Of a DNA stretch of 64,000 nt, positions 1 through 64,000 are shown piece after piece. Source of the stretch: an uncultured Candidatus Poseidoniales archaeon. Its GTDB lineage: Archaea; Thermoplasmatota; Poseidoniia; Poseidoniales; Thalassarchaeaceae. The notes under the pieces were generated by a model. It saw only the letters and a program-made list of their open reading frames with translations. It had not been told where the DNA came from and did no database searches. How positions within the stretch are numbered: the stretch's first letter is position 1; each line of letters opens with the position of its first letter. The DNA is taken from the NCBI GenBank assembly GCA_963968165.1, contig CAXAFE010000011.1, forward strand, positions 4,384 to 68,383. The letters are read 5' to 3'. Made by a program: the position numbers and the translations under genes.

Positions 1-1905
1 TTTGTCATGCCCATATCCTGTAAATGTTTGATTCATTGGCATTATTTCCATAGCATCGACACCATACGTATCATCGCCGGCATCCATAAAGTTATCGAAT
101 AATCCATCATTCTGATATACGCTTTCAACTGGTTCCTCAGTCGCATTATATATATCGTAAACTACTGTGTAATTCATCTCATAATCTGCTGGAAGACTAG
201 AAACAGATACCATTAGCCAGACTGTAGAGTCAACTGCAAGATCTGTATTCCAATAATATGATTCGTTAGTAGCGACTCCTTGCATTTCCCATGCACCTGT
301 ACTCGAAGATACAGTAGTAGCATATCCTCTATCCATATATTGGTAGAAGTTTAGTTGTCCTTCTATGGATTCGTTTTCATATCCCCAATCTAGAGATGCC
401 CATAGTCCATGGTATGCAGGAACAGATATCTCAAACCAATCTTGGTCATCAAATCCGGCACAAATCATACCTGAGAACTCCATTACCCCTATGTCATCTA
501 CATTTGTAGGTTCAGAGGAATCGTCTCCAGCGTCATCACCAGAATATCCATCATCTTGATTCCAGCATGGAGGTGGCGAGCCAGGCTCCATAGCTAATTC
601 AATCAGATATCCAGCATGAGCGTCATTTCCTGAGTAATATTCTACTACTACAAAGAACATCTCTCCACCTTGAGTTTGTCCATTGTCTATGAATTCTGGA
701 TTATCATACCATGAGTAGTCAAACATGCCAGTTAGATCAGATTCAGAGTATAGATATACATCTAAATCAGCATCATTATTCCAACTTACAGTAATATTAG
801 AGTAAAAATTTTCGGGTATAGACACTGCATATACATCTTGAGTATCTGTTTGGTTAACATGGCCAGAGGCCATATCATCTAGTGTAAACATATCGCCAGT
901 AAGGAATCCTGAAAAGTTACCAATAGAAATTCCGACATCTAGTCCGTATCCACCATCACCATAGCTGTCCATTTTTTCTACTAGATATTCTCCAGCATCG
1001 CTATAATTAGCAATTATTCCTGAAAATCCTGATGCCCAATATCCGAAAGAATCAACAGTTCCATCTGGAAGTGTTATATCAAGGGATGACTCAGAACTGC
1101 ACCAGAAATCACAGGATGTTATTGCCACTAATGCTTCTTGTGAACCATCTAGTGTGAAAGAATCAGATTGATAACTCCATGAGAAAGGTTCATCAGGCAT
1201 CGATAGTAAAGGATTCATCATTGGATTTGTAACATCTCCTGCTGCACCACCATCTGCAGGGAATACTGTTACGTTTAATGTATAATCTGGATTATTACTC
1301 AAAGTAGATGAGCAATAATAGCAGGCAACTTGTAGGGCTACTAATTCTCCCAACAGGTCAATATTTTCTCCGCAACCAATAGTACCACCAGTACTACTAG
1401 CGTCACAGCCTTGGTCACCAGAGGTTGATAATGATATAGAATTGCCCCCAGACCCTGCATTGTAAGCATATATGTATCCTGAGGACCAGGATGTCATTCC
1501 ATCAGTTTCTCCAATAGCTCCCATGAACATATATTGAGAACTACCGTTCCATGAGATTTCCATTGTAACTCCATATCCAGGCTCCATATCAATTTGGAAA
1601 ACGTCTCTACCATCTTCAGTATTGTAAGCATACCCAGAAACATTTATTTCTCCTGTATAGGAATTAGTTTCAGGCCCATCTCCCCAATCAAAATCTTCTG
1701 TAAGATTTATTTGGTCGGATGGATTTACTCCTGCGTCGTATCCTCGGCAGGCATCCGCTCCTAAACATGGGCTTGGAGGCGCATATCTGGTATCGCTATT
1801 ATTCTGCATTTCTACTGGGTCAATTTGGGCACTCAGTAGTGGCAGGAACGCTGCGGCAATCATTAGTAGGGCTAGGCTTATTGAACGGGTGGTTTGTTTG
1901 TTCAT
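1..1905 (-). CDS. Secreted multi-module protein with PPC (pre-peptidase C-terminal)-like domains; the C-terminus lies beyond the left window edge
   Basis: Absent from the ORF track because there is no in-window stop. The minus-strand ATG at 1905-1903 gives MNKQTTRSISLALLMIAAAFLPLLSAQ (signal-peptide-like). I saw no stop down to base 1; the frame was spot-checked at 1200 (MPDEPFSWSYQ), 600 (ELAMEPGSPPPCWNQDDGYSGDDAGD) and 60 (TFTGYGHDK). Modules carry D..D.(Y/W)(F/A).(I/V)S(V/I)P ... W ... DLDVYLY signatures like the neighbouring gene. Confidence 0.7.
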   Translation of the reverse strand, partial: MNKQTTRSISLALLMIAAAFLPLLSAQIDPVEMQNNSDTRYAPPSPCLGADACRGYDAGVNPSDQINLTEDFDWGDGPETNSYTGEINVSGYAYNTEDGRDVFQIDMEPGYGVTMEISWNGSSQYMFMGAIGETDGMTSWSSGYIYAYNAGSGGNSISLSTSGDQGCDASSTGGTIGCGENIDLLGELVALQVACYYCSSTLSNNPDYTLNVTVFPADGGAAGDVTNPMMNPLLSMPDEPFSWSYQSDSFTLDGSQEALVAITSCDFWCSSESSLDITLPDGTVDSFGYWASGFSGIIANYSDAGEYLVEKMDSYGDGGYGLDVGISIGNFSGFLTGDMFTLDDMASGHVNQTDTQDVYAVSIPENFYSNITVSWNNDADLDVYLYSESDLTGMFDYSWYDNPEFIDNGQTQGGEMFFVVVEYYSGNDAHAGYLIELAMEPGSPPPCWNQDDGYSGDDAGDDSSEPTNVDDIGVMEFSGMICAGFDDQDWFEISVPAYHGLWASLDWGYENESIEGQLNFYQYMDRGYATTVSSSTGAWEMQGVATNESYYWNTDLAVDSTVWLMVSVSSLPADYEMNYTVVYDIYNATEEPVESVYQNDGLFDNFMDAGDDTYGVDAMEIMPMNQTFTGYGHDK

Positions 1906-2182
1906 GGGCGTCACTGTCTTTCATGAGGACTTGTTTTTGGTATAAACTTACTCATAGATGCTCACTCTGTGTACTGTTCCGGTATATTACAGGATAACTG
2001 TATATTGATTCGATTTTAGGAAGTTTTTTCTGAATAACGGAAATACAATTACAGAATGATACAATAAACCGTAAATTTTTTTCAACTTGAAATATCAAAA
2101 TAATAAGTATTAAAAAAACATATAGTGCAATAATCACACTTACCCCTGACCCATTAATAATTCAGCATTTTTTTAATATTAT

Positions 2183-5100
2183 TTATTCTATCTCAGGTAT
2201 CCATTCTTCTTTTGTGGAATCCCACAACCACCCCGGATATTCTTCAAATTTCTCTAATCTCACCTCAGATTGTAAATTCTCAGGAGTGTCTTCATCATTG
2301 ATTACGATTGCATCTTCTGTTTCTATTGGAACATCTTCGTCGTCTAATTTGAAATTTTGAATTTCATCATAATCTAATTTCTCTTCATTTTTATCTTTTT
2401 TCTTATTTAAAACTACAATTGTCATAGCTACTACTATCATTATCATCGTAAATATGGGAATAATTACTTCTGAATTTAATTTTACTTTATCAATAATTGA
2501 CAATGGATACCCATTATCTCCTAATCCATCTTTATTTAGATCCTCCCATTCTTCAGAATTTTTAGGAAAAACATCTTCAATATCGATGTAATTATCATTA
2601 TCATCATCTGGATCTATTAAGTCGCAGTTAAAATCACCGTCATAATCATTAGGCATAGACGAAGAATCTAATGGATCTGACACGCATATTAGTTCTGCTG
2701 AATTTGGCCAGGAATCACCATCTGCATCTGTATCAGAATTATCTCCAATTCCATCACCATCATTATCTTTCGATTCTGTAGGATTTAGCGGGAATGCATC
2801 TTCAATATCGAGAACTAGGTCATCATCATCATCAACATCTAAGATGTCACATATGTGATCACGGTCGAAGTCAGCTGGAATCGAATTGGCATCATCAGGG
2901 TCAGATCCGCAATTAGGTTCGACAAGGTCGTCCCAAGAATCACCATCATCATCTTTATCCTTTATATCCCCAATTCCGTCTTTATCTAAATCTGACCACT
3001 CGGTGGAATCCAGAGGGAATGGATCAAAATCATCTAATGTTCCATCGCCATCATCATCATCATCTTCAATATCACACACATGATCATTATCAAAATCTAA
3101 TGGTAATGAAGATTCATCAAGTGGATTAGATTGACAATCATATTCATTCACATCTGACCACCCATCATCATCATCATCTAGATCGGAATTATCTCCGTAA
3201 CCGTCCCCATCATAGTCATACCATTCATTTTCATCATAGGGAAAGGCGTCGAATTGATCCTGATAACCATCATTATCGTCATCCATATCTGCATTATCTC
3301 CAATGCCATCGCCGTCTGTATCTGTAGACTCAGTAGAATCTAAGGGCGACGAGTCTACATTATTTGGAGTACCGTCTCCATCAATATCCTCATCTAATTG
3401 GTCACATATGCCATCTTCATCTGTATCAGAAGGTATTGAAGACGCTAGAAGTGAATCTGATAAACAATCTAATTCTAACTCATCCGAATATCCATCATTA
3501 TCATCATCCAAATCAGTGTTATCCCCGGTACCATCATAATCAGTATCATTCCACTCATTCTCATCCAAAGGAAACATGTCATTACCATCAATATACGTAT
3601 CTCCATCATCATCATCATCCATAATATTGCAAATATTATCAAAATCTGTGTCAAGAGGGGTATCTGTAGAATCATATTGGTCTGTGTTGCAGTCGATTTC
3701 ATCAGTATCGTTCCAACCATCATTATCATCATCTAAATCAGCATTATCTCCTATTGAGTCCCCATCTGTGTCCGAAGATTCATTTGGATCGGTTGAAAAG
3801 CTGTCGTTAGTATCATCGATTCCATCATTATCATCATCTTCATCGAGTAAATCACAGATTCCATCTGCATCTGTATCCAAAGGAGTATTGGAAATATCAT
3901 TGGGATCAGACCCACAGTCTAATTCTATTTCATCATAGAATCCATCACCATCCATATCTAAAGTGAAAATTAATACTGACATGTTATATTCTGCAGAGCC
4001 ATAATATGCAAATACTTCTATAGAAATATCAGAACCTCCAACATAAAATCCTGAGTTGTTTGTAGATACAGAAGTAATAGATTGACCGGTTAAAGAATAA
4101 TCAATTTGGGCATTACTATTGTCATAAAGTCCTAAACCAAATATACTATTACTCGGAAATGTAATATCGATAGTTATGCCATGATCTATTGGAACATATA
4201 AATTGTAGAAATCATATTGATCACCAGATTCATCTCCATAACCAGGCCAAAAGGATATTCCCTCAGTGGCGTTGATAGATGTAGAATTAGTTAAAGAATC
4301 TCCTGCATCTCCTCCACTAAATGCATCATTTTGATTAAATGCTAAAATTGTTGACTGATTGACTAAAGTAATATTAAATGTATAATTTCCTTCTCCGAGG
4401 CCTGCTTGGATAACTATAAAAACCGTGGAATCGCTTACATTTGTAGAACCACTTTGTACAATTTCAGGATTCCCATAGAAACTTGTTGAAATAATATTTT
4501 CAGATTCATCAAAAAGTCCTAAATCATAATCGTTTGAACTATCATTCCATGACAAGCTGGCTTCTATTGCAAAATTTGGGGGGACATATATTGAATAAAT
4601 GTCATTAACGTCGCCAGAGTCTGAAATCCAACCAAAATATGTAGTATTATCCGCCACGCCATATGCATTTGCAAACTCTCCACTAACATCGCCACTTGAG
4701 TTTGCATCATTTTGATTAAACGTTTCCGAAGTAGATATGTTAACAAAATTTAAAATTAAAGTATAATTATCCCCGCTGGACCAAGCCCTGATCAGCATTG
4801 TAACAGAAGTTCCACCGATATCAGCGCTACCGCTGGTAATATTCTCAGGATTATTATCATATGAATAGTCTATATATGAGCCATTACTATCAAAAAGGTG
4901 TAAATCTAAATCAGTATTAGTATTATTCCAGATTAATTGGCCAGTTATTGAATGATAGTTTGGTATAGCTATACTATACCAATCATACTCATCATTATTT
5001 TTATCTACACAACCATAATATGTCCCATTAGATGATCCTAGAGCGGTTGCAGATGATTGTAGATCGGAGGCATCACTTCCAGTAGATGCATCATTCTGAT

Positions 5101-5584
5101 TTGAGGGGCAAGAGTTAGAGGTACTATAGAACCAAATTTGCATAGTATATTGACCTGAGCCCGTCCATAGTTTAGCCCTAACATATACCGTAGTTCCTCC
5201 AATATTTGTTCCATTAGATGAAACTGAATCTACGGCATTACCAGTATTGTAGCTAGAGTCGATTAATGCCTGATTTTGAGAATATAGTAATAGATCAAAA
5301 TCTGCTCCTGAAGGAGGCGTTAAATCAACAGCTATTCCAGAATTAGTTGGTACGTTAATTGCATAATAATCATCAGTATCATTGCTACTTAGATTTCCAT
5401 AGTACGTAGCATCTACTGGATTTAGATTTGTAGCAGCAGATATTGATCCGCCAGCATCACCACCGCTGCCTGCATCATTAGCAGCCACAGTACCTGATAA
5501 ACATGAAAATAATAATAAAATTGTGAAAATCTTGGCTATATAATGATTTTTCATATGGTGAGCGTGCGGACTAACGGACTTCAA
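2183..5584 (-). CDS. Secreted, membrane-anchored protein: 4 PPC-like modules + long thrombospondin-type-3-like Ca-binding repeat array + TM + acidic tail
   Basis: Track ORF of 1133 aa with an N-terminal hydrophobic signal (IFTILLLFSCLSGTVAA). Four ~115-aa modules each open with N(Q)NDA.(S/G)GD and contain (Y)D(F/W)Y.(I/L).(V/I)P ... DLDL.L(F/Y). From aa ~545-1010 there are dense DxDxDGxxDxxD repeats with paired Cys. A TM helix (VIIPIFTMIMIVVAMTIVVL) is followed by a ~74-aa acidic tail. Confidence 0.85.
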   Translation of the reverse strand: MKSVSPHAHHMKNHYIAKIFTILLLFSCLSGTVAANDAGSGGDAGGSISAATNLNPVDATYYGNLSSNDTDDYYAINVPTNSGIAVDLTPPSGADFDLLLYSQNQALIDSSYNTGNAVDSVSSNGTNIGGTTVYVRAKLWTGSGQYTMQIWFYSTSNSCPSNQNDASTGSDASDLQSSATALGSSNGTYYGCVDKNNDEYDWYSIAIPNYHSITGQLIWNNTNTDLDLHLFDSNGSYIDYSYDNNPENITSGSADIGGTSVTMLIRAWSSGDNYTLILNFVNISTSETFNQNDANSSGDVSGEFANAYGVADNTTYFGWISDSGDVNDIYSIYVPPNFAIEASLSWNDSSNDYDLGLFDESENIISTSFYGNPEIVQSGSTNVSDSTVFIVIQAGLGEGNYTFNITLVNQSTILAFNQNDAFSGGDAGDSLTNSTSINATEGISFWPGYGDESGDQYDFYNLYVPIDHGITIDITFPSNSIFGLGLYDNSNAQIDYSLTGQSITSVSTNNSGFYVGGSDISIEVFAYYGSAEYNMSVLIFTLDMDGDGFYDEIELDCGSDPNDISNTPLDTDADGICDLLDEDDDNDGIDDTNDSFSTDPNESSDTDGDSIGDNADLDDDNDGWNDTDEIDCNTDQYDSTDTPLDTDFDNICNIMDDDDDGDTYIDGNDMFPLDENEWNDTDYDGTGDNTDLDDDNDGYSDELELDCLSDSLLASSIPSDTDEDGICDQLDEDIDGDGTPNNVDSSPLDSTESTDTDGDGIGDNADMDDDNDGYQDQFDAFPYDENEWYDYDGDGYGDNSDLDDDDDGWSDVNEYDCQSNPLDESSLPLDFDNDHVCDIEDDDDDGDGTLDDFDPFPLDSTEWSDLDKDGIGDIKDKDDDGDSWDDLVEPNCGSDPDDANSIPADFDRDHICDILDVDDDDDLVLDIEDAFPLNPTESKDNDGDGIGDNSDTDADGDSWPNSAELICVSDPLDSSSMPNDYDGDFNCDLIDPDDDNDNYIDIEDVFPKNSEEWEDLNKDGLGDNGYPLSIIDKVKLNSEVIIPIFTMIMIVVAMTIVVLNKKKDKNEEKLDYDEIQNFKLDDEDVPIETEDAIVINDEDTPENLQSEVRLEKFEEYPGWLWDSTKEEWIPEIE
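2555..3952 (-). repeat. Coding array of thrombospondin-type-3-like (DxDxDGxxDxxD) repeats organised in ~70-aa super-repeats
   Basis: A repeated protein pattern is read directly from the track translation: D.DGDG.GDN.D.DDD.DG(W/Y).D..E..C..(D/N)P.D...(I/M/L)P.D.D.D..CD..D.DDD.D...D..D.FP.D..EW.D.D. Confidence 0.8.
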
Positions 5585-5601
5585 GTTTGGTGAAGAATTA
5601 A

Positions 5602-6450
5602 TTAATATTTGAAGAATCCTTGGCCTGTTTTTCTACCTAAATGTCCCTTTGATACCATATCTACCAATAAATTAGCAGGTTTATATTTATCATCTTTTAG
5701 TCCTAAATGTAAAACATTCATTATATTCAGCAAAGTATCTAGTCCAATTAGATCCGAAAGTGCAAGGGGGCCGATGGGGTGATTCATTCCTAGTTGCATT
5801 ATTCCATCTATGGCTTCGGGTTTGGCTACACCTTCTTCCAATGTTATTATTGCTTCATTTAACATAGGACATAATATTCTGTTACTTACAAAACCGGGTG
5901 AATCATTGCAGGATAAGGCTATTTTATTCATTTTTTCTGCCGTATCGACAACAATTTCATTTACAATTGATTTTGTGTTACTACCATTTATTATTTCGAC
6001 AAGTTTCATTATTGGAACTGGGTTCATAAAATGCATCCCAATTACTAAATCTGGCCTATTGGTAAAATTAGCAATTGTATCTATACTTATACTAGATGTA
6101 TTTGATGCTAAGATAGCCTCTGGCTTACAAATAGCATCCAAACTAGAGAAAATAGATTTTTTGAGTTCGGTTATTTCAGGTACCGCTTCTATGACAAGAT
6201 CGGCCGAAGATACAGAATTCATATCCGTATAATAAGATATTAAGGAAAGTGCATTATCTGCTTCTTCTTTGGACATTCGATTTTTGTTAACTAATTTATT
6301 TAATGAGTTTTTAATATTAATTTGGGCTTTGTCCAAATATTCTTGTTTTATATCTACAATAATGACTTCGAAACCGGCACAAGCGGCAACTTGGGCGATT
6401 CCATTGCCCATCTGTCCAGCGCCCACAACTCCAATTAATTCAACTAACAT
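5602..6450 (-). CDS. hbd: 3-hydroxybutyryl-CoA / 3-hydroxyacyl-CoA dehydrogenase
   Basis: 282 aa with an N-terminal Rossmann motif GVVGAGQMGNGIAQV. HFMNPVPIMKLVEII and GFVSNRIL blocks are typical of the 3-hydroxyacyl-CoA dehydrogenase family. Confidence 0.9.
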   Translation of the reverse strand: MLVELIGVVGAGQMGNGIAQVAACAGFEVIIVDIKQEYLDKAQINIKNSLNKLVNKNRMSKEEADNALSLISYYTDMNSVSSADLVIEAVPEITELKKSIFSSLDAICKPEAILASNTSSISIDTIANFTNRPDLVIGMHFMNPVPIMKLVEIINGSNTKSIVNEIVVDTAEKMNKIALSCNDSPGFVSNRILCPMLNEAIITLEEGVAKPEAIDGIMQLGMNHPIGPLALSDLIGLDTLLNIMNVLHLGLKDDKYKPANLLVDMVSKGHLGRKTGQGFFKY

Positions 6451-6514
6451 GTTTTACCGGAGGGGAATCTAAACAATTAGTCTTCGCATTAATTAACCAA
6501 AATTACTATCATAA

Positions 6515-9500
6515 CTATATTTTCCTCTTTTGAAATAATACGCTTGCTGCCGTAATTAAAAACACAATGGTAGATAGTAAAATAATCCATGTCAATATTG
6601 GCCCATTATTTTTTATATCTTCTATTGCCCATTGGTTCCAATCTTGTTTATTTACTAAGATAGAATATTCTACTAAATTATCAGCTAAGTCTGTAGATTT
6701 AGCAATTATTTGATACTCTCCTGGAGCATTAGGAACTAATAGATTGAGAGAAAAAGTTCCTGAAGTAGAGCAAATAAATTCTGATTCTTCTACAACTGTA
6801 TTTACCGTTACACTCAGACCTGGCTCACATATTCCTTCTAATTCTTTTAATGAATTTAGTGCTGAATTTCGATATTCGATTTCTGAAAAGTACAGTTCTG
6901 GAGATATGGAATCTTTCTGTATTGATATAAAATATTCATCAATTTCATCTAGTGAACGTATTTCTATCTTAAATTCATTATCTCCTTCCAATAAATCTAA
7001 GTTCAAAATTACATAATCATCTCCTGCTTCAACTATATTGGTCATATCAGAACCTAATCTCATCCACCATATTTCTTGAGAGCCCTCTCTCTTTAGGGTT
7101 ACTTGGAGAGAGTCTGAAGATACTAATCCACCGTTAGTATCGGCAGACAATTGTGTATCGTAAATACTAGAATCCAAAAACATTCTCCTGCATTCCTCAA
7201 AGATATTTTTATTTTCATAATATGAAGTTAAATCAATAGCAATGATACAAAATATATGATTACCAGTATTATTTAATTCAAATTCGAAGAATCCAGTTGT
7301 ACCGTTTGTATAATATTCTATATCGCCATTAATTGAAAAAATGACATCAACATATTCTGAAGCTCCCCACGAAAGATTTTGCACATGGTCGTTAAGCATA
7401 TTATCATCGGATGGATACAAAGACCAACTGACTACGGGTGATATCGTGTCAAATGATATTGGCCATACTTCAACCTTTGAATTATTAGTCCAATCTGTGA
7501 TTTCAATAGATAATTCATAATCTCCATTAGGAAGATTTGGAATATCCATTTGGATAATTGTATCATAATTCACTTCATAATCTGAGATTCCATTAATGGG
7601 ATAGCCGGATGATGAATTGAAAATTTGAGGCATAGATGATACTGAATTACATTCTTCATGATATCCAATTGAATTAATACTCTTAAGGATAAGGCACCAT
7701 TTTTTAGAATCTGAAGGTAAATTCAACCAAATTTGAGAACTAGTTATGTTTACTGGGGCTAAAATATCATCTATAAAATACTCATAATTATTTTGATCTA
7801 TTATCTTTACTACACTAAAATTTGTCATTTTAGGATCGAGAATAACTTGAAAATTTCTATTAATGTAATTTCCTGAAAAATCTGAGGAATTAAATGAAAA
7901 TGAATTAGAATTATCGATGTAATAAAACGATTTTGCCCCATCAATAGAAGAATATCGTCCTTGTTGAGTCAATGATAAAGTCAATATTTTTTGAGCAGTC
8001 CCATTTTCGTTAAGTTCTATTAATTCGTTATTTAAGTACAAAATAGAATTGGGTTCAGTAATTATATCAATAGTTATATTTTGTTCATTGGTAATTAGAG
8101 GCATTCCATAAACAAATAGTTCTGGATGAGTGGAGTCATACAATACAGATAAGAAAGTTTCATTGTAAATTCCATAGTTGTCATAAACTGTAGCAGTATA
8201 ATCGTGCCATTGCTCAATAGGTGCCACGGAAGAGTTAATCATTATCTCTCTGAAAGTGTAATTTTGAAAACTCGAAAAATTATTTTCATTCCATTCGTCA
8301 GCTATATCAAAAATGAACCCATTACTGGTCTTCCCAAATGCCGTATTTGCTTGTAGATTTGGAGTTTTATTTGTTAAGGAGATACAATTTATATTTTCTA
8401 AAGAAAACCCTACACCTACATCCTTTACATGTAATTTTATATCAATTAATTCATTCGAATACGTCACATTATCAGGAGTTAAAAATGATATTTGAGGGAC
8501 GGTATTCAACAATTGATAATTATAAGGGAGTCGAAAATTAATATTTCCTTCCAGAGTAACGTCTACGAAGCCCAACCAATTCCCTTCCTCCTGCGGAATA
8601 TCAAAATCAATGTTTACTTCTAAAACGCTTGTTGGAGTCATACCGCCTAACTCTTCCGCCCCGTTTGGCCACATCTGATCTATTGTAGAAGCATTGAGTA
8701 CTGATTGGTTAAAGACTCTTAATTGATCACCGCCAACAATTTCTGATTCTAACCAAAATTGTATGGTTCCACCGGGAACAGACCAGCCCAAAACTGCTAT
8801 GGAATAATTACCGTTTTCGGGATTAGTGAGAGTAATTGATTCAGAGGAAGAGCCACTCCATGATCTAGCCACTTCTTCATCGGAAGAAAAATTTCCATCA
8901 GAGTTTGAATCTCGAAATAAATATAAATCAAGATCTGCATCGCCATAGGCATCCATATTTATTGAAATTTCTGAAGTATCTTCTAGAGTAAAATTATGCC
9001 ACCAAGAAGCGTCCATCTTATTTGAACCATCATCAGACGCTGTTTCATTAACAAAATTCATCACAGAATTCCAGCCATATGCATCTACAGATTCTACTGG
9101 GAGAGGCATAGTTGAAAGTAAATATAACGAATCATTACCACTGCCTTCTGACCAATCAAGAACTTTTTTCTCTAAACCAGAATTTTCAGCTACAACATAT
9201 CCAACAGATATATTTAGAGGATTATCATTAGTTTCTACCCCATGGAGGGCAGTATGAAGTACCATCTGATGCACCCCTTCTGATGCTGGAACGGCAAATA
9301 CTTCTCTTGACGTTCCAGTAAAGGTACCCCAATTGTGTTGACCGCTTCCTGCATGATTATTTGTAGAACGAGATTCTATAAAAAAAGTTGAGTTTCCGTA
9401 GGCATCCGTCTCCTCCTCGGCATAACCATGAGATGATTCTGATAACCATAATACATCTATATCCGTATAGGGATTATCATCCCAATTCACATCCAAAATA

Positions 9501-12500
9501 GCCATACCTCCAGTATCTAATTCGGTAGGCCAATCAATTGTAAGAAAGCGCCAATCGCCACTTTCTGCCCGCCAGTCCCATCTTGTTGCTCCACTAATCC
9601 AAGATTCAGAATATAATGTTTGATTTGAAACATTTCCATCTAGTGGGCGAGGAATTAATGAAAATGGGCCCTCCCAGGGTACATTGGTCACAATAGGCAT
9701 CGTCCAATTATGATTTTTTATTGTGAAGTTTCCATCTGAATCTTTGATCAATGATTGAATATGTAAACCTTGTTGATATAGTCCCGGGACAGCATCTTCT
9801 GGTACAGATATATTCATCAATATAGAATTGGATTGATTTGCTAGGATTACATCCTCATTATCAATGGAAATCCATTCTTCATTAACCATCCCAAAAGTAG
9901 TCCAATCAATTTCTATTCTAACTGGATCTTCCTCTGAGAAATCGTCAACCTTCCTCCATACTCCTAGCATAAGTCCATCACTTGCGTCATCAAGAGGTAA
10001 TCCGACTCGAACTTCTGCCTGAGGGCCATTTGACCACCAATATGTCACTTCCTCCATTTCACTGGGCTCAGTCCATTCACCGGCATCAACCATCCCATCT
10101 CCGTCGGTATCATTATGAAATATACCGTCCGAATCGTAATCTGTCCATCTATAAATCTGTAAAAATACTCGTTCATGAGTAATCCTCTGTTTGTTTGGGT
10201 CAAATGCGGGGTACTCGATAGTTGCTCTAGCCCTAAGCTGCGTAGTATCTTCATGGATTTGTATTAATTCATTCCCAGTAATATGTAAGGGAATTAGTAG
10301 ATCTGGTTCATCACCTTGGTGTCCATTCCAAGTACCATTAGTTCCATTACTACTACCATTACCAATACTTTCCCATATCATAACATTATGTTCTATGGGA
10401 GAGAATTTAGTTGGAGTATATTGTAATAAAATATCTGTATTTCCAGAGTTTGTAAATTCTAGTTCTACCTCTTGAGACTCCCCTGGTTTAAGTAGATTGA
10501 TATTTGCTTCCCTATGACTTCCATGAAAAGTACCACTATTCCATTGAGCAGGACTAGCCCACCACGTCCCATTATCTCCATCTAGTGAAGATACTGCCCT
10601 TGATGCATTGAACCAACCACCACCTTGTATGAAAGGCTCATATCCTCTATCGTCAGAAGTAGAAAGTACAAAATCCCTAAACTCTTGAGATTTTGGATAT
10701 TCTCCTTTATTCTCTATCCATGCTTCTGCAACTAGTGACATTAATCCTGCTGCTATTGGCGTGGCGAGACTTGTACCTCCCCAGGTAGTCCATGCAGAAT
10801 TAGCAGAATCATAGGAATTAAGAGGCATATCGCCGGTTGCTGACCAGCCTACTGCAACGATATCTGGATCCATACGCCCTACTACATTTGGGCCCCTATT
10901 GGACCAAGGGGCGCTTTGGCCCCATGAATCACTTGATCTGCTACTAAATGCGCCCACAGAAAATATTCCATGTGCGGCTCCAGGTACTTTCGTAGTACCA
11001 AACCCATGTCCACCATTACCTATGGCTACTGCATAAGAAGTATTTTGATTATAAATTCGAGTTAACCAATCCAAATATAGTGAATATCCGTCAGATCCAG
11101 AATCGTCAACAGAAGAATATCCAAATGAGAAAGATCCTATGTTGGGTTGATCAGGCGTATTAGGATCGCCATCATAACCTTCGGCAATGAATCTCCAACC
11201 GTCAAGGGCATGTCCTCCGGAATAGTGATTACCGATAGACGAAATTGTTGCATTAGGTGCCATACCCTTTATGGCTCCGTCTGCAACTACACCTTGTGCT
11301 GCAACGGCACTGGCACATAATGTTCCATGGCTACCAGACTCAAGCATGAATAATGTTAAATTTCCAGATCCTGGAATTCTATTAGAATATCCGTGCCTAG
11401 TAGCATATGTATCAGTATATGGCACTCCATTTATGCCATCCGATACCCAATATACTAAGCCTGCAGAAATATCCCATAGACCATCTCCATCAGAGTCTCT
11501 GCCTGCAGTCTCTTCACCTGGCCTCATTGGAGTTTCATTTCCAAACCAGTTATCTAAGTCAATATCTGAATATACTGTCTCATATAATCCCGATATTCGA
11601 TCATCGACTATCAATATTGGCACATCACCTCCAACTTTGTTCCTTAATGTTGGATCAGGATGTTGTCCTAGATGATATACTCCTGAAATTGATAAATTAA
11701 TATTTGTTACATTATAACCAGATTGATCTAAGATACCATCACTATTATTATCAAAATCCTGAAGTGAAGTATTCGCATACCATGTATTAACTTCTGGATA
11801 TGAACTACCTTCGACTAACCACGTATACATACTGTTGTGATCAAGCATCAATGGCCAGCCATAGTATGAAGAATTTTGATAACTTACTCTAGCTTGTGTA
11901 CCATTTAAATCAGGATGTGCAAAATCCACTCCAGTATCTGCAACCGCTACAATCATATCGTCCCCACTATATCCTTTATCCCATGCATCATTGGCTCCAT
12001 GGATCTCGCCAGAACGTACTGATTCTGGACCATATTCGGGAGGTATTTCTGACGTATCAATATCATAAGATTCTGGACTTCTTTCTGCATCAATTAAAGC
12101 AATAATGCCTCTCAATGATGATAATTTATGAAAAATCGTTGAATTAACCCAAAAAGTTCTATGATTAATTTCATTATCATTTGGATCTTTAAAAATTAGA
12201 GTTTCCCCATTTTTCGATGGTGCTTGTCTTTCGATAGCTCCATACTTGTGTTGCCAATTATTTAATTCGGACAATGACCATGTTATTGCAGTAACTCGTA
12301 CTTCATCGGCACCTAAATAAATCCTATCCGATATACTACTATCGATCCAAGGTTGAGTGTCCTTTATCGTGTCAATTATATTCTCATTAACATCTAAGAC
12401 TGGGAGAAATTTTATATCGTCTGAATCATTATTATTTACAACAAATGATAAGGGGCAAACTAAGATTAAACAGATCATGAATATCGGTTTCAACATCTGC

Positions 12501-12502
12501 AT
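6515..12502 (-). CDS. Giant membrane-anchored subtilisin-like serine protease (peptidase S8) with PPC-like and other beta-rich domains
   Basis: The S8 triad motifs are VAVADTGVDFAHPDL (Asp), SGSHGTLCASAVAA (His) and WGGTSLATPIAAG (Ser). A PPC-like block is present (DAYGDADLDLYLFRDSNSDG...NGNYSIAVLGW). The C-terminal TM helix ILTWIILLSTIVFLITAASVLF is followed by QKRKI. The track ORF starts at 12562; I prefer Met at 12502/12496 (MQMLKPIFMICLILVCPLSF, signal-like). Confidence 0.9.
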   Translation of the reverse strand: MQMLKPIFMICLILVCPLSFVVNNNDSDDIKFLPVLDVNENIIDTIKDTQPWIDSSISDRIYLGADEVRVTAITWSLSELNNWQHKYGAIERQAPSKNGETLIFKDPNDNEINHRTFWVNSTIFHKLSSLRGIIALIDAERSPESYDIDTSEIPPEYGPESVRSGEIHGANDAWDKGYSGDDMIVAVADTGVDFAHPDLNGTQARVSYQNSSYYGWPLMLDHNSMYTWLVEGSSYPEVNTWYANTSLQDFDNNSDGILDQSGYNVTNINLSISGVYHLGQHPDPTLRNKVGGDVPILIVDDRISGLYETVYSDIDLDNWFGNETPMRPGEETAGRDSDGDGLWDISAGLVYWVSDGINGVPYTDTYATRHGYSNRIPGSGNLTLFMLESGSHGTLCASAVAAQGVVADGAIKGMAPNATISSIGNHYSGGHALDGWRFIAEGYDGDPNTPDQPNIGSFSFGYSSVDDSGSDGYSLYLDWLTRIYNQNTSYAVAIGNGGHGFGTTKVPGAAHGIFSVGAFSSRSSDSWGQSAPWSNRGPNVVGRMDPDIVAVGWSATGDMPLNSYDSANSAWTTWGGTSLATPIAAGLMSLVAEAWIENKGEYPKSQEFRDFVLSTSDDRGYEPFIQGGGWFNASRAVSSLDGDNGTWWASPAQWNSGTFHGSHREANINLLKPGESQEVELEFTNSGNTDILLQYTPTKFSPIEHNVMIWESIGNGSSNGTNGTWNGHQGDEPDLLIPLHITGNELIQIHEDTTQLRARATIEYPAFDPNKQRITHERVFLQIYRWTDYDSDGIFHNDTDGDGMVDAGEWTEPSEMEEVTYWWSNGPQAEVRVGLPLDDASDGLMLGVWRKVDDFSEEDPVRIEIDWTTFGMVNEEWISIDNEDVILANQSNSILMNISVPEDAVPGLYQQGLHIQSLIKDSDGNFTIKNHNWTMPIVTNVPWEGPFSLIPRPLDGNVSNQTLYSESWISGATRWDWRAESGDWRFLTIDWPTELDTGGMAILDVNWDDNPYTDIDVLWLSESSHGYAEEETDAYGNSTFFIESRSTNNHAGSGQHNWGTFTGTSREVFAVPASEGVHQMVLHTALHGVETNDNPLNISVGYVVAENSGLEKKVLDWSEGSGNDSLYLLSTMPLPVESVDAYGWNSVMNFVNETASDDGSNKMDASWWHNFTLEDTSEISINMDAYGDADLDLYLFRDSNSDGNFSSDEEVARSWSGSSSESITLTNPENGNYSIAVLGWSVPGGTIQFWLESEIVGGDQLRVFNQSVLNASTIDQMWPNGAEELGGMTPTSVLEVNIDFDIPQEEGNWLGFVDVTLEGNINFRLPYNYQLLNTVPQISFLTPDNVTYSNELIDIKLHVKDVGVGFSLENINCISLTNKTPNLQANTAFGKTSNGFIFDIADEWNENNFSSFQNYTFREIMINSSVAPIEQWHDYTATVYDNYGIYNETFLSVLYDSTHPELFVYGMPLITNEQNITIDIITEPNSILYLNNELIELNENGTAQKILTLSLTQQGRYSSIDGAKSFYYIDNSNSFSFNSSDFSGNYINRNFQVILDPKMTNFSVVKIIDQNNYEYFIDDILAPVNITSSQIWLNLPSDSKKWCLILKSINSIGYHEECNSVSSMPQIFNSSSGYPINGISDYEVNYDTIIQMDIPNLPNGDYELSIEITDWTNNSKVEVWPISFDTISPVVSWSLYPSDDNMLNDHVQNLSWGASEYVDVIFSINGDIEYYTNGTTGFFEFELNNTGNHIFCIIAIDLTSYYENKNIFEECRRMFLDSSIYDTQLSADTNGGLVSSDSLQVTLKREGSQEIWWMRLGSDMTNIVEAGDDYVILNLDLLEGDNEFKIEIRSLDEIDEYFISIQKDSISPELYFSEIEYRNSALNSLKELEGICEPGLSVTVNTVVEESEFICSTSGTFSLNLLVPNAPGEYQIIAKSTDLADNLVEYSILVNKQDWNQWAIEDIKNNGPILTWIILLSTIVFLITAASVLFQKRKI

Positions 12503-12590
12503 TATATCGACGATTAATACCTCGGCCTTTACGCTACCGCAATATTGACCCGTCATATACAAATTGAATGAGTGCTACGGATGGTCGCGA

Positions 12591-12663
12591 AGTCCCGTAG
12601 TGTAGTGGTCCATCATCTCAGGTTTTGGTCCTGGGGACCCTGGTTCGAATCCGGGCGGGACTA
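12591..12663 (+). tRNA. tRNA-Gln (anticodon UUG)
   Basis: AGTCCCG...CGGGACT forms a 7-bp acceptor stem. The T arm is CCTGG-TTCGAAT-CCGGG. The anticodon arm is TCAGG-TTTTGGT-CCTGG with TTG at positions 34-36. The D stem is imperfect, no CCA is encoded, and the region is a GC-rich island. Confidence 0.8.
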
Positions 12664-12673
12664 CGCAAAAAAA

Positions 12674-13933
12674 TTACTCTTCGATAGCTTCAGGACTTTT
12701 AGAAAGATCACGTGTGATATTCTTTTGATGCCCTTCAAGAGTCCCTCCTCCGATTTCTAAGAGTTTGGAATCACGCCATAACCTTTCTACGATATATTCG
12801 CCAACATATCCATATCCTCCCATAACCTGAATTGCCCTATCTGCAATATTTTTTGCTACAGTAGTGGTGAACAATTTTACACCATCTGAGTCTAATCTGT
12901 TACCTGCTGATGACAAATTTGTATTTGCTGCGGTATCATAGATATATGCCCTCATAGCCCTATATTCTCCCCAAGATTCACCTATATGTCTTTGAATTTG
13001 ACCAAAATCTCTAATCTTATTTCCAAAAGCTTCTCTTTCACTTGCATACTTATTCATCGCCGATAAACTCCTTCGGGCAATACCTAGTGCCATAGCAGCC
13101 AATGCTATTCGTTCGATTTCTAAATTTTTCATCATATGAATCATAGATTCACCAGGATTACCCACCACATTTCCATTGGGAACAATGCAATGATCAAAAA
13201 CCAACTCTGCAGTGTTACTTGCTCTCATTCCACTTTTATCATAGATTTTTTGGCCCACGCTATATCCTTCCATTCCTTTTTCAACTAAGAATGTGGTTAC
13301 TTCGGCGCGTCCTTTCGAATCTGTTCCAGTCTTTGCATATAACCAAACTATGTCTGCGGGTGTGCCTTCATCATCAATAGCGCCATTTGTAATCCACATC
13401 TTGTTGCCATTTATTACCCAAGAGCCATTTTCTTGCTGAATCGCACTAGTTTGCATCCCTAGTACATCAGTGCCGTAACCTGGCTCGCTCATTGCCATGC
13501 ACCCAACCCATTCTCCACTGCATACCTTTGGCAAAATACGTGATTTTTGTTCTTCACTTCCATTTTGTGCAAGATTATTTACCATTAATTGTGCATGTGC
13601 AAGATATGCAAGACAAAAAGCAGGATCAGAGTATGATAATTCTTCGTTTACAATAGCTATCGCTGTAGAATCCATACCTGCGCCTCCATAAGATTCAGGC
13701 ACGGAAATTCCTAATAAGCCATAGTCCCCTAATTTACGAAAAAGATTTAGGTTAAACTTTTCATTTTTGTTATATTCAAGGGCTTGAGGTTCAACTTCTT
13801 CCTTAGTAAAATCTCGTACCATTTTTCTTAACATAGCATGTTCTTGAGTAGGATTTGCAATATCATGGCCATTCCATTCATCTCTCATGCTGCTGCCAAC
13901 GTGCACTTCAATAAGAGATATTCTATTATGCAA
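12674..13933 (-). CDS. Acyl-CoA dehydrogenase (short/branched-chain type; substrate not assignable)
   Basis: ACAD signatures are MSEPGYGTDV, KMWITNG, QVMGGYGYVGEY and RDSKLLEIGGGTLE. The true start may be the internal Met at 13885 (MRDEWNG...). Confidence 0.88.
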   Translation of the reverse strand: MHNRISLIEVHVGSSMRDEWNGHDIANPTQEHAMLRKMVRDFTKEEVEPQALEYNKNEKFNLNLFRKLGDYGLLGISVPESYGGAGMDSTAIAIVNEELSYSDPAFCLAYLAHAQLMVNNLAQNGSEEQKSRILPKVCSGEWVGCMAMSEPGYGTDVLGMQTSAIQQENGSWVINGNKMWITNGAIDDEGTPADIVWLYAKTGTDSKGRAEVTTFLVEKGMEGYSVGQKIYDKSGMRASNTAELVFDHCIVPNGNVVGNPGESMIHMMKNLEIERIALAAMALGIARRSLSAMNKYASEREAFGNKIRDFGQIQRHIGESWGEYRAMRAYIYDTAANTNLSSAGNRLDSDGVKLFTTTVAKNIADRAIQVMGGYGYVGEYIVERLWRDSKLLEIGGGTLEGHQKNITRDLSKSPEAIEE

Positions 13934-13934
13934 G

Positions 13935-14339
13935 TCAATTATTCCAAAAGGCTGAATCTTCCCATGGCAGCCCTACTAGTAAACCGATTACTTCCAGAAT
14001 CAAATAATTCCATATCAAATAAACAATAATTGTGATAGTAAAAACTGCAAGTGATGTATTAATTACATATCTTTGGTTCTTTTTAGCATCGTTTAGCGTA
14101 CAAATACCTTTTTTCTTGAAAAATAATATTAAACCTGCTAATAAAAACAATGTAGATATGAGATACAATAGATATCGAAAAGGAGAATAATACAAATTAT
14201 TTGAGAGAGAATCAGCGGCTACTATCGCTGAAGAACCTGCGAATAGAACCCATATTACTGATGGTAAGCAACACAAACTGGAAATTACGGCAGATACTCC
14301 TATTACGGGAGACAGACTAGAGATATCTGCCTTTTCCAC
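13935..14339 (-). CDS. Small 3-4 TM membrane protein with a MerT-like CC motif in TM1
   Basis: 134 aa. AVISSLCCLPSVIWVLFAG resembles the MerT CCLGP motif in the first helix. PFRY precedes TM2, followed by a basic loop with one Cys (KKKGIC). The stop lies 1 nt from the ACAD start. Confidence 0.4.
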   Translation of the reverse strand: MEKADISSLSPVIGVSAVISSLCCLPSVIWVLFAGSSAIVAADSLSNNLYYSPFRYLLYLISTLFLLAGLILFFKKKGICTLNDAKKNQRYVINTSLAVFTITIIVYLIWNYLILEVIGLLVGLPWEDSAFWNN

Positions 14340-14377
14340 ATATAACGGTAATGGTTAAGGGATATATACTCATGTTT

Positions 14378-15706
14378 CTAAGGCGTGACTCTTCTCGAAT
14401 CTCTAGGGAATGGAATAGTTTCACGAATATGATCTGCCCCGGCAAGCCATGCACATACACGATCGACACCTAAGCCAAATCCTCCATGAGGGACTCCACC
14501 GAAACGTCTGGTATCAATATAGAATTCATAGGGTTCTCGAGGAGTACCTTCTTCATCTATCCTCTCAATAATCTCCGATTCTGACCATGTTCTCTCTCCG
14601 CCGCCAATTATCTCGCCATATCCTTCTGGCGCTAATAAATCATGACATAAGACATATTTGGCATCTGATGGATCAGGCCTGTGATAAAACGGTTTTGCGA
14701 TTTTAGGATAGTGAGTTAAGAAATGCGGTACCTCAAAGTCCTGTGTAAGTATTTTTTCTTTTGAATAATCTAAGTCTTGGCCCCATTCAATATCGATTTT
14801 TTTATTTTGAAGAATATCAATAGCCTCGTCATATCTCATTTTTGGGTATTTATTGTCGGCATATCTCTCAACCAATGATAAATCTCTTCCTAACTCTTTA
14901 AGTTCTGTACTTCTTTCTTCAAGTAATTTTACTGCTGTTGCCCTAACGACGCCTTCACCATAATTCATAACTTCATCATTTGAAGCCCATGCAATCTCCA
15001 TTTCTGCATGCCAGAATTCAGTTAAATGGCGACGGGTACGACTTTTTTCTGCCCTAAAAGACGGTGCGATTGTGTATAATCTTTCTAATGCGGGCATTGC
15101 CGCCTCTGCATACAGTTGCCATGATTGAGTCAAATATGCCTTTTTGCCAAAATAAGGTACTTCGAATAAAGTACTACCTCCTTCAACGGCTCCTGCAACG
15201 AAATTTGGGGCTTGATATTCAATAAAGTCCATATCTCGAAAATAAGAATGGATTGAACCAAAAACAGTTGATCTTATTTTTAACATATTTGTCATTCTAC
15301 TTGTCCTAAGATAAAGATGCCTATTATCCAATAAAAACTCTGATTCTCCACCTTCAGCCTCGAGCATTGCAGACTCAGTTATTGGGAAAGGATTATTGGG
15401 ATTCACAGCCCCTATGACTTTGGCGTCTGTAACCTGTAATTCATGACCGTGTTCTCTTTCGGTAGACATTACAGTACCCTTCAAAATCACACTTGATTCT
15501 ATCAGTGCAGATTTAATAGAATCGAATGATTCATCGCCGATTACATCTCTCTTTATGACACACTGAACTAATCCAGTAGAATCACGTAAAACCATGAACC
15601 ATATTTTATTCGAGCCTCTTGTGCGGTGCACCCATCCTTTTAGTTCAATATCTTGATTGTCATGTGTACCTTTATTGATATCACCAATCCAAAAATTTTT
15701 CACCAT
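14378..15706 (-). CDS. asnS: Asparaginyl-tRNA synthetase (class IIb; archaeal AspRS not fully excluded)
   Basis: The N-terminal OB-fold motif is KGWVHRTRGSNKIWFMVLRDSTGLVQCV. Motif 2 is FRAEKSRTRRHLTEFWHAEMEIAW; EFW..E.E is AsnRS-like, whereas AspRS has ..D.EM. Motif 3 is GGFGLGVDRVCAWL...IPFPRD. Confidence 0.75.
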   Translation of the reverse strand: MVKNFWIGDINKGTHDNQDIELKGWVHRTRGSNKIWFMVLRDSTGLVQCVIKRDVIGDESFDSIKSALIESSVILKGTVMSTEREHGHELQVTDAKVIGAVNPNNPFPITESAMLEAEGGESEFLLDNRHLYLRTSRMTNMLKIRSTVFGSIHSYFRDMDFIEYQAPNFVAGAVEGGSTLFEVPYFGKKAYLTQSWQLYAEAAMPALERLYTIAPSFRAEKSRTRRHLTEFWHAEMEIAWASNDEVMNYGEGVVRATAVKLLEERSTELKELGRDLSLVERYADNKYPKMRYDEAIDILQNKKIDIEWGQDLDYSKEKILTQDFEVPHFLTHYPKIAKPFYHRPDPSDAKYVLCHDLLAPEGYGEIIGGGERTWSESEIIERIDEEGTPREPYEFYIDTRRFGGVPHGGFGLGVDRVCAWLAGADHIRETIPFPRDSRRVTP

Positions 15707-15777
15707 TAATTTATCCTCCGTACAACCCCAAGGACAACTTGGTTATGAATCCTCGATTACCGTATGTTAAATTTTAG

Positions 15778-15851
15778 CGGGTCTGACGGGGTTCGAACCC
15801 GCGACCGCCCGGTTAAGAGCCGGGTGCTCTACCTGACTAAGCTACAGACCC
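15778..15851 (-). tRNA. tRNA-Lys (anticodon CUU)
   Basis: The reverse complement reads GGGTCTG TA GCTT AGTCAGGTA GAGC A CCCGG CTCTTAA CCGGG CGGTC GCGGG TTCGAAC CCCGT CAGACCC G. This is a full cloverleaf with CTT at positions 34-36. No CCA is encoded. Confidence 0.9.
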
Positions 15852-15898
15852 GCCTCTCCGAATTGGCAAAGTAATTTAATCACGACGGAAGAATTTAC

Positions 15899-16615
15899 TT
15901 AAGCCAATCTACCAAATTCGTTAGTTAATATCTCAGTCCCAGTAGAAGATGACATTATAACAACGTCACAAATTCCCACGAATAATCCAACCTCGACTAC
16001 TCCATCAATATCATTAATTTGATATTCTAATTCACTCGGAATAGAAATATTTGGACCAAAATTGCAATCCAATATATATCCATTATTATCGGTGATGTAA
16101 GGATTCGTAGAACCACCCCTGATATTAACTTCTCCAGAACATATTTTTTGGATTTTATTTTTTACATACATCCAATCTTCGATATTGACTTCAACAGGCA
16201 ATGGAAAATTCCCAAGGACAGATACCATTTTACTATCATCAGCAACTACAATCATAGAATTTGAGGCATTTGCGACTATTTTTTCTCGAGTGAGTGCTCC
16301 ACCGCCTCCTTTGATAAGATTAAAATTAGTGTCAAACTCATCTGCCCCGTCAATTGTTAAATCTAATCTATCTGTATCGTTTATGGAAATTAATGGAATA
16401 TTAAGCGATTTAGCTAATTTTTTAGTAGATTCACTTGTTGGTACACCAACTATCTTCAAACCCTCTTCGGCCATTCTTCTCCCAATCTCTATAATTGAAT
16501 ATTTAACGGTAGATCCAGTGCCTAATCCTATCTTCATACCATCTTTAACGTACCTACAGGCTTCAATGCCTGCATCTTTTTTGAGGTCCTCTACTCTTAA
16601 CACAAGCATATACAT
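15899..16615 (-). CDS. rpiA: Ribose-5-phosphate isomerase A
   Basis: Motifs present are GLGTGSTV, TIDGADEFD and KGGGGALTREKIV. Length is 238 aa. Confidence 0.9.
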   Translation of the reverse strand: MYMLVLRVEDLKKDAGIEACRYVKDGMKIGLGTGSTVKYSIIEIGRRMAEEGLKIVGVPTSESTKKLAKSLNIPLISINDTDRLDLTIDGADEFDTNFNLIKGGGGALTREKIVANASNSMIVVADDSKMVSVLGNFPLPVEVNIEDWMYVKNKIQKICSGEVNIRGGSTNPYITDNNGYILDCNFGPNISIPSELEYQINDIDGVVEVGLFVGICDVVIMSSSTGTEILTNEFGRLA

Positions 16616-16713
16616 TGCAAACTAGCATTTCATAATTCCTGTTGGTCAGATAATAAATATCGTAGGTAAAAAGGACCGAGAAGTTCATGGATGGCACGTG
16701 TCACGGACGGTAT

Positions 16714-17010
16714 GAGGGAGTAGGAGGGTCGCTGACAGTGTACGACACTGAGGAAAGTCCCCTCTCCAAGATGCATGTGGTCCGACGCAAGTCGGAGGCC
16801 CGGGAGGGTCAGCTCTGCAACAGAAACGAACCGAGCCAGGCGTACTATGATCCTGAAAGGGTGAGGTTTCCTGAACTCGGCTGGAACGAGCATCTCCACA
16901 GGAGCAAGTCCAAGCAGGCCTGTAAAGCATCAATAGGGCCGGGTAGGATGCAAAGTTGAATGCGACTAACCGTAAAGGTGAACAGAAAGGGGCTTACTCC
17001 CTACTCCCTC
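16714..17010 (+). ncRNA. rnpB: RNase P RNA (archaeal type-A-like)
   Basis: A GC-rich island with only short overlapping ORFs on both strands. Conserved blocks are GAGGAAAGTCC (16750-16760), GCAACAGAAAC (~16816-16826) and TAAAGGTGAACAGAAAGGGGCTTAC (~16972-16997). The P1-like pairing is GAGGGAGTAGGAG (16714-) with CTCCCTACTCCCTC (-17010). Ends are uncertain by a few tens of nt, since GC-rich sequence begins at ~16673. Confidence 0.85.
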
Positions 17011-17022
17011 GAAATTTGTATA

Positions 17023-20000
17023 TTATTGGTTGAATACTACAGCATCCATAATAGGCTCTGAAGATATAGTTCCACTATTTTCATAATCTAACCATGTTCC
17101 TTTACCTGAAATTCTCGATTGAAATTCATTATATGCTATAATCATGGTCGGCAATAATATAGAACTAGTTATTAAAGCCAATACTAATAGTAACATCATC
17201 AGTATGAAAAAGTTCTGAAGCCCTGGGATTGCCACAAAAAGACCTGCAGATAATCCTGCACATGTCGTCACAGTTGTTTCAAAGATTGTATGCCCAGTCC
17301 TTGTAATAGATTTTACAATCCCCGCCGGAGTTTCTCCTTCATCCTTTATCCTGTCAACTATATGGATTGAATCATCAACACCTATACCAAAAACTATAGT
17401 TCCAATCATTGCAGTAAACACATTTACATTAACCGAACCAAGACGCATAAGGATAGGTTGCCATAATACCACAGCTCCAACAGCGACCATAGTAAAAATT
17501 GCTAAACGAGGTGACCTGAACAATAAAGTCATTATGAATAATAAAATTAACATGGTCACTATTGTAGAGTCTGATTGCGCATCATGGATTCCTTTATTGA
17601 TATCTAGTGAAACAGGGAGTCCACCAGTCAATAATGAGTTTGATACACCATCAATACCCAAAGTATCACAATTAAGAACATCATTACATTCTGTGCCAGA
17701 TAAATAAACATCAATTGCATTTCTTAAGCTTGATGCTTCTGCAAGATTAATGTAGGGTTGATTGACATAAACTAATGTTTTTGTTTCCCCAAGACCCGAA
17801 TCTGCATTCATTAGCATAGATCTTATTTCTGGTGATAATGTATCAAATACTATGTTAATTATATCTTCCCTATTAGATATACTGTAACCCCAACAATCAG
17901 GTCTTAATGGATTATTGGATTCATCCCAACATTCGTCATGAAGTAGTTCCCACAAACTTTGATCATATAGTTCAAGTCCTTGAAATTCTAAGTCAACATG
18001 TACTGCTTTTAGAATATTTACAAGACTAATAGTAGTAGTATTTCTAATATTATCTAGATTATTTATTTGAGCTTCCTCTATTGCATCCAATATAGACAGA
18101 TCTCGTATGGGTGCACTATCCGAAGGATTTACGAAGTTTGTAGCATCGACAATAAACATATTAGTCTGCCCACCTTTGAATTCAATGCTGTATTCTCTAA
18201 GAGTTTCATAAGATTCTAGACCAGGAGGTACTTCTTCAGATGAACCAGTAATTTCTTTTCCTAATTCATCAGCAAACAGATTGACCCCATAAAGAGTAGC
18301 TGTGAATGATACTATTAGAATCAAAAGTGTAGCTTTAATAGGAAATTCTCCAATTTTTTCCCATAATCCTGGTAATAATGAAAAAAGGATAGTTATGCCT
18401 AAAGACAGCGAAAGTAAAATGGAATTATCTGTGTCCATATTATTTAAATTCGAAATCAAAGATAGACCATTAGTTAAGAATAAGAATAGGGAGATAGATA
18501 TTATGGATGATAAAATCCATATTTTATTATTTGAAATATTTAATTCAAACTGACCCTTTCTGTATCTCAATAAGTGAATCAACGCTGGAACCATCAACAT
18601 GGAAAGTATGAATGTACTGGCAATACCAATCAAAAGCGTTGTCCCAACAGTTCTCATAGGCTCTATGGGAACAATTTCCGTCCATGTGAGTACACTGAAA
18701 CCGATTATGGTTGTTAATGCTGAAATAAAGATAGCATGACCGGTTGTCATAGCAGACCTTACAGTAGCAGTTAAACTGATGTAAGAGCCCCAAGGATCAA
18801 TTTCTTTTGTTTGAATGCCATCTCTTTCTGCAGTCCATGCCATACTAAGTTGTTCATTTATAATTTCAGTACGATTTTCTTCAATTCTATTGGTTAAATG
18901 TAAGGCATAATCTACACCTAATCCCACTAAAATAGGGCCAGCAGATATTATCATTGGAGTAAGCATAATATCTGCTATAACAGTTGTACCAAATGTTACG
19001 GCTAAACTCATAAATATTGGTAATCCACATATAATTATTACTTTTGGATCTCTATGTAATATAAACATAGTAAGGGCCACAAAAAGTAAACTTAGTGGTA
19101 GCATCGTATCCACTAATTCATCATATATTGCATCTGAAACATCATGTAAAACCGGTGTAAGTCCCGTTATTGTGATTGCATTTCTACAGAATTTGTCTGA
19201 ATTAGCAGAAAACCCTTCATAAGGTGATTCACCCGGTAAATCTCTGCAAATTGTATCTTCTCTTTCTCTGTCTATTGTCGTAGTTGGATTTTCATACACT
19301 CTGCAACGCAATAAATCAAAATTATTAGGTAGACTGCAATCATTACGTACTAATTTTTCGACATACATTAAAAATGCCTTATGGTCCCTAATTTCTTTCG
19401 TGGGATCTTTTGGATCTGGCCTTTCATCAATATCGGTATCTGACATATCAAAAATAATTCCCATTACAACTACTCCAGTATCCCAAATTCCATCATTATT
19501 AGTATCGCAAACTAAACTACTTTTGCATCCTTTTCGGTTCAAAAGTTCTCCAGAATTTTCAACATACCTATCTATTCTCTCTTGGGCATCATCGCCCTGA
19601 GGTATTGAATATCCCTCAAATGGATTTAATGAAGACACCGTGCAATCATTTTGGTTTCCAGACGGTAAACCATATTTCTCCGCTGCGCATGTAAACCTAT
19701 AGTTCGAAGAATTTGCTTCCTTTATCATTTGAGAGGGAGATAATATCCATATTACACCATCCGATAATCCTCTATCTGATTTATCATAATCTAATCCACG
19801 TTGATAACCTGACATTTCAATATTATTATCATCTCCCTCAATCCACGATATTTGAGATAGAATATTTTCATCAGTAATATTCTCAATACCCTTTTCATTA
19901 CCTGTTGCAGCATTATTGGTCTGGACATATAACATAACGATATCTGTGGCCCATTGTTCTCTGACATTTTCCAATAATTCAGTTGAATCAGCACCGTCAG

Positions 20001-20340
20001 GGAGATAAATCTCAACATCTCCATTAATTTGATGCTCAAAATCTAAGGCATCTTTACCAATTAAAATTGTAATTAATAGAAGGACTGCAACAATACTACC
20101 GGGACTGCGGAGTATTGTAGAATAGGTAAGTTCAGTAATTCTTCTTCCGGCGGCATTACAAAAATCAGAAATATCATCGACTAATTGACCACCGGTATCA
20201 TAAATTTCTCCAATAAAACTTGTTGAGAGTTTGTGTTTTACCTGAGAATAAATGTTTCTAATAGGTTGTAGACTTTGAAAGAAATTTTCCCAAAATACAG
20301 TCTCGTCATCGATATCGTCACCGCCGATAGAGTCTGTCAC
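17023..20340 (-). CDS. RND-superfamily exporter, MMPL/HAE3-like (two 5-6 helix bundles, two large extracytoplasmic loops)
   Basis: 1105 aa. The duplicated signature is GLGVDYALHLTNR and GIGVDDSIHIVDR, each inside a hydrophobic bundle. Large Cys-containing hydrophilic domains precede each bundle. Confidence 0.8.
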   Translation of the reverse strand: MTDSIGGDDIDDETVFWENFFQSLQPIRNIYSQVKHKLSTSFIGEIYDTGGQLVDDISDFCNAAGRRITELTYSTILRSPGSIVAVLLLITILIGKDALDFEHQINGDVEIYLPDGADSTELLENVREQWATDIVMLYVQTNNAATGNEKGIENITDENILSQISWIEGDDNNIEMSGYQRGLDYDKSDRGLSDGVIWILSPSQMIKEANSSNYRFTCAAEKYGLPSGNQNDCTVSSLNPFEGYSIPQGDDAQERIDRYVENSGELLNRKGCKSSLVCDTNNDGIWDTGVVVMGIIFDMSDTDIDERPDPKDPTKEIRDHKAFLMYVEKLVRNDCSLPNNFDLLRCRVYENPTTTIDREREDTICRDLPGESPYEGFSANSDKFCRNAITITGLTPVLHDVSDAIYDELVDTMLPLSLLFVALTMFILHRDPKVIIICGLPIFMSLAVTFGTTVIADIMLTPMIISAGPILVGLGVDYALHLTNRIEENRTEIINEQLSMAWTAERDGIQTKEIDPWGSYISLTATVRSAMTTGHAIFISALTTIIGFSVLTWTEIVPIEPMRTVGTTLLIGIASTFILSMLMVPALIHLLRYRKGQFELNISNNKIWILSSIISISLFLFLTNGLSLISNLNNMDTDNSILLSLSLGITILFSLLPGLWEKIGEFPIKATLLILIVSFTATLYGVNLFADELGKEITGSSEEVPPGLESYETLREYSIEFKGGQTNMFIVDATNFVNPSDSAPIRDLSILDAIEEAQINNLDNIRNTTTISLVNILKAVHVDLEFQGLELYDQSLWELLHDECWDESNNPLRPDCWGYSISNREDIINIVFDTLSPEIRSMLMNADSGLGETKTLVYVNQPYINLAEASSLRNAIDVYLSGTECNDVLNCDTLGIDGVSNSLLTGGLPVSLDINKGIHDAQSDSTIVTMLILLFIMTLLFRSPRLAIFTMVAVGAVVLWQPILMRLGSVNVNVFTAMIGTIVFGIGVDDSIHIVDRIKDEGETPAGIVKSITRTGHTIFETTVTTCAGLSAGLFVAIPGLQNFFILMMLLLVLALITSSILLPTMIIAYNEFQSRISGKGTWLDYENSGTISSEPIMDAVVFNQ

Positions 20341-20437
20341 GAATGCTAGGCCGCAAGTGGACCAAATGAAACGTTCGCATTAGAGATTCACATACGACTA
20401 ATTTGTTGAATAAAAATATAGGATAAAAAAATACCAT

Positions 20438-21187
20438 ATGGAGGAATATTTGAAAGTGAACACTCGCCCGTGTAGAGTGATAACTATGGGAAGAAGGCGC
20501 AAAAATATGGTAGTTAATACACCAATTAACGATGGTGATAATAGAGTAACTTCATTCTTAGTCACTTCTGGTGTGATTTCAGTAGTAGCAATTATATTCA
20601 TCAGTATGGCATCTAATTACAGTATAGGTCCGGAAGAAGGACAAATTATTCCAAATTTAGGAGGAGAAGTATATGAATCTGGTACTTGGTCTGATTTTGA
20701 CCTCCATTCAATGTTTGACCGCGATTGGCAAGAAGATGAAGAAGGCGAGTGGATATATATCCAAATTTTAGATACAGATTGTCCTTATTGCTATTCAGAA
20801 GGTGATGATATGTCTGAAAGACATAATTTATATAATTCTAAAGCTGCTTTCCTTTCGGTTGTAGTAGAATTGGCAATTCCGGGACATGATGGTTCCGAGT
20901 CTGAGATAATAGCTTTCAAAGATAAAGCTAGTTTTGGAACTGAATCTGATGATGGTAATGGATGTAATTCTGGTAGAAATAATTGCGAAAATAGGCCAGG
21001 AGAAGTCCACGAGTGGGGCTATGTTAATGATTTAGATATGACTGTTAAAAATAGTTGGGATATTTCAGGGACCCCGTTTAATATCTTACTAAAACCAAAT
21101 GGAGAGGTTGCATGGAATCAAGCAGCACATGGTGAAAATGATGGCCAAAATATTGATGATGCTCTTGCTAACTACTTGGGGGCATAA
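20438..21187 (+). CDS. Membrane-anchored extracytoplasmic thioredoxin-fold protein (TlpA/DsbA-like), CPYC active site
   Basis: An N-terminal TM anchor (VTSFLVTSGVISVVAIIFISMA) is present. The active site is IQILDTDCPYCYSE. The cis-Pro region is ISGTPFNILLKPNGEVAW. An alternative start lies at 20486. Confidence 0.65.
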   Translation: MEEYLKVNTRPCRVITMGRRRKNMVVNTPINDGDNRVTSFLVTSGVISVVAIIFISMASNYSIGPEEGQIIPNLGGEVYESGTWSDFDLHSMFDRDWQEDEEGEWIYIQILDTDCPYCYSEGDDMSERHNLYNSKAAFLSVVVELAIPGHDGSESEIIAFKDKASFGTESDDGNGCNSGRNNCENRPGEVHEWGYVNDLDMTVKNSWDISGTPFNILLKPNGEVAWNQAAHGENDGQNIDDALANYLGA

Positions 21188-21192
21188 ATAAT

Positions 21193-21780
21193 ATGCTCGG
21201 AGAATATGGGCCTTTGCTTGTATTTGGTTTAATCATTTTATCAGGAATTTTTATTGCTACACCATTTGGTAAAAATTTGAATTTGAAATTAACTGAAACT
21301 AGGAGAGTATTACTTGGTCTAGTTGTAGTTGAGATTGGCACTCTACTAACTAGTATGTGGACTGAAATAATACATAGACAGATACAAGCAACTGGAGGTA
21401 CCAATTTTTGTGCAGCTGAAGGAATTGTACAATGCGGTAGTGTCATTGGCGATCCCAAGTATTCCGAATTTTTAGGATTTTCATGGGGCATGATTGGAAT
21501 GATTTCATTTTCAATATTACTATATCTTGGAGTATCTTTGTTTTTTGGGCCTAGGGATAAATTATCAAAATTGTGGCTAGATATTTCTTTTTTTATATCA
21601 TTACCAGGGATAATTGGAGTTGCGTGGTTAGTCATAGTAGAATTATTTTTAGTCGATGGAGCGCCTCATATTTGCCCATATTGTACGGCTGTACATATAG
21701 GCATGATATCAGTAATTGGCATCTTATATAACTTAAGGCAACAACATGAAAATGATGTATGGGACTTAGCAATTAGTTGA
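21193..21780 (+). CDS. VKOR (vitamin K epoxide reductase)-like polytopic membrane oxidoreductase
   Basis: 195 aa with ~5 TM helices. The loop Cys pair is FCAAEGIVQCGSV (C-x7-C), followed by S.(F/Y)....G. The intramembrane motif is HICPYCTAVHIGM (CxxC). The gene starts 5 nt after the thioredoxin-fold gene. A DsbB-like alternative is not excluded. Confidence 0.6.
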   Translation: MLGEYGPLLVFGLIILSGIFIATPFGKNLNLKLTETRRVLLGLVVVEIGTLLTSMWTEIIHRQIQATGGTNFCAAEGIVQCGSVIGDPKYSEFLGFSWGMIGMISFSILLYLGVSLFFGPRDKLSKLWLDISFFISLPGIIGVAWLVIVELFLVDGAPHICPYCTAVHIGMISVIGILYNLRQQHENDVWDLAIS

Positions 21781-21790
21781 GGTAAAAAAT

Positions 21791-22732
21791 ATGCAATTAG
21801 TTACTGGTGGGGCAGGATTCATAGGTTCTCACCTTGTCGATGCGTTAGTTCTGGATGGTAAAAGAGTAAGAATTATTGACAATTTTAGTAGTGGAAGAAA
21901 GGAATTTTTATCCCATCATGATAGTAACAACAATGTTGAGATAATTGATTGCGATCTACTTGATATTGAGGGGCTTAAAATAGCAATGAATGGAGTTCAC
22001 CACGTACACCATTTGGCTGCTAATCCCGATATCCGTTTAGGAATTGAGATTACAGATACCGATTTGAATCAGGGCACAATAGCTACATATAATGTTCTTG
22101 AAGCTATGAGAGTAAACGGAGTAAAAAATATATCATTCGCTTCTTCATCGGCTATTTATGGTGAAGCTGATGAAATGCCAACTACGGAAAAATATGGCCC
22201 TAATTTACCAATCTCATTATATGGCGCTTCTAAACTTGCAAGTGAGGCCCTAATTACCGCATGGATAGGAACATTTGGAGGCAAGGGTTATTTGCATAGA
22301 TTTGCAAATATTGTTGGCTCAAGGGGAACTCATGGAGTGATATTTGATTTTATTCATAAATTAAAGAAAAACCCAAATAGATTAGAAGTTCTTGGCGATG
22401 GCTTTCAAGAAAAATCATACATGTCTGTCCAAGATTGTGTCACATCTATGCTACACATAGTAAATCATTCTGAAGAATCCATAAATCTTTTTAATTTGGG
22501 GACCGGAGATACTTGCTCAGTAAGAAGAATTGCAGAGATAGTAGTTGAAGAAAGTCAGCTTAGAGATGTTAAAATAGAATATACTGGAGGTAAAAGAGGA
22601 TGGGCAGGAGATGTTCCGAAAACGTTCCTAAACGTTGATAAATTATTAGCCACCGATTTTAAACCGACTAGAATGTCTGAAGATGCAATCAGAGATACTG
22701 TTAGGCAGCTTATTTCCGAAATTGGATTATAA
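21791..22732 (+). CDS. NAD-dependent nucleotide-sugar epimerase/dehydratase (extended SDR)
   Basis: Motifs are TGGAGFIGSHLVDAL and the catalytic YGASKLASE (YxxxK). Length is 313 aa. The gene starts 10 nt after the VKOR-like gene. Confidence 0.85.
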   Translation: MQLVTGGAGFIGSHLVDALVLDGKRVRIIDNFSSGRKEFLSHHDSNNNVEIIDCDLLDIEGLKIAMNGVHHVHHLAANPDIRLGIEITDTDLNQGTIATYNVLEAMRVNGVKNISFASSSAIYGEADEMPTTEKYGPNLPISLYGASKLASEALITAWIGTFGGKGYLHRFANIVGSRGTHGVIFDFIHKLKKNPNRLEVLGDGFQEKSYMSVQDCVTSMLHIVNHSEESINLFNLGTGDTCSVRRIAEIVVEESQLRDVKIEYTGGKRGWAGDVPKTFLNVDKLLATDFKPTRMSEDAIRDTVRQLISEIGL

Positions 22733-23606
22733 TTGGAAGTGAGGACAATAATAATATGGAAGCTATAGGAAAGGATAAATTTAATTTCGAAGATTGAAAA
22801 TTAGAGCCTAGGTATAAGGAAGTTGCGCCTAATGTATTAGGATAATTTTCGTCATGTACTGCAGTTTCATGAATGATTATGATTTTCATATTATCTAGAG
22901 ATTTATTTGATGGGATAAAGTATAAAGATGAAATTGAATTATTGTCAATATCGATATTATTCCATGAATCTTGAGGATAAGACCAATTGACAGAATTATT
23001 TAGATTTATTTCATTATAAGCAAATAAGATATCATGATGTGACTCCAATCCATTTTGAATTAAATTAGATGGAGTCTTGATACTATTTTCAAGAATCATA
23101 ATTGTAATTTTAGTTTCTACTTCGCTATTAAAATTTGAAAGAGATGCTGAAATATTTAACTCCCCGGATAAATGACTAACTAGTAAATTAATTTCTGTAT
23201 CACCTCTTCTCTGATTTTCAGCAGATAATAAGCTCCTATGCAAGGTAGTTGTATCGGGAGCTCCTCCTGCAAGTATATCTCCATCAAACCAGAAAGTTGG
23301 AAAAACCTTTGATGTATTGTATCTTTCTAATCTATGATCCGTAATTGGGGTACCAAATGGATCATCAAATGTATCATGGATTGCAATCCTAATTACACGA
23401 TCGCCATTAGCATCCGTATAATCTGGCATCCAAGAATCCACAGAGGCACAAATTTCGCACCATGTAGCCGTATATTGCTCCATTAGTACTGAGAATCCCC
23501 CCTCTTTTTGCCATATCTCTTTTTCTTTGTCCTCACCATAGGATATGTTAGATGATAAAATAATAATGGTTAGAACAATTATGAAACGCTGCACGAATCC
23601 CCCCAT
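22710..23606 (-). CDS. Extracytoplasmic thioredoxin-fold protein (WCEIC) with unknown C-terminal domain and C-terminal TM
   Basis: The signal/anchor is FIIVLTIIILSSNISYG. The active site is YTATWCEICASVD. The cis-Pro-like region is VFPTFWFDG. The C-terminal hydrophobic segment FPIASILLLSSLPIIIQ is followed by FRK. The track ORF starts at 23657; I prefer Met at 23606. Confidence 0.55.
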   Translation of the reverse strand: MGGFVQRFIIVLTIIILSSNISYGEDKEKEIWQKEGGFSVLMEQYTATWCEICASVDSWMPDYTDANGDRVIRIAIHDTFDDPFGTPITDHRLERYNTSKVFPTFWFDGDILAGGAPDTTTLHRSLLSAENQRRGDTEINLLVSHLSGELNISASLSNFNSEVETKITIMILENSIKTPSNLIQNGLESHHDILFAYNEINLNNSVNWSYPQDSWNNIDIDNNSISSLYFIPSNKSLDNMKIIIIHETAVHDENYPNTLGATSLYLGSNFQSSKLNLSFPIASILLLSSLPIIIQFRK

Positions 23607-23658
23607 GTTAGGGCCTAAGGCGCTTCCTTTGATAACCCAATGGCCCAGCGCCATCAAT

Positions 23659-24411
23659 ATGAGTAAGCGTTGGTATCAAGAAAATCGGCGTGACCCATGG
23701 AGGAGGGAAGCACGATCAAAAGGATATAGGGCTCGTTCTGCATATAAATTAAAGCAAATTCAAGATAAATTTGGAATATTGCGTAAAGGAGATTCCGTAT
23801 TAGATGTAGGTTGTCACCCTGGTGGATGGACACAAGTGGCTGTTGAAGAAGTAGGGGAACAGGGTTTTGTCGTTGGAGTAGATCTATTGGCAACATCTCC
23901 AGTTGAAGGAGCCAGCATAATTATTGGAAATATTTCTAATAATTCAACAATTGAACAAGTAAATGAATTATTGGAAGGTAGGATTCTTAATGCAGTAGTG
24001 AGCGATATTTCCCCCAGTTTAACAGGTCGTTACGATACCGATCAAGCGATTTCTCTTGAATTGTCAACGCTTGTTATGGATACCGCTATGCCAATATTAG
24101 CACCGGGGGGAAACTTTGTCACTAAAATATTCCAAGGAACCGGTATAGAGGGACTCATGGAAGCAGCTAAACAAAGATTTTCTAACGTTCAAAGATATGC
24201 TCCAACAGCGAGCAGAAAGGCATCATCAGAAACATATTTGGTCTGTCAGAATAAACTACCCTGGTCTAAAAATAAGACAAAAGGTAAAACAGCTTTTCAG
24301 CATGTGCAGGAACATTTGGAAAAGATTAATGTCCTTGTAAGGAATAACGAGGAAGACGATATTGAGCCCAAGATAGGATTTAAAAAATTAAGTAAAAAGT
24401 ATGAAAAATAA
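23659..24411 (+). CDS. rlmE: 23S rRNA (uridine-2'-O)-methyltransferase, FtsJ/RlmE family
   Basis: The motif run is RSAYKLKQIQDKFGILRKGDSVLDVGCHPGGWTQV followed by VVSDISP. The track ORF begins at 23545, but family-typical N-terminal sequence starts at Met 23659 (MSKRWYQENRRDPW). Confidence 0.85.
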   Translation: MSKRWYQENRRDPWRREARSKGYRARSAYKLKQIQDKFGILRKGDSVLDVGCHPGGWTQVAVEEVGEQGFVVGVDLLATSPVEGASIIIGNISNNSTIEQVNELLEGRILNAVVSDISPSLTGRYDTDQAISLELSTLVMDTAMPILAPGGNFVTKIFQGTGIEGLMEAAKQRFSNVQRYAPTASRKASSETYLVCQNKLPWSKNKTKGKTAFQHVQEHLEKINVLVRNNEEDDIEPKIGFKKLSKKYEK

Positions 24412-26985
24412 TTAATTATTATTACTAGTTCTAACTTCGGATGCTAGTAAACCAGGTAAAACTAAAAGTGCTAGAATTAATGAAAATGCAACTGAAATTG
24501 AGCTTACAATACCAAAATCCTGAATAACAGGGATTGGAGAAAGTAGGAGCACCATGAAGCCACAGATTGTCGTACCTGCTGACATCAATAACGAAGCCCC
24601 AGTTGTTGCATACATATCCCTCATGGCAGACCATACGTCCATTCCTTCCATCCTATTTTCTTCAAATCGTCTCCAAACATGAATTGAGTAATCTATGCCA
24701 AGCCCTATAGTTAAAGCAGTAATCATTACAGTAAGTACATTCCAATTTATTCCTAAAATTGCCATAGCACCTACAACCCAAGATCCTGCCAATCCAACAG
24801 GAAGAATGACTACTAAGGATTGGCCAAATCTCCTAGTGAGCGTTACAAGAACTGCGAGAGATACTGCCAGACTAATTCCAGTTGAACTGACTATTGATGA
24901 TATTAGGCTTGAAAGAACGTTAGATAGAACTATCAAATCTCCATCTACATATGCTCTACCATCGATATCATCTTGTATTATTTTCACCTCAACACCAAAT
25001 TCTCTGGCTATATCATCTACTTCTGTACTGGATTCAGCTTCGACATCAACCCTTAAAATTAGGAAATTAATTTTATTAGTATGTGGCTGAGAATTAGAAT
25101 TATCAATTGAAGCATGCAGTTTTGTCCTATCGGCCCATGTAAGTCCTCGTAATTGATCACCAACGCTATCATTAGAGAGTAGTTCAGATACTGCATTGGA
25201 AAGATCTCCGTTTTGGAATTGTTCAGTAATAGCGATATCGTTACCAAATAATTCTAAATTATGACGATTGCCAAATTCACTATTTTGCAATAACATATCT
25301 TTCAAGATTAAGTATAAACTGTCATAAGATGGCCATTCGTTACTTGAACCGCTGACTTCAGTAGATACTACTGCCGGAATCCTCAATAAAGATTGATCAA
25401 AGCCCCTAAGAGCAGCTATAATTTTTTCTTCATCTTCGAAAACTATTGTATCTTCATTCGGCTCAATCAAGATATATACTGATTTTAATGCATCTACTTC
25501 ATATGCTTCATATATACTATTTCGTACTTGCATTATTTCCATTTCATCCTCAGATAGGAAATCAGTAAGTTCGAAACTAGTGTCGAGGCCCCTTTGTGCA
25601 ACAATTACTGATCCTGTTGTAATCAAGGCGACCAATAATAAAACTCTAGCAGTATTATTTTTTTGAAAATTAGTCGCTTTGTCTGCGATATTATCTAAAT
25701 TGATACCTCTTCTTGGCATGGCACCAGCTGTCTTTTCTACAACTACATGTAATGCTCCGACCGTAACTGTGCTGGCAATAAATGCAGATATTACTCCCAA
25801 AGCAAGTGTGAAACCAAACGATTGGAGCGGAGGTAAAGGAGAAAGAGAATTTGCAGAAAAAGCAAAAACAGTAGTCACAACAGCCAAACTAATAGCAACT
25901 CGGATTTTCTTAAATGACTGTATCCATGCTTTAGCGGCACTGTCGGTATTTGATCTTGCTTTTTCATAACCCGTCTGCAAATGGATACAATAATCAATTC
26001 CCAAACCTAGGACAACCGGGGCTACGGCTACTTCCAATATTGTAAACTCAATTCCCAACATGGAAATTATTCCATATGTCCATACAAGCGATGCAGATAG
26101 ACCCAGTAGAGGTGCCGCAACCATCATGAATGATCTGAAGGTTATAGCAAGAAGTAGAACTACAATTAATATTGCTAATACTAATAGATAAATTAAATCA
26201 TCCAAAGTAGCACTATTTATATCATTACTAACTAATGAATCAGATATTACTCCATATTTCAAAGGAGATTCTGGCATAGTATTTTTATTCAATATATCTC
26301 GGATATTATCTGCAAACTTGAGATTATCTTTTTCATCTAACTCTCCACTCATTTCTATAATCCAAAGAGTGCTGGAAGCATATGGCAAAGGATTGCCAGC
26401 CTCATCTTCCAACCAATCACATACGGGCTCTATATCGAGATCTTCATTGAGCATTACTGAAGATGCAAAAGACGCTGATGCAACTGTTTTTTCATCATTA
26501 ATAAAGGAAGAAGAGCATTGTTCGTTATTTTCAAAGACTGATGTCAGTAAATCTCCCCATTCATTAAAATCATTAAGGGAACCAGAATAATTGCTTTCAT
26601 TTATTGCTCTATTCAAGATATTTGCAGCATTAAGTTGAGATTTAATAAAAAATCCATTTGAATTAGAATAATTAGAAATTGTGTTGTAATCTTCAGAGAG
26701 TCTTTTTAATGCACCAATTTCTAATACGCTGGAGTCTGGTTGAGTAGTTTCTACGTTGATGTAAATTAGCTCCCCCGATTGACCGATTTCTCCATAAATT
26801 CTTAATTTTGCATCTTCATGATCGGTATCAGGAGCAAATGATGAAAGATCAGTCGAAAAATTTGGCAATGGGGAGAGAAAGGTTGCTAGAATTAATGTTA
26901 CAAAAAGACTGACTACAACTATAGAAAAGGCCATTCTTTCAAAAAGTTCAGGAAGTCTTTCAGACGGATGCTCATCAACTACCAT
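24412..26985 (-). CDS. Second RND-superfamily exporter, MMPL/HAE3-like
   Basis: The duplicated signature is GLGIDYCIHLQTGYEK and GLGIDYSIHVWRRFEE within two hydrophobic bundles. The track start at 27144 overlaps rpoL; Met at 26985 (MVVDEHPSERLPELFERMAFSIVVVSLFV) is more plausible. Confidence 0.8.
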   Translation of the reverse strand: MVVDEHPSERLPELFERMAFSIVVVSLFVTLILATFLSPLPNFSTDLSSFAPDTDHEDAKLRIYGEIGQSGELIYINVETTQPDSSVLEIGALKRLSEDYNTISNYSNSNGFFIKSQLNAANILNRAINESNYSGSLNDFNEWGDLLTSVFENNEQCSSSFINDEKTVASASFASSVMLNEDLDIEPVCDWLEDEAGNPLPYASSTLWIIEMSGELDEKDNLKFADNIRDILNKNTMPESPLKYGVISDSLVSNDINSATLDDLIYLLVLAILIVVLLLAITFRSFMMVAAPLLGLSASLVWTYGIISMLGIEFTILEVAVAPVVLGLGIDYCIHLQTGYEKARSNTDSAAKAWIQSFKKIRVAISLAVVTTVFAFSANSLSPLPPLQSFGFTLALGVISAFIASTVTVGALHVVVEKTAGAMPRRGINLDNIADKATNFQKNNTARVLLLVALITTGSVIVAQRGLDTSFELTDFLSEDEMEIMQVRNSIYEAYEVDALKSVYILIEPNEDTIVFEDEEKIIAALRGFDQSLLRIPAVVSTEVSGSSNEWPSYDSLYLILKDMLLQNSEFGNRHNLELFGNDIAITEQFQNGDLSNAVSELLSNDSVGDQLRGLTWADRTKLHASIDNSNSQPHTNKINFLILRVDVEAESSTEVDDIAREFGVEVKIIQDDIDGRAYVDGDLIVLSNVLSSLISSIVSSTGISLAVSLAVLVTLTRRFGQSLVVILPVGLAGSWVVGAMAILGINWNVLTVMITALTIGLGIDYSIHVWRRFEENRMEGMDVWSAMRDMYATTGASLLMSAGTTICGFMVLLLSPIPVIQDFGIVSSISVAFSLILALLVLPGLLASEVRTSNNN

Positions 26986-27094
26986 GCGCCCGCCTGCGGA
27001 TGCTAATGTATAACTTAGGGTGGATTTGAATCTAATCAAACTTAAATTCATATGAAAGGTCTCAAAAAGGAAGCACAGGTCGAGGGACCGTATT

Positions 27095-27352
27095 ATGTCA
27101 ATCAAAGTACTAAAAAATGAAGGGCGCGAATTAAGAATCCGCATTAGTGGAGAAAGTCATACAACCTTACAAATTTTCAGATCTAGGTTAAATGAAAGTA
27201 AAGATGTAGAATATGCCAATTACTTCCAAAATCATCCGGATTTAGATGATCCAGAAATATTTATTAGAACTAACAAAGGAAAAAAAGCTGAAAAGGTATT
27301 CAAGGATCTGTGTAAAAAATTATCAAAAGAAATTTCAGGAATAAAACTCTGA
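27095..27352 (+). CDS. rpoL: DNA-directed RNA polymerase subunit L (Rpo11)
   Basis: 85 aa. LRIRISGESHTTLQIFRSRL ... VEYANYFQNHPDLDDPEIFIRT matches the RpoL/Rpb11 pattern (GEDHT...A.Y...HP). Confidence 0.8.
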   Translation: MSIKVLKNEGRELRIRISGESHTTLQIFRSRLNESKDVEYANYFQNHPDLDDPEIFIRTNKGKKAEKVFKDLCKKLSKEISGIKL

Positions 27353-27365
27353 GGCAGGTGTTGAC

Positions 27366-28760
27366 TTGAATAATGGCTCGCTAGAAGAGCGGCTAGGCCT
27401 ATCAGAATGGGTCTCTTTATCTGATGGAATTGGAGGGATTTTAAAATCTAGAGTTGAAGATTTTAGAGTGGAAGAAATATCTAAAGTTCCTGCATTAAAT
27501 CCAAAGGGGCGTTTCACGGTAACAAGAATCACGATGACGAATTGGGAAACTAATAGATTCTTAAAACGTCTTTCGAGTGCTTGCGGAATCAGTAGAAATA
27601 GAGTCTTTTCGTCTGGAATGAAAGATAAAAGAGCCGTGACGACACAAATTATAGTTATTGATGCTCCAGTTCATAAAGTTGAGAAAGTGAAAATACCAGA
27701 TAGTATAATCGAAATATTAGGTAGGACGCACCAAAAGGTTGGTATGAGTGATCATGATGGTAATAGATTCACAATAACTGTGAGAGGATGTTGTGATTCC
27801 AATGGACAGCCTTTAGATGGTAAGGAGGCAATGCATAGAGTAAATATGATACGGGCTAATATGGCTGAAAAATTAGGTGCGGATGCGTTTCCGAATTGGA
27901 TTGGGCCACAAAGATTTGGTTCTACTCGCCCGGTTACTCCTGAAGTAGGCAGGGCGGTTGTCAATGGCGATTTTAGACTTGCTGTAGATTTATATTTGGG
28001 TATGGAAGGCAAAAATGCACAAGAAGAGGTCCAGGTATTTCGAAGAATGTGGAGAGAAACTAGCAATATTGATGAATGCCTCAACATAATCCCAGATCGA
28101 TTAGGTTACGAAAGAAATATTTTGGAAAGATTGGTAAAAAAACCTGATGATTATAGATCCGCATTTATGGCACTGCCGAATTCCCTCCAATTACTTACTA
28201 TTCATTCTGTGCAATCCTTAACATTCAATTACTCATTAAGAGAAAGGCTGAAGAGGAAGATTCCTATAATATTTCCCACAATTGGCGATATAGTCGCACC
28301 AGTCCATCCTAATGGCCGTATTGATGCGAGTAAAATGGCATATGTATCAGACACTAACCTTGAAAGATGTAAAAGAAATTGTATCTCAGGTAGACTTGCG
28401 GTAACGGGCCCACTTCCGGGATTAGAATCAGCAATGGCAGAAGAAATACCCGGAGAAGTAGAATTACTCGCATTAAAGGACACTGATCTCGATGATGTCG
28501 ATTGGAGGATTGAGAAAATACCAAGATTGACTTCTTCAGGAACAAGAAGGCCTCTATCTGTATTTTTTAAAGAGTTCAGTGTTAGTGAGGCCACAGAAGT
28601 GACTGATTTAACATCAGGACGATGGGTTACAGGTACGTTAGAAGGAGACAGATGGCACCCTGAAGGAGCATGTTTAAGAATTAAATTCGCCTTACCACCT
28701 GGAACTTATGCTACTGTTTTGATGAGAGAATTCATGAGGTCTCCTTTGGACCACTATTGA
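27366..28760 (+). CDS. truD: tRNA pseudouridine synthase D (TruD/Pus7 family)
   Basis: The N-terminal motif is GIGGILKSRVEDFRVEEI. The catalytic motif is SGMKDKRAVTTQ (GxKDxxAxTxQ). A TTG start at 27366 is implied because no in-frame ATG lies upstream of the conserved N-terminus. Confidence 0.85.
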   Translation: MNNGSLEERLGLSEWVSLSDGIGGILKSRVEDFRVEEISKVPALNPKGRFTVTRITMTNWETNRFLKRLSSACGISRNRVFSSGMKDKRAVTTQIIVIDAPVHKVEKVKIPDSIIEILGRTHQKVGMSDHDGNRFTITVRGCCDSNGQPLDGKEAMHRVNMIRANMAEKLGADAFPNWIGPQRFGSTRPVTPEVGRAVVNGDFRLAVDLYLGMEGKNAQEEVQVFRRMWRETSNIDECLNIIPDRLGYERNILERLVKKPDDYRSAFMALPNSLQLLTIHSVQSLTFNYSLRERLKRKIPIIFPTIGDIVAPVHPNGRIDASKMAYVSDTNLERCKRNCISGRLAVTGPLPGLESAMAEEIPGEVELLALKDTDLDDVDWRIEKIPRLTSSGTRRPLSVFFKEFSVSEATEVTDLTSGRWVTGTLEGDRWHPEGACLRIKFALPPGTYATVLMREFMRSPLDHY

Positions 28761-28803
28761 TCAATTAGCGTTAGTGATCTTAGTTTGCCTTAGTGATCCT
28801 GGT

Positions 28804-29070
28804 TTAAAGTCGGCCCATCTCAAGTGTCTCAACTTGGCCTACTAACGGATCTACAGCTCTAATTTTATCTTCAAAACCATCTACGATTCCTTCACCTTCG
28901 CCAAGAACTGCTTGAACCTCTACAAACATCATTCCGAATGCTAATGGTTTAATTTCTACAGTTTGGACCTCTGGAAGATTATCAATTAAACCGGCTATTG
29001 CATCATAATCTGGCGCATTATCTTCCGGTTGATCCATAGTAACTTTATATTTTACAACAACATGTCCCAT
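28804..29070 (-). CDS. Elongation factor 1-beta (aEF-1beta)
   Basis: 88 aa. MGHVVVKYKVTMDQPEDN ... IKPLAFGMMFVEVQAVL ... VETLEMGRL matches the typical aEF-1beta length and pattern. Confidence 0.85.
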   Translation of the reverse strand: MGHVVVKYKVTMDQPEDNAPDYDAIAGLIDNLPEVQTVEIKPLAFGMMFVEVQAVLGEGEGIVDGFEDKIRAVDPLVGQVETLEMGRL

Positions 29071-29097
29071 AATTATTACACCTACTCTATGACTAAT

Positions 29098-29265
29098 TTA
29101 AGGACCTTGGAAACTACATTCAGGGCAAATATATGCTATACCTTGAACGCGACATTGTTCGCTTCTACCAATATGGTGATTACATACTGGACATGAGAAA
29201 GATGTACTGCGTTTACTAACTAGTGGCACTCCAGAAGAAGTACAAACGGTTACCTTTCTTGACAT
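29098..29265 (-). CDS. Small Zn-ribbon protein (COG2888-type, the usual partner of aEF-1beta)
   Basis: Not in the track because it is under 60 aa. My translation is MSRKVTVCTSSGVPLVSKRSTSFSCPVCNHHIGRSEQCRVQGIAYICPECSFQGP*. It has CPxC pairs and ends in Y.CP.C.F.GP. Its stop lies 27 nt upstream of the aEF-1beta start on the same strand. Confidence 0.8.
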   Translation of the reverse strand: MSRKVTVCTSSGVPLVSKRSTSFSCPVCNHHIGRSEQCRVQGIAYICPECSFQGP

Positions 29266-29373
29266 TAACTAATCCTCTACGGGGCCGGCGAGAGATGACC
29301 CCTTTTTAGCGTTGATTGAAGAAGCAATGATTATTATACATTCCAATATTCTCAAATATAGGAGTCTAATAGG

Positions 29374-29874
29374 TTGTTAAACCATAAAAAACTACAAAAA
29401 CAAACTATAATATGCCAGTATATGAATGATAACAAGGCTGCGTTGGGAGTCGTTGAAGAAGATTTGTCCAAATTTGTAAAAAATGAAGGGGGGATCTGGA
29501 GCCTGAGAGATGTTGAAAAGGTAAGAGGTTGGAATAATATAGAATATGGTGCGGGCTTATCGGGAAAAAATACTTCTGCTACAAAATTATCTATGAATAG
29601 GGCATATATACCTCCATCAGGCGTTGCGAAAGCTCATATTCATGTAGATTTTGAAGTTATGATATATTTGTTAAAGGGCAGTGTTCGGCATGAATTTGGG
29701 CCTGGATGTAAAAAAAATGTAATTCATAATGCAGGAGATATGTTTTTTATAGAGCCGGGTTTACCACATGAGGTTTTTAACTGCTCAGACGATGAATGGG
29801 TTCATGCAATTGTTGCTAGATCAGATGCTCTAGAATGGCAGAATATAATCCCTTATGATAGAAATAAATTATAA
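29374..29874 (+). CDS. Cupin-domain protein
   Basis: Cupin motifs are AHIHVDFEVMIYLLKG and GDMFFIEPGLPHEVFN. The start is probably the internal Met at 29422. Confidence 0.7.
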   Translation: MLNHKKLQKQTIICQYMNDNKAALGVVEEDLSKFVKNEGGIWSLRDVEKVRGWNNIEYGAGLSGKNTSATKLSMNRAYIPPSGVAKAHIHVDFEVMIYLLKGSVRHEFGPGCKKNVIHNAGDMFFIEPGLPHEVFNCSDDEWVHAIVARSDALEWQNIIPYDRNKL

Positions 29875-29876
29875 TA

Positions 29877-30488
29877 TCAAGAATTTTCTATAATTTGTAT
29901 GATGTAATTTACATCTATGCCTTGTTCTCTTGCTAATAATGCAATGCACATCCAGAGTGTAATTGGACCAAGGGCTAGTCTCTTTCTCTCTGCGCGGCGT
30001 CTAACTTCTCTTTTCGATAATCCAGAGTTTATAGCAACGTAATTAATGAGTTTATTGATAACATCATCTTTATTCGATTCTTGGACTATATCCGGTTCAC
30101 TAAGTTCAGTTTTTTTATTATTTATATTAATTTCTTGGATTACTATTTTATTATCTACATTAAAATTTGAGATATTCATAAGTTCATTATAAGACGGTTT
30201 CCATCCTAATTTTGGGCGTACTAATATTAAATTTGGATTAGGTAAAAGATTATTCTCATTTATTACTATCCATTTATGTTTAATTAGATGTGACAAGAGT
30301 AATGCAGAATCTGATGGATTGAACCATTGATAATCTAGAGACCAATTCCGAATTATAGAATTTTTTTTTAAGGGCAAATTATCAATAGAAAATGTAGAAA
30401 ATAATAATTTTAAGATTCCAACATTCGAATCATTCACGATATAACCTAGATGTAAATAATAAATAAAGTTATTATCCAAATTAATCAT
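29877..30488 (-). CDS. Conserved archaeal hypothetical protein (DUF2240-like, from memory)
   Basis: 203 aa. WSLDYQWFNPSDSALLLSHLIKHKWI resembles the LSLDRDWFSPDQAKRL block I recall from DUF2240. The C-terminus is basic and helical (KREVRRRAERKRL). Confidence 0.4.
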   Translation of the reverse strand: MINLDNNFIYYLHLGYIVNDSNVGILKLLFSTFSIDNLPLKKNSIIRNWSLDYQWFNPSDSALLLSHLIKHKWIVINENNLLPNPNLILVRPKLGWKPSYNELMNISNFNVDNKIVIQEININNKKTELSEPDIVQESNKDDVINKLINYVAINSGLSKREVRRRAERKRLALGPITLWMCIALLAREQGIDVNYIIQIIENS

Positions 30489-30507
30489 AATGTCGCTTGG
30501 TTGAATA

Positions 30508-31755
30508 ATGAGGTTACCATCCGGTGCCCGAATTAATGTGACTAGAGACTACATAGCCCGCGATCCACGTACTGGTAAGGCCATTCAAAGATTTAATCAA
30601 TCTTACCAAGACGAAGATATAAGGGCGTTATTGCCTCAGGCCGGACCCTGGCAAAGAATACCTATTCAAGATATATTAGCACTTGCCAGTGGCAGAGTAA
30701 AGAAAATAGAGTTACCCATTAACGAAGGAAGAGGAGGTTTTGCGGGAAGAATAGATGCAATCAAAGCATTGAATAGGGTAATGGAATCTGACATAGATAA
30801 GGCTCATAAAATACTTCTTGAGGCTTTAGATGATGATTATCCAGATGTGAGAATTGCTGCATTAAAATCTATGCCTTCATTTTCATTAAGGAAAAGTAAT
30901 TCTATATTTCAATTTTTATCAGATAGAATTCTAGATGATAACGATGCTGTGAGGGAGGCCTCTAGAGAATGCCTGAAGTTATTATCTCCAATATTTCCAT
31001 CGGGTTGTGAAGAAATTCTAAGAAGAGAAATGAGGAGTACCATAGTTAAAAATCGTTCAGATGCGTTTGAAGCGCTTAGACTCACAGCAAAAAGATGGCC
31101 GGAAGCTGGTTGTTTACACTTGGATGAATTAATCAGAGAAGAGGACAATGATTTACGAAGAAGAGGTTCAAAGATTCTAAAAACAATTGCTGCAAAGGGA
31201 GGAGCTACGGGTTGGGACCTAATAAGTTGGTCATTACAAGATGAAGATGTACAAGTACGCCGAAATGCATCCCAAACGTTCTCCAGATTAGTTACAGTTG
31301 AGCCAAGGATTGCAACAATACTTGTCGAGGCAGCTATTGAAGAAGATGATCCAGTTATTCGTAAAGCAGTTATTAGAACACTAAAGAGATTAGATATGCA
31401 AAACCCTAGAGTTACTCGTATGATAATTGATGGTGCAAGGTCTAGAGATTTAGAATTTAGAAAGGCGTGTATTGAGCAATTATCAATAATGTTAAGTGGA
31501 GATGCATTGAGAGAAGTCGCAGAAGAGTTATTACGTCAAGAGACTTCTCCAGAATTAAGAAAGAAGTTGTCCTCATTATCAGTAGATATAGCTATGGAAG
31601 GTACTGAAACTCAGAAAAATCAGTTTTTGTCACCTCTTGATTATGTTGAAGATGAAGAAGAAAAACTACTAGAAGGAATTAACCTGAATAAAAAAAAGAA
31701 GGGTGAGGATGATAAACAGGAGTTGGGTCCGCGTGACAGAGAGAACTCGACATGA
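30508..31755 (+). CDS. HEAT/PBS-lyase-type repeat protein
   Basis: Repeated blocks are DDDYPDVRIAALKSM, DDNDAVREASRECL, DEDVQVRRNASQTF and EDDPVIRKAVIRTL. Confidence 0.7.
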   Translation: MRLPSGARINVTRDYIARDPRTGKAIQRFNQSYQDEDIRALLPQAGPWQRIPIQDILALASGRVKKIELPINEGRGGFAGRIDAIKALNRVMESDIDKAHKILLEALDDDYPDVRIAALKSMPSFSLRKSNSIFQFLSDRILDDNDAVREASRECLKLLSPIFPSGCEEILRREMRSTIVKNRSDAFEALRLTAKRWPEAGCLHLDELIREEDNDLRRRGSKILKTIAAKGGATGWDLISWSLQDEDVQVRRNASQTFSRLVTVEPRIATILVEAAIEEDDPVIRKAVIRTLKRLDMQNPRVTRMIIDGARSRDLEFRKACIEQLSIMLSGDALREVAEELLRQETSPELRKKLSSLSVDIAMEGTETQKNQFLSPLDYVEDEEEKLLEGINLNKKKKGEDDKQELGPRDRENST

Positions 31756-32021
31756 CCGATAACTTTAATGAAAAGGAATCTCAATTTGAAGCACTTTGGG
31801 ATAGTGAAAATAGGTCAAAGAGATTAAAATTTAGGCAATATATGAAAAATCATGTATTGCAAAAATTTCATAAAAGAAACCAAGAACAATTTGCGACTGC
31901 AGACAAAGGACATTATAATCACAGTTTTTCCAGTGATGATCAATTTTTAACTAAAGAAAATTGTAGGAAATATTGGATGGGCGAACTACAGAAGGAAATT
32001 CGAGATGCAGAAACCTTCTGA
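31752..32021 (+). CDS. Hypothetical small protein, translationally coupled to the HEAT-repeat gene
   Basis: An 89-aa ORF whose ATG overlaps the upstream stop (ATGA at 31752-31755). The next gene starts 10 nt after its stop. No family recognised. Confidence 0.45.
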   Translation: MTDNFNEKESQFEALWDSENRSKRLKFRQYMKNHVLQKFHKRNQEQFATADKGHYNHSFSSDDQFLTKENCRKYWMGELQKEIRDAETF

Positions 32022-32030
32022 GGCGATTAA

Positions 32031-33446
32031 ATGAAACCATCGACTAGTTTTTCAACTTGGAACTTAGAAAAAGAAATATTCCAAGCAATTGATAAAAGAG
32101 GATGGATAGAGCCTACTTCCATTCAATTGGAAGCAATACCAATTGCAAGAAAAGGTTTAGATATTGTTGGTCAGGCCAGAACTGGATCGGGAAAAACAGC
32201 AGCATTTGGCATTCCAGTACTTGAAAGATGCGTTGTAAATGGATCAATACAAGCAATTATACTTTGCCCAACAAGGGAATTAGCCGTCCAAGTAGCTGAA
32301 GAAATGAATGTCTTACAAGGGGCCAAAGGATTGAATATTCAGACTGTTTATGGAGGAGTGGATTTAGAAAAACAAGCAAAAAAATTAGCCGAAGGGGCTC
32401 AAATAATAGTAGGAACTCCTGGTAGAGTAATAGATATGACAAAAAGGAAACACCTCGATTTAGAGGAGGTTGAAATATTCTGTCTTGATGAAGCTGATAG
32501 AATGTTAGATATGGGTTTTTTCCCTGATGTTCTTTGGATATTTGAAAAAATGACCAATAGAAATCAGACACTATTATTCAGTGCTACATTTCCACAAGAA
32601 GTATTAGATGCAGCGGAAGAATTCATGAGTGATGCAATTCATGTAATGAGTGATGATTTGGAGGTTGAGGTTCCTGAGATTGAACAGTTTGCAGTTCAAA
32701 TTGGTAGAATGAATAAGATGTGGGTTCTAGGTAGAATAATTTCAAACTTATCAGAAACTGATCAAATGCTTGTTTTTGCAAATACAAAGAGGATGGTTGA
32801 TATTTTAGTAGAAAGGTTAGATAGAGCTGGAATAAAGTCAATAGGACTTCATGGAGACATAGCACAAGGAAAGAGAGAGAATATACTTGGATCGTTTCGC
32901 GAGGGAAAGTGTAAAATTGTGATTGCCACAGATGTTGCTGCAAGAGGATTAGATGTTGATGGTATAACTCACGTAGTTAACTATGATTTACCTGATGATT
33001 CGGAATCTTATGTTCATAGGATCGGCCGTACTGGTAGAATGGGCAGAAAGGGCGAGTCATGGAGTTTTGTTACAAGAGAAGAAATATCTATTCTAAATAA
33101 AATATCAGCGACCTGGAATATGAAAATACCATTAGTTGATGTCCCCAAACTATCCGAAAAAATGAATAGAGATCCCATAAAAATGAGAGAAGATTGGGAT
33201 GAGGTCTCAGATGCATTCGGCATGGTTAAATTGACTTTAGATATAGAGAAGAAAGAAGTATCGAAAAGGGGACTAGTAGAATGGATTATAAAACAGACTA
33301 AAGTACCCGAACTGGCAATAGGTGAAATTTTATTAAAAGAAAAAAATACCATAATAGAAGTTCACGTTGAAAAGGTATCATACGTTCTTGGAGTAATAAA
33401 ATCTAGAGAATTCAAGGGAAAAACCGTTAATGCAAGATTATCATAA
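32031..33446 (+). CDS. DEAD-box ATP-dependent RNA helicase with DbpA-like C-terminal RNA-binding domain
   Basis: Motifs present are ARTGSGKTAAF (I), PTRELA (Ia), TPGR (Ib), DEAD (II), SAT (III), ARGLD (V) and HRIGRTGR (VI). Confidence 0.92.
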   Translation: MKPSTSFSTWNLEKEIFQAIDKRGWIEPTSIQLEAIPIARKGLDIVGQARTGSGKTAAFGIPVLERCVVNGSIQAIILCPTRELAVQVAEEMNVLQGAKGLNIQTVYGGVDLEKQAKKLAEGAQIIVGTPGRVIDMTKRKHLDLEEVEIFCLDEADRMLDMGFFPDVLWIFEKMTNRNQTLLFSATFPQEVLDAAEEFMSDAIHVMSDDLEVEVPEIEQFAVQIGRMNKMWVLGRIISNLSETDQMLVFANTKRMVDILVERLDRAGIKSIGLHGDIAQGKRENILGSFREGKCKIVIATDVAARGLDVDGITHVVNYDLPDDSESYVHRIGRTGRMGRKGESWSFVTREEISILNKISATWNMKIPLVDVPKLSEKMNRDPIKMREDWDEVSDAFGMVKLTLDIEKKEVSKRGLVEWIIKQTKVPELAIGEILLKEKNTIIEVHVEKVSYVLGVIKSREFKGKTVNARLS

Positions 33447-33614
33447 TATCTAAATTATTAGTTTAAAAATTACCGTTATTTTTGCCATATTTGGTGCTAG
33501 TATACAAATTGTAAATATAATTGGACTAGACATGGTAAGCCATGTCCGTGGGGGTCCTTCAGAATATGGCCCTCATCAATTGGGCTAGAAACTAATCAGA
33601 GAGGGGTTTAATTT

Positions 33615-36254
33615 ATGGATAGAGAAGAGGTAACCATTAAAATTGAACAAATTTACAAAGATAATTTATCTGAATCAGAATTTAAAAAGAAAAGTGCAAA
33701 TATCTCAAAGATGTTAGATAAATATGAAGGAAAGTATGATAAATTAATTAATGCTATGAATAGGAAATATGCAGATAAAAGTGTTATTGTTGACGATTCG
33801 AAGCCCAATGCATCTGAAAGTAAAGTCAAGGCGAAAAAGGCAGTTAAGTCTACATCGGATGGAACGCATTCAAGTTTTGCAGAGTCAAATAAAGTTTCGA
33901 GAAAAGAAGTTCTTGCAAAAGAGAAAGCAAAAAAGAAAGCAGCGATTATAAAGGCTAAATTGGCAAAAAAGGAAGCTTTGGCTCAGGATAAGGCATTAAA
34001 AAAGGCTAATATGGCCAAGGCAAAAATGAAGGTAACTGCAGCTGAACAGAAATCTAAAACAGAAAGAACTGCAGCTGAACAGAAATCTAAAACAGAAAGA
34101 ACTGCAGCTCAAAAGAAAGTAAAGGCTATGAAGTCAGAGTACCAAGCTGAAAATAAGAAAAAGATAAAAATAGCAACTCAGGCTGTTAAAATACAGGGAG
34201 AAGCCAAAAAATCTGCAATAGAAGTAAAAAAAACTGAAGTAATGATAAAGCAGCAAAAGGCAAAAATGACAAAGATTCCAGAGGATATAGAGAAGTTAAA
34301 ATCGAAAATTGTAAATTCAAAGGAACTATTAAAAGAAAATGCTAGATTGAAGGTTAAATTGGATAAGGAATTATCAGAATTAACAAAAAAGAATAAAGTT
34401 ATGGGAAAAAAACTTGAATCTGTTGTAAAATCAGGAGGAGAATCGTTAAAGAATCTTAATAGGTTAACAAAGGAAGTAGTTCAACTAAATGAGCAGATAT
34501 CTAGCGATAAAAGTGCTCGAAAACAAATGGAATTAGATTTAGGAAAAGAATCTCATAGATTAGAACAAACTAAAGTTAAGATCATTGAAACTCAGAAGAA
34601 AAGAGAAATTGCAGTAGCTGAAAGTAAGGTCACTGGGAAACTCAAGAAAGAAAAAGAAATAAAATATCAAGCAGAAGTAAAACCAAGAGTCGAGGCGGAA
34701 AGAAAATTAAAGTCTGAGGAAAGCATGACTCACACAATAATGGTTGAATTAAAGAAAACAAAATCAGAGATAAGTAGTCTCGAAACTAAGATAGAGTCTA
34801 ATGCTACTCAACGGGTTGAAATTGAAAAGAAATTTGTAAAGCAACAGGCAGAGACTGAACAATTACATGCTGATAATGAGAAAGGTAGAGAAGAAATTGA
34901 AAATTTATTTAATCAATCCCACAGTGATAAAGAAAAGTTAGAAGAGATTAATGTCAAACTCGAAGAAGTTAAAACAAAACACGAAGAAGCTGAAAAAATA
35001 GCAGTAAGCGTTTTACAAAGAAGAGAAGAACTACAAGAAAAATTAAAATCGTTTAACGTGGCTACAGAAAAGATGATAAAATCTGCAGATGAAGAAGAAA
35101 AGGCTGCAATAAACGCAAAAACAAAGGCTGAGGAAGATAGAGAAAAGGGTAGGCAATTAAAGAAAGAATATTCAGCATTGAAGGAGAAACATAAGGCAGC
35201 TAAAGAGAGAGTTCAAATTGCTAAGAAAACCAAACAGGATATTGAAAAATTAGTTCTTGAAGAAGCCAAAATAAGACGTGATTTAGAGCAGAAGACTAGT
35301 AAAGAACAAAAATCTATAGAAGCCGCCATGAAGGAACTTGAAGAACAAAACAAACAAAAAATAGAAGCTAAACGTAGGTCTGAAGAAGAAATTCGAAAGA
35401 GAAAATCTACTGAGAGAGTATTGAAAGAAGAAACAGAAAGATGGATTGCTGCTATGGCTGAAGTTGGTGTTGAGACATTGGCTAGAGAAGAAGCCGAGAG
35501 AAAAGAAAAGATAGAGATAAAGGCACATGCGAACATGGCAGAAAAGGCAAATAACATGAAGCAATCAAGATTAGAGGAAGAACAAAAGGCAAGAGAATCT
35601 ATTGAACTTCATAAGAAAGCCCAAGCTGAAGAAGAAAAATTGGCCCAGGAACGTAAGAATTTTGAAGATCAGGTAAAAGAAGATGAAAAGAAAAGAGAGC
35701 GAGGTATTAGAATAGCAGAAAGGGAAGCGGCTAATGCGTTGAATGCAGAAGAAAGAATTCTTGCAGAAAAGAAGGCAATGGAAAAAGCCAGATCTGATGT
35801 AAAGAAGAAGGCAGAGGCCAGGGAAAGAAAGGAAAAAGAAACAAGAGCTAATGAAGAATTTGAAGAAAGTGAGAAGCGTAGAATAAGAATGGAATTAGAA
35901 GAAGAGATTAGTGAAGAGTTAGAGCGACTAAAGGGAGAGGAAAGCAAAATGACTGCAAAGGAATATATTCTCGCGAGAGTAGATGCCAAAGGACATTTAA
36001 TTGACTTTATCACAATTGGTAGAGACAAAGGTGCTAAAGATGATTTACAAATGATAAATGGTTTAGACTCTGGCCTGGAAGAGCGTTTGAATTTAATAGG
36101 AATATCTACATTTGAACAAATATCTAAAATGACAGATGAGATTGCTGATGAAGTTAATGAAGCGATTGAGCATTTCCCTGGTAGAATTAGGAGGCAGGGT
36201 TGGGTACAACAAGCCAAAGTCATACTGGAAGATAGCCTACTCAGTGACCTATAA
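33615..36254 (+). CDS. 879-aa Lys/Glu/Ala-rich coiled-coil protein ending in an H3TH-like (COG3743/DUF4332-like) domain
   Basis: About 750 aa are low-complexity K/E/A heptad-like sequence. The C-terminus is IDFITIGRDKGAKDDLQMINGLDSGLEERLNLIGISTFEQISKMTDEIADEVNEAIEHFPGRIRRQGWVQQAKVIL. Confidence 0.75.
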   Translation: MDREEVTIKIEQIYKDNLSESEFKKKSANISKMLDKYEGKYDKLINAMNRKYADKSVIVDDSKPNASESKVKAKKAVKSTSDGTHSSFAESNKVSRKEVLAKEKAKKKAAIIKAKLAKKEALAQDKALKKANMAKAKMKVTAAEQKSKTERTAAEQKSKTERTAAQKKVKAMKSEYQAENKKKIKIATQAVKIQGEAKKSAIEVKKTEVMIKQQKAKMTKIPEDIEKLKSKIVNSKELLKENARLKVKLDKELSELTKKNKVMGKKLESVVKSGGESLKNLNRLTKEVVQLNEQISSDKSARKQMELDLGKESHRLEQTKVKIIETQKKREIAVAESKVTGKLKKEKEIKYQAEVKPRVEAERKLKSEESMTHTIMVELKKTKSEISSLETKIESNATQRVEIEKKFVKQQAETEQLHADNEKGREEIENLFNQSHSDKEKLEEINVKLEEVKTKHEEAEKIAVSVLQRREELQEKLKSFNVATEKMIKSADEEEKAAINAKTKAEEDREKGRQLKKEYSALKEKHKAAKERVQIAKKTKQDIEKLVLEEAKIRRDLEQKTSKEQKSIEAAMKELEEQNKQKIEAKRRSEEEIRKRKSTERVLKEETERWIAAMAEVGVETLAREEAERKEKIEIKAHANMAEKANNMKQSRLEEEQKARESIELHKKAQAEEEKLAQERKNFEDQVKEDEKKRERGIRIAEREAANALNAEERILAEKKAMEKARSDVKKKAEARERKEKETRANEEFEESEKRRIRMELEEEISEELERLKGEESKMTAKEYILARVDAKGHLIDFITIGRDKGAKDDLQMINGLDSGLEERLNLIGISTFEQISKMTDEIADEVNEAIEHFPGRIRRQGWVQQAKVILEDSLLSDL
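34035..34109 (+). repeat. Perfect in-frame 33-nt tandem duplication (2.3 copies) inside the coiled-coil gene
   Basis: ACTGCAGCTGAACAGAAATCTAAAACAGAAAGA occurs at 34035-34067 and 34068-34100, followed by 9 nt of a third copy. It encodes TAAEQKSKTER x2. Confidence 0.95.
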
Positions 36255-36307
36255 AATTAGATTACATAAACATCAATGATTAATTATAATAAAATGTTCG
36301 CAGGACT

Positions 36308-36922
36308 GTGAGTATTGCTGCTTCAATTTTAGAATTGTTGATGATACTTGCAATAGGATTGGTTATTCCCGGGCCAAATGCGTTAACTTCTTTTGCTCAT
36401 AGTGGATTGTTTGGAAATAAGAGTAATATTTCACTTATTGCAGGAATGGCGATAGGTCTTATAATGATGGAGGTTTTTATAGGTTTGACAGTTGAATCAT
36501 TAAGAGATATTAATAATGGTTTCATATTCCTCCACTGGGTTGGTATGCTTTTTTTACTTAGTATCTGCATAGGAATGTTTAGAATTGATATATCATCAAT
36601 CTCAAGCTCTGATACGCCAGTTAGACTTGGCCTTAAGTCCGGCATTGTAATGCAATTCTTTAACGGGAAAGAGTGGGCTTTCTTGATTATGATTATGAGT
36701 CAATTTATTGAACCCTTTGGAGGAGGATTATTTGGAATTACAATAATAATTATAATCACATTATTAGTTTGTATACCTGCAATGATAGCATGGACCATTG
36801 CAGGAGATAAGTTATCAAACTATTTTGCTGATCCAGTATTTGGAAAAAGAATTTTTAAAATATGTGGAGGTTTATTATTTCTACTTTGGGTGGTATTCTT
36901 CATTAGAGGTCCTATGAACTAA
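36308..36922 (+). CDS. LysE/RhtB-family amino-acid exporter
   Basis: 204 aa with ~6 TM helices. The N-terminal motif is LAIGLVIPGPNAL (PGPN). The start is GTG. Confidence 0.65.
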   Translation: MSIAASILELLMILAIGLVIPGPNALTSFAHSGLFGNKSNISLIAGMAIGLIMMEVFIGLTVESLRDINNGFIFLHWVGMLFLLSICIGMFRIDISSISSSDTPVRLGLKSGIVMQFFNGKEWAFLIMIMSQFIEPFGGGLFGITIIIIITLLVCIPAMIAWTIAGDKLSNYFADPVFGKRIFKICGGLLFLLWVVFFIRGPMN

Positions 36923-36945
36923 GATTTTGGGCATAATATCATTAA

Positions 36946-37614
36946 TTATCTACTAACTAAATTAATAATTTTTGACTCCGCCAATTGGAGATGTTCACTA
37001 ACTGTCGACTGTTGGATATTCATTACTTTGGCAATATCTCGTTGAGTGCAACTTCTTGGACGGCTATAATAGCCCATGTTAATGGCCTTATCCAGAACTA
37101 AACGTTGTTTTTTATTTAGTGAATCAATGAATTCAGGACTTTGGAGTGTTTCTGATCCGATTTTGACTGAAAAACCATCACCAATTAAAATAGAAATATT
37201 ATTACGTACTTCTCGTAAAGCGGACTTTGTTCCACGTAGCGTCATTATCATTCCATTAGCAGTCATATAAGTTGGATTTACCCACCACGAATCATAATTA
37301 TTGATAAATAAACTCGGAATCGGGCCTGTTAGAATTACTTTTACCAAAGCAGAGTTCTGTCCTATTGATTTTACTTCAAATATTTCCATTCCTTGATGGT
37401 TTTGATATAGGACTTTTTCATCTTCAAAATCTAATTTTACGAAGCAAATTAGTCCTCTGGGTGTTCTTTTAATGAGAGTGATAAATTCGATTTTGAAAAA
37501 TGATTCTATCCATTTTGAACCCGGTAATTCACTTCCAGATTGAATAGCAAAAGATACTTGCATATACCGTAAATCTAGATTTTTTATCATAAAGTTAGTT
37601 TTATTATCGGACAT
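36946..37614 (-). CDS. HTH_10 (bacterio-opsin-activator-type) transcriptional regulator
   Basis: The C-terminal motif is LNKKQRLVLDKAINMGYYSRPRSCTQRDIAKVMNIQQSTVSEHLQLAESKII, matching LT.RQ...L..A...GY...PR ... hL(R/Q).AE.K. The N-terminal ~150 aa are unassigned. The gene is divergent from the giant ORF. Confidence 0.75.
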   Translation of the reverse strand: MSDNKTNFMIKNLDLRYMQVSFAIQSGSELPGSKWIESFFKIEFITLIKRTPRGLICFVKLDFEDEKVLYQNHQGMEIFEVKSIGQNSALVKVILTGPIPSLFINNYDSWWVNPTYMTANGMIMTLRGTKSALREVRNNISILIGDGFSVKIGSETLQSPEFIDSLNKKQRLVLDKAINMGYYSRPRSCTQRDIAKVMNIQQSTVSEHLQLAESKIINLVSR

Positions 37615-37641
37615 TTAATCGGGTCTCGCTTACACAACGCG

Positions 37642-37663
37642 AATCATAGCCCATTCATGATAG
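37642..37663. promoter_or_regulatory. Copy 1 of a repeated operator-like motif AATCAT-N-CCATTCATGATAG
   Basis: AATCATAGCCCATTCATGATAG, with the 13-mer CCATTCATGATAG at 37651-37663. It contains the inverted pair ATCAT/ATGAT and lies 28-49 nt upstream of the regulator start at 37614. Confidence 0.4.
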
Positions 37664-37729
37664 TGTCGAATGGATTATGAAATAATACCTTTTTGTTTAA
37701 GTATACGATTAAATTTGTTTAGTTAAGTA

Positions 37730-37752
37730 AATCATCATACCATTCATGATAG
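37730..37752. promoter_or_regulatory. Copy 2 of the repeated operator-like motif
   Basis: AATCATCATACCATTCATGATAG, with the identical 13-mer at 37740-37752. It lies immediately upstream of the TATA-like element of the giant ORF. Confidence 0.4.
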
Positions 37753-37760
37753 GTAATGCA

Positions 37761-37768
37761 TTTATATT
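37761..37768 (+). promoter_or_regulatory. TATA-box-like element for the giant ORF
   Basis: TTTATATT lies 25-32 nt upstream of the ATG at 37793. This spacing implies a leaderless or near-leaderless mRNA. No Shine-Dalgarno motif lies between them. Confidence 0.4.
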
Positions 37769-37792
37769 AATTATCACCTCCCAAGATTAGAT

Positions 37793-40700
37793 ATGTTTGG
37801 TAAAAGAGAATGCAAAGCATTTTTACTAGTATCATTAATGATAATTAGTACACAAATATCTCTAATCGGAAGTATTGATTTTAGTTCAGAGTTAAACGAA
37901 GAAGTTCAAAGATTTGAATCAAATAATGGAGATGTAACAATAATCTCTGTTGGTAATTCTCAATCCTGTGCAATTGGTACAGATAACAAAATGAAATGCT
38001 GGGGGGATGGAGATCAGGGTAAAACAGGTCATGAAAATACTGAAGATTATGGAGATGAAACTTTAGAAATGGGACGCTATCTTTATTTTACAGACGTTGG
38101 AACTAATTTAACGTTCTTAGATGTTGCACTAGGAGATACCTTTTCTTGTGCATTAGTAAATGATAGTTCAATTAGGTGCTGGGGAGAGAATGATAAACTT
38201 GGCAATAGTTTAGGTTTATCAGGTTCGGGCTCTAGAGGCGACGGTTATCTTGAGATGGGCTCAAATGTTAATACGGTGAATATTGGTACGTGGTTAGCTA
38301 ATTCCATAGAAGCCGGAGGAAGTCATGCCTGTGCAGTTGTAAATAACGGGACAGATGATTCTTTAGTTTGTTGGGGAGAAAATTCCGTTGGTCAATTAGG
38401 GCTAGGCAGCACAGATACCGTTGGAGATGATGTAGGAGATTTAGAAAGTGGCGAATTGCCTCATGTTGACTTACCAAACAGAGGAGGTATAACCAGCGTA
38501 ACACTTGGCAAGGATCATACTTGTATATTGTGGGCTGACGGAGAAATAGGTTGCTGGGGAGATAACTCTGCAGGACAATTAGGCATAGGAAATACAGACA
38601 CTATTGGAGATGAATCTAATGAAATGAGTACTAATTTGGTACTTGTAGATCTCCCCTCGGACCGTACTGCAACTGCAATTACTGCAGGAAATGATTTCAC
38701 ATGTGCAATTTTGGATGACGCAAGTATTGCATGTTGGGGAGAGGGGAGTAATGGAAGGTTAGGAACAGGAACCATCACTGATGAAGGTGATGAATCTGAT
38801 GAGATTGGAGATGATTTGAATATTGTTAATGTTGGTTCAGGATTAGGTGTTATATCGGCAGATGCAGGAGATTCACATATATGTGCCATATTAACAAATA
38901 ATCAGTTAAAATGTTGGGGAAAAAATGATTTTGGTCAACTTGGATATGGTAACGGACTCTCAATAGGTGATGATGACAATGAAATGGGAGACAGCCTAGA
39001 TGCGGTCTCACTCGGTACTGGAATTACTGCTAGTTCGGTAAAATCTGGAGATTCATTTACTTGTGCCTTAACAAATAATGACAGAGTGAAATGTTGGGGC
39101 TCTGGCGAAGATGGTAGGACGGGGCTTGGAAAAACTGGCGCTACTGGAGATGAGCCGAATGAGATGGGGAATTATTTAGAATATGTGGAGCTTTTTATGC
39201 CTTTAGAGGTATTCAACCTTGAATGTGATGTTGAAGCAGAGGGCGTAGATTCGGAATTATTAGCATTAGACAGTACATCTAACAATGTCGGTAATAAAGT
39301 ATCTACTACACTCAGTTCGAAATCATGTGCCAGTATGGCATATGTTGATGATGAAATAAATACAGCAAAATTTGGCATATATAATCTGAATAAATGGACA
39401 ATAGAGGAAGTTTACATATCGGGTACTTCAATATCCGATACAAGCATAACATTGGACTCAAATGATATTCCCCACTTATTATATATGGACACAGTTCAAC
39501 CCATATATTATACTAAATATGATGGAGAATGGACGTCTACTGCCCTTTCTTCCTCTTGGTTAGGTAGTTCTGTAGATATAGAAATAGACAGCTTGGGTAA
39601 TCTATACTTGTTCTCATTGTCTTCAACTGAATTAAATATAGTAGTTTGCTTGGAATCTTCAGATTGTTTAGATACTTCAAGTTGGACTGAAGTTGGCTCA
39701 ATATCAGTAGTATCAGGAGGATATGGATTAGATTCAGACATATCATATGATGATAAATTATGGATTGGGTATGTAGATGAAACAAGTGGAGATACTGATA
39801 TTGAACTGTCGACATGTTCTAGTTCATGTGAAATAATTGGAAATTGGCAACAAGTAATAATCAGTAATTTAGGAGATATTTCAACTGAAAACGCTTCTGT
39901 TGCATTAGACATAGGGGCAAACGGTTCGGTTCATGTTGCACATAATAATCTCGTAAATGGCCTACAATACTCAAATTGTTATTCAAGTTGTGAATCTGCT
40001 TCATCTTGGACTACTGAAGAAATTTTACAAACTTATAGTACAGGAGTTATTGATATTGGAACTGGACCAGATTTGTCTGTAGTCATAATTGTTGGAACTT
40101 CTAATGGAGAGTTTACACTGCATAAGAAAGATAATCAATGGAATTACAATCAGGTCAGAGGGACAGGAGATTCGGGCTGGCTGGGCATAGAAATAACCGA
40201 TCTTGGACAAATGTGGGGGTTTGCCTTTTATCCTGATAATCCAAATTCATTCTATCAACTAAGGCAACAAGGAATGACAACTCCTGGATTAGAATTAGAT
40301 ATTGATGGAGATGGATGGATGAGAGTAGATGAAGATATGTGCGGTACTAATTTCAGAGATTCTACGAGTATACCAATAGATACTGATGCTGATTATCTGT
40401 GTGAAATTATAGATGGAGCAGTAAGTGGAAATCCTTCAATCGGAGAATCAGATGTTTTGGCTTTAGGTGAAAAATTTGGATGTGCATTATTATCGGACGG
40501 AAGTGTAGCCTGTTGGGGAGATAATTCAGAAGGACAGCTTGGGAACAGTGTTGCAGGTGCAGATAGTGAATATGCAGTATTAGTGGATCTTCCAGATGGT
40601 TTTACGGCATCATCCATTGATGCTGGATCGGGGCATGCTTGTTCGGTAGGCGAGGATTTCTCACTAGTTTGTTGGGGGCGTAATACTGAGGGACAATTAG

Positions 40701-43700
40701 GAAGAGGTACTTTTTCTACATACGAATCCCCTAATTTCGTTAATATTCCTACAGGATTAGGAGTTAATAAATTTGCAATTGGAACTAATCATAATTGTAT
40801 GAAAACGTCTGATGGAGAAATATATTGTTGGGGTGAAAGCGATGATGAGAGACTTGGAAAAATATTAAATCCGGCTATTAATTATTCCATAGTTGATAAC
40901 TTTGAAAATAATGATTTAGATTGGACTCGAACGATAGGTAATTATTTCAATTGGGATAATTCTGGTTTTTTGTATAAAACCTATTATAATTCCTGGTCAA
41001 CAGACGTCATAGAATCAGATGCATTTAGTATTAATCCTGGTTCGGTTATTCAAATAAAAGTTGATGCACTACGACTTGGAGATAATGGAGGAACTTTGGA
41101 AGTTTTCATTGGAGAACAATTGATATCTACATTAACAGATTCTGATTGGCATGATAATATTTGGACAGGGTATAAAACAATTAATATCACCGTACCGGAT
41201 TCAATACTAGATAATGTAGGATTAAAATTTAGAGTTTATTGTTACAGGTGTACGGTTAAAATTGATGATTTAAATACTGAAAATACTGCTTATGGTGGAG
41301 TAAGTGATCTAAATATTCCTACTAAGCTGGATTTTGATAATTCGGATTCTATTTCAGAGATAGCACTTGGTGATCGTCATTCTTGTACTGCTTCTGTTAC
41401 CAATTCGGGTGATGATGAGATATATTGTTGGGGATATAATGGAGGAATAAACTCTAATGTTTTAGGAAATTATAATTACTATGGAATAAATAGTTACTTG
41501 CCACAATTAGTAGATTTATCAGGTCCGGATAGTTTGGTCTCCTCCAATTGGTCGACTAATTCAATTGTGAGTATCAATGCTGGTAGCGATACTACATGTT
41601 CAATTCTAGACAGTCTGGAATCTGTGTGTTGGGGGAAATCCGCTTTGACAGAATATATTAATCCAAGTATCGACACTGTGGCGTCGACAGGCGACATAGG
41701 AAGGCATCCTGCATTAATGCTGGACAGCAATAATTACTGGAATATTGCATTTTATGATTCCTCGAATAGTGATTTGAGATTAGCATATTATGATGGAGTA
41801 AGTTGGAATGTAGAATCGGTTTATGCCGGTAGTAATGATGTTGGAGAAGGAGTAACAATTACATTAGATGGAGATGGGAATAAGCATTTGGTTGCGTATG
41901 ACCATACGGATGATGAAATAGTACATATGACTAAAATGATAAACTCGACAGAATTGATAGCCAATATTGATGGTAATTCATATAATCCTGCTACTGTAGT
42001 AGATTCAGAAGGTAATATCCATATTGCCTATCTTGAAGGTACTACAAAAACTTTACAGTATATCTATTATAATGGAACATCTTGGTCCTCACCGATCCTT
42101 ATTGATGATTATTTAACCTGGAGCGGTTATGGAACTAATGATTTACAAATTGATTCATCTGGTAATTTACATCTAAGTTACTATAATTGGAATACAGCTC
42201 CTTCTAATGACCCGCATGAATTAACTTACGCAACATATAATGGTTCTGTTTGGTCCACTTACGCACTTCAAGAAATGATATGCTCTGGAGCATGTGGAAC
42301 GAATGGATTCAGTTCGTCCATAGAAATAGATGTAAATGATCGCCCCCATATCTCATATTATGATCAAAAGAATGATACGTTAAGATATACTCATTATGAT
42401 GGTACTAGTTGGACTGATGAAACGGTAACTACGGATGATGATAACAATAATGGTATTTATAATTCAATAAGCTTAGATAATAATGATTATCCCAGAATAG
42501 CGTACTATAATGTGACACATGCAGATTTAGATTTAGCCGTATGGGACGGTTCAACATGGTCTTTTCAAAAAGTAGATACAATGAATTCAGTTGGAACATA
42601 TCCCTCAATTTCCATTGGAACTGATGATTTAACAAGAATTGCCTACACTTATGCATCCCAGAGTGATATAAAATATGCAAGTAGCACTGGAACTGATTGG
42701 AATTTTCACACATTTGAAGGATCTTACAGTTCCATAGTTTCCTTAGGGCTTGACGATTTAAACAATCCTAGAATTTCTGCTATCAATATTGATGGAACTG
42801 ACAATGTAGTATTATTTTATAATAATAGTAATGAGTGGATAGAATATAATGTTGAAGATAACTCAGGAACTAATAGCAATCATCCTAGTATGTTTGTAAA
42901 TTCGGATGGAACTGCATATATTGCATACGTAAATGCCGGCGATGGATTCGTTAGATATTCTACGATCTACACTGGCACGATTTGGAATAAAAATAATATT
43001 GCAACTACTGGAGATGTTTCAACTTCTTATCCAGGATTGGGGATGCACTTTGACAGAACCGATTTCTTGAATTTAAAATATATTGATTCTACAGATTCTG
43101 CTCTCAAAAGTACAATTGTTCGTAATAAAGGAGATTTATTATCGTCATTAGTTGATGGTGAGAATACAAATTCCGGAAAACATTCATCAATAGTGGTTGA
43201 TAGTGCAGGAAACACACACGTCTCCTATTACAATATAAGTAGTACATCATTGATGTATGCAAAATATAATAATTCATGGGCAATTGAAGAGGTAGATAAC
43301 ACGGGCACCTCTGGAGTTTATACTTCAATTGTAATTGATGACCAAGATATGCCGCATATATCCTATCAAAGTGAAGCGAAATTAAAATATGCAAAATACA
43401 ATGGTTCTGGTTGGGAATTAACCACCATAGATGATGAATCGACATATTTGGCATATGAAACATCTATCGAACTTGATACTAATTATAATCCTCATATCGC
43501 CTATAGAGTGCAAAATTATACTGGTTCCACATATGAATATCATGTAAAATATGCACATTACAATGGCACTAATTGGACTACAGAAGACGTAAAAACTAGT
43601 GATAGGTCAAATTGGAATTCATATTCAAATACCGGACGGGATGTTTCTATAGCTCTTAATAGTACTAATACAGTTTTTATAACATATTATGATGATTATT

Positions 43701-46700
43701 GGGATGATTTGTATATTGCCAATAAGACTGGTAATAATTGGACTACATCAAAAATAGCAGATAATGCTGGAGGAAATGAAAGAAGTGCCTCAATTATTGT
43801 AGATTCAACAGATAGCATACATTTAGCATATTATGATAGATCTGGGTATGATTTACATTATGCATTTTGTCAATCTTCATGTGAGCTCTTTACCTCTTGG
43901 ATTCATACTCTAGATATAGATTCGTCGAGTTATAATATTGGCACATACGTCAGTATTGCATTAGATTCTGATAATAATCCGCACATAGGCTATTATGATT
44001 CTGCTTATGCAGATTTAGAATATGCTTATTGTACTGATTTATGTTCAAGTGCTTCATCATGGGTGAAAGAGACCATTAGTTCTGATAACAATGTTGGTTA
44101 TCATGTATCGATATCAGTTGATAGTAACGATAATATATATTTTTCATATTATAATGCTAGCAATACAGGGTTGGAGATTATTAATTTATTTTCTGGAATT
44201 GATGATACAACCATTATATCTCCTATTGGAAGCCATCATTATCAGTTGGGATTCGTAAATTTAGATGGTACTGAGCATTTATCATATTATAATGGCACAG
44301 ATACCTCTGGAAAATTACAATATTCAACAATTAATTTAGAAACAGGATTATGGGGGGCCACAACTGTAGATGAAAGTTCTACTAAAACAGGATTATATTC
44401 CGATATAGATTTAGATAGCTATGGAAATCCGCATATATCATATTTTGACTCCACGAATAACAAGATAAAATATGCATATTATGATAGTTCCTCGTGGGTA
44501 ATTTCTGATGTAGCTACAGTAGGTGAAAATAGTGGATATACATCCATTGTTATCAATTCAATTAATAGACCAAATATAGCATATCATGATTCCACAACCG
44601 GAGATTTGATGATGGCAAAGTGGGATGGTAATTCCTGGACGATATTGGCTCAAGATGAAGGATCCGCCGGACTAGGAACAGATATTTCAGTAGACAACAC
44701 TGATATGATATTTATTTCATACTACGATGAGACGACAGATGATTTAGAGTTTGTAACTACAGGTTATGAATCGCCGATCCTTACTGGAAACTCGTATTAT
44801 CATATCTCTGGTACTTCACTCGATAATGGTTCAGGGCCTATTAAGTCTATTGATATTGGAGAAACGCATGCATGCGCCATAATGCAGATTACGATCAAAT
44901 GTTGGGGGAGTTCACAATCAGGCCAATTGGGTAATGGAGTGGTAGCCGATACTTCATTATCCCCAGTTAGTGTTAATTCCGTAGGTGGATTTACTCCGCT
45001 AGAAGTTTCAGTATCTATTAATTCAGATTCCAATGGAGGCTCTTCTTGTGCGCTTTATTCTGAGGATTTAACAAATCAAAGGGTTGTTATGTGTTGGGGA
45101 TACGGAGAAAATGGCCAAATCGGAGATGGGGCTGATATTTCATTAAACTCGCCAAGTAGCACTAGTAAAGTAAGCATAGATTTCGAAATTGCATTAGGAA
45201 TTGCATATGGAAGTGATTATGTGTCCACGGGTCAAAATGATCCAATGAAGATATCATTATCGTCAACGAGTAATTTTGGTTGTGCTATGTCGTACAAAGG
45301 GCATGTCAAATGTTGGGGATATAATGGCTATGGGCAACTTGGAATAGAAAATACTACTAATAGTGGAGATAGTGATAACGAGATGGGTTCAAATCTTAAA
45401 TTTGTTTCTTTAGGAGTAAATAGAACGGCAAAGGATATCTCATTGGGTGGATCTCATGCTTGTGCAATTTTAGATAATAATCAAGTAAAATGTTGGGGAT
45501 ATAATGGCTATGGGCAACTTGGAATTGAAAATAATACTCAAATAGGAGATAATTATGGAGAACTATGGGGCGATAATCATCCTTCGATAAATCTAGGAAC
45601 TGGAAGGACGGCAGTTGCAATATCAACAGGATTTTCACATACATGTGTCATTTTAGACACCGGCGATATCAAATGTTGGGGATATAATGGCTATGGGCAA
45701 CTTGGAATTGGAAGTACTGCTACAATAGGGGATAACCCTAATGAGATGGGAGATAATTTAGCAAAAGTAGACTTAGGATATGGTAGAACAGCATTAGCAA
45801 TTGTAAGTGGAACAAATTCAAACTGCGCTATATTAGATAGTGGATTGATAAAATGTTGGGGGAGAAATAATGTAGGACAACTTGGAATTGGAAGTACTAC
45901 TCAAATTGGAGATAATACTAATGAGATGGGTAATAATCTAGAAATATCCAGATTAGGGACAGATACGATTGCACTTTCATTATCAGGAGGAGGTTCAAAT
46001 TATTGTGCTTTGACCAATAATAGAGATATCAAATGTTGGGGACATAATGGCTATGGGCAACTTGGAATTGAAAATACTACTCAAATGGGAGATAATGTTA
46101 ACGAGATGGGAGACAATTTAATAAAAGTTGATTTAGGAACTGGAAGATCTGCTATCAGAATTTCGACAGGTAGTACTCACACATGCGTAATATTGGATAA
46201 TGAAGATTTTAAATGTTGGGGATATAATGGCTATGGGCAACTTGGAATTGGAAGTAATACTCAAATTGGAGATAATACTAATGAGATGGGAGATAATTTA
46301 ATTTCTCCTGAATTGCCGTTAAATTCAATAAAGGTATTAGAATCTGGTAATCATAATACATGTGCCATCTTATTCGACAACACAATAAGGTGTTGGGGAT
46401 ATAATGGCTATGGGCAACTTGGAATTGGAAGTACTGCTACAATAGGAGATAATCCTAATGAGATGGGTAATGAGATGGCCATTACTAATCTTCACCTTAT
46501 ACCTAAAGATTCAGATGGAGATGGATGGATTGACTTGTGGGATAATGATGATGATAATGATGGATATTTAGATATTTATGATCATCTACCACATGATAGT
46601 CGAGATTGGAGAGATTATGATGGAGATGGATTAGGAACTAATGTTGATACAGACGATGATGATAGTGATGTAAAAACAGTAGATCAGGATACAATATTAA

Positions 46701-49700
46701 CTTGGTCAGATGAAGAGGAGATAGCATGCGGCTATTTGCCTTGGAGTAGTTTATCGACTCCTGCAGATTATGATGGAGATGGAATATGCGATGCATTGGA
46801 TATGGACTTAGATGGCAATGGATGGAATAATACATATCAGAAACAATGCTATGGAGAAGAGATTGATTTATGGAAAAATACAGAAATTTGGGGAAATACA
46901 GCAAGTGCCAATGTACCCTATTCTACTTATGATGGTGCTGGTTACGGAGGTTATGACTTCCTTATTTCCGATTATGGAATAAAGTCATATGCCACGTATA
47001 GTAATTTTTATTTAAGCCAAGGTTTAATCAGGCATGATGAGTCTGTATCTATTCAATACACCAACTACGTTTATTATGCATACGATTATTTTGAAGTTTT
47101 AGAACAAAATGGAATTATTTATGTGAATAATGAAGAACAAATAATTAGATTTCAAGATATAAATAATACAGGTACAGGAACTACTGTATCATCCTCGTTG
47201 GGTCAAGGCCCAATGGGAAGTGATATGGCCATTAGTAAAGATGGAGATATGGTTGTAAGTTATAATCAAGCAGAAAATAAGATAGTTGGGAATTATCTAA
47301 ATGGGACAGTTTTTAGTTTTAATTTACCCAGTAACCTTGGTGCAGGAGGACAAATAGCTTTCGGCCCTAATGGCAGACTCCACCTTATTGAGGTTGATTT
47401 GAATGCAAGAGATTCAGATTTACCCATTGGATTCTATCATTATTTCGCTGATTTAAATAATTCACTATCTGGTTATTCATCTATGGATTGGAGTACAGGG
47501 CAATTAGTACTTGAAAGAAATCAGAGTACTACTTCTTATTCCGCAAATACTCAATCGGATGCAGATAGTTATCATGCTGATTTACATGTAACCGATGCAG
47601 GTAATATTTACGCTGCTATGTATAATAATACTGATTTATGGAGTGCTTCCTATGCAGGGTCTACATGGACTAATCAAAAAATTGCTGAAGATACAGGAAA
47701 TAATGAAGGAATAATAATATCTTCTGATTCCTCAGGGACCCCTCATATTGGTTGGATTAATCACACATCTGATAAGTTAATTATCTCAATATTTGATAGT
47801 TCTGAATGGATAGATGTCGAAATTTGGGAAAGTGATGGATGGGCCCCTGGGTTAAGACGTTCTAAATTATCATTGAGATTTGATAGTAATGACGATTTAT
47901 TTTTGATGTCGTATAATGCTAATTCAACAAATAGTGCCCTGATTCATCATAAAGTTCCATTGATTAATCCCGCATATTCATACAACCCCGTAGATCATGA
48001 TACTGATGGAATATGCGATAGTTTACAATATTCCATTATAGATTATGGAAGTACGACTTTTCAATTAATAGAAGGGAACGAGGTTACCATTAATCCAACT
48101 TTTAGAGGTCTAGAAATTGTTGAAGTGTATTCAACAAATCTTCCCTCAGGATTATCTTTGAATTCCACAACAGGCATCATAACGGGTTCTCCAACTGATA
48201 CCGACTTAATTGGAACATCTGTAACAGTCTATTCCAATAGTAGTAATTCTTCTTACACACACACCATAACGATATATGTAATCTCAAAAACTCCGACGAT
48301 AGCAGGAGTATCAACCCCTATACAAGTTAATGTTAATTATGAAAGAACCCAACACGAATATGATTCAGAAGGTAATCTATATTATTATGGAAGATATTCC
48401 TCGACTACTATTCCTGGTGAATTTACACCAGATGGGATATCCATATCAGGACTAACTAATGATGATGCTTATGTTGCTAAGAGGTTTAGTAATGGGACTT
48501 GGGCTTGGTTTTTCCCAATAAATGGTACCTCCACATTATATACAGGTAATTTAGCTGTAGATGATTTAGGAAATTCATATATCGTTGGAAATAGAGATTC
48601 TGGAGTGATAGATTTACCGGGCACTGTTTGGGATTTACCATCTGGAAAAGCGCCATTTATTATCTCAATAGATAATACTGGATCAATAAGGTGGGCAAAG
48701 GATATGGAAAGTACGGGCTCCATAAATTGGAAATTTGGAGTAAGGTATCAATTTGTAAGAGATTATGGGCATAGCGAGTTACATATTGATAATGCAACAG
48801 GAGAATTGACTTTTTCAGGAAGCATCAGTTCCACAGGTGTGACCCAGGAAGAAAGGACAGCAACATTTGGAAATTTGACATTGGAAATTGGAACTTCGTA
48901 TACTAGTTACTACAGGCCATTTGTGTTTAAAATGGATTCTTTAGGGGAATTTATTTGGGTACAAAGCATTACACCCAGTTATGCCCAACATTCTCCTCTT
49001 CAAGGGATGGCAGTACAGGAAAACGGGACAGTTAGTTTACTCTGGAAGTCATATTCCAGCTCTGTTGCGGGATCCATCACTGTTGGTGAAAATGGAGTTT
49101 GGCAGTTTATTTTAGCCAATATTAATTCAACAGGACATTGGACAAACAGTAAATCGATTTTAGAAGAAACCGACCATAACCGTATTGCCTCAACAGAGGT
49201 AGGTGCAAAAATGGAAAGTGTCAAGAACGGCGATATTGTAATTGCAATGTGGTCTTTGGATGATACTAGTAAAATAAGAATATCTGATAGCATTTATTGG
49301 TTCAATGAAACATGTGTAGATAGTTTAGCAATACTTAGATTAGATGGTACAGACTGGCAAGTAGAAAATAGTTTAGAAATATGTTTGGCTGGAAACGGAG
49401 GCAGCGGCGCCAGTAAAACTGATAAAATGGAAGTAGATTCACAGGATAGGATTTGGCTTTTTATAGGATCAACTTCTTTAAGTAACCATAATAGAATCAT
49501 TAGATTAGATTCAATACTTAATACCGATTTTGAAGAATATTTCACTTATGCTAATAATAGAGGTAATTCTTTCTATATCTATTGGCAAGATGTGACTTTT
49601 GATAATGATGATAATGTCTTTTTAACAATATATAATAATGCTTATTCTTCTTTGTGGTGGGATGAGTCCAGTATTCCTTATACTTACAATATTTATTATA

Positions 49701-52700
49701 GAAATTTATTCCTTATGGATAAAGTTCGACATACAATTGATGGGAAAAATCCAGTATTTGGTGAGCAGATTAACTATGGAATCAATGGACTCAGTGCTAT
49801 GGGAGGAAGTGATTATGATCAGATTGATAGTTATGCAATTTCACCCGATCTACCTGATGGTTTAGAATTTAATATTGGAACTGGAGTGATATCGGGCACC
49901 GCCATAACAAATTCTTCATTAGCTAATTATACAATATGGGTTAATGATACATTACTAGGAAATCAGGTCTTAAATATCGCTTTTGAAGTGCTCAATGGGA
50001 AACCCAATGTTACTTATGAGCAAACAGAATTCATATTCGAACGGGGGGCGATAATAGCGCCTATTGTCCCGACAGAGATCAATGGAACTATAGTTTCGTG
50101 GAATGTAGTACCCGCACTCCCGTTTGGATTGAGTATGGGAGAAAGTAATGGTACTATTTGGGGCATACCAACAGTTAACTTAACTTCTACAATATTTAAC
50201 TTGCAAGTAAGTAGTGATGGGGCTACTAGAAATATATATTTTAATTTCACAATTAATGAGCCCTTGGCTACAATAACATATGGAAATGGCTCGTATATTG
50301 TTGGAAGAGATTCACTAGTAAGCATATTCCCCGCATTAGGAGGAGGGGAAATTGCGAGTTTTGGAATTACACCAACATCATTACCAATGGGGCTTGAATT
50401 TAATCCTGCGACAGGAAGTATTACTGGAACTCCACTTTTGGTTGTTGGTGCAGTTAATTATACAGTTTTTGCTAACAATTCAGGAGGTTCTGTAAATACT
50501 AGTCTCATACTAACAGTTACAGGTAGTGGGATTAGTCTAGTATTTCCTACCTCATCAATAGAATTGGTCAACGGAAGTGAAATGCAACCCATTGCAGGTC
50601 AAACATCGGGTTCTGCACCAAATTATTGGGAAATATCGCCAGAATTACAGGATGGACTAGAATTTGGAATTTTCAATGGAACGATTTGGGGCACTCCATC
50701 TGAGGTAATGAATTCAACCACTTACATCATCTGGGCAAATACTACAGGAGGAGAGACTGCTAATGCAGAATTAACAATCTCCGTACTCATAGATACGGAT
50801 GGAGATGGCACTCCCGACACCATAGATATTGATGATGATAACGATGGTTGGAGCGATATTGATGAAAATAATTGTGGAAATAATCCATTAGATAATACTA
50901 ATTATCCAAGTGATTCAGATGCTGATGGGATTTGTGATTCTTTAGATACCAATAATGATGCTGATATAATAATATTATATCCAACAAATGAATTATATAT
51001 TACAGTTAACCAAAGTTTCACACCACTTGTGCCATTTACTTCTGGAGGAGATATTACAGGTTGGGAAGTCAGCCCTAACCTGCCATTTAATATAGAATTA
51101 AATAGTTCAACAGGCGTTGTCTCAGGGATGGCTACGACCATATTTAATGCCACTACATATACCATATGGGCAAATAATTCAGCGTATTCTGGATTGTTTA
51201 ACCTTTCAATAATTTCATCACTTTTGGATACTGATGGAGATGGTAGCCCAGATGAAACAGATTTGGATGATGACGGAGATGGTTGGACTGATACAGATGA
51301 AATCACATGCCTTACTAATCCACTGGACTTAGAAGATCTCCCGGTTGATAGTGATGGAGATGGAATTTGTGACGGGGCTGATCCAGTTAATGATTCAGAA
51401 ATATTCTTCAGTTATCCATATACTGTATTAGTAATTACCGTTAATAGCTCGGTATCACTAAATCCGTATGTTACTGGAGGAGACGTCATAACGTGGGAAA
51501 TATACCCTCAATTACCTGAAAATTTGATTTTTAATTCTGATAATGGACTAATTAATGGAGAAGCCATATCTGAGTTCCTCCCTACAAATTTTACAATATG
51601 GGCTAATAATTCTCAATATTCATCTATGTTCATAATAGAACTTGCTTCATTATTGTTAGATACTGATGAAGATGGAGTTCCAGATGAAACAGATATAGAT
51701 GATGATGGAGATGGTTGGACTGATAGTCAAGAAATAAATTGTTCGAGCGACCCATTGATAGCGTCAAGTATTCCACCAGATAGTGATGAGGATAATGTAT
51801 GTGATAATTTAGATGACGTAAATGATGCACAAATATATTTGACATATTCTAGCCTTTCTCAGAATTTATTTGTAAATGAACCAATGGACTACTTAGTAGC
51901 AACTGTTTATGGAGGAGATGTAAGAGAGTGGGAAATTAGCCCTGAATTACCTTTAGGACTCAATTTGGACAATGGAGTTGCATATAGATCTCTTTCCATG
52001 GTAGGAACAGGATTAATATCGGGTTCGCCGATGTATGAATTTCCATTAACTATTTTTACAGTTTGGGCTAATAACTCACAACATAGCGATTCTATAGCGA
52101 TTGCTTTAAAATCTTCAATTCCTGATTTGGATGATTCATATTTTGATTTACTTTACCTTGAAGATAATATTAATTTAACTATAGAATTTGATGAGTTATA
52201 CCTTGAGCCAGAAATATTTGGCGGTAATGTAACAAATTGGAGCATTATTCCTCAAATTCCAGAAGGATTGATATTTAATTTCGATAATGGAGTAATTTCT
52301 GGACAACCATTAATTTCATTTAATGAAACGATATTTTCAATATCAGCTAGTAATTCTATTCATATTGATATTTTTAATCTAACACTATCTGCTCAATATC
52401 TTGATTCAGATTTAGATGGAATTCCTGATATAATAGATGAAGATGATGATGGAGATGGTTGGAATGATACTATGGAAATAGATTGTGAAACTGAACCACT
52501 AGAATTTTATCTCTCCCCTGGTGACACAGATGGAGATGGAATGTGTAATCTATTAGACACATTAGATGATTCTCCAATCCTTTTCTTTTACCCTAATGAT
52601 AAGATAATTGGCATTGTTGGTGAAGAAATTCAATCGATTGTTCCAAGAATAGCACCGTCAGGAGGAGATATTCTTGAATATAGTGTATCTACACCATTAC

Positions 52701-54445
52701 CAGATGGATTAATCATTGATATCTTTACTGGAGTAATTTCCGGGACACCATTAGTACAATTTGATCATTTAATTTTGGAATTCTCTCATACAATTACAGC
52801 AAGTAATGGACAGTATAATTTTTCTTATTCTGTAGATTTTGATATCATTCCGAAAATTATTGAAGACTTGGATACTGATGGTGATGGCTGGACCAACCAA
52901 GATGAGCTTAGCTGTAATACCTCTCAAATCGATCCAGAGTCTTATCCTCAAGATATTGATCTTGATGGAAAATGTGAACTGATGGATGATGATGATGATG
53001 GTGACGGAAGGGCAGATGAAATAGATGCGTTTGCAAACAATTCTTATGCGTGGGAAGACACTGATGGTGACGGAATTCCGGATGATGTTACATGCAAATA
53101 TTCAACAAACTCTTCTTATTGTATTTCTTTAGATTTGATAGCTGATACAGATGATGATGGTGACGGTTGGAATGATACTGCAGAAATAAGCTGTGGTACA
53201 AATCCTAAGAATGGTACTAATATGCCACTAGATGATGATGAGAATGGAGTATGTGATCGTTTAGAAATACAAGAAGTAGCCAATAACAAAATATTTTGGA
53301 TAGTTTGTTTTCCATTAGTATTGATATTGTTATTATTGTTCTGGCTATTAAATCCATTTGGAGTTAATGACGATGAAATAAGGGGCCCCGAACCGCCATA
53401 TACTAAATTCACCCCAAAGATACAAGAGGGCACTGGCGAATATGATAATCCATTCATACTTAAATCGATAAAAGGCGTTAGGGCCGGAGGAAGCACCCAA
53501 TCAAGAGAACTGATAAAGATTACAAATATTACGCCTAGATTAGAAATAGATTTTATCAATTTATCTACTGATGACGATAATGGGAGATTTAGCATGAAGA
53601 ACATTAAAGCTAATTCAAGAGGCGAAATAGAATTTAGGCTCGATTTCAATGATTACAATATTAGTCAGGAAGGTTCTAAATATAGTGCATTTATGAGAAT
53701 TGGAAAGGCGTCTGTATACTTGAAATGGGATGTAGAAGTTAAAAACACAAAAGATCTTACAGAGGAAGGAAGTCTACCAGTAAAAAATACTGCAAATACC
53801 GCTGTAAAGGTAGTTGAAGCTGAAGCTACTAGGCTGGCTGAAGAAGCTGAAGCTACTAGGCTGGCTGAAGAAGCTGAAGCAGATCAACGAATAAAAAGGA
53901 CTCTAGAAGAAATGGCTATATCAGAAGTTGATAAGATAAAGGAAAGAAAGATAAGGCTGGCTGAAGAAAAGAAGGTGGAACTATTGAGAAGAGTTGCAGA
54001 AAAAGCAAAAACCATTGATTTTGACATTATTGGTTATGCGGCAACTGCTGATGTCACAACTGAGATAACTCCAGGATTGGAAAGTATCACTCTAGGTGAT
54101 GCATCTTCTTTCCCAGAAAGTGGGAATGCATACATCAAAGATGAAAAAGTAAACATATCCATCAAATGGACTGGGAAAGATGGAGATACGCTGATAGGAA
54201 TTTCTGGCATAAATATGCACACACCAATCGGTTCAATGATAGTTCAAAAAGATAATTTACAAGACATAAAAGGTATTGGCCCATTTATAGAAGAAAAATT
54301 GAATGCTTTAAGCATATATACATTTAACCAGATATCAAATATGACTCATGAAATAGAAGAACAGGTTAATAATGCCATTGAATTCTTCCCGGGAAGAATA
54401 AGGAGAGATGAGTGGGTAAAACAGGCTTACGATTTTTTAAATTGA
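37793..54445 (+). CDS. Giant (5,550 aa) mosaic cell-surface protein: RCC1 propellers + unnamed ~48-aa repeats + TSP3 Ca-binding repeats + Ig-like (He_PIG-type) domains + TM + cytoplasmic coiled-coil/H3TH tail
   Basis: A single uninterrupted ORF in the track. The N-terminus is signal-like (AFLLVSLMIISTQISLIGS). By my count there are 21 CWG..N..GQLG blade signatures (7+5+9), ~10 LP.GL.F...TG.I.G.P motifs and many DxDxDGxxDxxD motifs. One TM helix (IFWIVCFPLVLILLLLFWLL) lies at 53291-53352, followed by a ~365-aa tail. Confidence 0.9.
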   Translation: MFGKRECKAFLLVSLMIISTQISLIGSIDFSSELNEEVQRFESNNGDVTIISVGNSQSCAIGTDNKMKCWGDGDQGKTGHENTEDYGDETLEMGRYLYFTDVGTNLTFLDVALGDTFSCALVNDSSIRCWGENDKLGNSLGLSGSGSRGDGYLEMGSNVNTVNIGTWLANSIEAGGSHACAVVNNGTDDSLVCWGENSVGQLGLGSTDTVGDDVGDLESGELPHVDLPNRGGITSVTLGKDHTCILWADGEIGCWGDNSAGQLGIGNTDTIGDESNEMSTNLVLVDLPSDRTATAITAGNDFTCAILDDASIACWGEGSNGRLGTGTITDEGDESDEIGDDLNIVNVGSGLGVISADAGDSHICAILTNNQLKCWGKNDFGQLGYGNGLSIGDDDNEMGDSLDAVSLGTGITASSVKSGDSFTCALTNNDRVKCWGSGEDGRTGLGKTGATGDEPNEMGNYLEYVELFMPLEVFNLECDVEAEGVDSELLALDSTSNNVGNKVSTTLSSKSCASMAYVDDEINTAKFGIYNLNKWTIEEVYISGTSISDTSITLDSNDIPHLLYMDTVQPIYYTKYDGEWTSTALSSSWLGSSVDIEIDSLGNLYLFSLSSTELNIVVCLESSDCLDTSSWTEVGSISVVSGGYGLDSDISYDDKLWIGYVDETSGDTDIELSTCSSSCEIIGNWQQVIISNLGDISTENASVALDIGANGSVHVAHNNLVNGLQYSNCYSSCESASSWTTEEILQTYSTGVIDIGTGPDLSVVIIVGTSNGEFTLHKKDNQWNYNQVRGTGDSGWLGIEITDLGQMWGFAFYPDNPNSFYQLRQQGMTTPGLELDIDGDGWMRVDEDMCGTNFRDSTSIPIDTDADYLCEIIDGAVSGNPSIGESDVLALGEKFGCALLSDGSVACWGDNSEGQLGNSVAGADSEYAVLVDLPDGFTASSIDAGSGHACSVGEDFSLVCWGRNTEGQLGRGTFSTYESPNFVNIPTGLGVNKFAIGTNHNCMKTSDGEIYCWGESDDERLGKILNPAINYSIVDNFENNDLDWTRTIGNYFNWDNSGFLYKTYYNSWSTDVIESDAFSINPGSVIQIKVDALRLGDNGGTLEVFIGEQLISTLTDSDWHDNIWTGYKTINITVPDSILDNVGLKFRVYCYRCTVKIDDLNTENTAYGGVSDLNIPTKLDFDNSDSISEIALGDRHSCTASVTNSGDDEIYCWGYNGGINSNVLGNYNYYGINSYLPQLVDLSGPDSLVSSNWSTNSIVSINAGSDTTCSILDSLESVCWGKSALTEYINPSIDTVASTGDIGRHPALMLDSNNYWNIAFYDSSNSDLRLAYYDGVSWNVESVYAGSNDVGEGVTITLDGDGNKHLVAYDHTDDEIVHMTKMINSTELIANIDGNSYNPATVVDSEGNIHIAYLEGTTKTLQYIYYNGTSWSSPILIDDYLTWSGYGTNDLQIDSSGNLHLSYYNWNTAPSNDPHELTYATYNGSVWSTYALQEMICSGACGTNGFSSSIEIDVNDRPHISYYDQKNDTLRYTHYDGTSWTDETVTTDDDNNNGIYNSISLDNNDYPRIAYYNVTHADLDLAVWDGSTWSFQKVDTMNSVGTYPSISIGTDDLTRIAYTYASQSDIKYASSTGTDWNFHTFEGSYSSIVSLGLDDLNNPRISAINIDGTDNVVLFYNNSNEWIEYNVEDNSGTNSNHPSMFVNSDGTAYIAYVNAGDGFVRYSTIYTGTIWNKNNIATTGDVSTSYPGLGMHFDRTDFLNLKYIDSTDSALKSTIVRNKGDLLSSLVDGENTNSGKHSSIVVDSAGNTHVSYYNISSTSLMYAKYNNSWAIEEVDNTGTSGVYTSIVIDDQDMPHISYQSEAKLKYAKYNGSGWELTTIDDESTYLAYETSIELDTNYNPHIAYRVQNYTGSTYEYHVKYAHYNGTNWTTEDVKTSDRSNWNSYSNTGRDVSIALNSTNTVFITYYDDYWDDLYIANKTGNNWTTSKIADNAGGNERSASIIVDSTDSIHLAYYDRSGYDLHYAFCQSSCELFTSWIHTLDIDSSSYNIGTYVSIALDSDNNPHIGYYDSAYADLEYAYCTDLCSSASSWVKETISSDNNVGYHVSISVDSNDNIYFSYYNASNTGLEIINLFSGIDDTTIISPIGSHHYQLGFVNLDGTEHLSYYNGTDTSGKLQYSTINLETGLWGATTVDESSTKTGLYSDIDLDSYGNPHISYFDSTNNKIKYAYYDSSSWVISDVATVGENSGYTSIVINSINRPNIAYHDSTTGDLMMAKWDGNSWTILAQDEGSAGLGTDISVDNTDMIFISYYDETTDDLEFVTTGYESPILTGNSYYHISGTSLDNGSGPIKSIDIGETHACAIMQITIKCWGSSQSGQLGNGVVADTSLSPVSVNSVGGFTPLEVSVSINSDSNGGSSCALYSEDLTNQRVVMCWGYGENGQIGDGADISLNSPSSTSKVSIDFEIALGIAYGSDYVSTGQNDPMKISLSSTSNFGCAMSYKGHVKCWGYNGYGQLGIENTTNSGDSDNEMGSNLKFVSLGVNRTAKDISLGGSHACAILDNNQVKCWGYNGYGQLGIENNTQIGDNYGELWGDNHPSINLGTGRTAVAISTGFSHTCVILDTGDIKCWGYNGYGQLGIGSTATIGDNPNEMGDNLAKVDLGYGRTALAIVSGTNSNCAILDSGLIKCWGRNNVGQLGIGSTTQIGDNTNEMGNNLEISRLGTDTIALSLSGGGSNYCALTNNRDIKCWGHNGYGQLGIENTTQMGDNVNEMGDNLIKVDLGTGRSAIRISTGSTHTCVILDNEDFKCWGYNGYGQLGIGSNTQIGDNTNEMGDNLISPELPLNSIKVLESGNHNTCAILFDNTIRCWGYNGYGQLGIGSTATIGDNPNEMGNEMAITNLHLIPKDSDGDGWIDLWDNDDDNDGYLDIYDHLPHDSRDWRDYDGDGLGTNVDTDDDDSDVKTVDQDTILTWSDEEEIACGYLPWSSLSTPADYDGDGICDALDMDLDGNGWNNTYQKQCYGEEIDLWKNTEIWGNTASANVPYSTYDGAGYGGYDFLISDYGIKSYATYSNFYLSQGLIRHDESVSIQYTNYVYYAYDYFEVLEQNGIIYVNNEEQIIRFQDINNTGTGTTVSSSLGQGPMGSDMAISKDGDMVVSYNQAENKIVGNYLNGTVFSFNLPSNLGAGGQIAFGPNGRLHLIEVDLNARDSDLPIGFYHYFADLNNSLSGYSSMDWSTGQLVLERNQSTTSYSANTQSDADSYHADLHVTDAGNIYAAMYNNTDLWSASYAGSTWTNQKIAEDTGNNEGIIISSDSSGTPHIGWINHTSDKLIISIFDSSEWIDVEIWESDGWAPGLRRSKLSLRFDSNDDLFLMSYNANSTNSALIHHKVPLINPAYSYNPVDHDTDGICDSLQYSIIDYGSTTFQLIEGNEVTINPTFRGLEIVEVYSTNLPSGLSLNSTTGIITGSPTDTDLIGTSVTVYSNSSNSSYTHTITIYVISKTPTIAGVSTPIQVNVNYERTQHEYDSEGNLYYYGRYSSTTIPGEFTPDGISISGLTNDDAYVAKRFSNGTWAWFFPINGTSTLYTGNLAVDDLGNSYIVGNRDSGVIDLPGTVWDLPSGKAPFIISIDNTGSIRWAKDMESTGSINWKFGVRYQFVRDYGHSELHIDNATGELTFSGSISSTGVTQEERTATFGNLTLEIGTSYTSYYRPFVFKMDSLGEFIWVQSITPSYAQHSPLQGMAVQENGTVSLLWKSYSSSVAGSITVGENGVWQFILANINSTGHWTNSKSILEETDHNRIASTEVGAKMESVKNGDIVIAMWSLDDTSKIRISDSIYWFNETCVDSLAILRLDGTDWQVENSLEICLAGNGGSGASKTDKMEVDSQDRIWLFIGSTSLSNHNRIIRLDSILNTDFEEYFTYANNRGNSFYIYWQDVTFDNDDNVFLTIYNNAYSSLWWDESSIPYTYNIYYRNLFLMDKVRHTIDGKNPVFGEQINYGINGLSAMGGSDYDQIDSYAISPDLPDGLEFNIGTGVISGTAITNSSLANYTIWVNDTLLGNQVLNIAFEVLNGKPNVTYEQTEFIFERGAIIAPIVPTEINGTIVSWNVVPALPFGLSMGESNGTIWGIPTVNLTSTIFNLQVSSDGATRNIYFNFTINEPLATITYGNGSYIVGRDSLVSIFPALGGGEIASFGITPTSLPMGLEFNPATGSITGTPLLVVGAVNYTVFANNSGGSVNTSLILTVTGSGISLVFPTSSIELVNGSEMQPIAGQTSGSAPNYWEISPELQDGLEFGIFNGTIWGTPSEVMNSTTYIIWANTTGGETANAELTISVLIDTDGDGTPDTIDIDDDNDGWSDIDENNCGNNPLDNTNYPSDSDADGICDSLDTNNDADIIILYPTNELYITVNQSFTPLVPFTSGGDITGWEVSPNLPFNIELNSSTGVVSGMATTIFNATTYTIWANNSAYSGLFNLSIISSLLDTDGDGSPDETDLDDDGDGWTDTDEITCLTNPLDLEDLPVDSDGDGICDGADPVNDSEIFFSYPYTVLVITVNSSVSLNPYVTGGDVITWEIYPQLPENLIFNSDNGLINGEAISEFLPTNFTIWANNSQYSSMFIIELASLLLDTDEDGVPDETDIDDDGDGWTDSQEINCSSDPLIASSIPPDSDEDNVCDNLDDVNDAQIYLTYSSLSQNLFVNEPMDYLVATVYGGDVREWEISPELPLGLNLDNGVAYRSLSMVGTGLISGSPMYEFPLTIFTVWANNSQHSDSIAIALKSSIPDLDDSYFDLLYLEDNINLTIEFDELYLEPEIFGGNVTNWSIIPQIPEGLIFNFDNGVISGQPLISFNETIFSISASNSIHIDIFNLTLSAQYLDSDLDGIPDIIDEDDDGDGWNDTMEIDCETEPLEFYLSPGDTDGDGMCNLLDTLDDSPILFFYPNDKIIGIVGEEIQSIVPRIAPSGGDILEYSVSTPLPDGLIIDIFTGVISGTPLVQFDHLILEFSHTITASNGQYNFSYSVDFDIIPKIIEDLDTDGDGWTNQDELSCNTSQIDPESYPQDIDLDGKCELMDDDDDGDGRADEIDAFANNSYAWEDTDGDGIPDDVTCKYSTNSSYCISLDLIADTDDDGDGWNDTAEISCGTNPKNGTNMPLDDDENGVCDRLEIQEVANNKIFWIVCFPLVLILLLLFWLLNPFGVNDDEIRGPEPPYTKFTPKIQEGTGEYDNPFILKSIKGVRAGGSTQSRELIKITNITPRLEIDFINLSTDDDNGRFSMKNIKANSRGEIEFRLDFNDYNISQEGSKYSAFMRIGKASVYLKWDVEVKNTKDLTEEGSLPVKNTANTAVKVVEAEATRLAEEAEATRLAEEAEADQRIKRTLEEMAISEVDKIKERKIRLAEEKKVELLRRVAEKAKTIDFDIIGYAATADVTTEITPGLESITLGDASSFPESGNAYIKDEKVNISIKWTGKDGDTLIGISGINMHTPIGSMIVQKDNLQDIKGIGPFIEEKLNALSIYTFNQISNMTHEIEEQVNNAIEFFPGRIRRDEWVKQAYDFLN
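37930..39190 (+). repeat. RCC1-like block 1 (7 blade signatures)
   Basis: The blades read KCWGDGDQG, RCWGENDKLG, VCWGENSVGQLG, GCWGDNSAGQLG, ACWGEGSNGRLG, KCWGKNDFGQLG and KCWGSGEDGRTG. Each is followed by ..GD...EMG and a ..(H/F)(A/T)CA strand. Confidence 0.8.
39330..40270 (+). repeat. First block (~6 units) of the unnamed ~48-aa repeat, several with a C-x3-C...W insert
   Basis: Units include PIYYTKYDGEWTSTAL, IELSTCSSSCEIIGNWQQV, LQYSNCYSSCESASSWTTE and FTLHKKDNQWNYNQV. Confidence 0.6.
40441..41650 (+). repeat. RCC1-like block 2 (5 blade signatures) interrupted by a ~140-aa non-RCC1 insert at ~40861-41290
   Basis: ACWGDNSEGQLG, VCWGRNTEGQLG and YCWGESDDERLG precede the insert. The insert begins ILNPAINYSIVDNFENNDLDWTR and ends RVYCYRCTVKIDDLN. 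YCWGYNGG and VCWGKS follow it. Confidence 0.7.
41690..44780 (+). repeat. Main array, ~21 units, of the unnamed ~48-aa repeat
   Basis: The consensus read by eye is G.Y.SI.(L/V)D(S/N)..N.PHI(S/A)YYD....DL.YA.Y(D/N)G(S/T).W..E.V. Example: TYVSIALDSDNNPHIGYYDSAYADLEYAYC..., LYSDIDLDSYGNPHISYFDSTNNKIKYAYYDSSSWVISDV. Confidence 0.75.
44840..46480 (+). repeat. RCC1-like block 3 (9 blade signatures); the last 7 form a ~180-nt DNA-level tandem array
   Basis: The core TGTTGGGGATATAATGGCTATGGGCAACTTGGAAT starts at 45311, 45491, 45674, 46214 and 46391 (identical), at 46034 (1 mismatch) and at 45854 (diverged). Spacings are 180/183/180/180/180/177 nt. Confidence 0.9.
49840..53260 (+). repeat. Ig-like (LPxGLxF..TGxIxGTP, He_PIG-type) domains, from ~50780 alternating with TSP3/Cys modules
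   Basis: Example Ig-like run: ISPDLPDGLEFNIGTGVISGTA...YTIWVN. TSP3/Cys modules are LLDTDGDGSPDETDLDDDGDGWTDTDEITCLTNPLDLEDLPVDSDGDGICDGAD and three or four further copies. Confidence 0.75.
53816..53881 (+). repeat. Perfect in-frame 27-nt tandem duplication (2.4 copies) in the tail of the giant ORF
   Basis: GAAGCTGAAGCTACTAGGCTGGCTGAA occurs at 53816-53842 and 53843-53869, followed by 12 nt of a third copy. It encodes (E)AEATRLAE x2. Confidence 0.95.
54251..54442 (+). other. C-terminal H3TH-like (COG3743/DUF4332-like) domain of the giant protein
   Basis: NLQDIKGIGPFIEEKLNALSIYTFNQISNMTHEIEEQVNNAIEFFPGRIRRDEWVKQAYDFLN aligns by eye, residue for residue, with the C-terminus of the 33615-36254 protein. 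Confidence 0.65.
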
Positions 54446-54516
54446 TAAAATAAAATAAAATATTGTAGATAGGCATTAAATAGAAATTGATTGTGCATAT
54501 GAGCGGAGGAATTAAT

Positions 54517-55860
54517 ATGGCAGAAGAAACAAATGGTTTATTCTCACCAATAACTGATTTACTCCATCAAATTGTAGATTTGGGACTCATATATCAAATT
54601 GGATTTTGTATTTTAATGATAATGATAGCATTATTGTTAGTTAAGTTCTTATTTACAAGAGTAGCTTGGAAAATTGTAAAAAGGACACAAAATGACTGGG
54701 ATAACGCAGCCCTTGTACCCATTATCAACAGGATATATATTTTTGTTTTAGCCGCTGGTTTTGAATTGTCAATAGGTTGGATAGATGGAGCGGGAGATGG
54801 CGTATTTTATTCTAGTATTGAACCTTATTTTTCAGCTACATACATTCTCCTTACCACATCGCTAATTAGTGTTGGAATAAAATATATAATACCTGCAATA
54901 TTTGATAAATATACTGTAAATAAATCTGTTACTGTTACTGGAGGAAATCCAATAATGGTTTTTATCACCAGAGGAATAGTTTGGTTTATAGGATTAAATC
55001 TTGCACTTGATATTGTTGGAATAGAATTATTTGGAATATTGGCTTCATTAGCAGTATTTTCATTAATTATAGGTTTGGCTGTTCAGCAAACATTAGGAAA
55101 TATCGTCAATTCATTTATGTTGGCAATAGATCAACCATTTGAAGTTGGAGACAGAATAGAGGTTGAAGGTATCCAAGGTAATGTCGTATCCGTAGGAATC
55201 TTATCTACAAAAATATTAACCTTTACCGAACAGTTAGTTATAATTCCAAATAATAGATTAATAGACTCTACGATAACAAATTTTGCCAGAGGTGGTGGAG
55301 ATGGAGTAGCTACAAGAGTTTCACTTCATATGGATATTGGAGTAGATTACGATGAAAACTCTGCCCATGTTAAACAGGTTATTACTGAAGTTGCTAGGAA
55401 ATGTAAATTTGTAAATGCAGATCCGCCACCCCGTGTATTACTCAGAGAACTTGGAGACTTTGCGAAAATCTATAGATTATATACATGGATTGAAGATTAT
55501 GATGATGAATTTTTTGCCAAAGATTGGTTATTAAGAGAGATAGATATAAGATTTGGAATTGAGGGCATAAGTATACCTTATCCAGTAGCAGTAGAGTTAG
55601 AAAGTAAACCATCGCCATTTGGAGATGACGAAAGAGCTGTTGAAAGAAGAATGAGGAGGAAAACTAGTAGGCAGCAAGTTGCAACTATGACCATGGCAAG
55701 AGATGAATCAGCTCTTTTGGCTGAAAGAGACGAAATGAGAGTAGAATTAGAGTACTTACAAAGTCAAATTACACAAGGTGATCTTAAGAGAACCGAGCGG
55801 GAAACTATAGAAAATGATATACGTAGTTTAGAAGTAATTTTAGCACAATTCTCCGATTGA
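54517..55860 (+). CDS. MscS-family mechanosensitive channel with C-terminal coiled-coil extension
   Basis: The motif run is GLAVQQTLGNIVNSFMLAIDQPFEVGDRIEVEGIQGNVVSVGILSTKILTFTEQLVIIPNNRL. The track ORF starts at TTG 54487. The ATG at 54517 is preceded by GGAGGA at 54505-54510. Confidence 0.85.
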   Translation: MAEETNGLFSPITDLLHQIVDLGLIYQIGFCILMIMIALLLVKFLFTRVAWKIVKRTQNDWDNAALVPIINRIYIFVLAAGFELSIGWIDGAGDGVFYSSIEPYFSATYILLTTSLISVGIKYIIPAIFDKYTVNKSVTVTGGNPIMVFITRGIVWFIGLNLALDIVGIELFGILASLAVFSLIIGLAVQQTLGNIVNSFMLAIDQPFEVGDRIEVEGIQGNVVSVGILSTKILTFTEQLVIIPNNRLIDSTITNFARGGGDGVATRVSLHMDIGVDYDENSAHVKQVITEVARKCKFVNADPPPRVLLRELGDFAKIYRLYTWIEDYDDEFFAKDWLLREIDIRFGIEGISIPYPVAVELESKPSPFGDDERAVERRMRRKTSRQQVATMTMARDESALLAERDEMRVELEYLQSQITQGDLKRTERETIENDIRSLEVILAQFSD

Positions 55861-55900
55861 TATTAACAATTAATTTAGCCTTCCTCATTCTCCGAAGGAT

Positions 55901-57157
55901 ATGGGAATAGATACCGCGACAGCAGCCAAAGAGGCAGGTTTAGTAATATCAGATAGAACATTACCGGGGATATCTAGGGAAATGGTAGAAATACCACCAA
56001 AAGAAGAGGGAGGTAAAGCATCGATAGAATGGATATATAAATATCCTGATGGTAAAATTTTGAAGGATGCAAAGAGGATGAAAATGCTAAATTCCCTAGC
56101 AGTACCTCCAGCCTGGACAGATGTTTGGTTTGATAAGATCGGAGATGGCCATATCCAGGCTACCGGATATGATGCTAAAGGTAGATTACAGTATCGTTAC
56201 CATCCAAACTGGATCAAAAAAAGGGCGGATGATAAATTCGCAGAAGTAGATGAATTTGCAGAAAAATTATCAATATTAAGGCGGAAAGTATCTCATGATA
56301 TTGGAAAAGAGGGTATGCCACAGGATAAAACAGTAGCATTGATCATTAAATTAATGGATAGATATCATATTCGCGTTGGTTCAGATGAATATGCAAAAGA
56401 GAATGAGTCATACGGTTTAACAACATTACAAAACGGTCATTTCAATTATATCAAAGGGACAAATGATGCATTTTTTAAATTTACAGGAAAGTCTGGTAAG
56501 GAATGGAAAATATTAGTAAAGGACAATCAACTTGTAGAATTGATAAAAGAATCTAGAAAAGTTGGCCCGAATAAGAATAAGGAAGAGTTATTTAGATATG
56601 AAGATGAAGTTGGTAATGATTTTGACATTAAGGCAGAACATATAAACAAATACATTCAAGACGTAACAAATTCAAATTTCACCGCAAAGCATTTCAGAAC
56701 TTGGGCGGCCTCATGGAAAATGGGGGCTAGATTGGCATTAGTAGCTGAAGCTAGTGAAGATGAGATAAAGGAAATTCCATATTTGTATGAGAAAGCAATG
56801 GGTGAAGACAAGCTAGAATTAGATCCGACAATTATTTGGAAAAAGGATTCTTTGGGAAAACCGGTTAGATTGAAGAAACCTGAAGGATTGGTTAAATTAG
56901 CAGAAAAAGGATTACTTCCTGGAAAAAAGGATAACGAACGTATGGCTACAATGATTGCAATTATAGATACAGTTGCCGCAGATTTAGGAAATACAAGATC
57001 AGTGTGTAGATCTTCATATATCAGACCAATGTTTTTGGAAGATTGGGAAAAAGGAGTATTTTTAAAGAGATGGAAAAAGGCATCTTTAAAGGAAAAAGAA
57101 GCAGAATTAAGTCGTGAAGAATCAACAGCATTCCATTATATGCGATCTCATGAGTGA
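55901..57157 (+). CDS. DNA topoisomerase IB, poxvirus/bacterial type
   Basis: The N-terminal block is LAVPPAWTDVWFDKIGDGHIQATGYDAKGRLQYRYHPNWIKKRADDKFAEVDEFAEKLSILRRKV. Other blocks are HIRVGSDEYAKENESYGLTTL, FKFTGKSGKEW and FTAKHFRTWAAS. The Tyr region is SVCRSSYIRP. Confidence 0.85.
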   Translation: MGIDTATAAKEAGLVISDRTLPGISREMVEIPPKEEGGKASIEWIYKYPDGKILKDAKRMKMLNSLAVPPAWTDVWFDKIGDGHIQATGYDAKGRLQYRYHPNWIKKRADDKFAEVDEFAEKLSILRRKVSHDIGKEGMPQDKTVALIIKLMDRYHIRVGSDEYAKENESYGLTTLQNGHFNYIKGTNDAFFKFTGKSGKEWKILVKDNQLVELIKESRKVGPNKNKEELFRYEDEVGNDFDIKAEHINKYIQDVTNSNFTAKHFRTWAASWKMGARLALVAEASEDEIKEIPYLYEKAMGEDKLELDPTIIWKKDSLGKPVRLKKPEGLVKLAEKGLLPGKKDNERMATMIAIIDTVAADLGNTRSVCRSSYIRPMFLEDWEKGVFLKRWKKASLKEKEAELSREESTAFHYMRSHE

Positions 57158-57166
57158 GGAATTTAT

Positions 57167-57415
57167 TTGACAGATGTTAGTGGAAACTCAATAAAGAAGT
57201 TAGATTTACTTGGATTTTACTGTCCAATACCCGTACATGAATTGAGGAAATTACTACTTAATTGTGAAGAAGGTCAACTAATAGAAATGATATGTGATGA
57301 TCCAGAAACACTACATGACATTCCAACTTTATGTTCGAGGATGAAAATTATATTACAAGAAGTAAGTAATGAAAATGGAGAATTTATATTTAGAATAAAA
57401 AATTCTAAACATTAA
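57167..57415 (+). CDS. TusA/SirA-like sulfurtransferase-fold protein
   Basis: 82 aa with LDLLGFYCPIPVHELRKLL (CPxP motif). The start is TTG with GAGGAA ~9 nt upstream. Confidence 0.7.
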   Translation: MTDVSGNSIKKLDLLGFYCPIPVHELRKLLLNCEEGQLIEMICDDPETLHDIPTLCSRMKIILQEVSNENGEFIFRIKNSKH

Positions 57416-57478
57416 TGAGAATATAATATCTACGATTTTATTAATAACATGATAGTGGCAGGATAAGGGATTGAAAAC

Positions 57479-58087
57479 ATGGTGTCTGAAAAAAACGTTC
57501 CTGCTGATGCAGAACTTCCAACAATACATGGCGACTTTAGAATTAGGGTTTATCACGAGGATAGTACGGGATTTGACCATGTTGCATTAACTCTTGGAGA
57601 GATGTCAGGACCTGATCCTGTACTTGTTAGAGTCCATTCTGAATGCTTGACTGGAGATGCCTTCTCAAGCCTCAGGTGTGATTGTGGACCTCAATTAGAT
57701 GCCGCATTGAAACAAATAAAACAAAATGGGTGGGGGTGTCTTGTATATTTGCGTCAAGAGGGTCGTGGAATAGGTTTACACGCTAAAATACAAGCATATA
57801 ATCTTCAAGATAAGGGAGTAGATACTCATGATGCTAACTTAATGCTAGGGCATCCAGTGGACGCGCGAAATTACAGTATTGCATCGGAGATATTAACTTC
57901 AATCGGCATTAGTAAGGTTAGTTTATTGACTAATAATCCTGAAAAAATAAAACAACTTGAACAATATGGAATAAAAGTTAGTGAAAGCAAACCTTTAATC
58001 GTTGGAATAGGTGAAAAAAATAAAGAATATATGGCAACTAAAATAATAAGAATGGGTCATTCTATAGATGAAAATTTGCTAAATTAA
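57479..58087 (+). CDS. ribA: GTP cyclohydrolase II (bacterial-type RibA)
   Basis: Motifs are LPTIHGDFRIRVY, VRVHSECLTGDAFSSLRCDCGPQLDAAL and YLRQEGRGIGLHAKIQAYNLQDKGVDTHDANL. Confidence 0.9.
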   Translation: MVSEKNVPADAELPTIHGDFRIRVYHEDSTGFDHVALTLGEMSGPDPVLVRVHSECLTGDAFSSLRCDCGPQLDAALKQIKQNGWGCLVYLRQEGRGIGLHAKIQAYNLQDKGVDTHDANLMLGHPVDARNYSIASEILTSIGISKVSLLTNNPEKIKQLEQYGIKVSESKPLIVGIGEKNKEYMATKIIRMGHSIDENLLN

Positions 58088-58092
58088 GTCCA

Positions 58093-58168
58093 TGGGGCCG
58101 TGACCGGGAATTGAACCCGGGCCGGCGGGACCACAACCCACCGTGCTAACCTCTACACCATCACAGCC
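58093..58168 (-). tRNA. tRNA-His (anticodon GUG) with genome-encoded G-1 and 3' CCA
   Basis: The reverse complement reads G|GCTGTGA TG GTGT AGAGGTTA GCAC G GTGGG TTGTGGT CCCGC CGGC CCGGG TTCAATT CCCGG TCACGGC C CCA. GTG sits at positions 34-36 and the extra 5' G lies opposite C73. Confidence 0.88.
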
Positions 58169-58275
58169 GTAATTATACTAAGCGTGATGCCTTACATTTA
58201 TCAAACGTATGTATAAGGATTCTAACTGCTCTTTTAACCAACGTATTGAAGCGCGTAAGCCTTGTGTTGGGTAAT

Positions 58276-60636
58276 ATGAAAGGTAAGCCCGAATGTTGTA
58301 TTATAATAATAATATTAATTAGTTTACTTATGCCTTTACAAATATCAGTAGCAGATAAAGTCATATCTGCAGAAAATAGAGAAATAATTTCAGCAGGAGA
58401 TTTTGTAAACTCAGAAGATTGGGAAATAACTAGTATTTCGGGATTTTCCAATAATATTGCTGAATATAGCGTAGGGATGGTCGCAGATCAGGAGTTATCT
58501 ATTACTCATAATAGGCCAGATAATTTCGCATATCATAACGCATGGTCTACAGATAGCATAACTAATTCTAATAACACGATTGGTGAACCTGATGGCTCAT
58601 ATACTTGGTCAAAGGGGCCAGAAATTGTGACAAATGGTTATCAAAACACTGGATTCGAGAACTATGATATTGAAAATATATCTTTAGTATTGCATATCAG
58701 TATACCTAATGAGTTAGTTCAAGATGAAGTAAATATTTTACTTAAAAATCATGGTCCAGATAAATTGATTAAAACATTTACCAATGTAGATACATATGAG
58801 GGCCTAGAAAGAATGAATAATCCAGTTATAATAAACCTAGATAACGAAATAGAATGGGATTGGCAGAAAATAGAAATTACCCAGATAGGTATAGATTATG
58901 TTTCGGATAATGTTGGTGCTGATGATTCAGAAGTAAGAGTAGATGCTGTTGGAATTAGGATAAAATATCATCAACCATGGTACTCGTTTGAAACAGTGAA
59001 GGCTGAAACTATGGTCCCATATCAAGAAATGCCAGTTTTAGATTTTGGCCCATATGATGGAGATATAGATTATTTGACCCAATCCACATGTGGACTTGAA
59101 AATATATCTCCTTCAAATGCAGGATTATGGACTCTGGAGGGCATAAAGGCCCCACAGGGACAGAGTATAGGTAGAGTTCATTCATATGGCGAAGGAAATT
59201 TCACAATTACGTATAAACATGGTGAAGATTCATATCAAGAAATTGAATCGGGAGATTTATTCCCCTATGAAATAGATAAACTAGATTTGATAATTATAAT
59301 TAATGACGGCTGTATTGAAAAGATTAGGATTGACATAAATGATCCCACATTAGTAGTTGAAGGCCATATAACTGGAAAAATAGATGGTTTATCTAATACG
59401 TCTAATATATTGTTTGCTATTGGTAATGAATTAGTATACTCGATGCCAATTAGTATTGGAGATTTTGCTTTTTCAGTAAATGTTGGTCATACTTTGCCTA
59501 ATCGGGAAGGATTTAATTTTGGAGTAGCGACTAGGATACAATGGTCTTCAAATGGGACGCAAGAAACTAGTATAATTCATATTACATCGATATCCATAGT
59601 TGGGGGATATGATATCGAGTGGGATTATAATCCTAATTGTACGAAACTAGATGATTTGGAGTTAGAAGAAGATGAAGGTGGGGTAATAATACCTATTACA
59701 TCCAGATGTCAGGATGATTTGACTCCAGAAGATCAATTATACGTTTCTGCATCAAGTAGTAATGATGATTTAGTCTATGTTTCTACTTCTGGAGGGGATC
59801 TTAGGATTCAACCCAATTCAGATGCATATGGGCATGCAACTGTAAATGTTAATGTAATCGACCAGAGGGGAAATTTTTGGAATGATAGTTTCAATATCAA
59901 AATAAATCCTGTTGCCGACCCTCCAGTTTTGAATAACTTACCCTTGAGTACCTATGTTGACTTGGGAGATACTCAAATAATTATTATTGACATCATAGAT
60001 GTAGATACAGAAAATTTAATTATTACTACAAGTAGAAGTTGGGCTAATATCAATGAAGATAGGAATTTAATACTAACCCCTGTTCAAAGTGGCAGCCATA
60101 TTATTGAGATTACCGTATCAGATGGAATTTTTGAAATAAACCAAAGTATTGAAGTAATTGTTACTGCAAAACCTGATTTAGTAATTGAAAATATTGAAAT
60201 TAGTGAAAGTGGAATATCAGGAAGTATTTTTCAGACTGGTGACGTCATACAAATAGTCTCATACATTAGGAATCAAGGAATGGGAGATACTGGAATGATT
60301 ACATTACAGTGTACAGTAGAAAATATTTTAATTGCGCAGGCTACAATTGAAAATATTTCACCAGGAGGATTAGGTGTTGCAATATGCGATAATAAAATTG
60401 AGATTTTAAGTGGTATGTTAAATATTGAGGTTAAAGTAGATAGTATATCCGAGATCCAAGAAACGGATGAAGGTAATAATATATTTTCTATTGAAATTCA
60501 GGTCGTTGATCGCGATAGCGGAGATGAAGATGATAATCGTTCAATATTATTTGTCATCATGTCAATAGTATTGATAATTCTTTCAATAATGGCCCTTCAA
60601 TTTGGACCCTCTAAAGTCAAGCGTGAATTTGAATGA
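58276..60636 (+). CDS. Membrane-anchored surface protein with cadherin/Ig-like and CARDB-like domains
   Basis: The signal is MKGKPECCIIIIILISLLMPLQISVA. An Ig/cadherin-like domain ends in INPVADPPVL. The CARDB-like segment is KPDLVIENIEISESGISGSIFQTGDVIQIVSYIRNQGMGDTG...EGNNIFSIEIQV. The C-terminal TM is ILFVIMSIVLIILSIMALQF. The track start at 58246 is TTG; the ATG at 58276 is preferred. Confidence 0.7.
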   Translation: MKGKPECCIIIIILISLLMPLQISVADKVISAENREIISAGDFVNSEDWEITSISGFSNNIAEYSVGMVADQELSITHNRPDNFAYHNAWSTDSITNSNNTIGEPDGSYTWSKGPEIVTNGYQNTGFENYDIENISLVLHISIPNELVQDEVNILLKNHGPDKLIKTFTNVDTYEGLERMNNPVIINLDNEIEWDWQKIEITQIGIDYVSDNVGADDSEVRVDAVGIRIKYHQPWYSFETVKAETMVPYQEMPVLDFGPYDGDIDYLTQSTCGLENISPSNAGLWTLEGIKAPQGQSIGRVHSYGEGNFTITYKHGEDSYQEIESGDLFPYEIDKLDLIIIINDGCIEKIRIDINDPTLVVEGHITGKIDGLSNTSNILFAIGNELVYSMPISIGDFAFSVNVGHTLPNREGFNFGVATRIQWSSNGTQETSIIHITSISIVGGYDIEWDYNPNCTKLDDLELEEDEGGVIIPITSRCQDDLTPEDQLYVSASSSNDDLVYVSTSGGDLRIQPNSDAYGHATVNVNVIDQRGNFWNDSFNIKINPVADPPVLNNLPLSTYVDLGDTQIIIIDIIDVDTENLIITTSRSWANINEDRNLILTPVQSGSHIIEITVSDGIFEINQSIEVIVTAKPDLVIENIEISESGISGSIFQTGDVIQIVSYIRNQGMGDTGMITLQCTVENILIAQATIENISPGGLGVAICDNKIEILSGMLNIEVKVDSISEIQETDEGNNIFSIEIQVVDRDSGDEDDNRSILFVIMSIVLIILSIMALQFGPSKVKREFE

Positions 60637-60860
60637 ATAAAATGATTAAAACTGAGCCATAATCGAACCCCTGTATGGCCGATAATCACTGTAAACTAGG
60701 GAATAGTTATATTCTGAGTGATAGCGAATATCATTTACTTAACTCTGTTATATGCTGAGCTATGAGTAAGATGTGTGTGAAAATGATGACATTGAAGATT
60801 CGATTAGAAACAGAAGAATGGGTTTATGAAGAACATGAGTTAACTTGATTGAGAGCGTCA

Positions 60861-61841
60861 TTATTTGTTTGTCCATGTTTGTGGATAAGTTCCCGGGGCC
60901 ATCAATACAGATTGGGCTACTGCGACTTGGCCTGATTTCATTTCAGTTAAATCTTCTGAATTAACACTCAGAGTAGCTATCGCAACTGCTTCTTCTTTCA
61001 AGCTTAAAATTATAACTGAATCACCTTTTTTGATTCCTTTAGATACTTTAACTATGCCAGGTTTAGCAAGAGGTGCGCCATGAGAAACTGCAGAAACTGC
61101 ACCATCTTTTACATATACCCTGGGTAACTTGTTTACTATTGATTCAATGGGTGAAATTAGATTTTTTAATCCCCTGTCGTCACCTTGATTTTGCCATAAA
61201 AATATTGCATCAGTAAGTTGATGCATTGTACAAGCCATCCCTTCATCGAAATTACCAGTTTTATCTCGATGTAACTCTATCAGATCACACTTAGTATCAA
61301 GAAGTAGACCAATATCTTTTGTGAGTGTTCTAACATAAGTTCCTGCGTTACATGATAGTTGAATTATGGCTACTTTTCCTGAGTCATCTACATCTAATAA
61401 TTTATTTATAAAAATTGATCTCGCTCGAACTTGAATCTTGACAGCAGATTCTTTTGGAGGAACATTGTATATATCGCCAGTTAAAGTAATAAGAAGATTT
61501 TTTAGTTTCTCTTCATTGATAGGATTTTCAAAGCGAAGTACTGCAACATAGCTTTTATCTGAATTTAGAACAATGTTTGTTATTTTTGTAGCTTTTCCAC
61601 ATAATAATGTTAGAAGGCCTGTTGCAAAAGGATCTAAAGTTCCTCCGTGTCCTAATCTATTAAGCCCGAGTAAATCTCTAGCCCAAGCAGTTAACTGATG
61701 GCTTGTTGGCCCTGAGGGTTTGTTTACTAGAATTAAACCAGAGTCCAATAATTCATTAATTGACCTATCAGCAGGCCATGAACCATACTTATCATTGGTC
61801 TCGACATCTTTATCTAAAATCCAATATTCTTTATTTAGCAT
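60861..61841 (-). CDS. cbf5: H/ACA RNP pseudouridine synthase Cbf5 (TruB family) with PUA domain
   Basis: The motif run is LVNKPSGPTSHQLTAWARDLLGLNRLGHGGTLDPFATGLL. The C-terminus is PUA-like (VYVKDGAVSAVSHGAPLAKPGI). Confidence 0.9.
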   Translation of the reverse strand: MLNKEYWILDKDVETNDKYGSWPADRSINELLDSGLILVNKPSGPTSHQLTAWARDLLGLNRLGHGGTLDPFATGLLTLLCGKATKITNIVLNSDKSYVAVLRFENPINEEKLKNLLITLTGDIYNVPPKESAVKIQVRARSIFINKLLDVDDSGKVAIIQLSCNAGTYVRTLTKDIGLLLDTKCDLIELHRDKTGNFDEGMACTMHQLTDAIFLWQNQGDDRGLKNLISPIESIVNKLPRVYVKDGAVSAVSHGAPLAKPGIVKVSKGIKKGDSVIILSLKEEAVAIATLSVNSEDLTEMKSGQVAVAQSVLMAPGTYPQTWTNK

Positions 61842-61846
61842 AATAA

Positions 61847-62380
61847 TTAGTCCCCCAAATATTGATTTACTAACTGAAAAACATCATCTTCGTTTTTATC
61901 ATCTGCCTCTACTATTAAATCATATGGTGACATATCATCTAAATTTATTTTGTATAATGTCATATATCTATCCATATCATCTTTTTGACGTGATTTTGAT
62001 TTTTTTAAACAATCGGAATATAAGCCGCCTTCCCTATGTTGAATTCTTTTCGCACGCTCTTCTTCTGATACAGAAATCCATATTTTTTTACAATTTATTT
62101 CCAGTTGTTCAGCCCACCAACCGCATAGTCTGCTTTCCATAATTTCAGGAGGATTTTTAGATGTCATTATTTCTTTGAGTTTGTAATCTAGAGATTTATC
62201 GGTTTCCAAGTCACTTTTACATAGTGCACTAAATTCTTCTACAGAAATTCCTTTAGAGTTGGCAGCTGATCGGAAAATATCCCCCCCATTAATAAAATTC
62301 CAATTTCTATCATTTGATAGTTTGGAGACGAGAGTGGACGTGCCACTCCCGGGAGGGCCGCTAATAGTTACCATTAGCAT
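61847..62380 (-). CDS. cmk: Cytidylate kinase, archaeal type
   Basis: The P-loop is ISGPPGSGTSTL and IWISVSEEERAKRIQHREG is present. The position next to DUF106 and cbf5 is typical of archaea. The track start (GTG 62413) overlaps the upstream gene; Met at 62380 (MLMVTISG) is preferred. Confidence 0.8.
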   Translation of the reverse strand: MLMVTISGPPGSGTSTLVSKLSNDRNWNFINGGDIFRSAANSKGISVEEFSALCKSDLETDKSLDYKLKEIMTSKNPPEIMESRLCGWWAEQLEINCKKIWISVSEEERAKRIQHREGGLYSDCLKKSKSRQKDDMDRYMTLYKINLDDMSPYDLIVEADDKNEDDVFQLVNQYLGD

Positions 62381-62384
62381 GAAA

Positions 62385-63317
62385 TTATCTCCATTCATGA
62401 CGGCACATTTCACATCTCAATTTACCATTAGGAGTTCGGTATATCAAATCTGAATCACAAGACTTGCAGATTGTTCCAGATTTTGGAGGTGCAGCATGAG
62501 AATTACCAGATCTTCGAATCTCTAAGGCATCAGGATTACCTGTTTTTCTTGGTCCTGCTCGTTTCCGTTGGGTTCTTTGAGGACGAGAATTATTATTCTT
62601 TGAATTACGATTATCGTCCAACAGGTGAAGAAGAGGTTCTGGAATTGTTGCACCTGAGGTAACCAAAGGGTGAGTTTTATATCGAATTAACTTAATATGC
62701 CTATCAACAATTCTTCCAAGAGGTGCGCTCATGGATATGTAAGTAGCAATCCATGCTGGAAAAATCCAAAATACTCGATTATTAAAGTTCCAAGTCGTAG
62801 ACCAAGGTGCACTAACATATTCAACTCTAAAATTTTCAACGGAGGTTGCCATCCAACTAAATATTCCAATTATGAAAATCATTGTGAACATCATTGGCTT
62901 CATCATTGCTGCTTGCATGGCCATTTGTTCTGGCATCATCTCCATTTGTAATTTTTGCATTTTATCTGCTGTTGCAGTATCTCTTGCCATTCTAGCCTCA
63001 CGTGATTTCTGACTAATTTGCCTTGATCTGTGAGAATAGTGTGCTTGCCTTAATGGGTCCATAAAGAATGAACGGATTATTGTATTTACAACCATTATGG
63101 AAGAACCTAGAATGAAAACTGTTGGTACAAAATATTTTTCATGAAATGGTAATATTGGCTCTATAACTGTCCCAGAACCAGACGCTAGTGCTTCTCTAAA
63201 GCCAGGAAAAAACATTAACATTACCATCATACCCATTAGAAATAACATTGGAAAAAGCATAGCAGACATGGCTTCTGTTTGAGCATTTCCACCCGCCTCA
63301 GGACTAACCATAGCCAC
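62385..63317 (-). CDS. DUF106 / Oxa1-superfamily (YidC-like) membrane protein with basic C-terminal tail and terminal Zn-ribbon
   Basis: The core ARDTATADKMQKLQMEMMPEQMAMQAAMMKPMMFTMIFIIGIFSWM (coiled-coil hairpin + TM) is typical of DUF106. The tail is NSRPQRTQRKRAGPRKTG...RRSG, followed by CKSCDSDLIYRTPNGKLRCEMCRHEW. Confidence 0.7.
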   Translation of the reverse strand: MAMVSPEAGGNAQTEAMSAMLFPMLFLMGMMVMLMFFPGFREALASGSGTVIEPILPFHEKYFVPTVFILGSSIMVVNTIIRSFFMDPLRQAHYSHRSRQISQKSREARMARDTATADKMQKLQMEMMPEQMAMQAAMMKPMMFTMIFIIGIFSWMATSVENFRVEYVSAPWSTTWNFNNRVFWIFPAWIATYISMSAPLGRIVDRHIKLIRYKTHPLVTSGATIPEPLLHLLDDNRNSKNNNSRPQRTQRKRAGPRKTGNPDALEIRRSGNSHAAPPKSGTICKSCDSDLIYRTPNGKLRCEMCRHEWR

Positions 63318-63371
63318 CCGGCCGGATACAACAAGAATGAATACTTCGGTTAAAATCTAAAAAAAAACATG

Positions 63372-64000
63372 TTATTGTGACTTGAATGAAAATCCACATA
63401 GTATACACTGTGATGTACCAATATCATTTTCAGACCCACATGTTGGACAATTATGATTACTGTTCTCACTTATTTTTTCGGTATCAGCGTCTAGTTTAGA
63501 AAAATTAGTATCTTTGTCAATTAAATCATTAGAAATTTCTTGTATGTTGGTACCGTTATTTGTTATTTCTGATGAAGGTGAATTTAATTGCGTATCTATA
63601 GATTCAATTTCTTGTAATTCAAAGTCTTCTGATTCCGGAAATAGTGAAACATCATTATCGGCAGTAGAAATTTCATCAGATAAAGATTCTTCAACCCATT
63701 CAGGTAGATTAGGATCTTCATCAACTTCATCACCAAATGTAGCACCGTGGAAGTCTTGAGCGTCTGAGACCTTATATTCAGATTCTGGATCTCCTTGAAT
63801 GACGTAAACCACTTCTACTCTTTCTCCTTTTTCGATTCTTCCGATTGCCCAAGTTACATGCGTACCTTCTCTAGCAGATTCTTTTGTGGTTGATCCTTCT
63901 CTTTCGCCATGGGCAGATGATCTAATGGAATATTCTTCTATAGCAAAGGTACCTGGAACTACATCATGCAGTGCTAAATCTTCTAGAGCACTATCAGAAT
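63372..64000 (-). CDS. Protein with acidic linker and C-terminal Zn-ribbon; N-terminus lies beyond the right window edge
   Basis: The track gives 63372-63812 from an internal GTG. The same frame stays open to base 64000 by my codon-by-codon check: ...SDSALEDLALHDVVPGTFAIEEYSIRSSAHGEREGSTTKESAREGTHVTWAIGRIEKGERVEVVYVIQGD. The C-terminus is CPTCGSENDIGTSQCILCGFSF. Confidence 0.6.
   Translation of the reverse strand, partial: SDSALEDLALHDVVPGTFAIEEYSIRSSAHGEREGSTTKESAREGTHVTWAIGRIEKGERVEVVYVIQGDPESEYKVSDAQDFHGATFGDEVDEDPNLPEWVEESLSDEISTADNDVSLFPESEDFELQEIESIDTQLNSPSSEITNNGTNIQEISNDLIDKDTNFSKLDADTEKISENSNHNCPTCGSENDIGTSQCILCGFSFKSQ

Follow-up and report, generated by a model that had tools for sequence, protein, structure and literature searches.

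A COG3743-type C-terminal module shared by a giant surface protein and a neighbouring rod protein of an uncultured Poseidoniales archaeon

The Poseidoniales, or marine group II archaea, outnumber all other planktonic archaea in surface oceans. In a stretch of 64,000 nucleotides from an uncultured member of this order (hereafter, the window), a gene for a soluble rod-like protein lies close to the gene for a giant surface protein, and the two products end in similar sequences. This raises the question of whether the two proteins form a dedicated system coupling the cell surface to the cytoplasm, as the original prediction proposed, or whether the common ending is a module of wider distribution.

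Gene layout and architecture of the two proteins

Both open reading frames were recovered as first described; their translations contained the strings quoted at the time, and the coordinates were accurate to within 2–3 nt. The two module genes were separated by 1538 bp, in line with the expected spacing of about 1.5 kb, and the intervening genes were those anticipated, namely a LysE-type exporter (RhtB/LysE, NCBIfam PRK10520, E = 4e-12) and an HTH_10 regulator (Pfam HTH_10, E = 1.5e-16) divergent from the giant gene and 178 bp away from it. The features are listed below in window coordinates.

33615..36254, + strand: rod protein gene (CC family), 879-aa open reading frame with translation; soluble, K/E-rich product
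33615..33779, + strand: N-terminal CC-family-specific domain of the rod protein, about 55 aa (…NI[SP]K[ML]L[DK]K[YF].G.Y….K..KKY[GA]; common to the window protein, P0121 and L014)
35958..36020, + strand: rod protein pre-motif (KEYILARVDAKGHLIDFITIG), second HSP with the giant pre-motif
36036..36227, + strand: COG3743-type HhH module of the rod protein, with hairpin G-L-D, not G-I-G
36308..36922, + strand: RhtB/LysE-type exporter gene
36946..37614, − strand: HTH_10 regulator gene
37793..54445, + strand: giant surface protein gene, uninterrupted open reading frame of 5550 aa; predicted type I membrane protein
37793..37873, + strand: signal-peptide-like N-terminus of the giant protein (MFGKRECKAFLLVSLMIISTQISLIGS), from a hydropathy scan
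53291..53350, + strand: single predicted TM helix of the giant protein (IFWIVCFPLVLILLLLFWLL), from hydropathy; near-identical in the orthologues L010 and L011
53441..53746, + strand: juxtamembrane, probably cytoplasmic beta-sandwich of the giant tail, 8 modelled strands; conserved in other giants' tails
53798..54040, + strand: long charged helix of the giant tail ending in the pre-motif, modelled as a single helix (tail residues 148–215)
53975..54040, + strand: giant pre-motif (VELLRRVAEKAKTIDFDIIGYA), aligned with that of the rod protein
54044..54247, + strand: small beta insert of the giant protein between pre-motif and module (…SGNAYIKDEKVNISIKWTGKDGDTLIGISG…), six short modelled strands
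54248..54442, + strand: COG3743-type HhH module of the giant protein, with canonical K-G-I-G-P hairpin and FFPGRIRRDEW..QA

In the locus comparison, the exporter gene adjoined the rod protein gene only in the close clade, and the HTH_10 gene likewise kept its position only there. The exporter gene is regarded as a neighbour only; the HTH_10 gene is a neighbour and a possible regulator.

The rod protein had no hydrophobic segment and only 4 Pro residues. A home-made Fourier test, rather than a dedicated coiled-coil predictor, gave a 3.5-residue periodicity at 4–6 times the background in about residues 200–300, 350–560 and 640–700 (~40% of the protein), and other E/R/K-rich stretches more closely resembled single alpha-helix segments. 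When the full 879-aa protein was used as a query, the candidates were swamped by K/E-rich sequences, and only P0121, an orthologue 62% identical over its full length, passed. The N-terminal domain alone retrieved 50 metagenome loci, all encoding coiled-coil proteins with the terminal module; this domain had no Pfam match, and a PDB profile search returned nothing below E = 0.77. As judged from these homologues, the CC family is conserved across Poseidoniales with a module subtype of its own.

The giant protein contained only two hydrophobic segments in a hydropathy scan (residues 7–28 and 5167–5186), and it showed the signal-peptide-like N-terminus, the one TM helix and the cytoplasmic-type tail of a type I membrane protein. 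The ectodomain had 3.7% K+R and 1.6% Cys, compared with 13.7% K+R and no Cys in the 359 aa after the TM helix. Because of the N-terminus, the single helix and this switch in composition, the tail probably faces the cytoplasm, a topology read from hydropathy, composition and charge rather than from a dedicated signal-peptide or topology predictor. A positive-inside bias was clear in the giants of L001–L004 and less marked in that of L007; for the window giant, L010 and L011 the charges did not decide the matter. In Poseidonia-type giants, RNR(D/E)K follows the TM helix and 6–8 acidic residues precede it. An archaeosortase-type anchor (PGF-CTERM and similar) was also considered and rejected, the TM helix being followed by a structured 359-residue tail, not a short basic one. 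RCC1-like domains were found at the N-terminus of the giant protein and He_PIG and TSP3 repeats near the membrane (Pfam). An orthologue of 5525 aa is encoded in L020/L023, and L010 and L011 were collinear with the window giant (64% over 2,100–2,877 aa). The whole-tail model was of moderate confidence (pLDDT 63). Within the tail, the beta-sandwich was modelled at pLDDT of about 70–79 and weakly resembled PapD/ASH-like domains in Foldseek (2e6j, TMt 0.55, E = 0.02; all such matches at E ≥ 0.004), and the beta insert (pLDDT 73–84) was kept in tail relatives including P0065 and P0081.

Homology, family and fold of the shared module

The C-termini of the two proteins aligned without gaps at 36 identical positions of 60 (BLASTP, E = 6e-23), a significant pairwise match that bears out the homology previously noticed by eye. 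A second HSP (E = 0.002) covered a helix and the IDFxxIG pre-motif, and the corresponding pattern L.RV...A..IDF..[IL]G was kept in archaeal and Bacteroidetes relatives. An HMM built from both modules found just these two copies in the six frames of the 64-kb window, with the next match at E = 0.58.

Both proteins matched four NCBIfam models, exclusively at the C-terminal ends of those models: NuoE PRK12373 (giant, E = 4.5e-16; rod, E = 1.5e-14), S2 PRK12311 (1.3e-11; 3.5e-12), L21 PRK12278 (6e-11; 4.8e-10) and PhaH NF045508 (1.9e-06; 1.3e-05). Relatives are labelled 'COG3743' or 'predicted flap endonuclease-1-like 5' DNA nuclease' by the source databases. Together, these matches and labels uphold the COG3743 identity proposed in the original prediction. 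DUF4332, proposed alongside it, was rejected as the family name because no Pfam family passed its threshold for the module, whether the whole proteins or their isolated C-termini were scanned; neither C-terminus matched DUF4332 (PF14229) in hmmscan even at E ≤ 10, and the sole, sub-threshold Pfam matches of the C-termini were Cdd1 (E = 0.024) and HHH_5 (E = 0.26). Multi-copy tandem relatives reached PF14229 through summed partial matches at profile positions 2–57 of 122.

The motif D-[DN]-L-x-x-I-x-G-[IV]-G-P ... F-x-G-R-x-x-R-D-x-W-x-x-Q-A was complete in the giant protein; most of it was retained in the rod protein, which deviates with a G-L-D-S hairpin and R-R-Q-G-W. In both proteins the module stands at the very C-terminal end, preceded by a charged or low-complexity spacer, and from the topology it would face the cytoplasm. 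On the alignment and profile evidence, both window C-termini carry a COG3743-type HhH module. The same placement, with a preceding low-complexity spacer, was found in NuoE, S2, L21 and PhaH, but these carriers are bacterial housekeeping proteins; since only their last ~65 positions matched, with scores far below the whole-protein cut-offs, the window proteins are not members of these families.

The rod protein module was 51–61% identical to giant-type modules and 48–49% identical to those of distant CC orthologues, with which it has the G-[LI]-D hairpin and W.QQ in common. The idea that the rod module is a recent copy from the neighbouring giant gene was set aside as unproven, its G-L-D hairpin and W-V-Q-Q signature being shared with the CC family.

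Pre-motif and module were modelled together as one compact helical domain (pLDDT 88.7, pTM 0.78). This confident model is all-helical, and its comparison with the (HhH)2 fold rests on PDB matches with E > 1: a Foldseek search of the PDB returned nothing at E < 1, and the best, weak matches were NusA (4mtn, E = 1.2) and RadA (2z43_B, rmsd 1.9 Å over 62 columns). NusA AR1/AR2 and the N-terminal HhH domains of RadA/Rad51 are thus the nearest structural neighbours, but they showed no sequence similarity to the module, no significant Foldseek score and no counterpart of the pre-motif. The net charge of the module was −5 in the giant protein and −6 in the rod protein; among 86 related modules it was 0 or negative, down to −9 (means −3.0 and −3.8). 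In the CC and hydrolase families, Asp replaces the second hairpin Gly.

Carriers of the module and their gene neighbourhoods

The module occurred on 14,170 protein clusters at 50% identity (E ≤ 1e-3; 6,526 at E ≤ 1e-10), with up to 26 tandem copies per protein. In Poseidoniales, carriers were of at least three kinds: the tails of different giants, the rod family and a protein in which an alpha/beta-hydrolase (UPF0227) is joined to a coiled coil and two modules. Other loci encoded the module on L21 (L019), polytopic membrane proteins (L005, L017, L018), a phasin-like protein (L015) and TM-coiled-coil proteins with 2–4 copies (L006, L008, L016). The giants of L001, L002 and L007 share the tail of the window giant, with modules 70–79% identical, whereas their ectodomains matched it at only 25–30%, in repeats; across other Poseidoniales giants, module identity to the window giant was 67–85%. 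These comparisons show that the module is very promiscuous and that the tail cassette is set on different ectodomains. Two of the searches were limited in reach. A word-indexed search returned only proteins of ≤140 aa for an 80-aa module query and of ≤672 aa for a 384-aa tail query; because much longer carriers were evidently not returned, giant and rod carriers could not be listed in this way. Scanning of contigs with the module gave mostly giant-protein tails, many ending at contig edges with the upstream genes of those giants out of view.

Among the related systems compared, the closest in sequence were the Bacteroidetes coiled-coil proteins of L006, L008 and L016, for which no description was found in the literature searched. 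Their pre-motif and module were up to 77% identical to Poseidoniales giant-type sequences (64–77% between archaeal and closest Bacteroidetes modules). For the window giant, identity was 70–72% to the closest ones and 54% to a more divergent one. These proteins share the design of a membrane anchor, a long coiled coil and a C-terminal cassette, but unlike the giant they are anchored by an N-terminal helix, have almost nothing outside the cell and bear 2–4 tandem cassettes. Nothing charged precedes their N-terminal helix, and a K/R cluster follows it. This charge pattern, the topology of the giants and the ribosomal or matrix-side location of bacterial hosts indicate that the modules all face the cytoplasm. 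In L008 the gene immediately upstream belongs to the OmpA family; in L006 an OmpA-family gene is found one gene further upstream.

The C-terminal ~65 residues of Urf1/protein-O/protein-3h of Rhodobacterales (PDB 8YY9 chain O, 9WQV chain a) also matched the window module (E = 4e-10 and 9e-10 with one sequence; 5e-19 and 8e-18 with a profile). Urf1 resembles the giant in layout: from a membrane anchor, a long flexible linker leads to a compact C-terminal domain that faces the cytoplasm. It differs in its length of 229–239 aa, in the N-terminal U-shaped helix pair that plugs into RC-LH1, and in having no ectodomain, pre-motif insert or beta-sandwich. In the published maps its module is not resolved or has been cleaved off, and one of the two papers describes these domains as obscure in function (PMC12079452, PMC13066640). 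As the domain is not modelled there, these PDB entries gave no structural help. No functional study of COG3743/DUF4332 or of Poseidoniales helix-hairpin-helix domains was found in the literature searched.

The order of rod and giant genes was kept in L020–L027 and L029–L033, where all neighbours were collinear and the entire stretch from FtsJ to the giant gene was preserved. Adjacency in this close clade is uninformative because collinearity extends over the entire region. A distant clade of rod orthologues (about 45 metagenome loci and L014) had a neighbourhood unlike that of the window, and no module-bearing giant gene was present within 10 kb on either side of the CC gene in the about 45 loci. 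We read the closeness of the two genes in the window as local synteny rather than as a conserved functional pair.

Some module genes lie together elsewhere. In the Bacteroidetes locus L006, a membrane-anchored protein and its soluble coiled-coil paralogue with one cassette are encoded side by side. In the distant archaeal clade, a second module-bearing gene was located 8.7 kb from the CC gene in 15 of the 15 loci that reach that far, and a gene for an RCC1-repeat surface protein, with a short tail and no module, was located 1.3 kb upstream of the CC gene. These arrangements are a hint of more than chance proximity.

Possible function and significance of the module

We consider it probable, if by no means assured, that the module is an autonomous, widespread C-terminal docking cassette on a long spacer, directed at a universal cytoplasmic target or at itself, and that the pair in the window reflects local synteny. 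The cassette of about 100 residues consists of a helix with the 'IDF..IG' pre-motif followed by a five-helix helix-hairpin-helix-type domain (COG3743-type), and has been attached many times in evolution to unrelated proteins, usually behind a long charged or helical spacer. From the end of such a spacer it would fasten its carrier to one target, perhaps nucleic acid or the nucleoid, or other copies of the module; through it the giant protein, an adhesin-like molecule outside the cell, would gain a hold in the cytoplasm. The high identity between archaeal and Bacteroidetes modules suggests that the target is universal, and it is plausible that the rod protein and the giant tail bind a common partner.

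The original prediction went further, proposing that the two proteins bind each other or the same partner and so couple an adhesin to an intracellular scaffold. The module and pre-motif shared by the two, the 1.5-kb spacing kept in the close clade, the probably cytoplasmic giant tail, the elongated helical rod, the L006 parallel and the RCC1-repeat gene near the distant CC gene would all fit such a linkage. However, the coupling was not supported, because the module is widespread on unrelated proteins (at least three Poseidoniales families) and adjacency is limited to close relatives, within the range of general synteny. Moreover, the tail cassette recurs in several giants that are not related to one another, and the module, far from being confined to the two partners, is found in thousands of further proteins; the RCC1-repeat protein of the distant clade lacks the module, and the CC module belongs to a subtype of its own that has diverged further (57% to that of the giant, as against 67–85% among giants). 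A dedicated two-gene system is accordingly unlikely, a dedicated transmembrane linkage of rod and giant is improbable, and coupling of an adhesin to a filament by these two proteins is speculation. Integrin–talin, the LINC complex and the Myxococcus Agl–Glt focal adhesion with its coiled-coil AglZ are transmembrane surface-to-cytoskeleton linkages. The likeness to the window pair is one of functional analogy only, in that an adhesive protein outside the cell extends a tail into the cytoplasm, where an elongated coiled-coil protein is located; there is no homology. Distinctly improbable, too, is a general Poseidoniales coupling apparatus, in which diverse giants would be held through the tail cassette by a rod-family scaffold or the nucleoid, by module–module or common-ligand contacts.

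As to the ligand, the module may be a non-sequence-specific DNA-binding HhH domain that tethers the giant tail, the rod protein and the bacterial carriers to the nucleoid. The canonical hairpin of giant-type modules (I-K-G-I-G-P-x-I-x-x-K-L), the weak HHH_5 and Cdd1 matches, the tandem-copy relatives that exceed HhH family thresholds and the weak fold matches to HhH domains of RadA and NusA are consistent with this; arrays of up to 26 copies fit a polymeric ligand, and the 64–77% cross-domain identity would follow from a ligand that Bacteria and Archaea share. The nucleic-acid version is weakened, however, because the modules are net acidic, without the basic DNA-facing surface expected of DNA-binding (HhH)2 domains, and because Asp stands for the second hairpin Gly in the CC family, as it does in the hydrolase family; Foldseek, moreover, gave no match at E < 1. 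We regard DNA binding as possible but somewhat unlikely. A protein-docking or self-association domain, through which carriers would cluster together or on a conserved machine, is a tentative and rather unlikely alternative. That an acidic HhH fold can serve in protein docking is established for the NusA AR repeats, and the acidic net charge, the top (weak) structural match to the NusA C-terminal region, the tandem arrays, the co-located module genes in L006 and the distant archaeal clade, and the large complexes among the carriers (ribosome, complex I, RC-LH1, PHA granule) point the same way. The partner, however, would need to be universal to be conserved between Archaea and Bacteroidetes, and the NusA match was not significant (E = 1.2). 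Only the source labels speak for an active flap-endonuclease-like nuclease, after the COG name. This reading was effectively rejected because the catalytic domain is absent: just the ~65-residue HhH part is present, Pfam and NCBIfam found no PIN-like or 5'-3' exonuclease domain in the rod and giant proteins, and the carriers are ribosomal, respiratory and surface proteins.

The present result is a hypothesis-generating annotation, not a demonstrated system. It adds archaeal giant surface proteins to the ribosomal proteins, complex I, photosynthetic core complexes and PHA granule proteins that carry the module, and it describes a distinctive Poseidoniales architecture in which a huge, predicted extracellular protein has a conserved, probably cytoplasmic tail ending in this module. 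Beside the giants, an order-wide soluble rod protein of Poseidoniales ends in a sister version. A coupling apparatus, if true, would be an archaeal counterpart of integrin- or LINC-type linkages and would provide the first function for a domain carried by >14,000 protein clusters, bacterial ribosomal proteins and complex I among them. More generally, the identity of the ligand would account for the anchoring or positioning of giant adhesin-like proteins in uncultured marine archaea, and for the presence of the same hook on bacterial ribosomes and respiratory complexes.

A shared C-terminal module

The K/E-rich soluble protein (the rod protein) and the giant surface protein (the giant) lie in the window among the following features.

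33615-36254, forward strand: rod-protein gene, 879 aa (ORF and translation)
37793-54445, forward strand: giant gene, 5550 aa (ORF and translation)
54487-58087: MscS-type channel, topoisomerase IB, 82-aa ORF and GTP cyclohydrolase II, downstream of the giant gene
16716-17008, forward strand: archaeal RNase P RNA, 234 bits
12591-12664: tRNA gene, Gln-TTG
15777-15851: tRNA gene, Lys-CTT
58093-58167: tRNA gene, His-GTG
6515-12562, reverse strand: subtilase with a PPC domain, 2015 aa, large and probably secreted
2183-5584, reverse strand: 1133-aa ORF with no Pfam match, large and probably secreted
58246-60636, forward strand: CARDB protein, 796 aa, large and probably secreted

The window is archaeal, with an RNase P RNA of archaeal type, and its nearest relatives were MAGs of Candidatus Thalassarchaeaceae/Poseidoniales (marine group II). 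Both translations contained the strings quoted in the original prediction, and family matches bore out the two genes it had placed between them, an RhtB/LysE-type exporter followed by an HTH_10 regulator that is transcribed away from the giant gene. The topoisomerase IB of the window combines a eukaryotic-type catalytic core with the N-domain of bacterial TopIB. Public gene calls of the window's contig (L028; ENA ERZ23491256 scaffold_103) and of the related locus L022 omit the 5550-aa ORF and list small antisense ORFs in its place, such as a 124-aa ORF at 38515-38889 of the window; the giant is therefore missing from protein collections built on that public record.

Pairwise BLASTP of the rod-protein and giant C-termini gave 36 identities over 60 gapless positions (E = 6e-23), confirming the claim that both end in the same module, and a second HSP (E = 0.002) covered the preceding helix and its 'IDF..IG' motif. 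When the window was translated in all six frames and searched with an HMM derived from these C-termini, only the two known copies turned up, and the module was absent from the 2015-aa subtilase, the 1133-aa ORF and the 796-aa CARDB protein. NCBIfam matched both ends, but the matches were confined to the final ~65 positions in each of four whole-protein models (NuoE PRK12373, S2 PRK12311, L21 PRK12278 and phasin PhaH). The COG3743 identity named in the original prediction, a helix-hairpin-helix (HhH) type, was right, as relatives carry the names 'predicted flap endonuclease-1-like 5' DNA nuclease', 'COG3743' or 'helix-hairpin-helix domain-containing protein' in their source collections. The prediction's second name, DUF4332, was wrong, since no Pfam model reached threshold on the rod protein or the giant; it was passed only by relatives with multiple tandem copies, through summed partial matches to the first hairpin of the model.

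A sequence search of the PDB with the module returned two chains, 8YY9_O and 9WQV_a, which are Rhodobacterales Urf1-type proteins also named protein-O and protein-3h. Their structures show only the N-terminal membrane part, the compact C-terminal domain being flexible or cleaved (PMC12079452, PMC13066640), and one of these two papers, that on protein-O, calls the physiological function of such C-terminal domains obscure. A profile of the cassette (the module with its upstream pre-motif) matched 14,170 clusters at E ≤ 1e-3 and 6,526 at E ≤ 1e-10 among 1.84 billion representative proteins, with up to 26 copies per protein. The module is a known, uncharacterised and very common orphan domain.

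Anatomy and topology of the carriers

The conserved unit extends beyond the module as first described: a pre-motif, L-x-R-[VI]-x3-A-x2-I-[DN]-[FW]-x2-[IL]-G, lies ahead of the HhH part, in archaeal as well as in Bacteroidetes proteins. AlphaFold2, with an input alignment of 53 sequences, modelled the last 110 residues of the rod protein as a single compact all-helical domain (pLDDT 88.7, pTM 0.78). A Foldseek search of the PDB with this model found nothing at E < 1, the nearest neighbours, none reaching that level, being HhH regions of NusA and RadA. In the giant, the pre-motif and the module are separated by a small, conserved beta domain, and the 359-residue tail is conserved whole in other giants. 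The tail model, of moderate confidence (pLDDT 63), runs from a juxtamembrane beta-sandwich with weak PapD/ASH-like matches, through a ~68-residue helix with the pre-motif at its end, to the beta insert and the HhH module.

The rod protein has no hydrophobic segments and only four prolines, with heptad periodicity over about 40% of its length and E/R/K-rich stretches between; its sequence predicts an elongated helical rod, partly coiled coil and partly, possibly, single alpha-helix. Its spacer contains a tandem repeat (TAAEQKSKTER x2, approximately 34044-34110 of the window), as does the spacer of the giant tail (EAEATRLAEEA x2, approximately 53830-53890). The giant has just two hydrophobic segments: its N-terminus, which resembles a signal peptide, and a helix at residues 5167-5186. 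Its acidic ectodomain is N/S/T/G-rich, has few K/R (3.7%) and includes Cys; in the tail, K+R make up 13.7% and Cys is absent. In other Poseidoniales giants with the same tail, six to eight acidic residues precede the helix and RNR(D/E)K follows it. Bacteroidetes carriers are anchored at the other end, by an N-terminal helix, and their K/R cluster is likewise on the module side; bacterial carriers are ribosomal or cytoplasm-facing proteins. Given the segments, the switch in composition, the flanking charges and these bacterial carriers, the tail of the giant is very probably cytoplasmic.

Relatives and gene neighbourhoods

An orthologue of the rod protein (P0121; 890 aa, 62% identity) occurred in eight contigs that share the window's gene order from FtsJ, past the DEAD helicase, to a 5525-aa giant. 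When metagenomes were scanned with the N-terminal domain specific to this family, 50 loci were retrieved. Five were close relatives (879-902 aa); those on long enough contigs keep the order rod protein, exporter, HTH_10 regulator and giant in a fully collinear region. The other 45 belonged to a higher-GC clade (52-56% GC), with orthologues of 515-570 aa that have the same N-terminal domain, K/A/E coiled coil, pre-motif and module. Spacer length thus differs widely among orthologues (879-902 aa vs 515-570 aa).

In this distant clade, which also includes locus L014, the order is a divergent RCC1 surface protein, aminotransferase, rod protein, cysteine dioxygenase, Pth2, GatE and MCM, with no module-bearing giant gene within 10 kb on either side of the rod-protein gene. 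The adjacency of rod protein and giant is therefore not conserved, being confined to collinear close relatives. The upstream surface protein (1040 aa, RCC1/ephrin-receptor-like) has a short tail and lacks the module. Its RCC1-repeat gene (L072:5438-8551, reverse strand; about 30 loci have an equivalent) is found 1.3 kb upstream of the rod-protein gene, and the protein ends in a TM helix followed by a short basic tail; the giant of the window likewise starts with RCC1-like domains, a parallel that may reflect an ancestral neighbourhood or chance. A third Poseidoniales carrier joins a UPF0227-type alpha/beta-hydrolase to an acidic coiled coil and two cassettes; in all 15 loci reaching that far (14 metagenome loci and L014), its gene is found about 8.7 kb downstream of the rod-protein orthologue.

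L014:8723-10537: UPF0227 hydrolase-cassette fusion
L072:18566-20122: UPF0227 hydrolase-cassette fusion
13 further loci: UPF0227 hydrolase-cassette fusion

In a scan of one genome per species, the module was found mainly in Poseidoniales and marine Bacteroidetes. At ten Poseidoniales loci (L001-L004, L007, L009-L013), it ends giant proteins, all cut by contig ends, with one TM helix 240-480 residues from the end and one or two modules. Two of these (L010, L011) are orthologues of the window's giant, with 64% identity across 2,100-2,877 residues. Three (L001, L002, L007) have the same tail on different ectodomains, indicating that the tail is a cassette common to different surface proteins. The MscS, topoisomerase IB, 82-aa and GTP cyclohydrolase II genes also follow the giants in L009, L010, L011 and L013, and MscS alone follows that of the more distant L007; the giant-MscS adjacency thus reaches further than that of rod protein and giant.

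Giant-type modules are strongly conserved: those of Poseidoniales giants share 67-85% identity with one another and 64-77% with their closest counterparts in marine Bacteroidetes. This near-equality, seen also for module plus pre-motif (window 54248-54442 vs the Bacteroidetes loci L006, L008 and L016), suggests that the cassette was transferred between domains of life. Rod-protein and hydrolase modules are subtypes that have diverged further and have a G-[LI]-D hairpin; the module of the window's rod protein shares 57% identity with that of the giant and 48-49% with those of distant orthologues. All modules examined had an acidic net charge. In two marine Bacteroidetes MAGs (L006:2813-10201 and L008:3198-8956), an OmpA-family gene lies shortly upstream (directly in L008) of a gene for a long, N-terminally anchored coiled-coil protein ending in two to four tandem cassettes. 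In L006, three paralogous coiled-coil genes stand side by side, encoding an anchored protein without the module, an anchored one with modules and a soluble one with a single module.

Possible role of the cassette

The cassette is rather likely to be an autonomous docking unit at the end of a long spacer, which would bind one universal cytoplasmic target. That this target is nucleic acid is possible but on balance doubtful: the canonical K-G-I-G-P hairpin of the giant-type module, the tandem arrays and the conservation across domains of life point to it, whereas the acidic charge speaks against it, as do the hairpins with Asp in the soluble families. The same two properties accord with protein docking or self-association, by analogy with the acidic HhH repeats of NusA, although this reading, too, would be somewhat improbable.

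The original prediction had proposed that rod protein and giant form a dedicated surface-to-cytoplasm linkage. Its descriptive half (the homology, the module identity and the probably cytoplasmic tail) stood, but the system half did not hold against the prediction's own refuting conditions: thousands of unrelated proteins carry the module, and the two genes adjoin only in regions where all else is collinear. The adjoining membrane-anchored and soluble coiled-coil carriers of the Bacteroidetes locus L006 are consistent with such a linkage, as is the recurrent proximity of the distant-clade rod-protein gene to another module-bearing gene and the RCC1 surface-protein gene; it nevertheless appears unlikely. 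The finding falls short of a new archaeal system. In the literature searched, neither a conserved cytoplasmic tail ending in this module on giant archaeal surface proteins nor an order-wide Poseidoniales rod protein family was found described. The Poseidoniales carriers are a good place to start in working out what this very common orphan domain does.

Follow-up and report, generated by a model that had tools for sequence, protein, structure and literature searches.

A stretch of DNA of 64,000 nucleotides (the window) encodes a mosaic protein of 5550 aa, and the conserved tail of this protein (transmembrane helix, GPEP motif, beta-sandwich, coiled coil, small beta domain and helix-hairpin-helix or HhH domain) defines a family of giant proteins, which is the new point of this analysis. 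With a probability of roughly 60%, the protein is a calcium-stiffened multi-lectin adhesin or capture fibre whose HhH tail is docked inside the cell, a function that we infer from its parts. Marine Group II (MGII) archaea are uncultured and very abundant, and among the archaea of the surface ocean the Poseidoniales rank first in abundance. For the contact of MGII with particles, algae, viruses and grazers, the locus supplies a concrete, conserved gene at a fixed genomic position.

The gene and its assembly

The ORF (Table 1) is a real gene. As first described, it is uninterrupted over 16.65 kb and encodes 5,550 aa. Public assemblies from five other samples or runs, which jointly cover positions 26946-64000 of the window, are colinear with it, without any gap opening, at 99.87-99.99% identity; the gene call in L001 is an identical protein of 5550 aa, and that in NODE_801 is a protein of 5359 aa that reaches the end of the contig. 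The 29 single-nucleotide variants between assemblies within the ORF (10 synonymous, 19 non-synonymous) include no stop, and there are no indels. A chimeric assembly, a concern raised in the preliminary description, is unlikely because five other assemblies match the ORF without indels.

An assembly artefact or a pseudogene open by chance, which might be suspected from the several assemblies that are broken by near-identical RCC1 blades and a 27-bp repeat and from an ortholog (L091) that is spread over three frames, is hardly credible in view of the concordance of these assemblies, the similar coverage given in SPAdes contig names on both sides of the break (17.8 and 19.9) and the colinear orthologs that are known, one of them open over 3,775 aa in the MAG LRMED-428; nor are 16.6 kb without stops at 35% GC explicable by chance. 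Misassembly was rejected on the grounds of concordant assemblies and colinear orthologs, and a horizontal origin was rejected because the GC content of the ORF (0.33-0.39) is like that of the remaining window. The name of LRMED-428 suggests a long-read assembly. Logan short-read contigs end within the near-identical RCC1 blades, at position 45335, and the 27-bp in-frame tandem repeat at 53816-53880 has probably been collapsed in copy number.

Table 1. Features of the giant gene and its neighbourhood, in positions of the window
Feature	Residues (aa)	Position	Strand	Basis
879-aa soluble K/E/A-rich coiled-coil protein, C-terminal HhH		33615..36254	+	tblastn; NCBIfam
HTH_10 regulator, divergent		36946..37614	-	Pfam
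TATA-like box TTTATATT, 25 nt before ATG		37761..37768	+	read from sequence
Whole ORF	5550 plus stop codon	37793..54445	+	ATG start, 0 internal stops
Signal-like N-terminus	1-28	37793..37876	+	K/R-rich start, then hydrophobic core; hydropathy
RCC1 propeller A, 7 blades	57-477	37961..39223	+	Pfam WD40_RLD, RCC1_2, RCC1; blade HMM
~48-aa repeat, first block, ~7 blades	500-827	39290..40273	+	5 by self-HMM, 2 degenerate by eye
RCC1 block B, 5 blades around insert		40475..41653	+	Pfam; blade HMM
Beta-rich insert, 136 aa	1030-1165	40880-41287	+	within RCC1 block B
~48-aa repeat, second block, 21 blades	1303-2331	41699..44785	+	self-HMM; AlphaFold2; Foldseek
RCC1 block C, 9 blades	2359-2900	44867..46492	+	Pfam; blade HMM
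Ca-type DxDxDG loop cluster with cysteines	2906-3013	46508..46831	+	pattern
~48-aa repeat, third, degenerate block	3060-3395	46970..47977	+	three blades by HMM
He_PIG-type Ig domain 1	3418-3496	48044..48280	+	Pfam; domain HMM
CylK/SBBP-like beta-propeller region	3500-3990	48290..49762	+	PDB profile search
He_PIG-type Ig domains 2-5	4000-4331	49790..50785	+	Pfam; domain HMM
Stalk, ~50-aa modules between Ig domains 6-10	4334-5155	50792..53257	+	domain HMM; loop pattern
Single transmembrane helix	5167-5187	53291..53353	+	Kyte-Doolittle; kept in 57 related loci
GPEPP motif and predicted beta-sandwich	5198-5202 and 5210-5316	53384..53740	+	alignment A1; low-confidence AlphaFold2
Long helix/coiled coil holding 27-bp tandem repeat	5339-5406	53807..54010	+	AlphaFold2
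Small beta domain	5418-5485	54044..54247	+	AlphaFold2, local pLDDT 74-86; conserved in alignment A1
C-terminal HhH domain, COG3743 / Urf1 type	5486-5550	54248..54442	+	PDB profile; NCBIfam
MscS-type mechanosensitive channel gene		54487..55860	+	Pfam; 42 bp downstream of giant

Beta-propellers of the ectodomain

RCC1-like domains are predicted by Pfam scores far above the cut-off: WD40_RLD (PF25390) with 266 and 230 bits (cut-off 150), RCC1_2 (PF13540) with 221 and 176 bits (cut-off 22) and RCC1 (PF00415) with 115 and 96 bits. A self-built HMM finds 7 + (3+2) + 9 blades, 21 altogether, in agreement with the 7+5+9 counted initially. In block B, blades 1-3 (aa 895-1026) and blades 4-5 (aa 1196-1287) lie on either side of an insert. 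This putative jelly roll of the preliminary description has no Pfam match and, among solved structures, only a weak match to SusF (E 0.02). The last seven blades of block C are 78-97% alike at the DNA level. A search for homologs of the N-terminal 550 aa returned mostly generic bacterial RCC1 proteins and was informative for P0304 and P0305 only.

A self-built HMM recovered all three blocks of a ~48-aa repeat that had been reported: it detects 5 copies in the first (aa 500-750), 21 in the second (aa 1303-2331) and at least 3 in the third (aa 3260-3381). An AlphaFold2 model of aa 1290-1700 forms a propeller of 7 blades (pLDDT 83, pTM 0.80), and the 21 blades of the second block are read as three such 7-bladed propellers; the third block has 44-61% identity to orthologs L026, L016 and L021. 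The window's own repeats have no Pfam match at E<=1; many of their homologs carry precomputed PF15892 (BNR_4) or PF23911. Designed TIM barrels, the sole PDB profile matches of the repeat alignment, were dismissed as an artefact of repeat periodicity. In Foldseek, the modelled propeller matches the fucose-binding PLL/PHL lectins of Photorhabdus first (E 1e-14, target-normalised TM 0.71), followed by GH145 rhamnosidase BT3686, sialidases and PL25 ulvan lyase (E 1e-13 to 1e-9), but the likeness to lectins is at ~12% identity and glycosidases and lyases are equally close. Although the PLL/PHL lectins share the 7 blades and are the best structural match, membership of their family cannot be claimed because identity is only 10-15%.

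For the region between Ig domains 1 and 2, which had been called an SBBP-like propeller, a profile of the region and five orthologs (profile A3) matches CylK in the PDB (chain 7fh7, E 6e-10), while SBBP itself (PF06739) scores 16.3 bits, below the cut-off of 20.5, with a similar weak match in three of six orthologs. Therefore, the region is a relative of this propeller class at the level of profiles, and not a member of SBBP at the level of Pfam.

Ig domains and stalk

The estimate of about ten Ig-like domains was accurate: they belong to the He_PIG putative Ig family (PF05345, 114.6 bits in Pfam with a cut-off of 24), and a domain HMM finds 10 copies. The protein has 27 DxDxDG-type loops, and by their pattern modules with regularly spaced Cys pairs interleave with the last six Ig domains; a module of the stalk consists of three loops and one Cys pair, and three such modules terminate the stalk. 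TSP3_bac (PF18884) reaches 25.3 bits against a cut-off of 25 at aa 5020-5165, the remaining modules score 15-19 bits, and PF02412 (eukaryotic TSP_3) has no Pfam match in the protein; the eukaryotic thrombospondin type 3 form also has Cys pairs. Of the claim of cysteine-containing TSP3 calcium-binding modules, the calcium-type loops, the Cys pairs and the interleaving hold, whereas assignment to TSP3 is borderline with one Pfam model and fails with the other.

Membrane topology

The expectation of a signal-like N-terminus, a single transmembrane helix at 53291-53352 and a tail of ~365 aa is borne out. Basic residues K4, R5 and K8 precede a hydrophobic core (aa 10-28, Kyte-Doolittle 2.04); the most hydrophobic segment of the protein (aa 5167-5185, score 2.95) begins at nucleotide 53291, and 363 aa follow the helix. 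Basic residues (RDR, RER, KER) are found right after the helix in most members of the family, so the tail is predicted to be cytoplasmic. The window protein's own subgroup has no basic residue directly after the helix; therefore, its topology is deduced from the signal peptide, from composition and from homology. Of the 82 cysteines of the protein, 80 lie in the ectodomain, which also has 87 N-X-S/T sequons and a net charge of -552; the tail contains no cysteine. An archaeal RNase P RNA is encoded in the window and the relatives found are Poseidoniales or MGIII, in keeping with the earlier view of an archaeal surface protein.

The tail and its family

The family is defined by a transmembrane helix, the motif GPEP(E/P)xT, a beta-sandwich that closes with GKASVY, a coiled coil of variable length and one to three units of IDF..IG plus HhH, and the window protein has all of these elements, aligned with its homologs. 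The tail has homologs in 517 protein matches and at least 551 genomic stretches, and the 80 loci that were kept are nearly all labelled Poseidoniales, MGIII or unclassified marine archaea, several MAGs having two loci each. In 57 of the 80, there is a transmembrane helix and the tail behind it measures 329-792 aa, with its parts in the same order as in the window protein; in relatives, the tail nearly always stands behind an ectodomain, 1,100 aa to over 3,300 aa long. The HhH domain keeps 67-85% identity in the 80 loci, compared with medians of 31-43% for other parts of the tail, and the coiled-coil region is strongly variable in length. Flanking housekeeping proteins are 82-87% identical to their nearest relatives, and the two ectodomain regions compared and the whole tail only 46-61%; by this measure, the ectodomain diverges fast.

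An ortholog on a 1.6-Mb long-read contig (L091) lies at the same genomic position and is colinear with aa 4-4124 at 43-44% identity; its three reading frames may reflect a pseudogene or long-read sequencing error. Six others (L013, L019, L030, L035, L048, L052) are colinear over more than 2,000 aa at ~30% identity. The architecture, which the preliminary description did not recognise, is no singular case: the protein is one of a large family, and other genomes have orthologs at the corresponding position. This giant-protein family is widespread and apparently undescribed, literature searches (RCC1 with Poseidoniales; COG3743/DUF4332; HhH with surface protein) having found no paper on the tail family. 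With the tail as a marker, such giants are easy to find in any Poseidoniales MAG even if assemblies break inside them; its pattern of conservation poses a testable question on the inner attachment of archaeal surface proteins in a wall-less cell, and the fast-evolving ectodomains may underlie niche differences between strains or serve as virus receptors.

The AlphaFold2 model of the tail is poor (pLDDT 57 overall), so its fold assignments are weak; in Foldseek it has weak Ig-like/PapD-like matches with E above 1e-3. The isolated tail segment has no Pfam match above the cut-off. The profile of the HhH family matches chains of Urf1 in the PDB (9wqv_a, E 2e-14; 8yy9_O, E 2e-13), and the domain matches C-terminal regions of NCBIfam PRK12373 (E 4e-13), PRK12311 and PRK12278; on these similarities it is of the COG3743 / Urf1 type. 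As a single sequence it is below threshold in Pfam (Cdd1, PF11731, 13.2 versus 25.5 bits); close homologs carry precomputed PF14520 (HHH_5) and PF11731. Its alignment has 33 invariant columns, a GIGP hairpin and an invariant FxGRxxRDxW motif, and its net charge is -4, unlike a typical DNA-binding surface. Elsewhere, the domain occurs as an add-on in membrane-anchored Urf1/NuoE, in ribosomal proteins S2 and L21 and in a phasin (PhaH), and in Halomonas PhaC2 a COG3743 domain stands where a histone-H1-like DNA-binding domain is otherwise found (PMC8686332). The last 65 residues of the giant are homologous to Urf1/NuoE, and the domain of Urf1, which is not resolved in cryo-EM structures, is likewise cytoplasmic and follows transmembrane helices. 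With all these bacterial proteins, which are small and lack an ectodomain, only the HhH domain is held in common. Identity as a flap endonuclease-1-like 5′ nuclease, a name given automatically to homologs in IMG, was rejected: Pfam and NCBIfam scans of the tail and the whole protein found no nuclease domain (PIN-like or XPG N-terminal), and the name is misleading because only the HhH part is present.

Gene neighbourhood

The TATA-like box suggests a leaderless or short-leader archaeal promoter. The 879-aa protein encoded two genes upstream of the giant, with an HhH domain 58% identical to that of the giant (tblastn, E 3e-17), is a candidate for its intracellular partner; in L091, an 824-aa ortholog is encoded directly upstream of the giant's ortholog. 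The order of the giant and MscS genes recurs in eight related loci. A 13-mer, CCATTCATGATAG, occurs twice (at 37651 and 37740) in the intergenic region between the HTH_10 regulator and the giant, and a regulatory link between the two genes is a possibility.

Proposed function and alternatives

The giant is envisaged as a type-I membrane glycoprotein of an MGII (Poseidoniales, MGIIb-like) archaeon. Its ectodomain of ~5,140 aa would carry nine beta-propellers in its outer part (three RCC1, five 7-bladed lectin/sialidase-like and one CylK/SBBP-like), with a small beta-rich insert inside one of them. This array would present numerous surfaces for binding, and glycans or other polymers of particles, of algal surfaces or of other cells are the likeliest ligands. 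Towards the membrane, ten Ig domains interleaved with modules that are clamped by disulfides and hold three calcium loops each would form a stalk that is rigid in seawater Ca2+ and keeps the propellers off the cell. Behind the one membrane-spanning helix, the 363-aa tail (GPEPP, beta-sandwich, variable coiled coil, small beta domain, HhH) might dock the giant to a conserved intracellular partner, either the DNA of the nucleoid or a lattice of which the neighbouring HhH coiled-coil protein is a part, providing a mechanical anchor beyond what one helix in an archaeal membrane gives. In this picture the domain anatomy, the indications of topology, the family, its synteny and its pattern of conservation are results, whereas ligand binding, stiffening by calcium and the partner of the tail are inferences. 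An adhesin or capture fibre fits because the ectodomain is acidic, with calcium-type loops, sequons, paired cysteines and a lectin-like propeller; this part of the original proposal of a calcium-dependent adhesin or particle/prey-binding fibre is retained, whereas prey binding is not supported. The idea of coupling to something inside the cell has gained support from the conserved tail module, the HhH domain as the best-conserved part of the whole protein family and the adjacent protein with an HhH domain. As a speculative extension, judged unlikely, the fast-evolving ectodomains would be linked across the envelope, through the nearly invariant HhH domain and the soluble coiled-coil paralog, to the nucleoid or a cortical scaffold, and the conserved neighbouring MscS might sense the resulting membrane tension; if true, such a linkage would parallel, in a prokaryote, coupling of the integrin or LINC type.

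It is doubtful, though conceivable, that the giant is instead a structural coat of Poseidoniales, a glycocalyx or a substitute for an S-layer that the tail ties to the cell body. The presence of the family across the whole order, with two loci in several MAGs, would suit a coat, as would membrane anchoring, abundant sequons, extreme acidity and the fast evolution expected of a face exposed to phage and grazer pressure, but no lattice-forming domain was recognised, ectodomains vary widely among paralogs, and no archaeal S-layer protein appeared in PDB searches (repeat propeller, CylK-like region, insert, tail) or Foldseek. Moreover, 5,550 aa would be costly for a bulk coat, and nine propellers resemble binding or catalytic modules. 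If catalytic, the 7-bladed propellers could be glycosidases or lyases arrayed on the surface to cut algal polysaccharides, as the Foldseek matches to BT3686, sialidases and ulvan lyase and the BNR_4 annotation of repeat homologs might indicate; MGII are thought to use high-molecular-weight organic matter (PMC4511931). This enzyme array is improbable given that the best structural matches are non-catalytic lectins, that identity to any enzyme is 10-18% and that no glycoside hydrolase or lyase model of Pfam or NCBIfam matches the protein.

More improbable still is a device by which the ectodomain would hold another cell while the tail handles DNA or RNA (uptake, tethering or signalling), on the plan of the SPEARE proteins, in which a variable adhesive ectodomain of giant size is followed by a transmembrane helix close to the C-terminus and by a DNA-related part in the cytoplasm that is the most conserved (PMC6642349). 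The top RCC1 matches do include the predatory bacteria Bdellovibrio, Bacteriovorax and Sorangium, but these matches are generic; the tail has an HhH domain only and no nuclease, helicase or ATPase domain, one helix per chain cannot make a pore, and MGII are regarded as free-living or particle-associated heterotrophs.

Relation to known giant surface proteins

For the calcium-stiffened adhesin or capture fibre preferred here, the closest analogue is the group of SPEARE proteins of Nanohaloarchaeota (3,300-8,553 aa), which have a type III restriction enzyme tail and a laminin-G/protease/toxin-like ectodomain (PMC6642349). Like the window protein, they are giant and lie mostly outside the cytoplasm; a variable adhesion-type ectodomain leads to a single transmembrane helix not far from the C-terminus, and the region behind it, in the cytoplasm, is the most conserved and contains a DNA-related domain. 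In contrast, the window giant has a coiled coil and HhH domain in place of enzyme domains, its ectodomain is composed of RCC1, lectin-like and CylK-like propellers, He_PIG domains and calcium-loop modules, and its hosts are planktonic heterotrophs instead of an obligate symbiont. No sequence relationship was found between the two, and membership among the SPEARE proteins was rejected since the giant has no ResIII, helicase or laminin-G match in Pfam or NCBIfam.

Giant repeat adhesins of bacteria, of the LapA, SiiE and MpIBP type, are exported by type I secretion; they carry RTX repeats at the C-terminus and, at the N-terminus, a module that retains them in the outer membrane. They resemble the window giant in a very long acidic stalk of calcium-binding Ig repeats, which distances ligand-binding modules from the cell, and in probably serving to attach to surfaces or particles, but the window giant has an N-terminal signal peptide, a C-terminal transmembrane helix and a large cytoplasmic tail. 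Membership of RTX or type I secreted adhesins was rejected on the basis of the signal-like N-terminus, the transmembrane helix and the lack of any HemolysinCabind or RTX match in Pfam. Two MGII genome surveys describe thrombospondin-type and calcium-dependent adhesion domains as widespread and tied to particle attachment (PMC6461757, PMC4511931); within the reach of term searches, these surveys treat adhesion genes at the level of domains only and mention neither RCC1 nor giant proteins. No paper came up in a full-text search that combined RCC1 and Poseidoniales. The Oscillospiraceae RCC1 giants (bioRxiv 10.1101/2023.11.21.568195) are likewise very large prokaryotic proteins with extracellular RCC1 propellers, but their RCC1 repeats run end to end with no transmembrane anchor, whereas the window protein is a mosaic with a transmembrane helix and a tail.

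Architecture and topology of the giant protein

Most of the domain calls that the preliminary description had made for the giant protein stood. Its counts of RCC1 blades and of Ig domains (about ten) are correct, with RCC1 and He_PIG scoring far above the Pfam cut-offs, and the TM helix and the ensuing tail of about 365 aa lie where it had placed them. Two calls were weaker: that of thrombospondin type 3 modules barely reaches the cut-off (TSP3_bac, 25.3 bits versus 25), and that of an SBBP propeller misses the Pfam cut-off, although a profile of the propeller-like region built with five orthologs matches the CylK chain (E 6e-10). The beta-rich insert, a probable jelly-roll in that description, matched no Pfam family and gave a weak SusF match (E 0.02) among solved structures, which leaves it without an assignment.

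Features of the giant protein and of the surrounding window
Feature	Giant protein (aa)	Window (strand)
Giant ORF	1-5550	37793-54445 (+)
Signal-like N-terminus	1-28	
RCC1 block A, 7 blades	57-477	
~48-aa repeat, block 1	500-827	
RCC1 block B, 5 blades interrupted by a beta-rich insert of 136 aa	895-1287	
~48-aa repeat, block 2, 21 copies	1303-2331	
RCC1 block C, 9 blades, last 7 near-identical	2359-2900	44867-46492
Ca-type loop cluster	2906-3013	
~48-aa repeat, block 3, degenerate	3060-3395	
Ig domain 1	3418-3496	
Propeller-like region	3500-3990	
Ig domains 2-5	4000-4331	
Five further Ig domains, interleaved with modules of ~50 aa that each contain three DxDxDG loops and a Cys pair	4334-5155	
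TM helix, the sole strong hydrophobic segment	5167-5187	
Tail	5188-5550	
27-bp tandem repeat		53816-53880
1133-aa protein		2183-5584 (-)
2015-aa subtilase		6515-12562 (-)
tRNA-Gln (TTG)		12591-12664
tRNA-Lys (CTT)		15777-15851
RNase P RNA		16716-17008 (+)
879-aa coiled-coil protein		33615-36254 (+)
13-mer, two copies		37651-37663, 37740-37752
TATA-like sequence		37761-37768
MscS-type channel		54487-55860 (+)
tRNA-His (GTG)		58093-58167
796-aa CARDB protein		58246-60636 (+)

The ~48-aa repeat has no Pfam match in the window protein. A homolog search found 202 homologs from bacteria and archaea, which have a regular consensus (SLALDxxGxPHISYYDxxxxxLKYAxxxGxxWxxxTVD) and many of which are assigned to PF15892 (BNR_4) or PF23911 in precomputed Pfam annotation. 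With the alignment of these homologs as input, AlphaFold2 produced a confident model of aa 1290-1700 (pLDDT 83.4, pTM 0.80) that contains seven four-stranded blades in model residues 1-345, and the top Foldseek matches to this model in the PDB were the seven-bladed PLL/PHL lectins of Photorhabdus (E 1e-14, TM 0.71). Read from the model and its matches, block 2 would most simply be three seven-bladed propellers, and the ectodomain would have about nine propellers if repeat blocks 1-3 and the RCC1 blocks are counted together with the CylK-like region. The RCC1 blades total 21, or three times seven, suggesting that block B, with its five blades, and the two divergent blades at the start of block C might together make up a single propeller, within which the triple propeller might be a 1,030-aa insertion. 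Among the final seven blades of block C, DNA identity is 78-97%, and they appear to be the product of a recent internal amplification.

The ectodomain contains 80 of the 82 cysteines of the giant, mostly regularly paired, and 87 N-X-S/T sequons; it consists of 9.7% aspartate and 3.6% lysine plus arginine, with a net charge of -552. The tail contains no cysteine, and glutamate, lysine and arginine make up 24% of its residues. In most members of the family described below, the TM helix is followed by RDR, RER or KER. These basic residues and the signal-like N-terminus predict a type I membrane protein with its large part outside the cell and its tail in the cytoplasm.

Integrity of the gene

An artefact is the rival explanation on which comparison with other assemblies bears. 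The ORF runs from an ATG start through all of its 5550 codons with no internal stop, and its GC content of 0.33-0.39 is in line with the remaining window. The assemblies reached through genes neighbouring the giant (two scaffolds of sister samples SAMEA5958375 and SAMEA5958376, two SPAdes contigs of a third assembly, and Logan contigs of two further runs) jointly cover positions 26946-64000, and all are colinear with the window at 99.87-99.99% identity without a gap opening. One assembly has an identical 5550-aa gene call and another has a 5359-aa call ending at the contig end. Comparison of the assemblies over the ORF shows 29 differences, 10 of them synonymous and 19 non-synonymous, and none introduces a stop or an indel. 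The single uninterrupted frame reported earlier is upheld.

There are two weak spots. The Logan contigs stop at 45335, within the near-identical RCC1 blades, and three assemblies fail at an in-frame 27-bp tandem repeat (EAEATRLAE) in the coiled coil of the tail, where one scaffold (L002, 7740-7980) has a gap of 100 Ns and two others end their contigs. At least five copies of the repeat surround the gap in L002, versus 2.4 in the window, where the copy number is probably under-counted. In a 1.6-Mb long-read contig (L091), polished with pilon, the ortholog of the giant (10001-22748) is 43-44% identical to, and colinear with, aa 4-4124, and it is spread over three reading frames, changing frame near 12.6 kb and again near 18.16 kb, owing either to indel errors left over from the long reads or to decay of the gene.

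A family of giant membrane proteins

With the TM helix and tail as query, 517 proteins were identified in MAGs of Poseidoniales and Thermoplasmatota, and a scan of one genome per species identified at least 551 tail-encoding stretches. Of 80 loci that were kept, 57 have an ORF with a TM helix followed by a tail of 329-792 aa. On the upstream side of the TM helix, these ORFs either are complete, with a total length of 1,113-3,276 aa, or extend for more than 3,300 aa up to the edge of the fetched DNA; one family member is a 2,137-aa protein (L087) in CM001443, the first published MG-II genome. As the tail is common to long ORFs with TM helices, it marks a family of giant membrane proteins, which is conserved and apparently undescribed so far; no paper on the family or the tail was found in literature searches of incomplete coverage. 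The architecture is not a one-off: the giant belongs to a conserved family with a fixed genomic position.

The tail homologs share an order of parts. A Ca-loop/Cys module precedes the TM helix, which is rich in leucine; the motif GPEPE(N/H)T comes next, then a beta domain with GKASVYFxW at its end and a helix rich in Ala, Glu and Lys whose length is highly variable. Last comes a unit made up of IDFxxIG, a small beta domain and a helix-hairpin-helix (HhH) domain of the COG3743/Urf1 type, present in one to three copies. Their frequent automatic name, 'flap endonuclease-1-like 5′ DNA nuclease', is misleading, since Pfam and NCBIfam scans found no nuclease domain in the giant; a nuclease function of the tail was rejected. 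Profile searches show homology between the HhH domain and the C-terminal part of Urf1/NuoE from Alphaproteobacteria (PDB sequences 9wqv_a, E 2e-14, and 8yy9_O, E 2e-13); the domain also has homologs in the extensions that ribosomal proteins S2 and L21 and the phasin PhaH carry at their C-termini. In cryo-EM structures of Urf1, the N-terminal membrane helices alone are visible and the HhH-type domain is not seen.

The HhH domain is 67-85% identical (median 74%) across all 80 loci, and among related loci the median identity is 43% for the small beta domain of the tail and 34% for the juxtamembrane domain. The nearest relatives are MAGs of Candidatus Thalassarchaeaceae (L011 and L026) and FRAM18_bin107 (L012), whose flanking housekeeping proteins (MscS, topoisomerase IB, GTP cyclohydrolase II) are 81-87% identical to those of the window. 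The corresponding identities are 50-52% for the whole tail and 46-47% for the propeller-like region of the ectodomain; the third block of the ~48-aa repeat is 61% identical to that of L026. The ectodomain evolves fast, and the tip of the tail is strongly constrained.

Genes near the giant

On the 3′ side, the gene of an MscS-type mechanosensitive channel starts 42 bp past the stop codon of the giant, an order retained in eight related Poseidoniales loci. On the 5′ side, a soluble, Lys/Glu/Ala-rich coiled-coil protein of 879 aa, in which no Pfam domain was matched, shares the C-terminal HhH domain of the giant (58% identity, E 3e-17). Its ortholog in L091 is an 824-aa protein (7504-9978) immediately upstream of the ortholog of the giant, preceded by genes for TruD, MMPL, DUF2240, HEAT and a DEAD helicase. 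The 879-aa protein also contains a short internal tandem repeat, two copies of TAAEQKSKTER.

Both copies of the 13-mer CCATTCATGATAG lie in the divergent intergenic region between the gene of an HTH_10 regulator and the giant gene, and there are none elsewhere in the window (0.24 expected); it could be an operator. A TATA-like sequence, TTTATATT, is located upstream of the giant.

Possible functions

The approximately nine propellers, held on a stalk of Ig domains and Ca-loops that seawater Ca2+ would stiffen, may bind glycans or other polymers. The coiled coil of the tail may be a spacer or an oligomeriser of chains, which the HhH domain would dock to a conserved intracellular partner, either DNA or a lattice of which the soluble paralog is a part. 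HhH motifs are generally linked to DNA. In Halomonas PhaC2, an HhH domain of the COG3743 type replaces a histone-H1-like domain (PMC8686332). Both points suggest DNA as the partner, whereas the net charge of -4 of the HhH domain of the giant counts against DNA binding. The original proposal of a Ca-dependent adhesin or binding fibre coupled to the cell interior is reasonable and partly supported, the conserved cytoplasmic tail being in its favour. Thrombospondin-type and Ca-dependent adhesion genes are already on record in surveys of MGII (PMC6461757, PMC4511931).

Besides an artefact, the rivals to an adhesive fibre are that the giant forms a structural cell coat, that it is an array of enzymes at the surface, to be weighed with the GH145, sialidase and single PL25 ulvan lyase structures that follow the lectins among the Foldseek matches, or that it is a contact device like the SPEARE proteins of Nanohaloarchaeota. 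SPEARE proteins are closest in plan: their adhesive ectodomain is very large and variable, a TM helix lies close to the C-terminus, and the most conserved region is a DNA-related part in the cytoplasm (PMC6642349). No sequence relationship to the giant was found, and the tail domains are different. Giant proteins of Oscillospiraceae likewise have extracellular RCC1 but, unlike the giant of the window, neither an anchor nor a mosaic structure. The giant embodies no new principle, yet it offers a well-defined, testable way into the surface biology of a major ocean lineage that is uncultured.

Host and other surface proteins

The window contains an archaeal RNase P RNA (234 bits), three tRNA genes and archaeal-type genes for the HTH_10 regulator, DUF2240, TruD and a pseudouridine synthase with TruB, PUA and DKCLD domains. 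The tail relatives fetched from the genome collection are labelled Poseidoniales (Marine Group II, both families), Marine Group III or unclassified marine archaea, with three exceptions. These (L060, L064, L077) are contigs filed under MAGs named Flavobacteriaceae, Rhodobiaceae and Yoonia, and are probably Poseidoniales contaminants from binning. The labels of the nearest relatives and the identity of their flanking proteins indicate that the host is an MGIIb-like archaeon; none of the 80 fetched loci is close enough to be of the same species.

The 1133-aa protein has a signal-like start, five repeated modules of ~110 aa, a long series of Ca-loop/Cys modules as in the stalk of the giant, and a C-terminal TM helix with a short acidic tail that lacks HhH; by its sequence, it would be a second surface protein on the stalk design of the giant. 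The 2015-aa subtilase (Peptidase_S8), which has a PPC domain, is probably secreted. The 796-aa CARDB-domain protein begins with a signal-like sequence and has a TM helix at its C-terminus; it shares 64% identity with its nearest orthologs, versus 81-87% for the adjoining housekeeping proteins, suggesting a fast-evolving surface protein.

Follow-up and report, generated by a model that had tools for sequence, protein, structure and literature searches.

The repeat array described here is carried by a giant ORF of 5,550 residues (nt 37793-54445; this and all other features below lie on the + strand), found in the ORF listing of the window, the whole 64,000-nt stretch of DNA analysed, and matched by a syntenic ortholog in the Poseidoniales MAG UBA557. 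The two proteins share 60% identity, their units correspond one by one, and 81 of 82 Cys are conserved between them. The giant ORF starts with a signal-like hydrophobic segment (residues 10-28), followed by an ectodomain of ~5,130 residues, a transmembrane helix and a cytoplasmic tail of ~360 residues. The helix is the lone C-terminal one (residues 5167-5189; nt 53291-53359) and was located by a hydropathy scan, with a mean Kyte-Doolittle value of 2.95 over 19 residues. This topology is that of a surface protein anchored in the membrane by a single pass, encoded by a Poseidoniales (Marine Group II) archaeon. The tail ends with a ~65-residue domain (nt 54245-54442) that returns partial NCBIfam matches (E from 2e-13 to 1e-4) and resembles the C-terminal extension of the NuoE, L21 and S2 models; comparison by eye indicates that it is common to the upstream coiled-coil ORF. 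Within the ectodomain, Pfam reports a first RCC1-like propeller block (nt 37907-39232) and further RCC1 blocks on either side of the array (residues ~880-1283 and residues 2350-2900, the latter at nt 44840-46492), with hits to WD40_RLD, RCC1 and RCC1_2 (E from 1e-79 to 1e-29). The protein also contains Ig-like domains of the He_PIG type and Ca-binding repeats of the thrombospondin type, and is rich in Ser, Thr, Asn and Asp around the repeat region.

An HMM built iteratively from a seed of six clear units delineates 21 consecutive units over residues 1303-2334 (nt 41699-44794), each returned with an E-value between 1e-20 and 1e-8. They measure 41-63 residues, with a median of ~48, share a mean pairwise identity of 30%, and yield the consensus G.Y.SI.LD...N.PHISYYD....DL.YA.Y(D/N)G(S/T).W..E.V. 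The original prediction of about 21 tandem ~48-residue copies at 41690-44780 is therefore borne out, and its consensus, read directly from the translation, agrees with the HMM-derived one. Tandem Repeats Finder reports no DNA-level repeat at the array, the repetition being visible at the protein level only, and no other ORF of the window contains the repeat. The array is thus a genuine tandem protein repeat, with a weak 7-unit periodicity across its units (permutation p=0.05) and five units (2, 8, 10, 17 and 21) of low conservation and poor modelling. It is described below as three propeller modules. Module 1 comprises units 1-7 (residues 1303-1642; nt 41699-42718), and a candidate additional N-terminal strand, EYINPSIDTV, is seen from nt 41651. 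Module 2, assigned from the unit HMM and a three-module AF2 model, covers units 8-14 (residues 1643-1994; nt 42719-43774), of which units 8 and 10 are degenerate. Module 3, assigned in the same way, covers units 15-21 (residues 1995-2334; nt 43775-44794); it starts with two Cys-variant units (15 and 16), followed by two degenerate ones (17-18), and its last unit, 21, is devoid of the Trp strand.

The five Cys-variant turns quoted in the original prediction are all found in the translation. Two belong to the array: YAFCQSSCELFTSW in unit 15 (nt 43859-43900), where the ortholog has CQNSC, and YAYCTDLCSSASSW in unit 16 (nt 44021-44062), where it has CYSSC. The first Cys of unit 15 sits where the [YW]DGxxW turn has its conserved aromatic. 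The three others, VCLESSDCLDTSSW, STCSSSCEIIGNW and SNCYSSCESASSW, lie upstream between nt 39638 and 40009 (nt 39638-39685, 39806-39847 and 39968-40009), and all are kept in the ortholog. The Cys variant is Poseidoniales-specific and conserved. Closure of the C-x3-C loop by a disulfide is plausible, and the strict conservation of the Cys is consistent with it. A sixth C-x3-C motif, CSGAC, occurs between units 4 and 5 (nt 42281-42295). The three upstream turns are those of three neighbouring blades of a first degenerate block, block A (residues ~497-835; nt 39281-40297), in which HMM matches (E from 1e-13 to 1e-5) and a parse by eye indicate ~7 units. Block A is 67% identical to its UBA557 counterpart, with every Cys kept, and is predicted to form a degenerate fourth propeller of the array's family. 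Downstream of the array, block C (residues ~3110-3390; nt ~47120-47962) contains at least three units by HMM and ~5 by eye; these belong to the same family, with an uncertain number of blades. Both blocks are genuine and fall where degenerate copies had been noted (~39330-40270 and ~47000-47960).

AF2 modelling of units 1-7 returns a confident structure (pLDDT 85.3, pTM 0.85) with exactly 28 strands arranged in 7 groups of 4, so that in the model each unit forms one four-stranded blade and module 1 one seven-bladed propeller. The three-module model is all-beta with a mean pLDDT of 71; units 8, 10, 17 and 18 fall below 50, and module 2 is confident at units 9 and 11-14 and weak at units 8 and 10. 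In a Foldseek search with module 1, the best 22 matches are the seven-bladed lectins PLL, PHL and PLL2-5 (E from 1e-15 to 1e-14; TMq 0.70-0.74, TMt 0.73-0.80), PLL and PHL scoring a TMq of 0.73 and a TMt of 0.77-0.80. The next ones are the CV39L lectin (0.71), GH145 (0.65-0.67), PL25 (0.63-0.66) and PL42 (0.62), followed further down by the six-bladed AofleA (TM 0.52-0.59) and six-bladed sialidases (below 0.5). The three-module model matches RSL with a TMt of 0.65. With its ~345 residues, a module resembles the lectins (336-363 residues), as compared with 375-440 residues for the carbohydrate-active enzymes. Among database homologs, the number of units per protein shows maxima at 7 (14 proteins), 14 (50 proteins) and 20-22 (9 proteins), and a long linker follows every seventh unit. 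Since homologs are modular in steps of seven units, a boundary can be placed at module 2, and we infer a 7+7+7 partition for modules 2-3. The AF2 model of module 1, the PLL/PHL matches and the unit counts of the homologs together make three seven-bladed propellers the most likely arrangement of the 21 units, as the original prediction had suggested along with its one four-stranded blade per unit.

Database searches return 351 homologs of the array (best E=1e-134), and the family as a whole numbers 14,934 cluster representatives at E<=1e-3, of which 2,008 at E<=1e-30, in both Bacteria and Archaea. The domains that accompany the repeat in homologs are extracellular ones (PKD, fn3, Big, CARDB, dockerin and PGF-pre-PGF), and none of three compact homologs has a carbohydrate-related operon in its genomic neighbourhood. 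The array's own sequence returns no match in Pfam, NCBIfam or PDB sequences even at E<=10, including the Pfam lectin models such as Fungal_lectin. Neither the array nor its modules match BNR_4 (PF15892) or DUF7253 (PF23911) at E<=10, which places them below both gathering thresholds (27.3 and 25.1 bits, respectively). About half of the homologs do reach one or the other model: 23 of the 52 aligned family members pass the DUF7253 threshold (top score 75.7 bits, P0002), and 16 of the 52 pass that of BNR_4. The DUF7253 matches cover only positions ~64-89 of 110, as many weak repeats and never full length, and those of BNR_4 one blade-sized stretch (positions ~222-269 of 272). DUF7253 is, to our knowledge, a family without known function. 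The claim that the repeat belongs to no named family thus stands for the array itself and fails for part of its relatives. Its novelty is likewise reduced: lectins with this fold have been described, and units 19-21 give weak matches to the RSL/AAL fucose lectins, while no existing model describes the repeat. The matches of the relatives to DUF7253 and BNR_4, together with the lectin fold, indirectly provide the link to a described propeller family that, according to the original prediction, would remove the novelty. The array belongs to a very large uncharacterised extracellular propeller family without a dedicated Pfam model.

By analogy with the closest structural matches, we infer glycan binding and adhesion by the propellers. 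The array would probably, though with a sizeable margin of doubt, consist of three lectin-like seven-bladed propellers, presumably multivalent and glycan-binding, in a membrane-anchored Poseidoniales surface protein. If we take the inter-blade sites of the PLL/PHL lectins as a working model, each propeller would bind glycans multivalently, through sites repeated between its blades. Together with the RCC1 propellers, the He_PIG domains and the thrombospondin-type repeats, the propellers might mediate adherence to glycan-bearing particles or phytoplankton surfaces, and where a C-x3-C loop replaces the aromatic turn, the sugar-stacking aromatic would be lost from the site. Marine Group II ranks among the most abundant archaeal groups of the surface ocean, and its members are uncultured; the way in which they attach to particles or phytoplankton has been deduced chiefly from flagella and from genes of the thrombospondin type. 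Adhesion genes of this type are widespread in Poseidoniales (PMC6461757). Three to five lectin-like propellers in a 5,550-residue protein would give glycan-mediated adhesion a concrete candidate that can be expressed, and with a proper repeat model and the ligand of one member determined, many surface proteins could be better annotated. The result is a useful annotation, with no new fold and no new kind of system. A bolder proposal, which we regard as possible but doubtful, is that the family of ~15,000 clusters represents an undescribed class of multivalent seven-bladed lectins, specific for a different, widespread glycan, used for attachment by Poseidoniales, and with sites tuned by Cys. The inter-blade site would then be formed by His15, Ser17, Tyr28, [Tyr,Trp]31 and Trp36 instead of the Arg, Glu and Trp of RSL/AAL. 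Such propellers could be the main device by which Poseidoniales attach to phytoplankton or particle glycans, and the disulfide-closed C-x3-C blades a lineage-specific means of switching off or retuning single sites.

Propellers of the YWTD, WD40 and RCC1 types are often interaction scaffolds or spacers. The modules of the array might similarly be scaffolds for protein-protein interactions or structural spacers, the residues present in every blade being only fold-determining; we hold this to be rather unlikely, though not negligible. The G, S, D, PH-I-S-Y-Y-D, L-K-Y-A and G..W positions are near-identical in thousands of proteins from unrelated phyla, as a structural motif would be, and the replacement of the Arg/Glu pair of RSL in the 21 units (see below) means that the positions shared by all blades might serve the structure alone. 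The giant ORF also carries three RCC1 propeller blocks, which have no known sugar function, and the YWTD propeller of megalin and DDB1 are among the Foldseek matches of the three-module model. Yet these last two score below TM 0.3, whereas the best structural matches, under both normalisations, are without exception seven-bladed propellers that bind or act on carbohydrates, and sequence searches of the PDB return, artefacts apart, only fucose lectins.

That the modules are catalytic, acting as surface-tethered lyases or glycosidases of the BNR_4/PL24/PL25/PL42/GH145 type that degrade algal polysaccharide, appears improbable. BNR_4, whose threshold is reached by the 16 relatives mentioned above, is the seven-bladed domain of PL25 ulvan lyases (PMC13193363). 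GH145, PL42 and PL25 match module 1 with TMq values of 0.62-0.67 and with 13-18% identity, the highest identities in the Foldseek list, and His and Tyr, the catalytic residue types of PL25, are conserved in every blade. However, the BNR_4 matches span a single blade and leave the array itself unmatched, profile searches of PDB sequences find neither PL25 nor GH145 (E=0.23 for GH145), and the size and blade regularity of the modules are those of the lectins, the enzymes being longer with non-equivalent blades. Three to five tandem copies in an adhesin-like protein are not an enzyme-like architecture either. Finally, a chance or compositional periodicity without any folded repeat, to which the S/T/N/D-rich region and the five poorly conserved and poorly modelled units might have pointed, is refuted by unit E-values down to 1e-20, the 351 homologs and 14,934 representatives, the unit-by-unit correspondence with the ortholog and the confident AF2 model.

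Compared with known systems, the modules share the seven-bladed propeller with BNR_4/PL25, GH145, PL42 and PL24. The enzymes of the GH145/PL42/PL25 type are 30-90 residues longer, the full 90 residues in the case of PL25, and possess cleft-forming loops, non-equivalent blades and a catalytic cleft; in the PL25 lyases a catalytic cluster of His, Tyr and Arg lies deep in this cleft, on the propeller face. The BNR/sialidase Asp-box repeat (S-x-D-x-G-x-T-W, located in the hairpin of strands 3-4) was rejected as an identity for the units: neither S.D.G.[ST]W nor [ST].D.G..W occurs anywhere in the array, and six-bladed sialidases are poor structural matches.

The fucose-specific lectins of the RSL/AAL type are the only natural proteins of the PDB found by sequence, the remaining hits being designed-protein artefacts. 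With units 19-21, all 34 PDB sequence matches are RSL, BambL, AofleA, AAL or AFL lectins, the E-value being 6e-7 for single-chain RSL, a weak 0.011-0.03 for native RSL and 0.24 for AAL. HHalign of the two-blade family profile against RSL reports P=3e-4 with a probability of only 39%, and the single-blade profile is non-significant (E=140). The alignment of units 19-21 with RSL is near-gapless and in register over two blades of equal length, and Pro14, Ile16, Tyr19 and the W-D-G-x-x-W turn are shared. The RSL/AAL lectins are six-bladed, whereas the array module is seven-bladed according to AF2 and Foldseek. In RSL, fucose is hydrogen-bonded by Arg17/Glu28 and Arg62/Glu73 (PMC3466270). This pair is present in none of the 21 units: the Arg position is Ser or Ala in 17 of 21, and the Glu position is Tyr or hydrophobic in all 17 aligned units. 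The RSL-type W-x4-W turn between strands 3 and 4 (Trp31/36 and Trp76/81) is retained, in the strict form [Y/W]-[DN]-G-x-x-W in 10 units, and the equivalent of Trp36 is a Trp in all 15 aligned units; the Cys variants have a Cys in place of its first aromatic. Because the Arg/Glu pair is missing from all the units, recognition of a ligand in the manner of RSL is ruled out.

The closest structural relatives, the PLL/PHL lectins, also comprise seven ~48-residue blades, each a four-stranded antiparallel sheet, within a compact size, and module 1, as modelled, is one closed propeller of ~340-350 residues with seven four-stranded 'W-motif' blades, as expected of the PLL family. Identity in the structural alignment is 12-14%, and phmmer and profile searches of PDB sequences detect neither PLL nor PHL at E<=10. 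Each monomer of these lectins has as many as seven sugar sites, located between the blades, and the inter-blade fucose site is formed by two Trp and the backbone of Thr/Val (PMC5584973). In contrast to these two Trp, the units of the array average 1.1 Trp, with one near-invariant Trp and a Tyr or Trp five residues upstream. The PLL/PHL lectins are soluble oligomers of ~40 kDa from an insect pathogen, whereas the modules of the array follow one another in tandem within a giant archaeal protein anchored in the membrane. Among predicted fibrillar adhesins, 'Cluster 16' is a β-propeller overlapping BNR_4 and found in stalk-and-tip architectures; its function was classed as ambiguous, and a role in adhesion was suggested because of its annotation to a superfamily of fucose lectins (Monzon and Bateman 2022, PMC9210967). 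By description, the family of the array resembles 'Cluster 16', and its homologs are associated with partners of the same kind (PKD, Ig and fn3).

The repeat array is carried by a single, uninterrupted giant ORF (37793..54445, +) of 5,550 codons. A Pfam scan of this ORF reports three RCC1-like propeller blocks (aa ~39-480, ~880-1283, and ~2350-2900), He_PIG Ig-like domains (aa ~3400-4900), and bacterial TSP3 calcium-binding repeats, and assigns no domain to the array region. Hydropathy scanning returns a signal-like segment at the N terminus (aa 10-28) and, much further on, one strong transmembrane helix (aa 5167-5189) that precedes a ~360-residue tail containing a coiled coil and a ~65-residue C-terminal domain. 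Together, these features predict a type-I-like surface protein whose ectodomain spans ~5,130 residues. The coiled-coil part of the tail contains the motif EAEATRLAE, encoded by 2.4 perfect tandem copies of a 27-bp unit (window 53816-53880, +), the sole recent DNA-level repeat of this 16.6-kb gene. A syntenic ortholog, incomplete as it reaches the contig end, occurs in the MAG "Euryarchaeota archaeon UBA557", placed by the NCBI taxonomy in Candidatus Poseidoniales; its array is 60% identical and its four upstream genes are the same. Within the RCC1 repeats, a ~140-residue segment devoid of Pfam match (aa ~1041-1180, window ~40913-41330; containing NFENNDLDWTRTIGNYFNWDNSGF and KFRVYCYRCTVKIDD) is possibly a small β-sandwich or a carbohydrate-binding-like insert, and the region comprising it (aa 1041-1302) is among the least conserved parts of the protein, with 57% identity to the ortholog. 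Another repetitive, β-rich segment (aa ~3600-3960, window ~48590-49670), whose motifs include YDSEGNLYYYG, VDDLGNSYIVG, and IDNTGSIRWA, returns no Pfam match and only marginal hits with the unit HMM described below; judged by eye, it looks like another, SBBP-like propeller repeat.

The neighboring genes (an HTH_10 regulator, TruD, topoisomerase IB, MscS, and a DEAD helicase) fit an archaeon. The ORF upstream of the giant gene (33615-36254, +), kept upstream of the ortholog too (genome L001), encodes a Lys/Glu-rich coiled-coil protein of 879 residues without any Pfam match, on DNA that is strongly purine-rich (AT skew 0.46). Its ~65-residue C-terminal domain (…ISTFEQISKMTDEIADEVNEAIEHFPGRIRRQGWVQQAK) also ends the giant protein's cytoplasmic tail (54245-54442, +) and aligns with the C-terminal extension of the NuoE/L21/S2/PhaH models of NCBIfam; this sharing hints that the two proteins have a cytoplasmic partner in common or are physically linked. 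The 20 kb preceding the giant gene also contain two large genes for MMPL/RND-type membrane transporters (1,105 and 910 residues; 17023-20340, -, and 24412-27144, -). A second very large protein of the window, probably secreted, is a 2,015-residue subtilase (Peptidase_S8) with a PPC domain (6515-12562, -). A protein-degrading lifestyle has been proposed for Marine Group II, and this subtilase is consistent with it.

Starting from six clear units, an HMM iterated over the giant protein delineates 21 consecutive units of 41-63 residues at aa 1303-2334 (window 41699-44794), with per-unit E-values down to 1e-20. This confirms the array of the original prediction, with an identical consensus. The shorter degenerate blocks proposed along with it were also recovered in the same ORF, block A (aa ~497-835, window 39281-40297) parsing as seven units, and block C (aa ~3110-3390, window 47120-47962) as at least three by HMM and ~5 by eye; the repeat was found in no other ORF of the window. 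Array units share a mean identity of 30% with each other, compared with 35-76% with their positional counterparts in the UBA557 ortholog; the array is therefore old and stable. No DNA-level tandem repeat is present within it, and a recent amplification is therefore ruled out.

The repeat could not be assigned to a named family in the original prediction. This holds for the array itself, since nothing credible was returned from Pfam (E≤10), NCBIfam (E≤1), or, using phmmer, the PDB sequences. The canonical BNR Asp-box is absent from the array. The relatives of the array differ: when each of the 52 aligned members was scanned singly against Pfam, 23 passed DUF7253 and 16 passed BNR_4. The DUF7253 matches always cover profile positions ~64-89 out of 110, many times over, and those of BNR_4 a single blade-sized stretch (~222-269 out of 272). 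Both models thus overlap the repeat family but do not describe it. PL25 ulvan lyases carry the BNR_4 domain and, like PL24, are seven-bladed propellers (PMC13193363), and predicted fibrillar adhesins include a BNR_4-overlapping cluster whose function was classed as ambiguous (PMC9210967). The family is very populous. At least 351 array homologs were found at E≤1e-5 among 8,000 scored candidates (best 1e-134, 25-30% identity), and when module 1 (units 1-7) was searched against all 1.84 billion cluster representatives, 14,934 of them matched at E≤1e-3, 8,825 at E≤1e-10, and 2,008 at E≤1e-30. Where named, the sources are Bacillota, Chloroflexota, Elusimicrobia, Desulfobulbaceae, Nitrospirae, Bathyarchaeota, Methanoregula, and Poseidoniales, and the partner domains (PKD, fn3, Big, CARDB, dockerin, PGF-pre-PGF) are extracellular. 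Profiles of the multi-module and single-blade alignments matched only de novo-designed, four-fold-symmetric TIM barrels in the PDB (sTIM11, DeNovoTIM6, HalluTIM, and the AI-designed F2C; E down to 3e-12). These matches were rejected as coincidence because of their low alignment posterior and a fold class incompatible with the all-β model. A 24-residue segment, IAYRSDDWRDLKEAWKKG, present in four copies in an α/β design, resembles ISYYD..N.DLKYA.W.G, and the symmetry of the repeats multiplies this short coincidence into strong E-values, a caution for profile searches using repeat queries.

On sequence grounds, the array homologs make the strongest case for seven units forming one folding module. 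Among the 120 listed, the number of units peaks at 7 (14 proteins), 14 (50 proteins, and 22 more with 13), and 20-22 (9 proteins), and long linkers, where present, follow every seventh unit. The homolog P0001 displays seven units, a 202-residue spacing, seven units, a 65-residue spacing, and seven to eight units, and P0002, P0008, and P0020 are similarly laid out. Unit-to-unit similarity inside the window gave broad, weak peaks at a seven-unit period (p=0.05) and was not used as evidence. The boundary phase is uncertain by one strand: the family consensus starts with the W..E.VD strand and stops after DLKYA, the window having EYINPSIDTV ahead of unit 1, whereas AlphaFold2 closes blade 7 with the own Trp strand of unit 7. 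An N-terminal "velcro" strand was consequently not retained, the N-terminal strand being of low confidence in the model.

Structure prediction of both the 7- and 21-unit segments returned the all-β fold with four strands per unit that had been expected. For units 1-7 alone (52-row alignment; pLDDT 85.3, pTM 0.85), the AlphaFold2 model has exactly 28 strands, which fall into seven four-stranded groups that match the units one to one. The whole-array model (50-sequence alignment; mean pLDDT 71, pTM 0.60) is weak at units 1-2, 8, 10, and 17-18. Foldseek analysis of the single-module model against the PDB ranks first the seven-bladed PLL/PHL/PLL2-5 lectins (the first 22 matches, E 1e-15 to 1e-14; TMq 0.70-0.74, TMt 0.73-0.80, 12-14% identity) and the CV39L lectin (both TM-scores ~0.71, 11% identity). 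The seven-bladed enzymes GH145 (TMq 0.65-0.67, TMt 0.61-0.64, 16-18% identity), PL25 (0.63-0.66, 0.53-0.56, 13-14%), and PL42 (0.62, 0.54, 15%) follow, and then the six-bladed AofleA (~0.55, ~0.57, 10-12%) and sialidases (<0.5, <0.4, 11-14%). The three-module model gives the same ranking. Of the three seven-bladed propellers originally predicted, with one blade per unit, the first is therefore well supported by its model and this ranking, and modules 2 (units 8-14) and 3 (units 15-21) rest on homolog modularity and the lower-confidence model. The giant archaeal surface protein carries three tandem modules, and probably four or five. Their family, new and unmodelled but very populous, falls within the known group of seven-bladed propellers that are lectin-like or carbohydrate-active. 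Its novelty is modest.

The five Cys-variant turns previously quoted were all found. A C-x3(-5)-C-x4-6-W loop takes the place of the shorter [Y/W]-D-G-x-x-W turn in five blades, namely units 15 and 16 of the array and three neighboring ones of block A. Among the 120 listed homologs, this pattern is essentially confined to two RCC1-containing, Poseidoniales-type relatives. One of them, P0105, annotated as Poseidoniales and sharing the RCC1 and He_PIG architecture, displays YATCxSSCxxASSW in 5 of the 7 blades of one propeller. The variant is lineage-specific. As its Cys pairs are all kept in the UBA557 ortholog and are located extracellularly, an intra-loop disulfide is a plausible prediction, a metal site at these loops being possible. 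Over the whole protein, 81 of the 82 Cys are kept as Cys in the ortholog at regional identities of 50-83%, which suggests that disulfide bonds (or metal sites) are extensive in the ectodomain.

To our knowledge, no member of this propeller family has been characterized. We infer that the propellers of the giant protein probably serve multivalent glycan binding on an adhesin, given their compact, regular, lectin-sized modules and structural ranking, the extracellular stalk-type partner domains and membrane anchor, and the TSP3 and Ig-like domains that accompany them in this protein. Thrombospondin-type adhesion genes are known to be prevalent in Poseidoniales (PMC6461757), which points in the same direction. 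A structural role is just as possible for the residues that all blades conserve. Enzymes of the PL24/25/42 or GH145 kind, which belong to the same fold class, are less likely in view of the module size (~345 residues, as compared with 336-354 in PLL/PHL-type lectins and 375-440 in the enzymes), the blade regularity, the tandem arrangement, and the partial-only BNR_4 matches; neither recurrent neighbors nor a polysaccharide-utilisation locus were found around three compact homologs (P0057, P0011, and P0068).

As for the comparison of these putative glycan-binding propellers with lectins of known structure, all 34 PDB matches of units 19-21 (137 residues) at E≤10 belong to one fucose-lectin family: engineered single-chain RSL (6e-7 to 4e-6, values inflated by one two-blade match summed three times), native RSL (0.011-0.03), BambL (0.025), AofleA (0.031), AAL (0.24-0.30), and AFL (about 1). 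The alignment with RSL extends in register over two blades, interrupted by two gaps (1 and 2 residues), and shares Pro14, Ile16, Tyr19, and the W-D-G-x-x-W turn. HHalign of a two-blade family profile with the RSL fragment retains this register over 70 columns (pairwise P=3e-4, probability 39%). Since a single-blade profile gave no significant match with RSL, family membership is not claimed, and these similarities are suggestive of a distant common ancestry. RSL contacts fucose through Arg17, Glu28, Ala40, Trp76, and Trp81 (PMC3466270). The array units retain its aromatic pair as [Y/W]31 and W36, and the first Cys of the variant loop aligns exactly with its sugar-stacking aromatic. In contrast, the Arg position is occupied by Ser/Ala (17 of 21 units) and the Glu position by Tyr or a hydrophobic residue (all 17 aligned units), and none of the 21 units has the Arg or the Glu. 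PLL/PHL sites comprise two Trp each (PMC5584973), more than the mean of 1.1 Trp per array unit. With the Arg/Glu pair absent, the ligand and binding chemistry of these propellers would therefore not be those readable from RSL.
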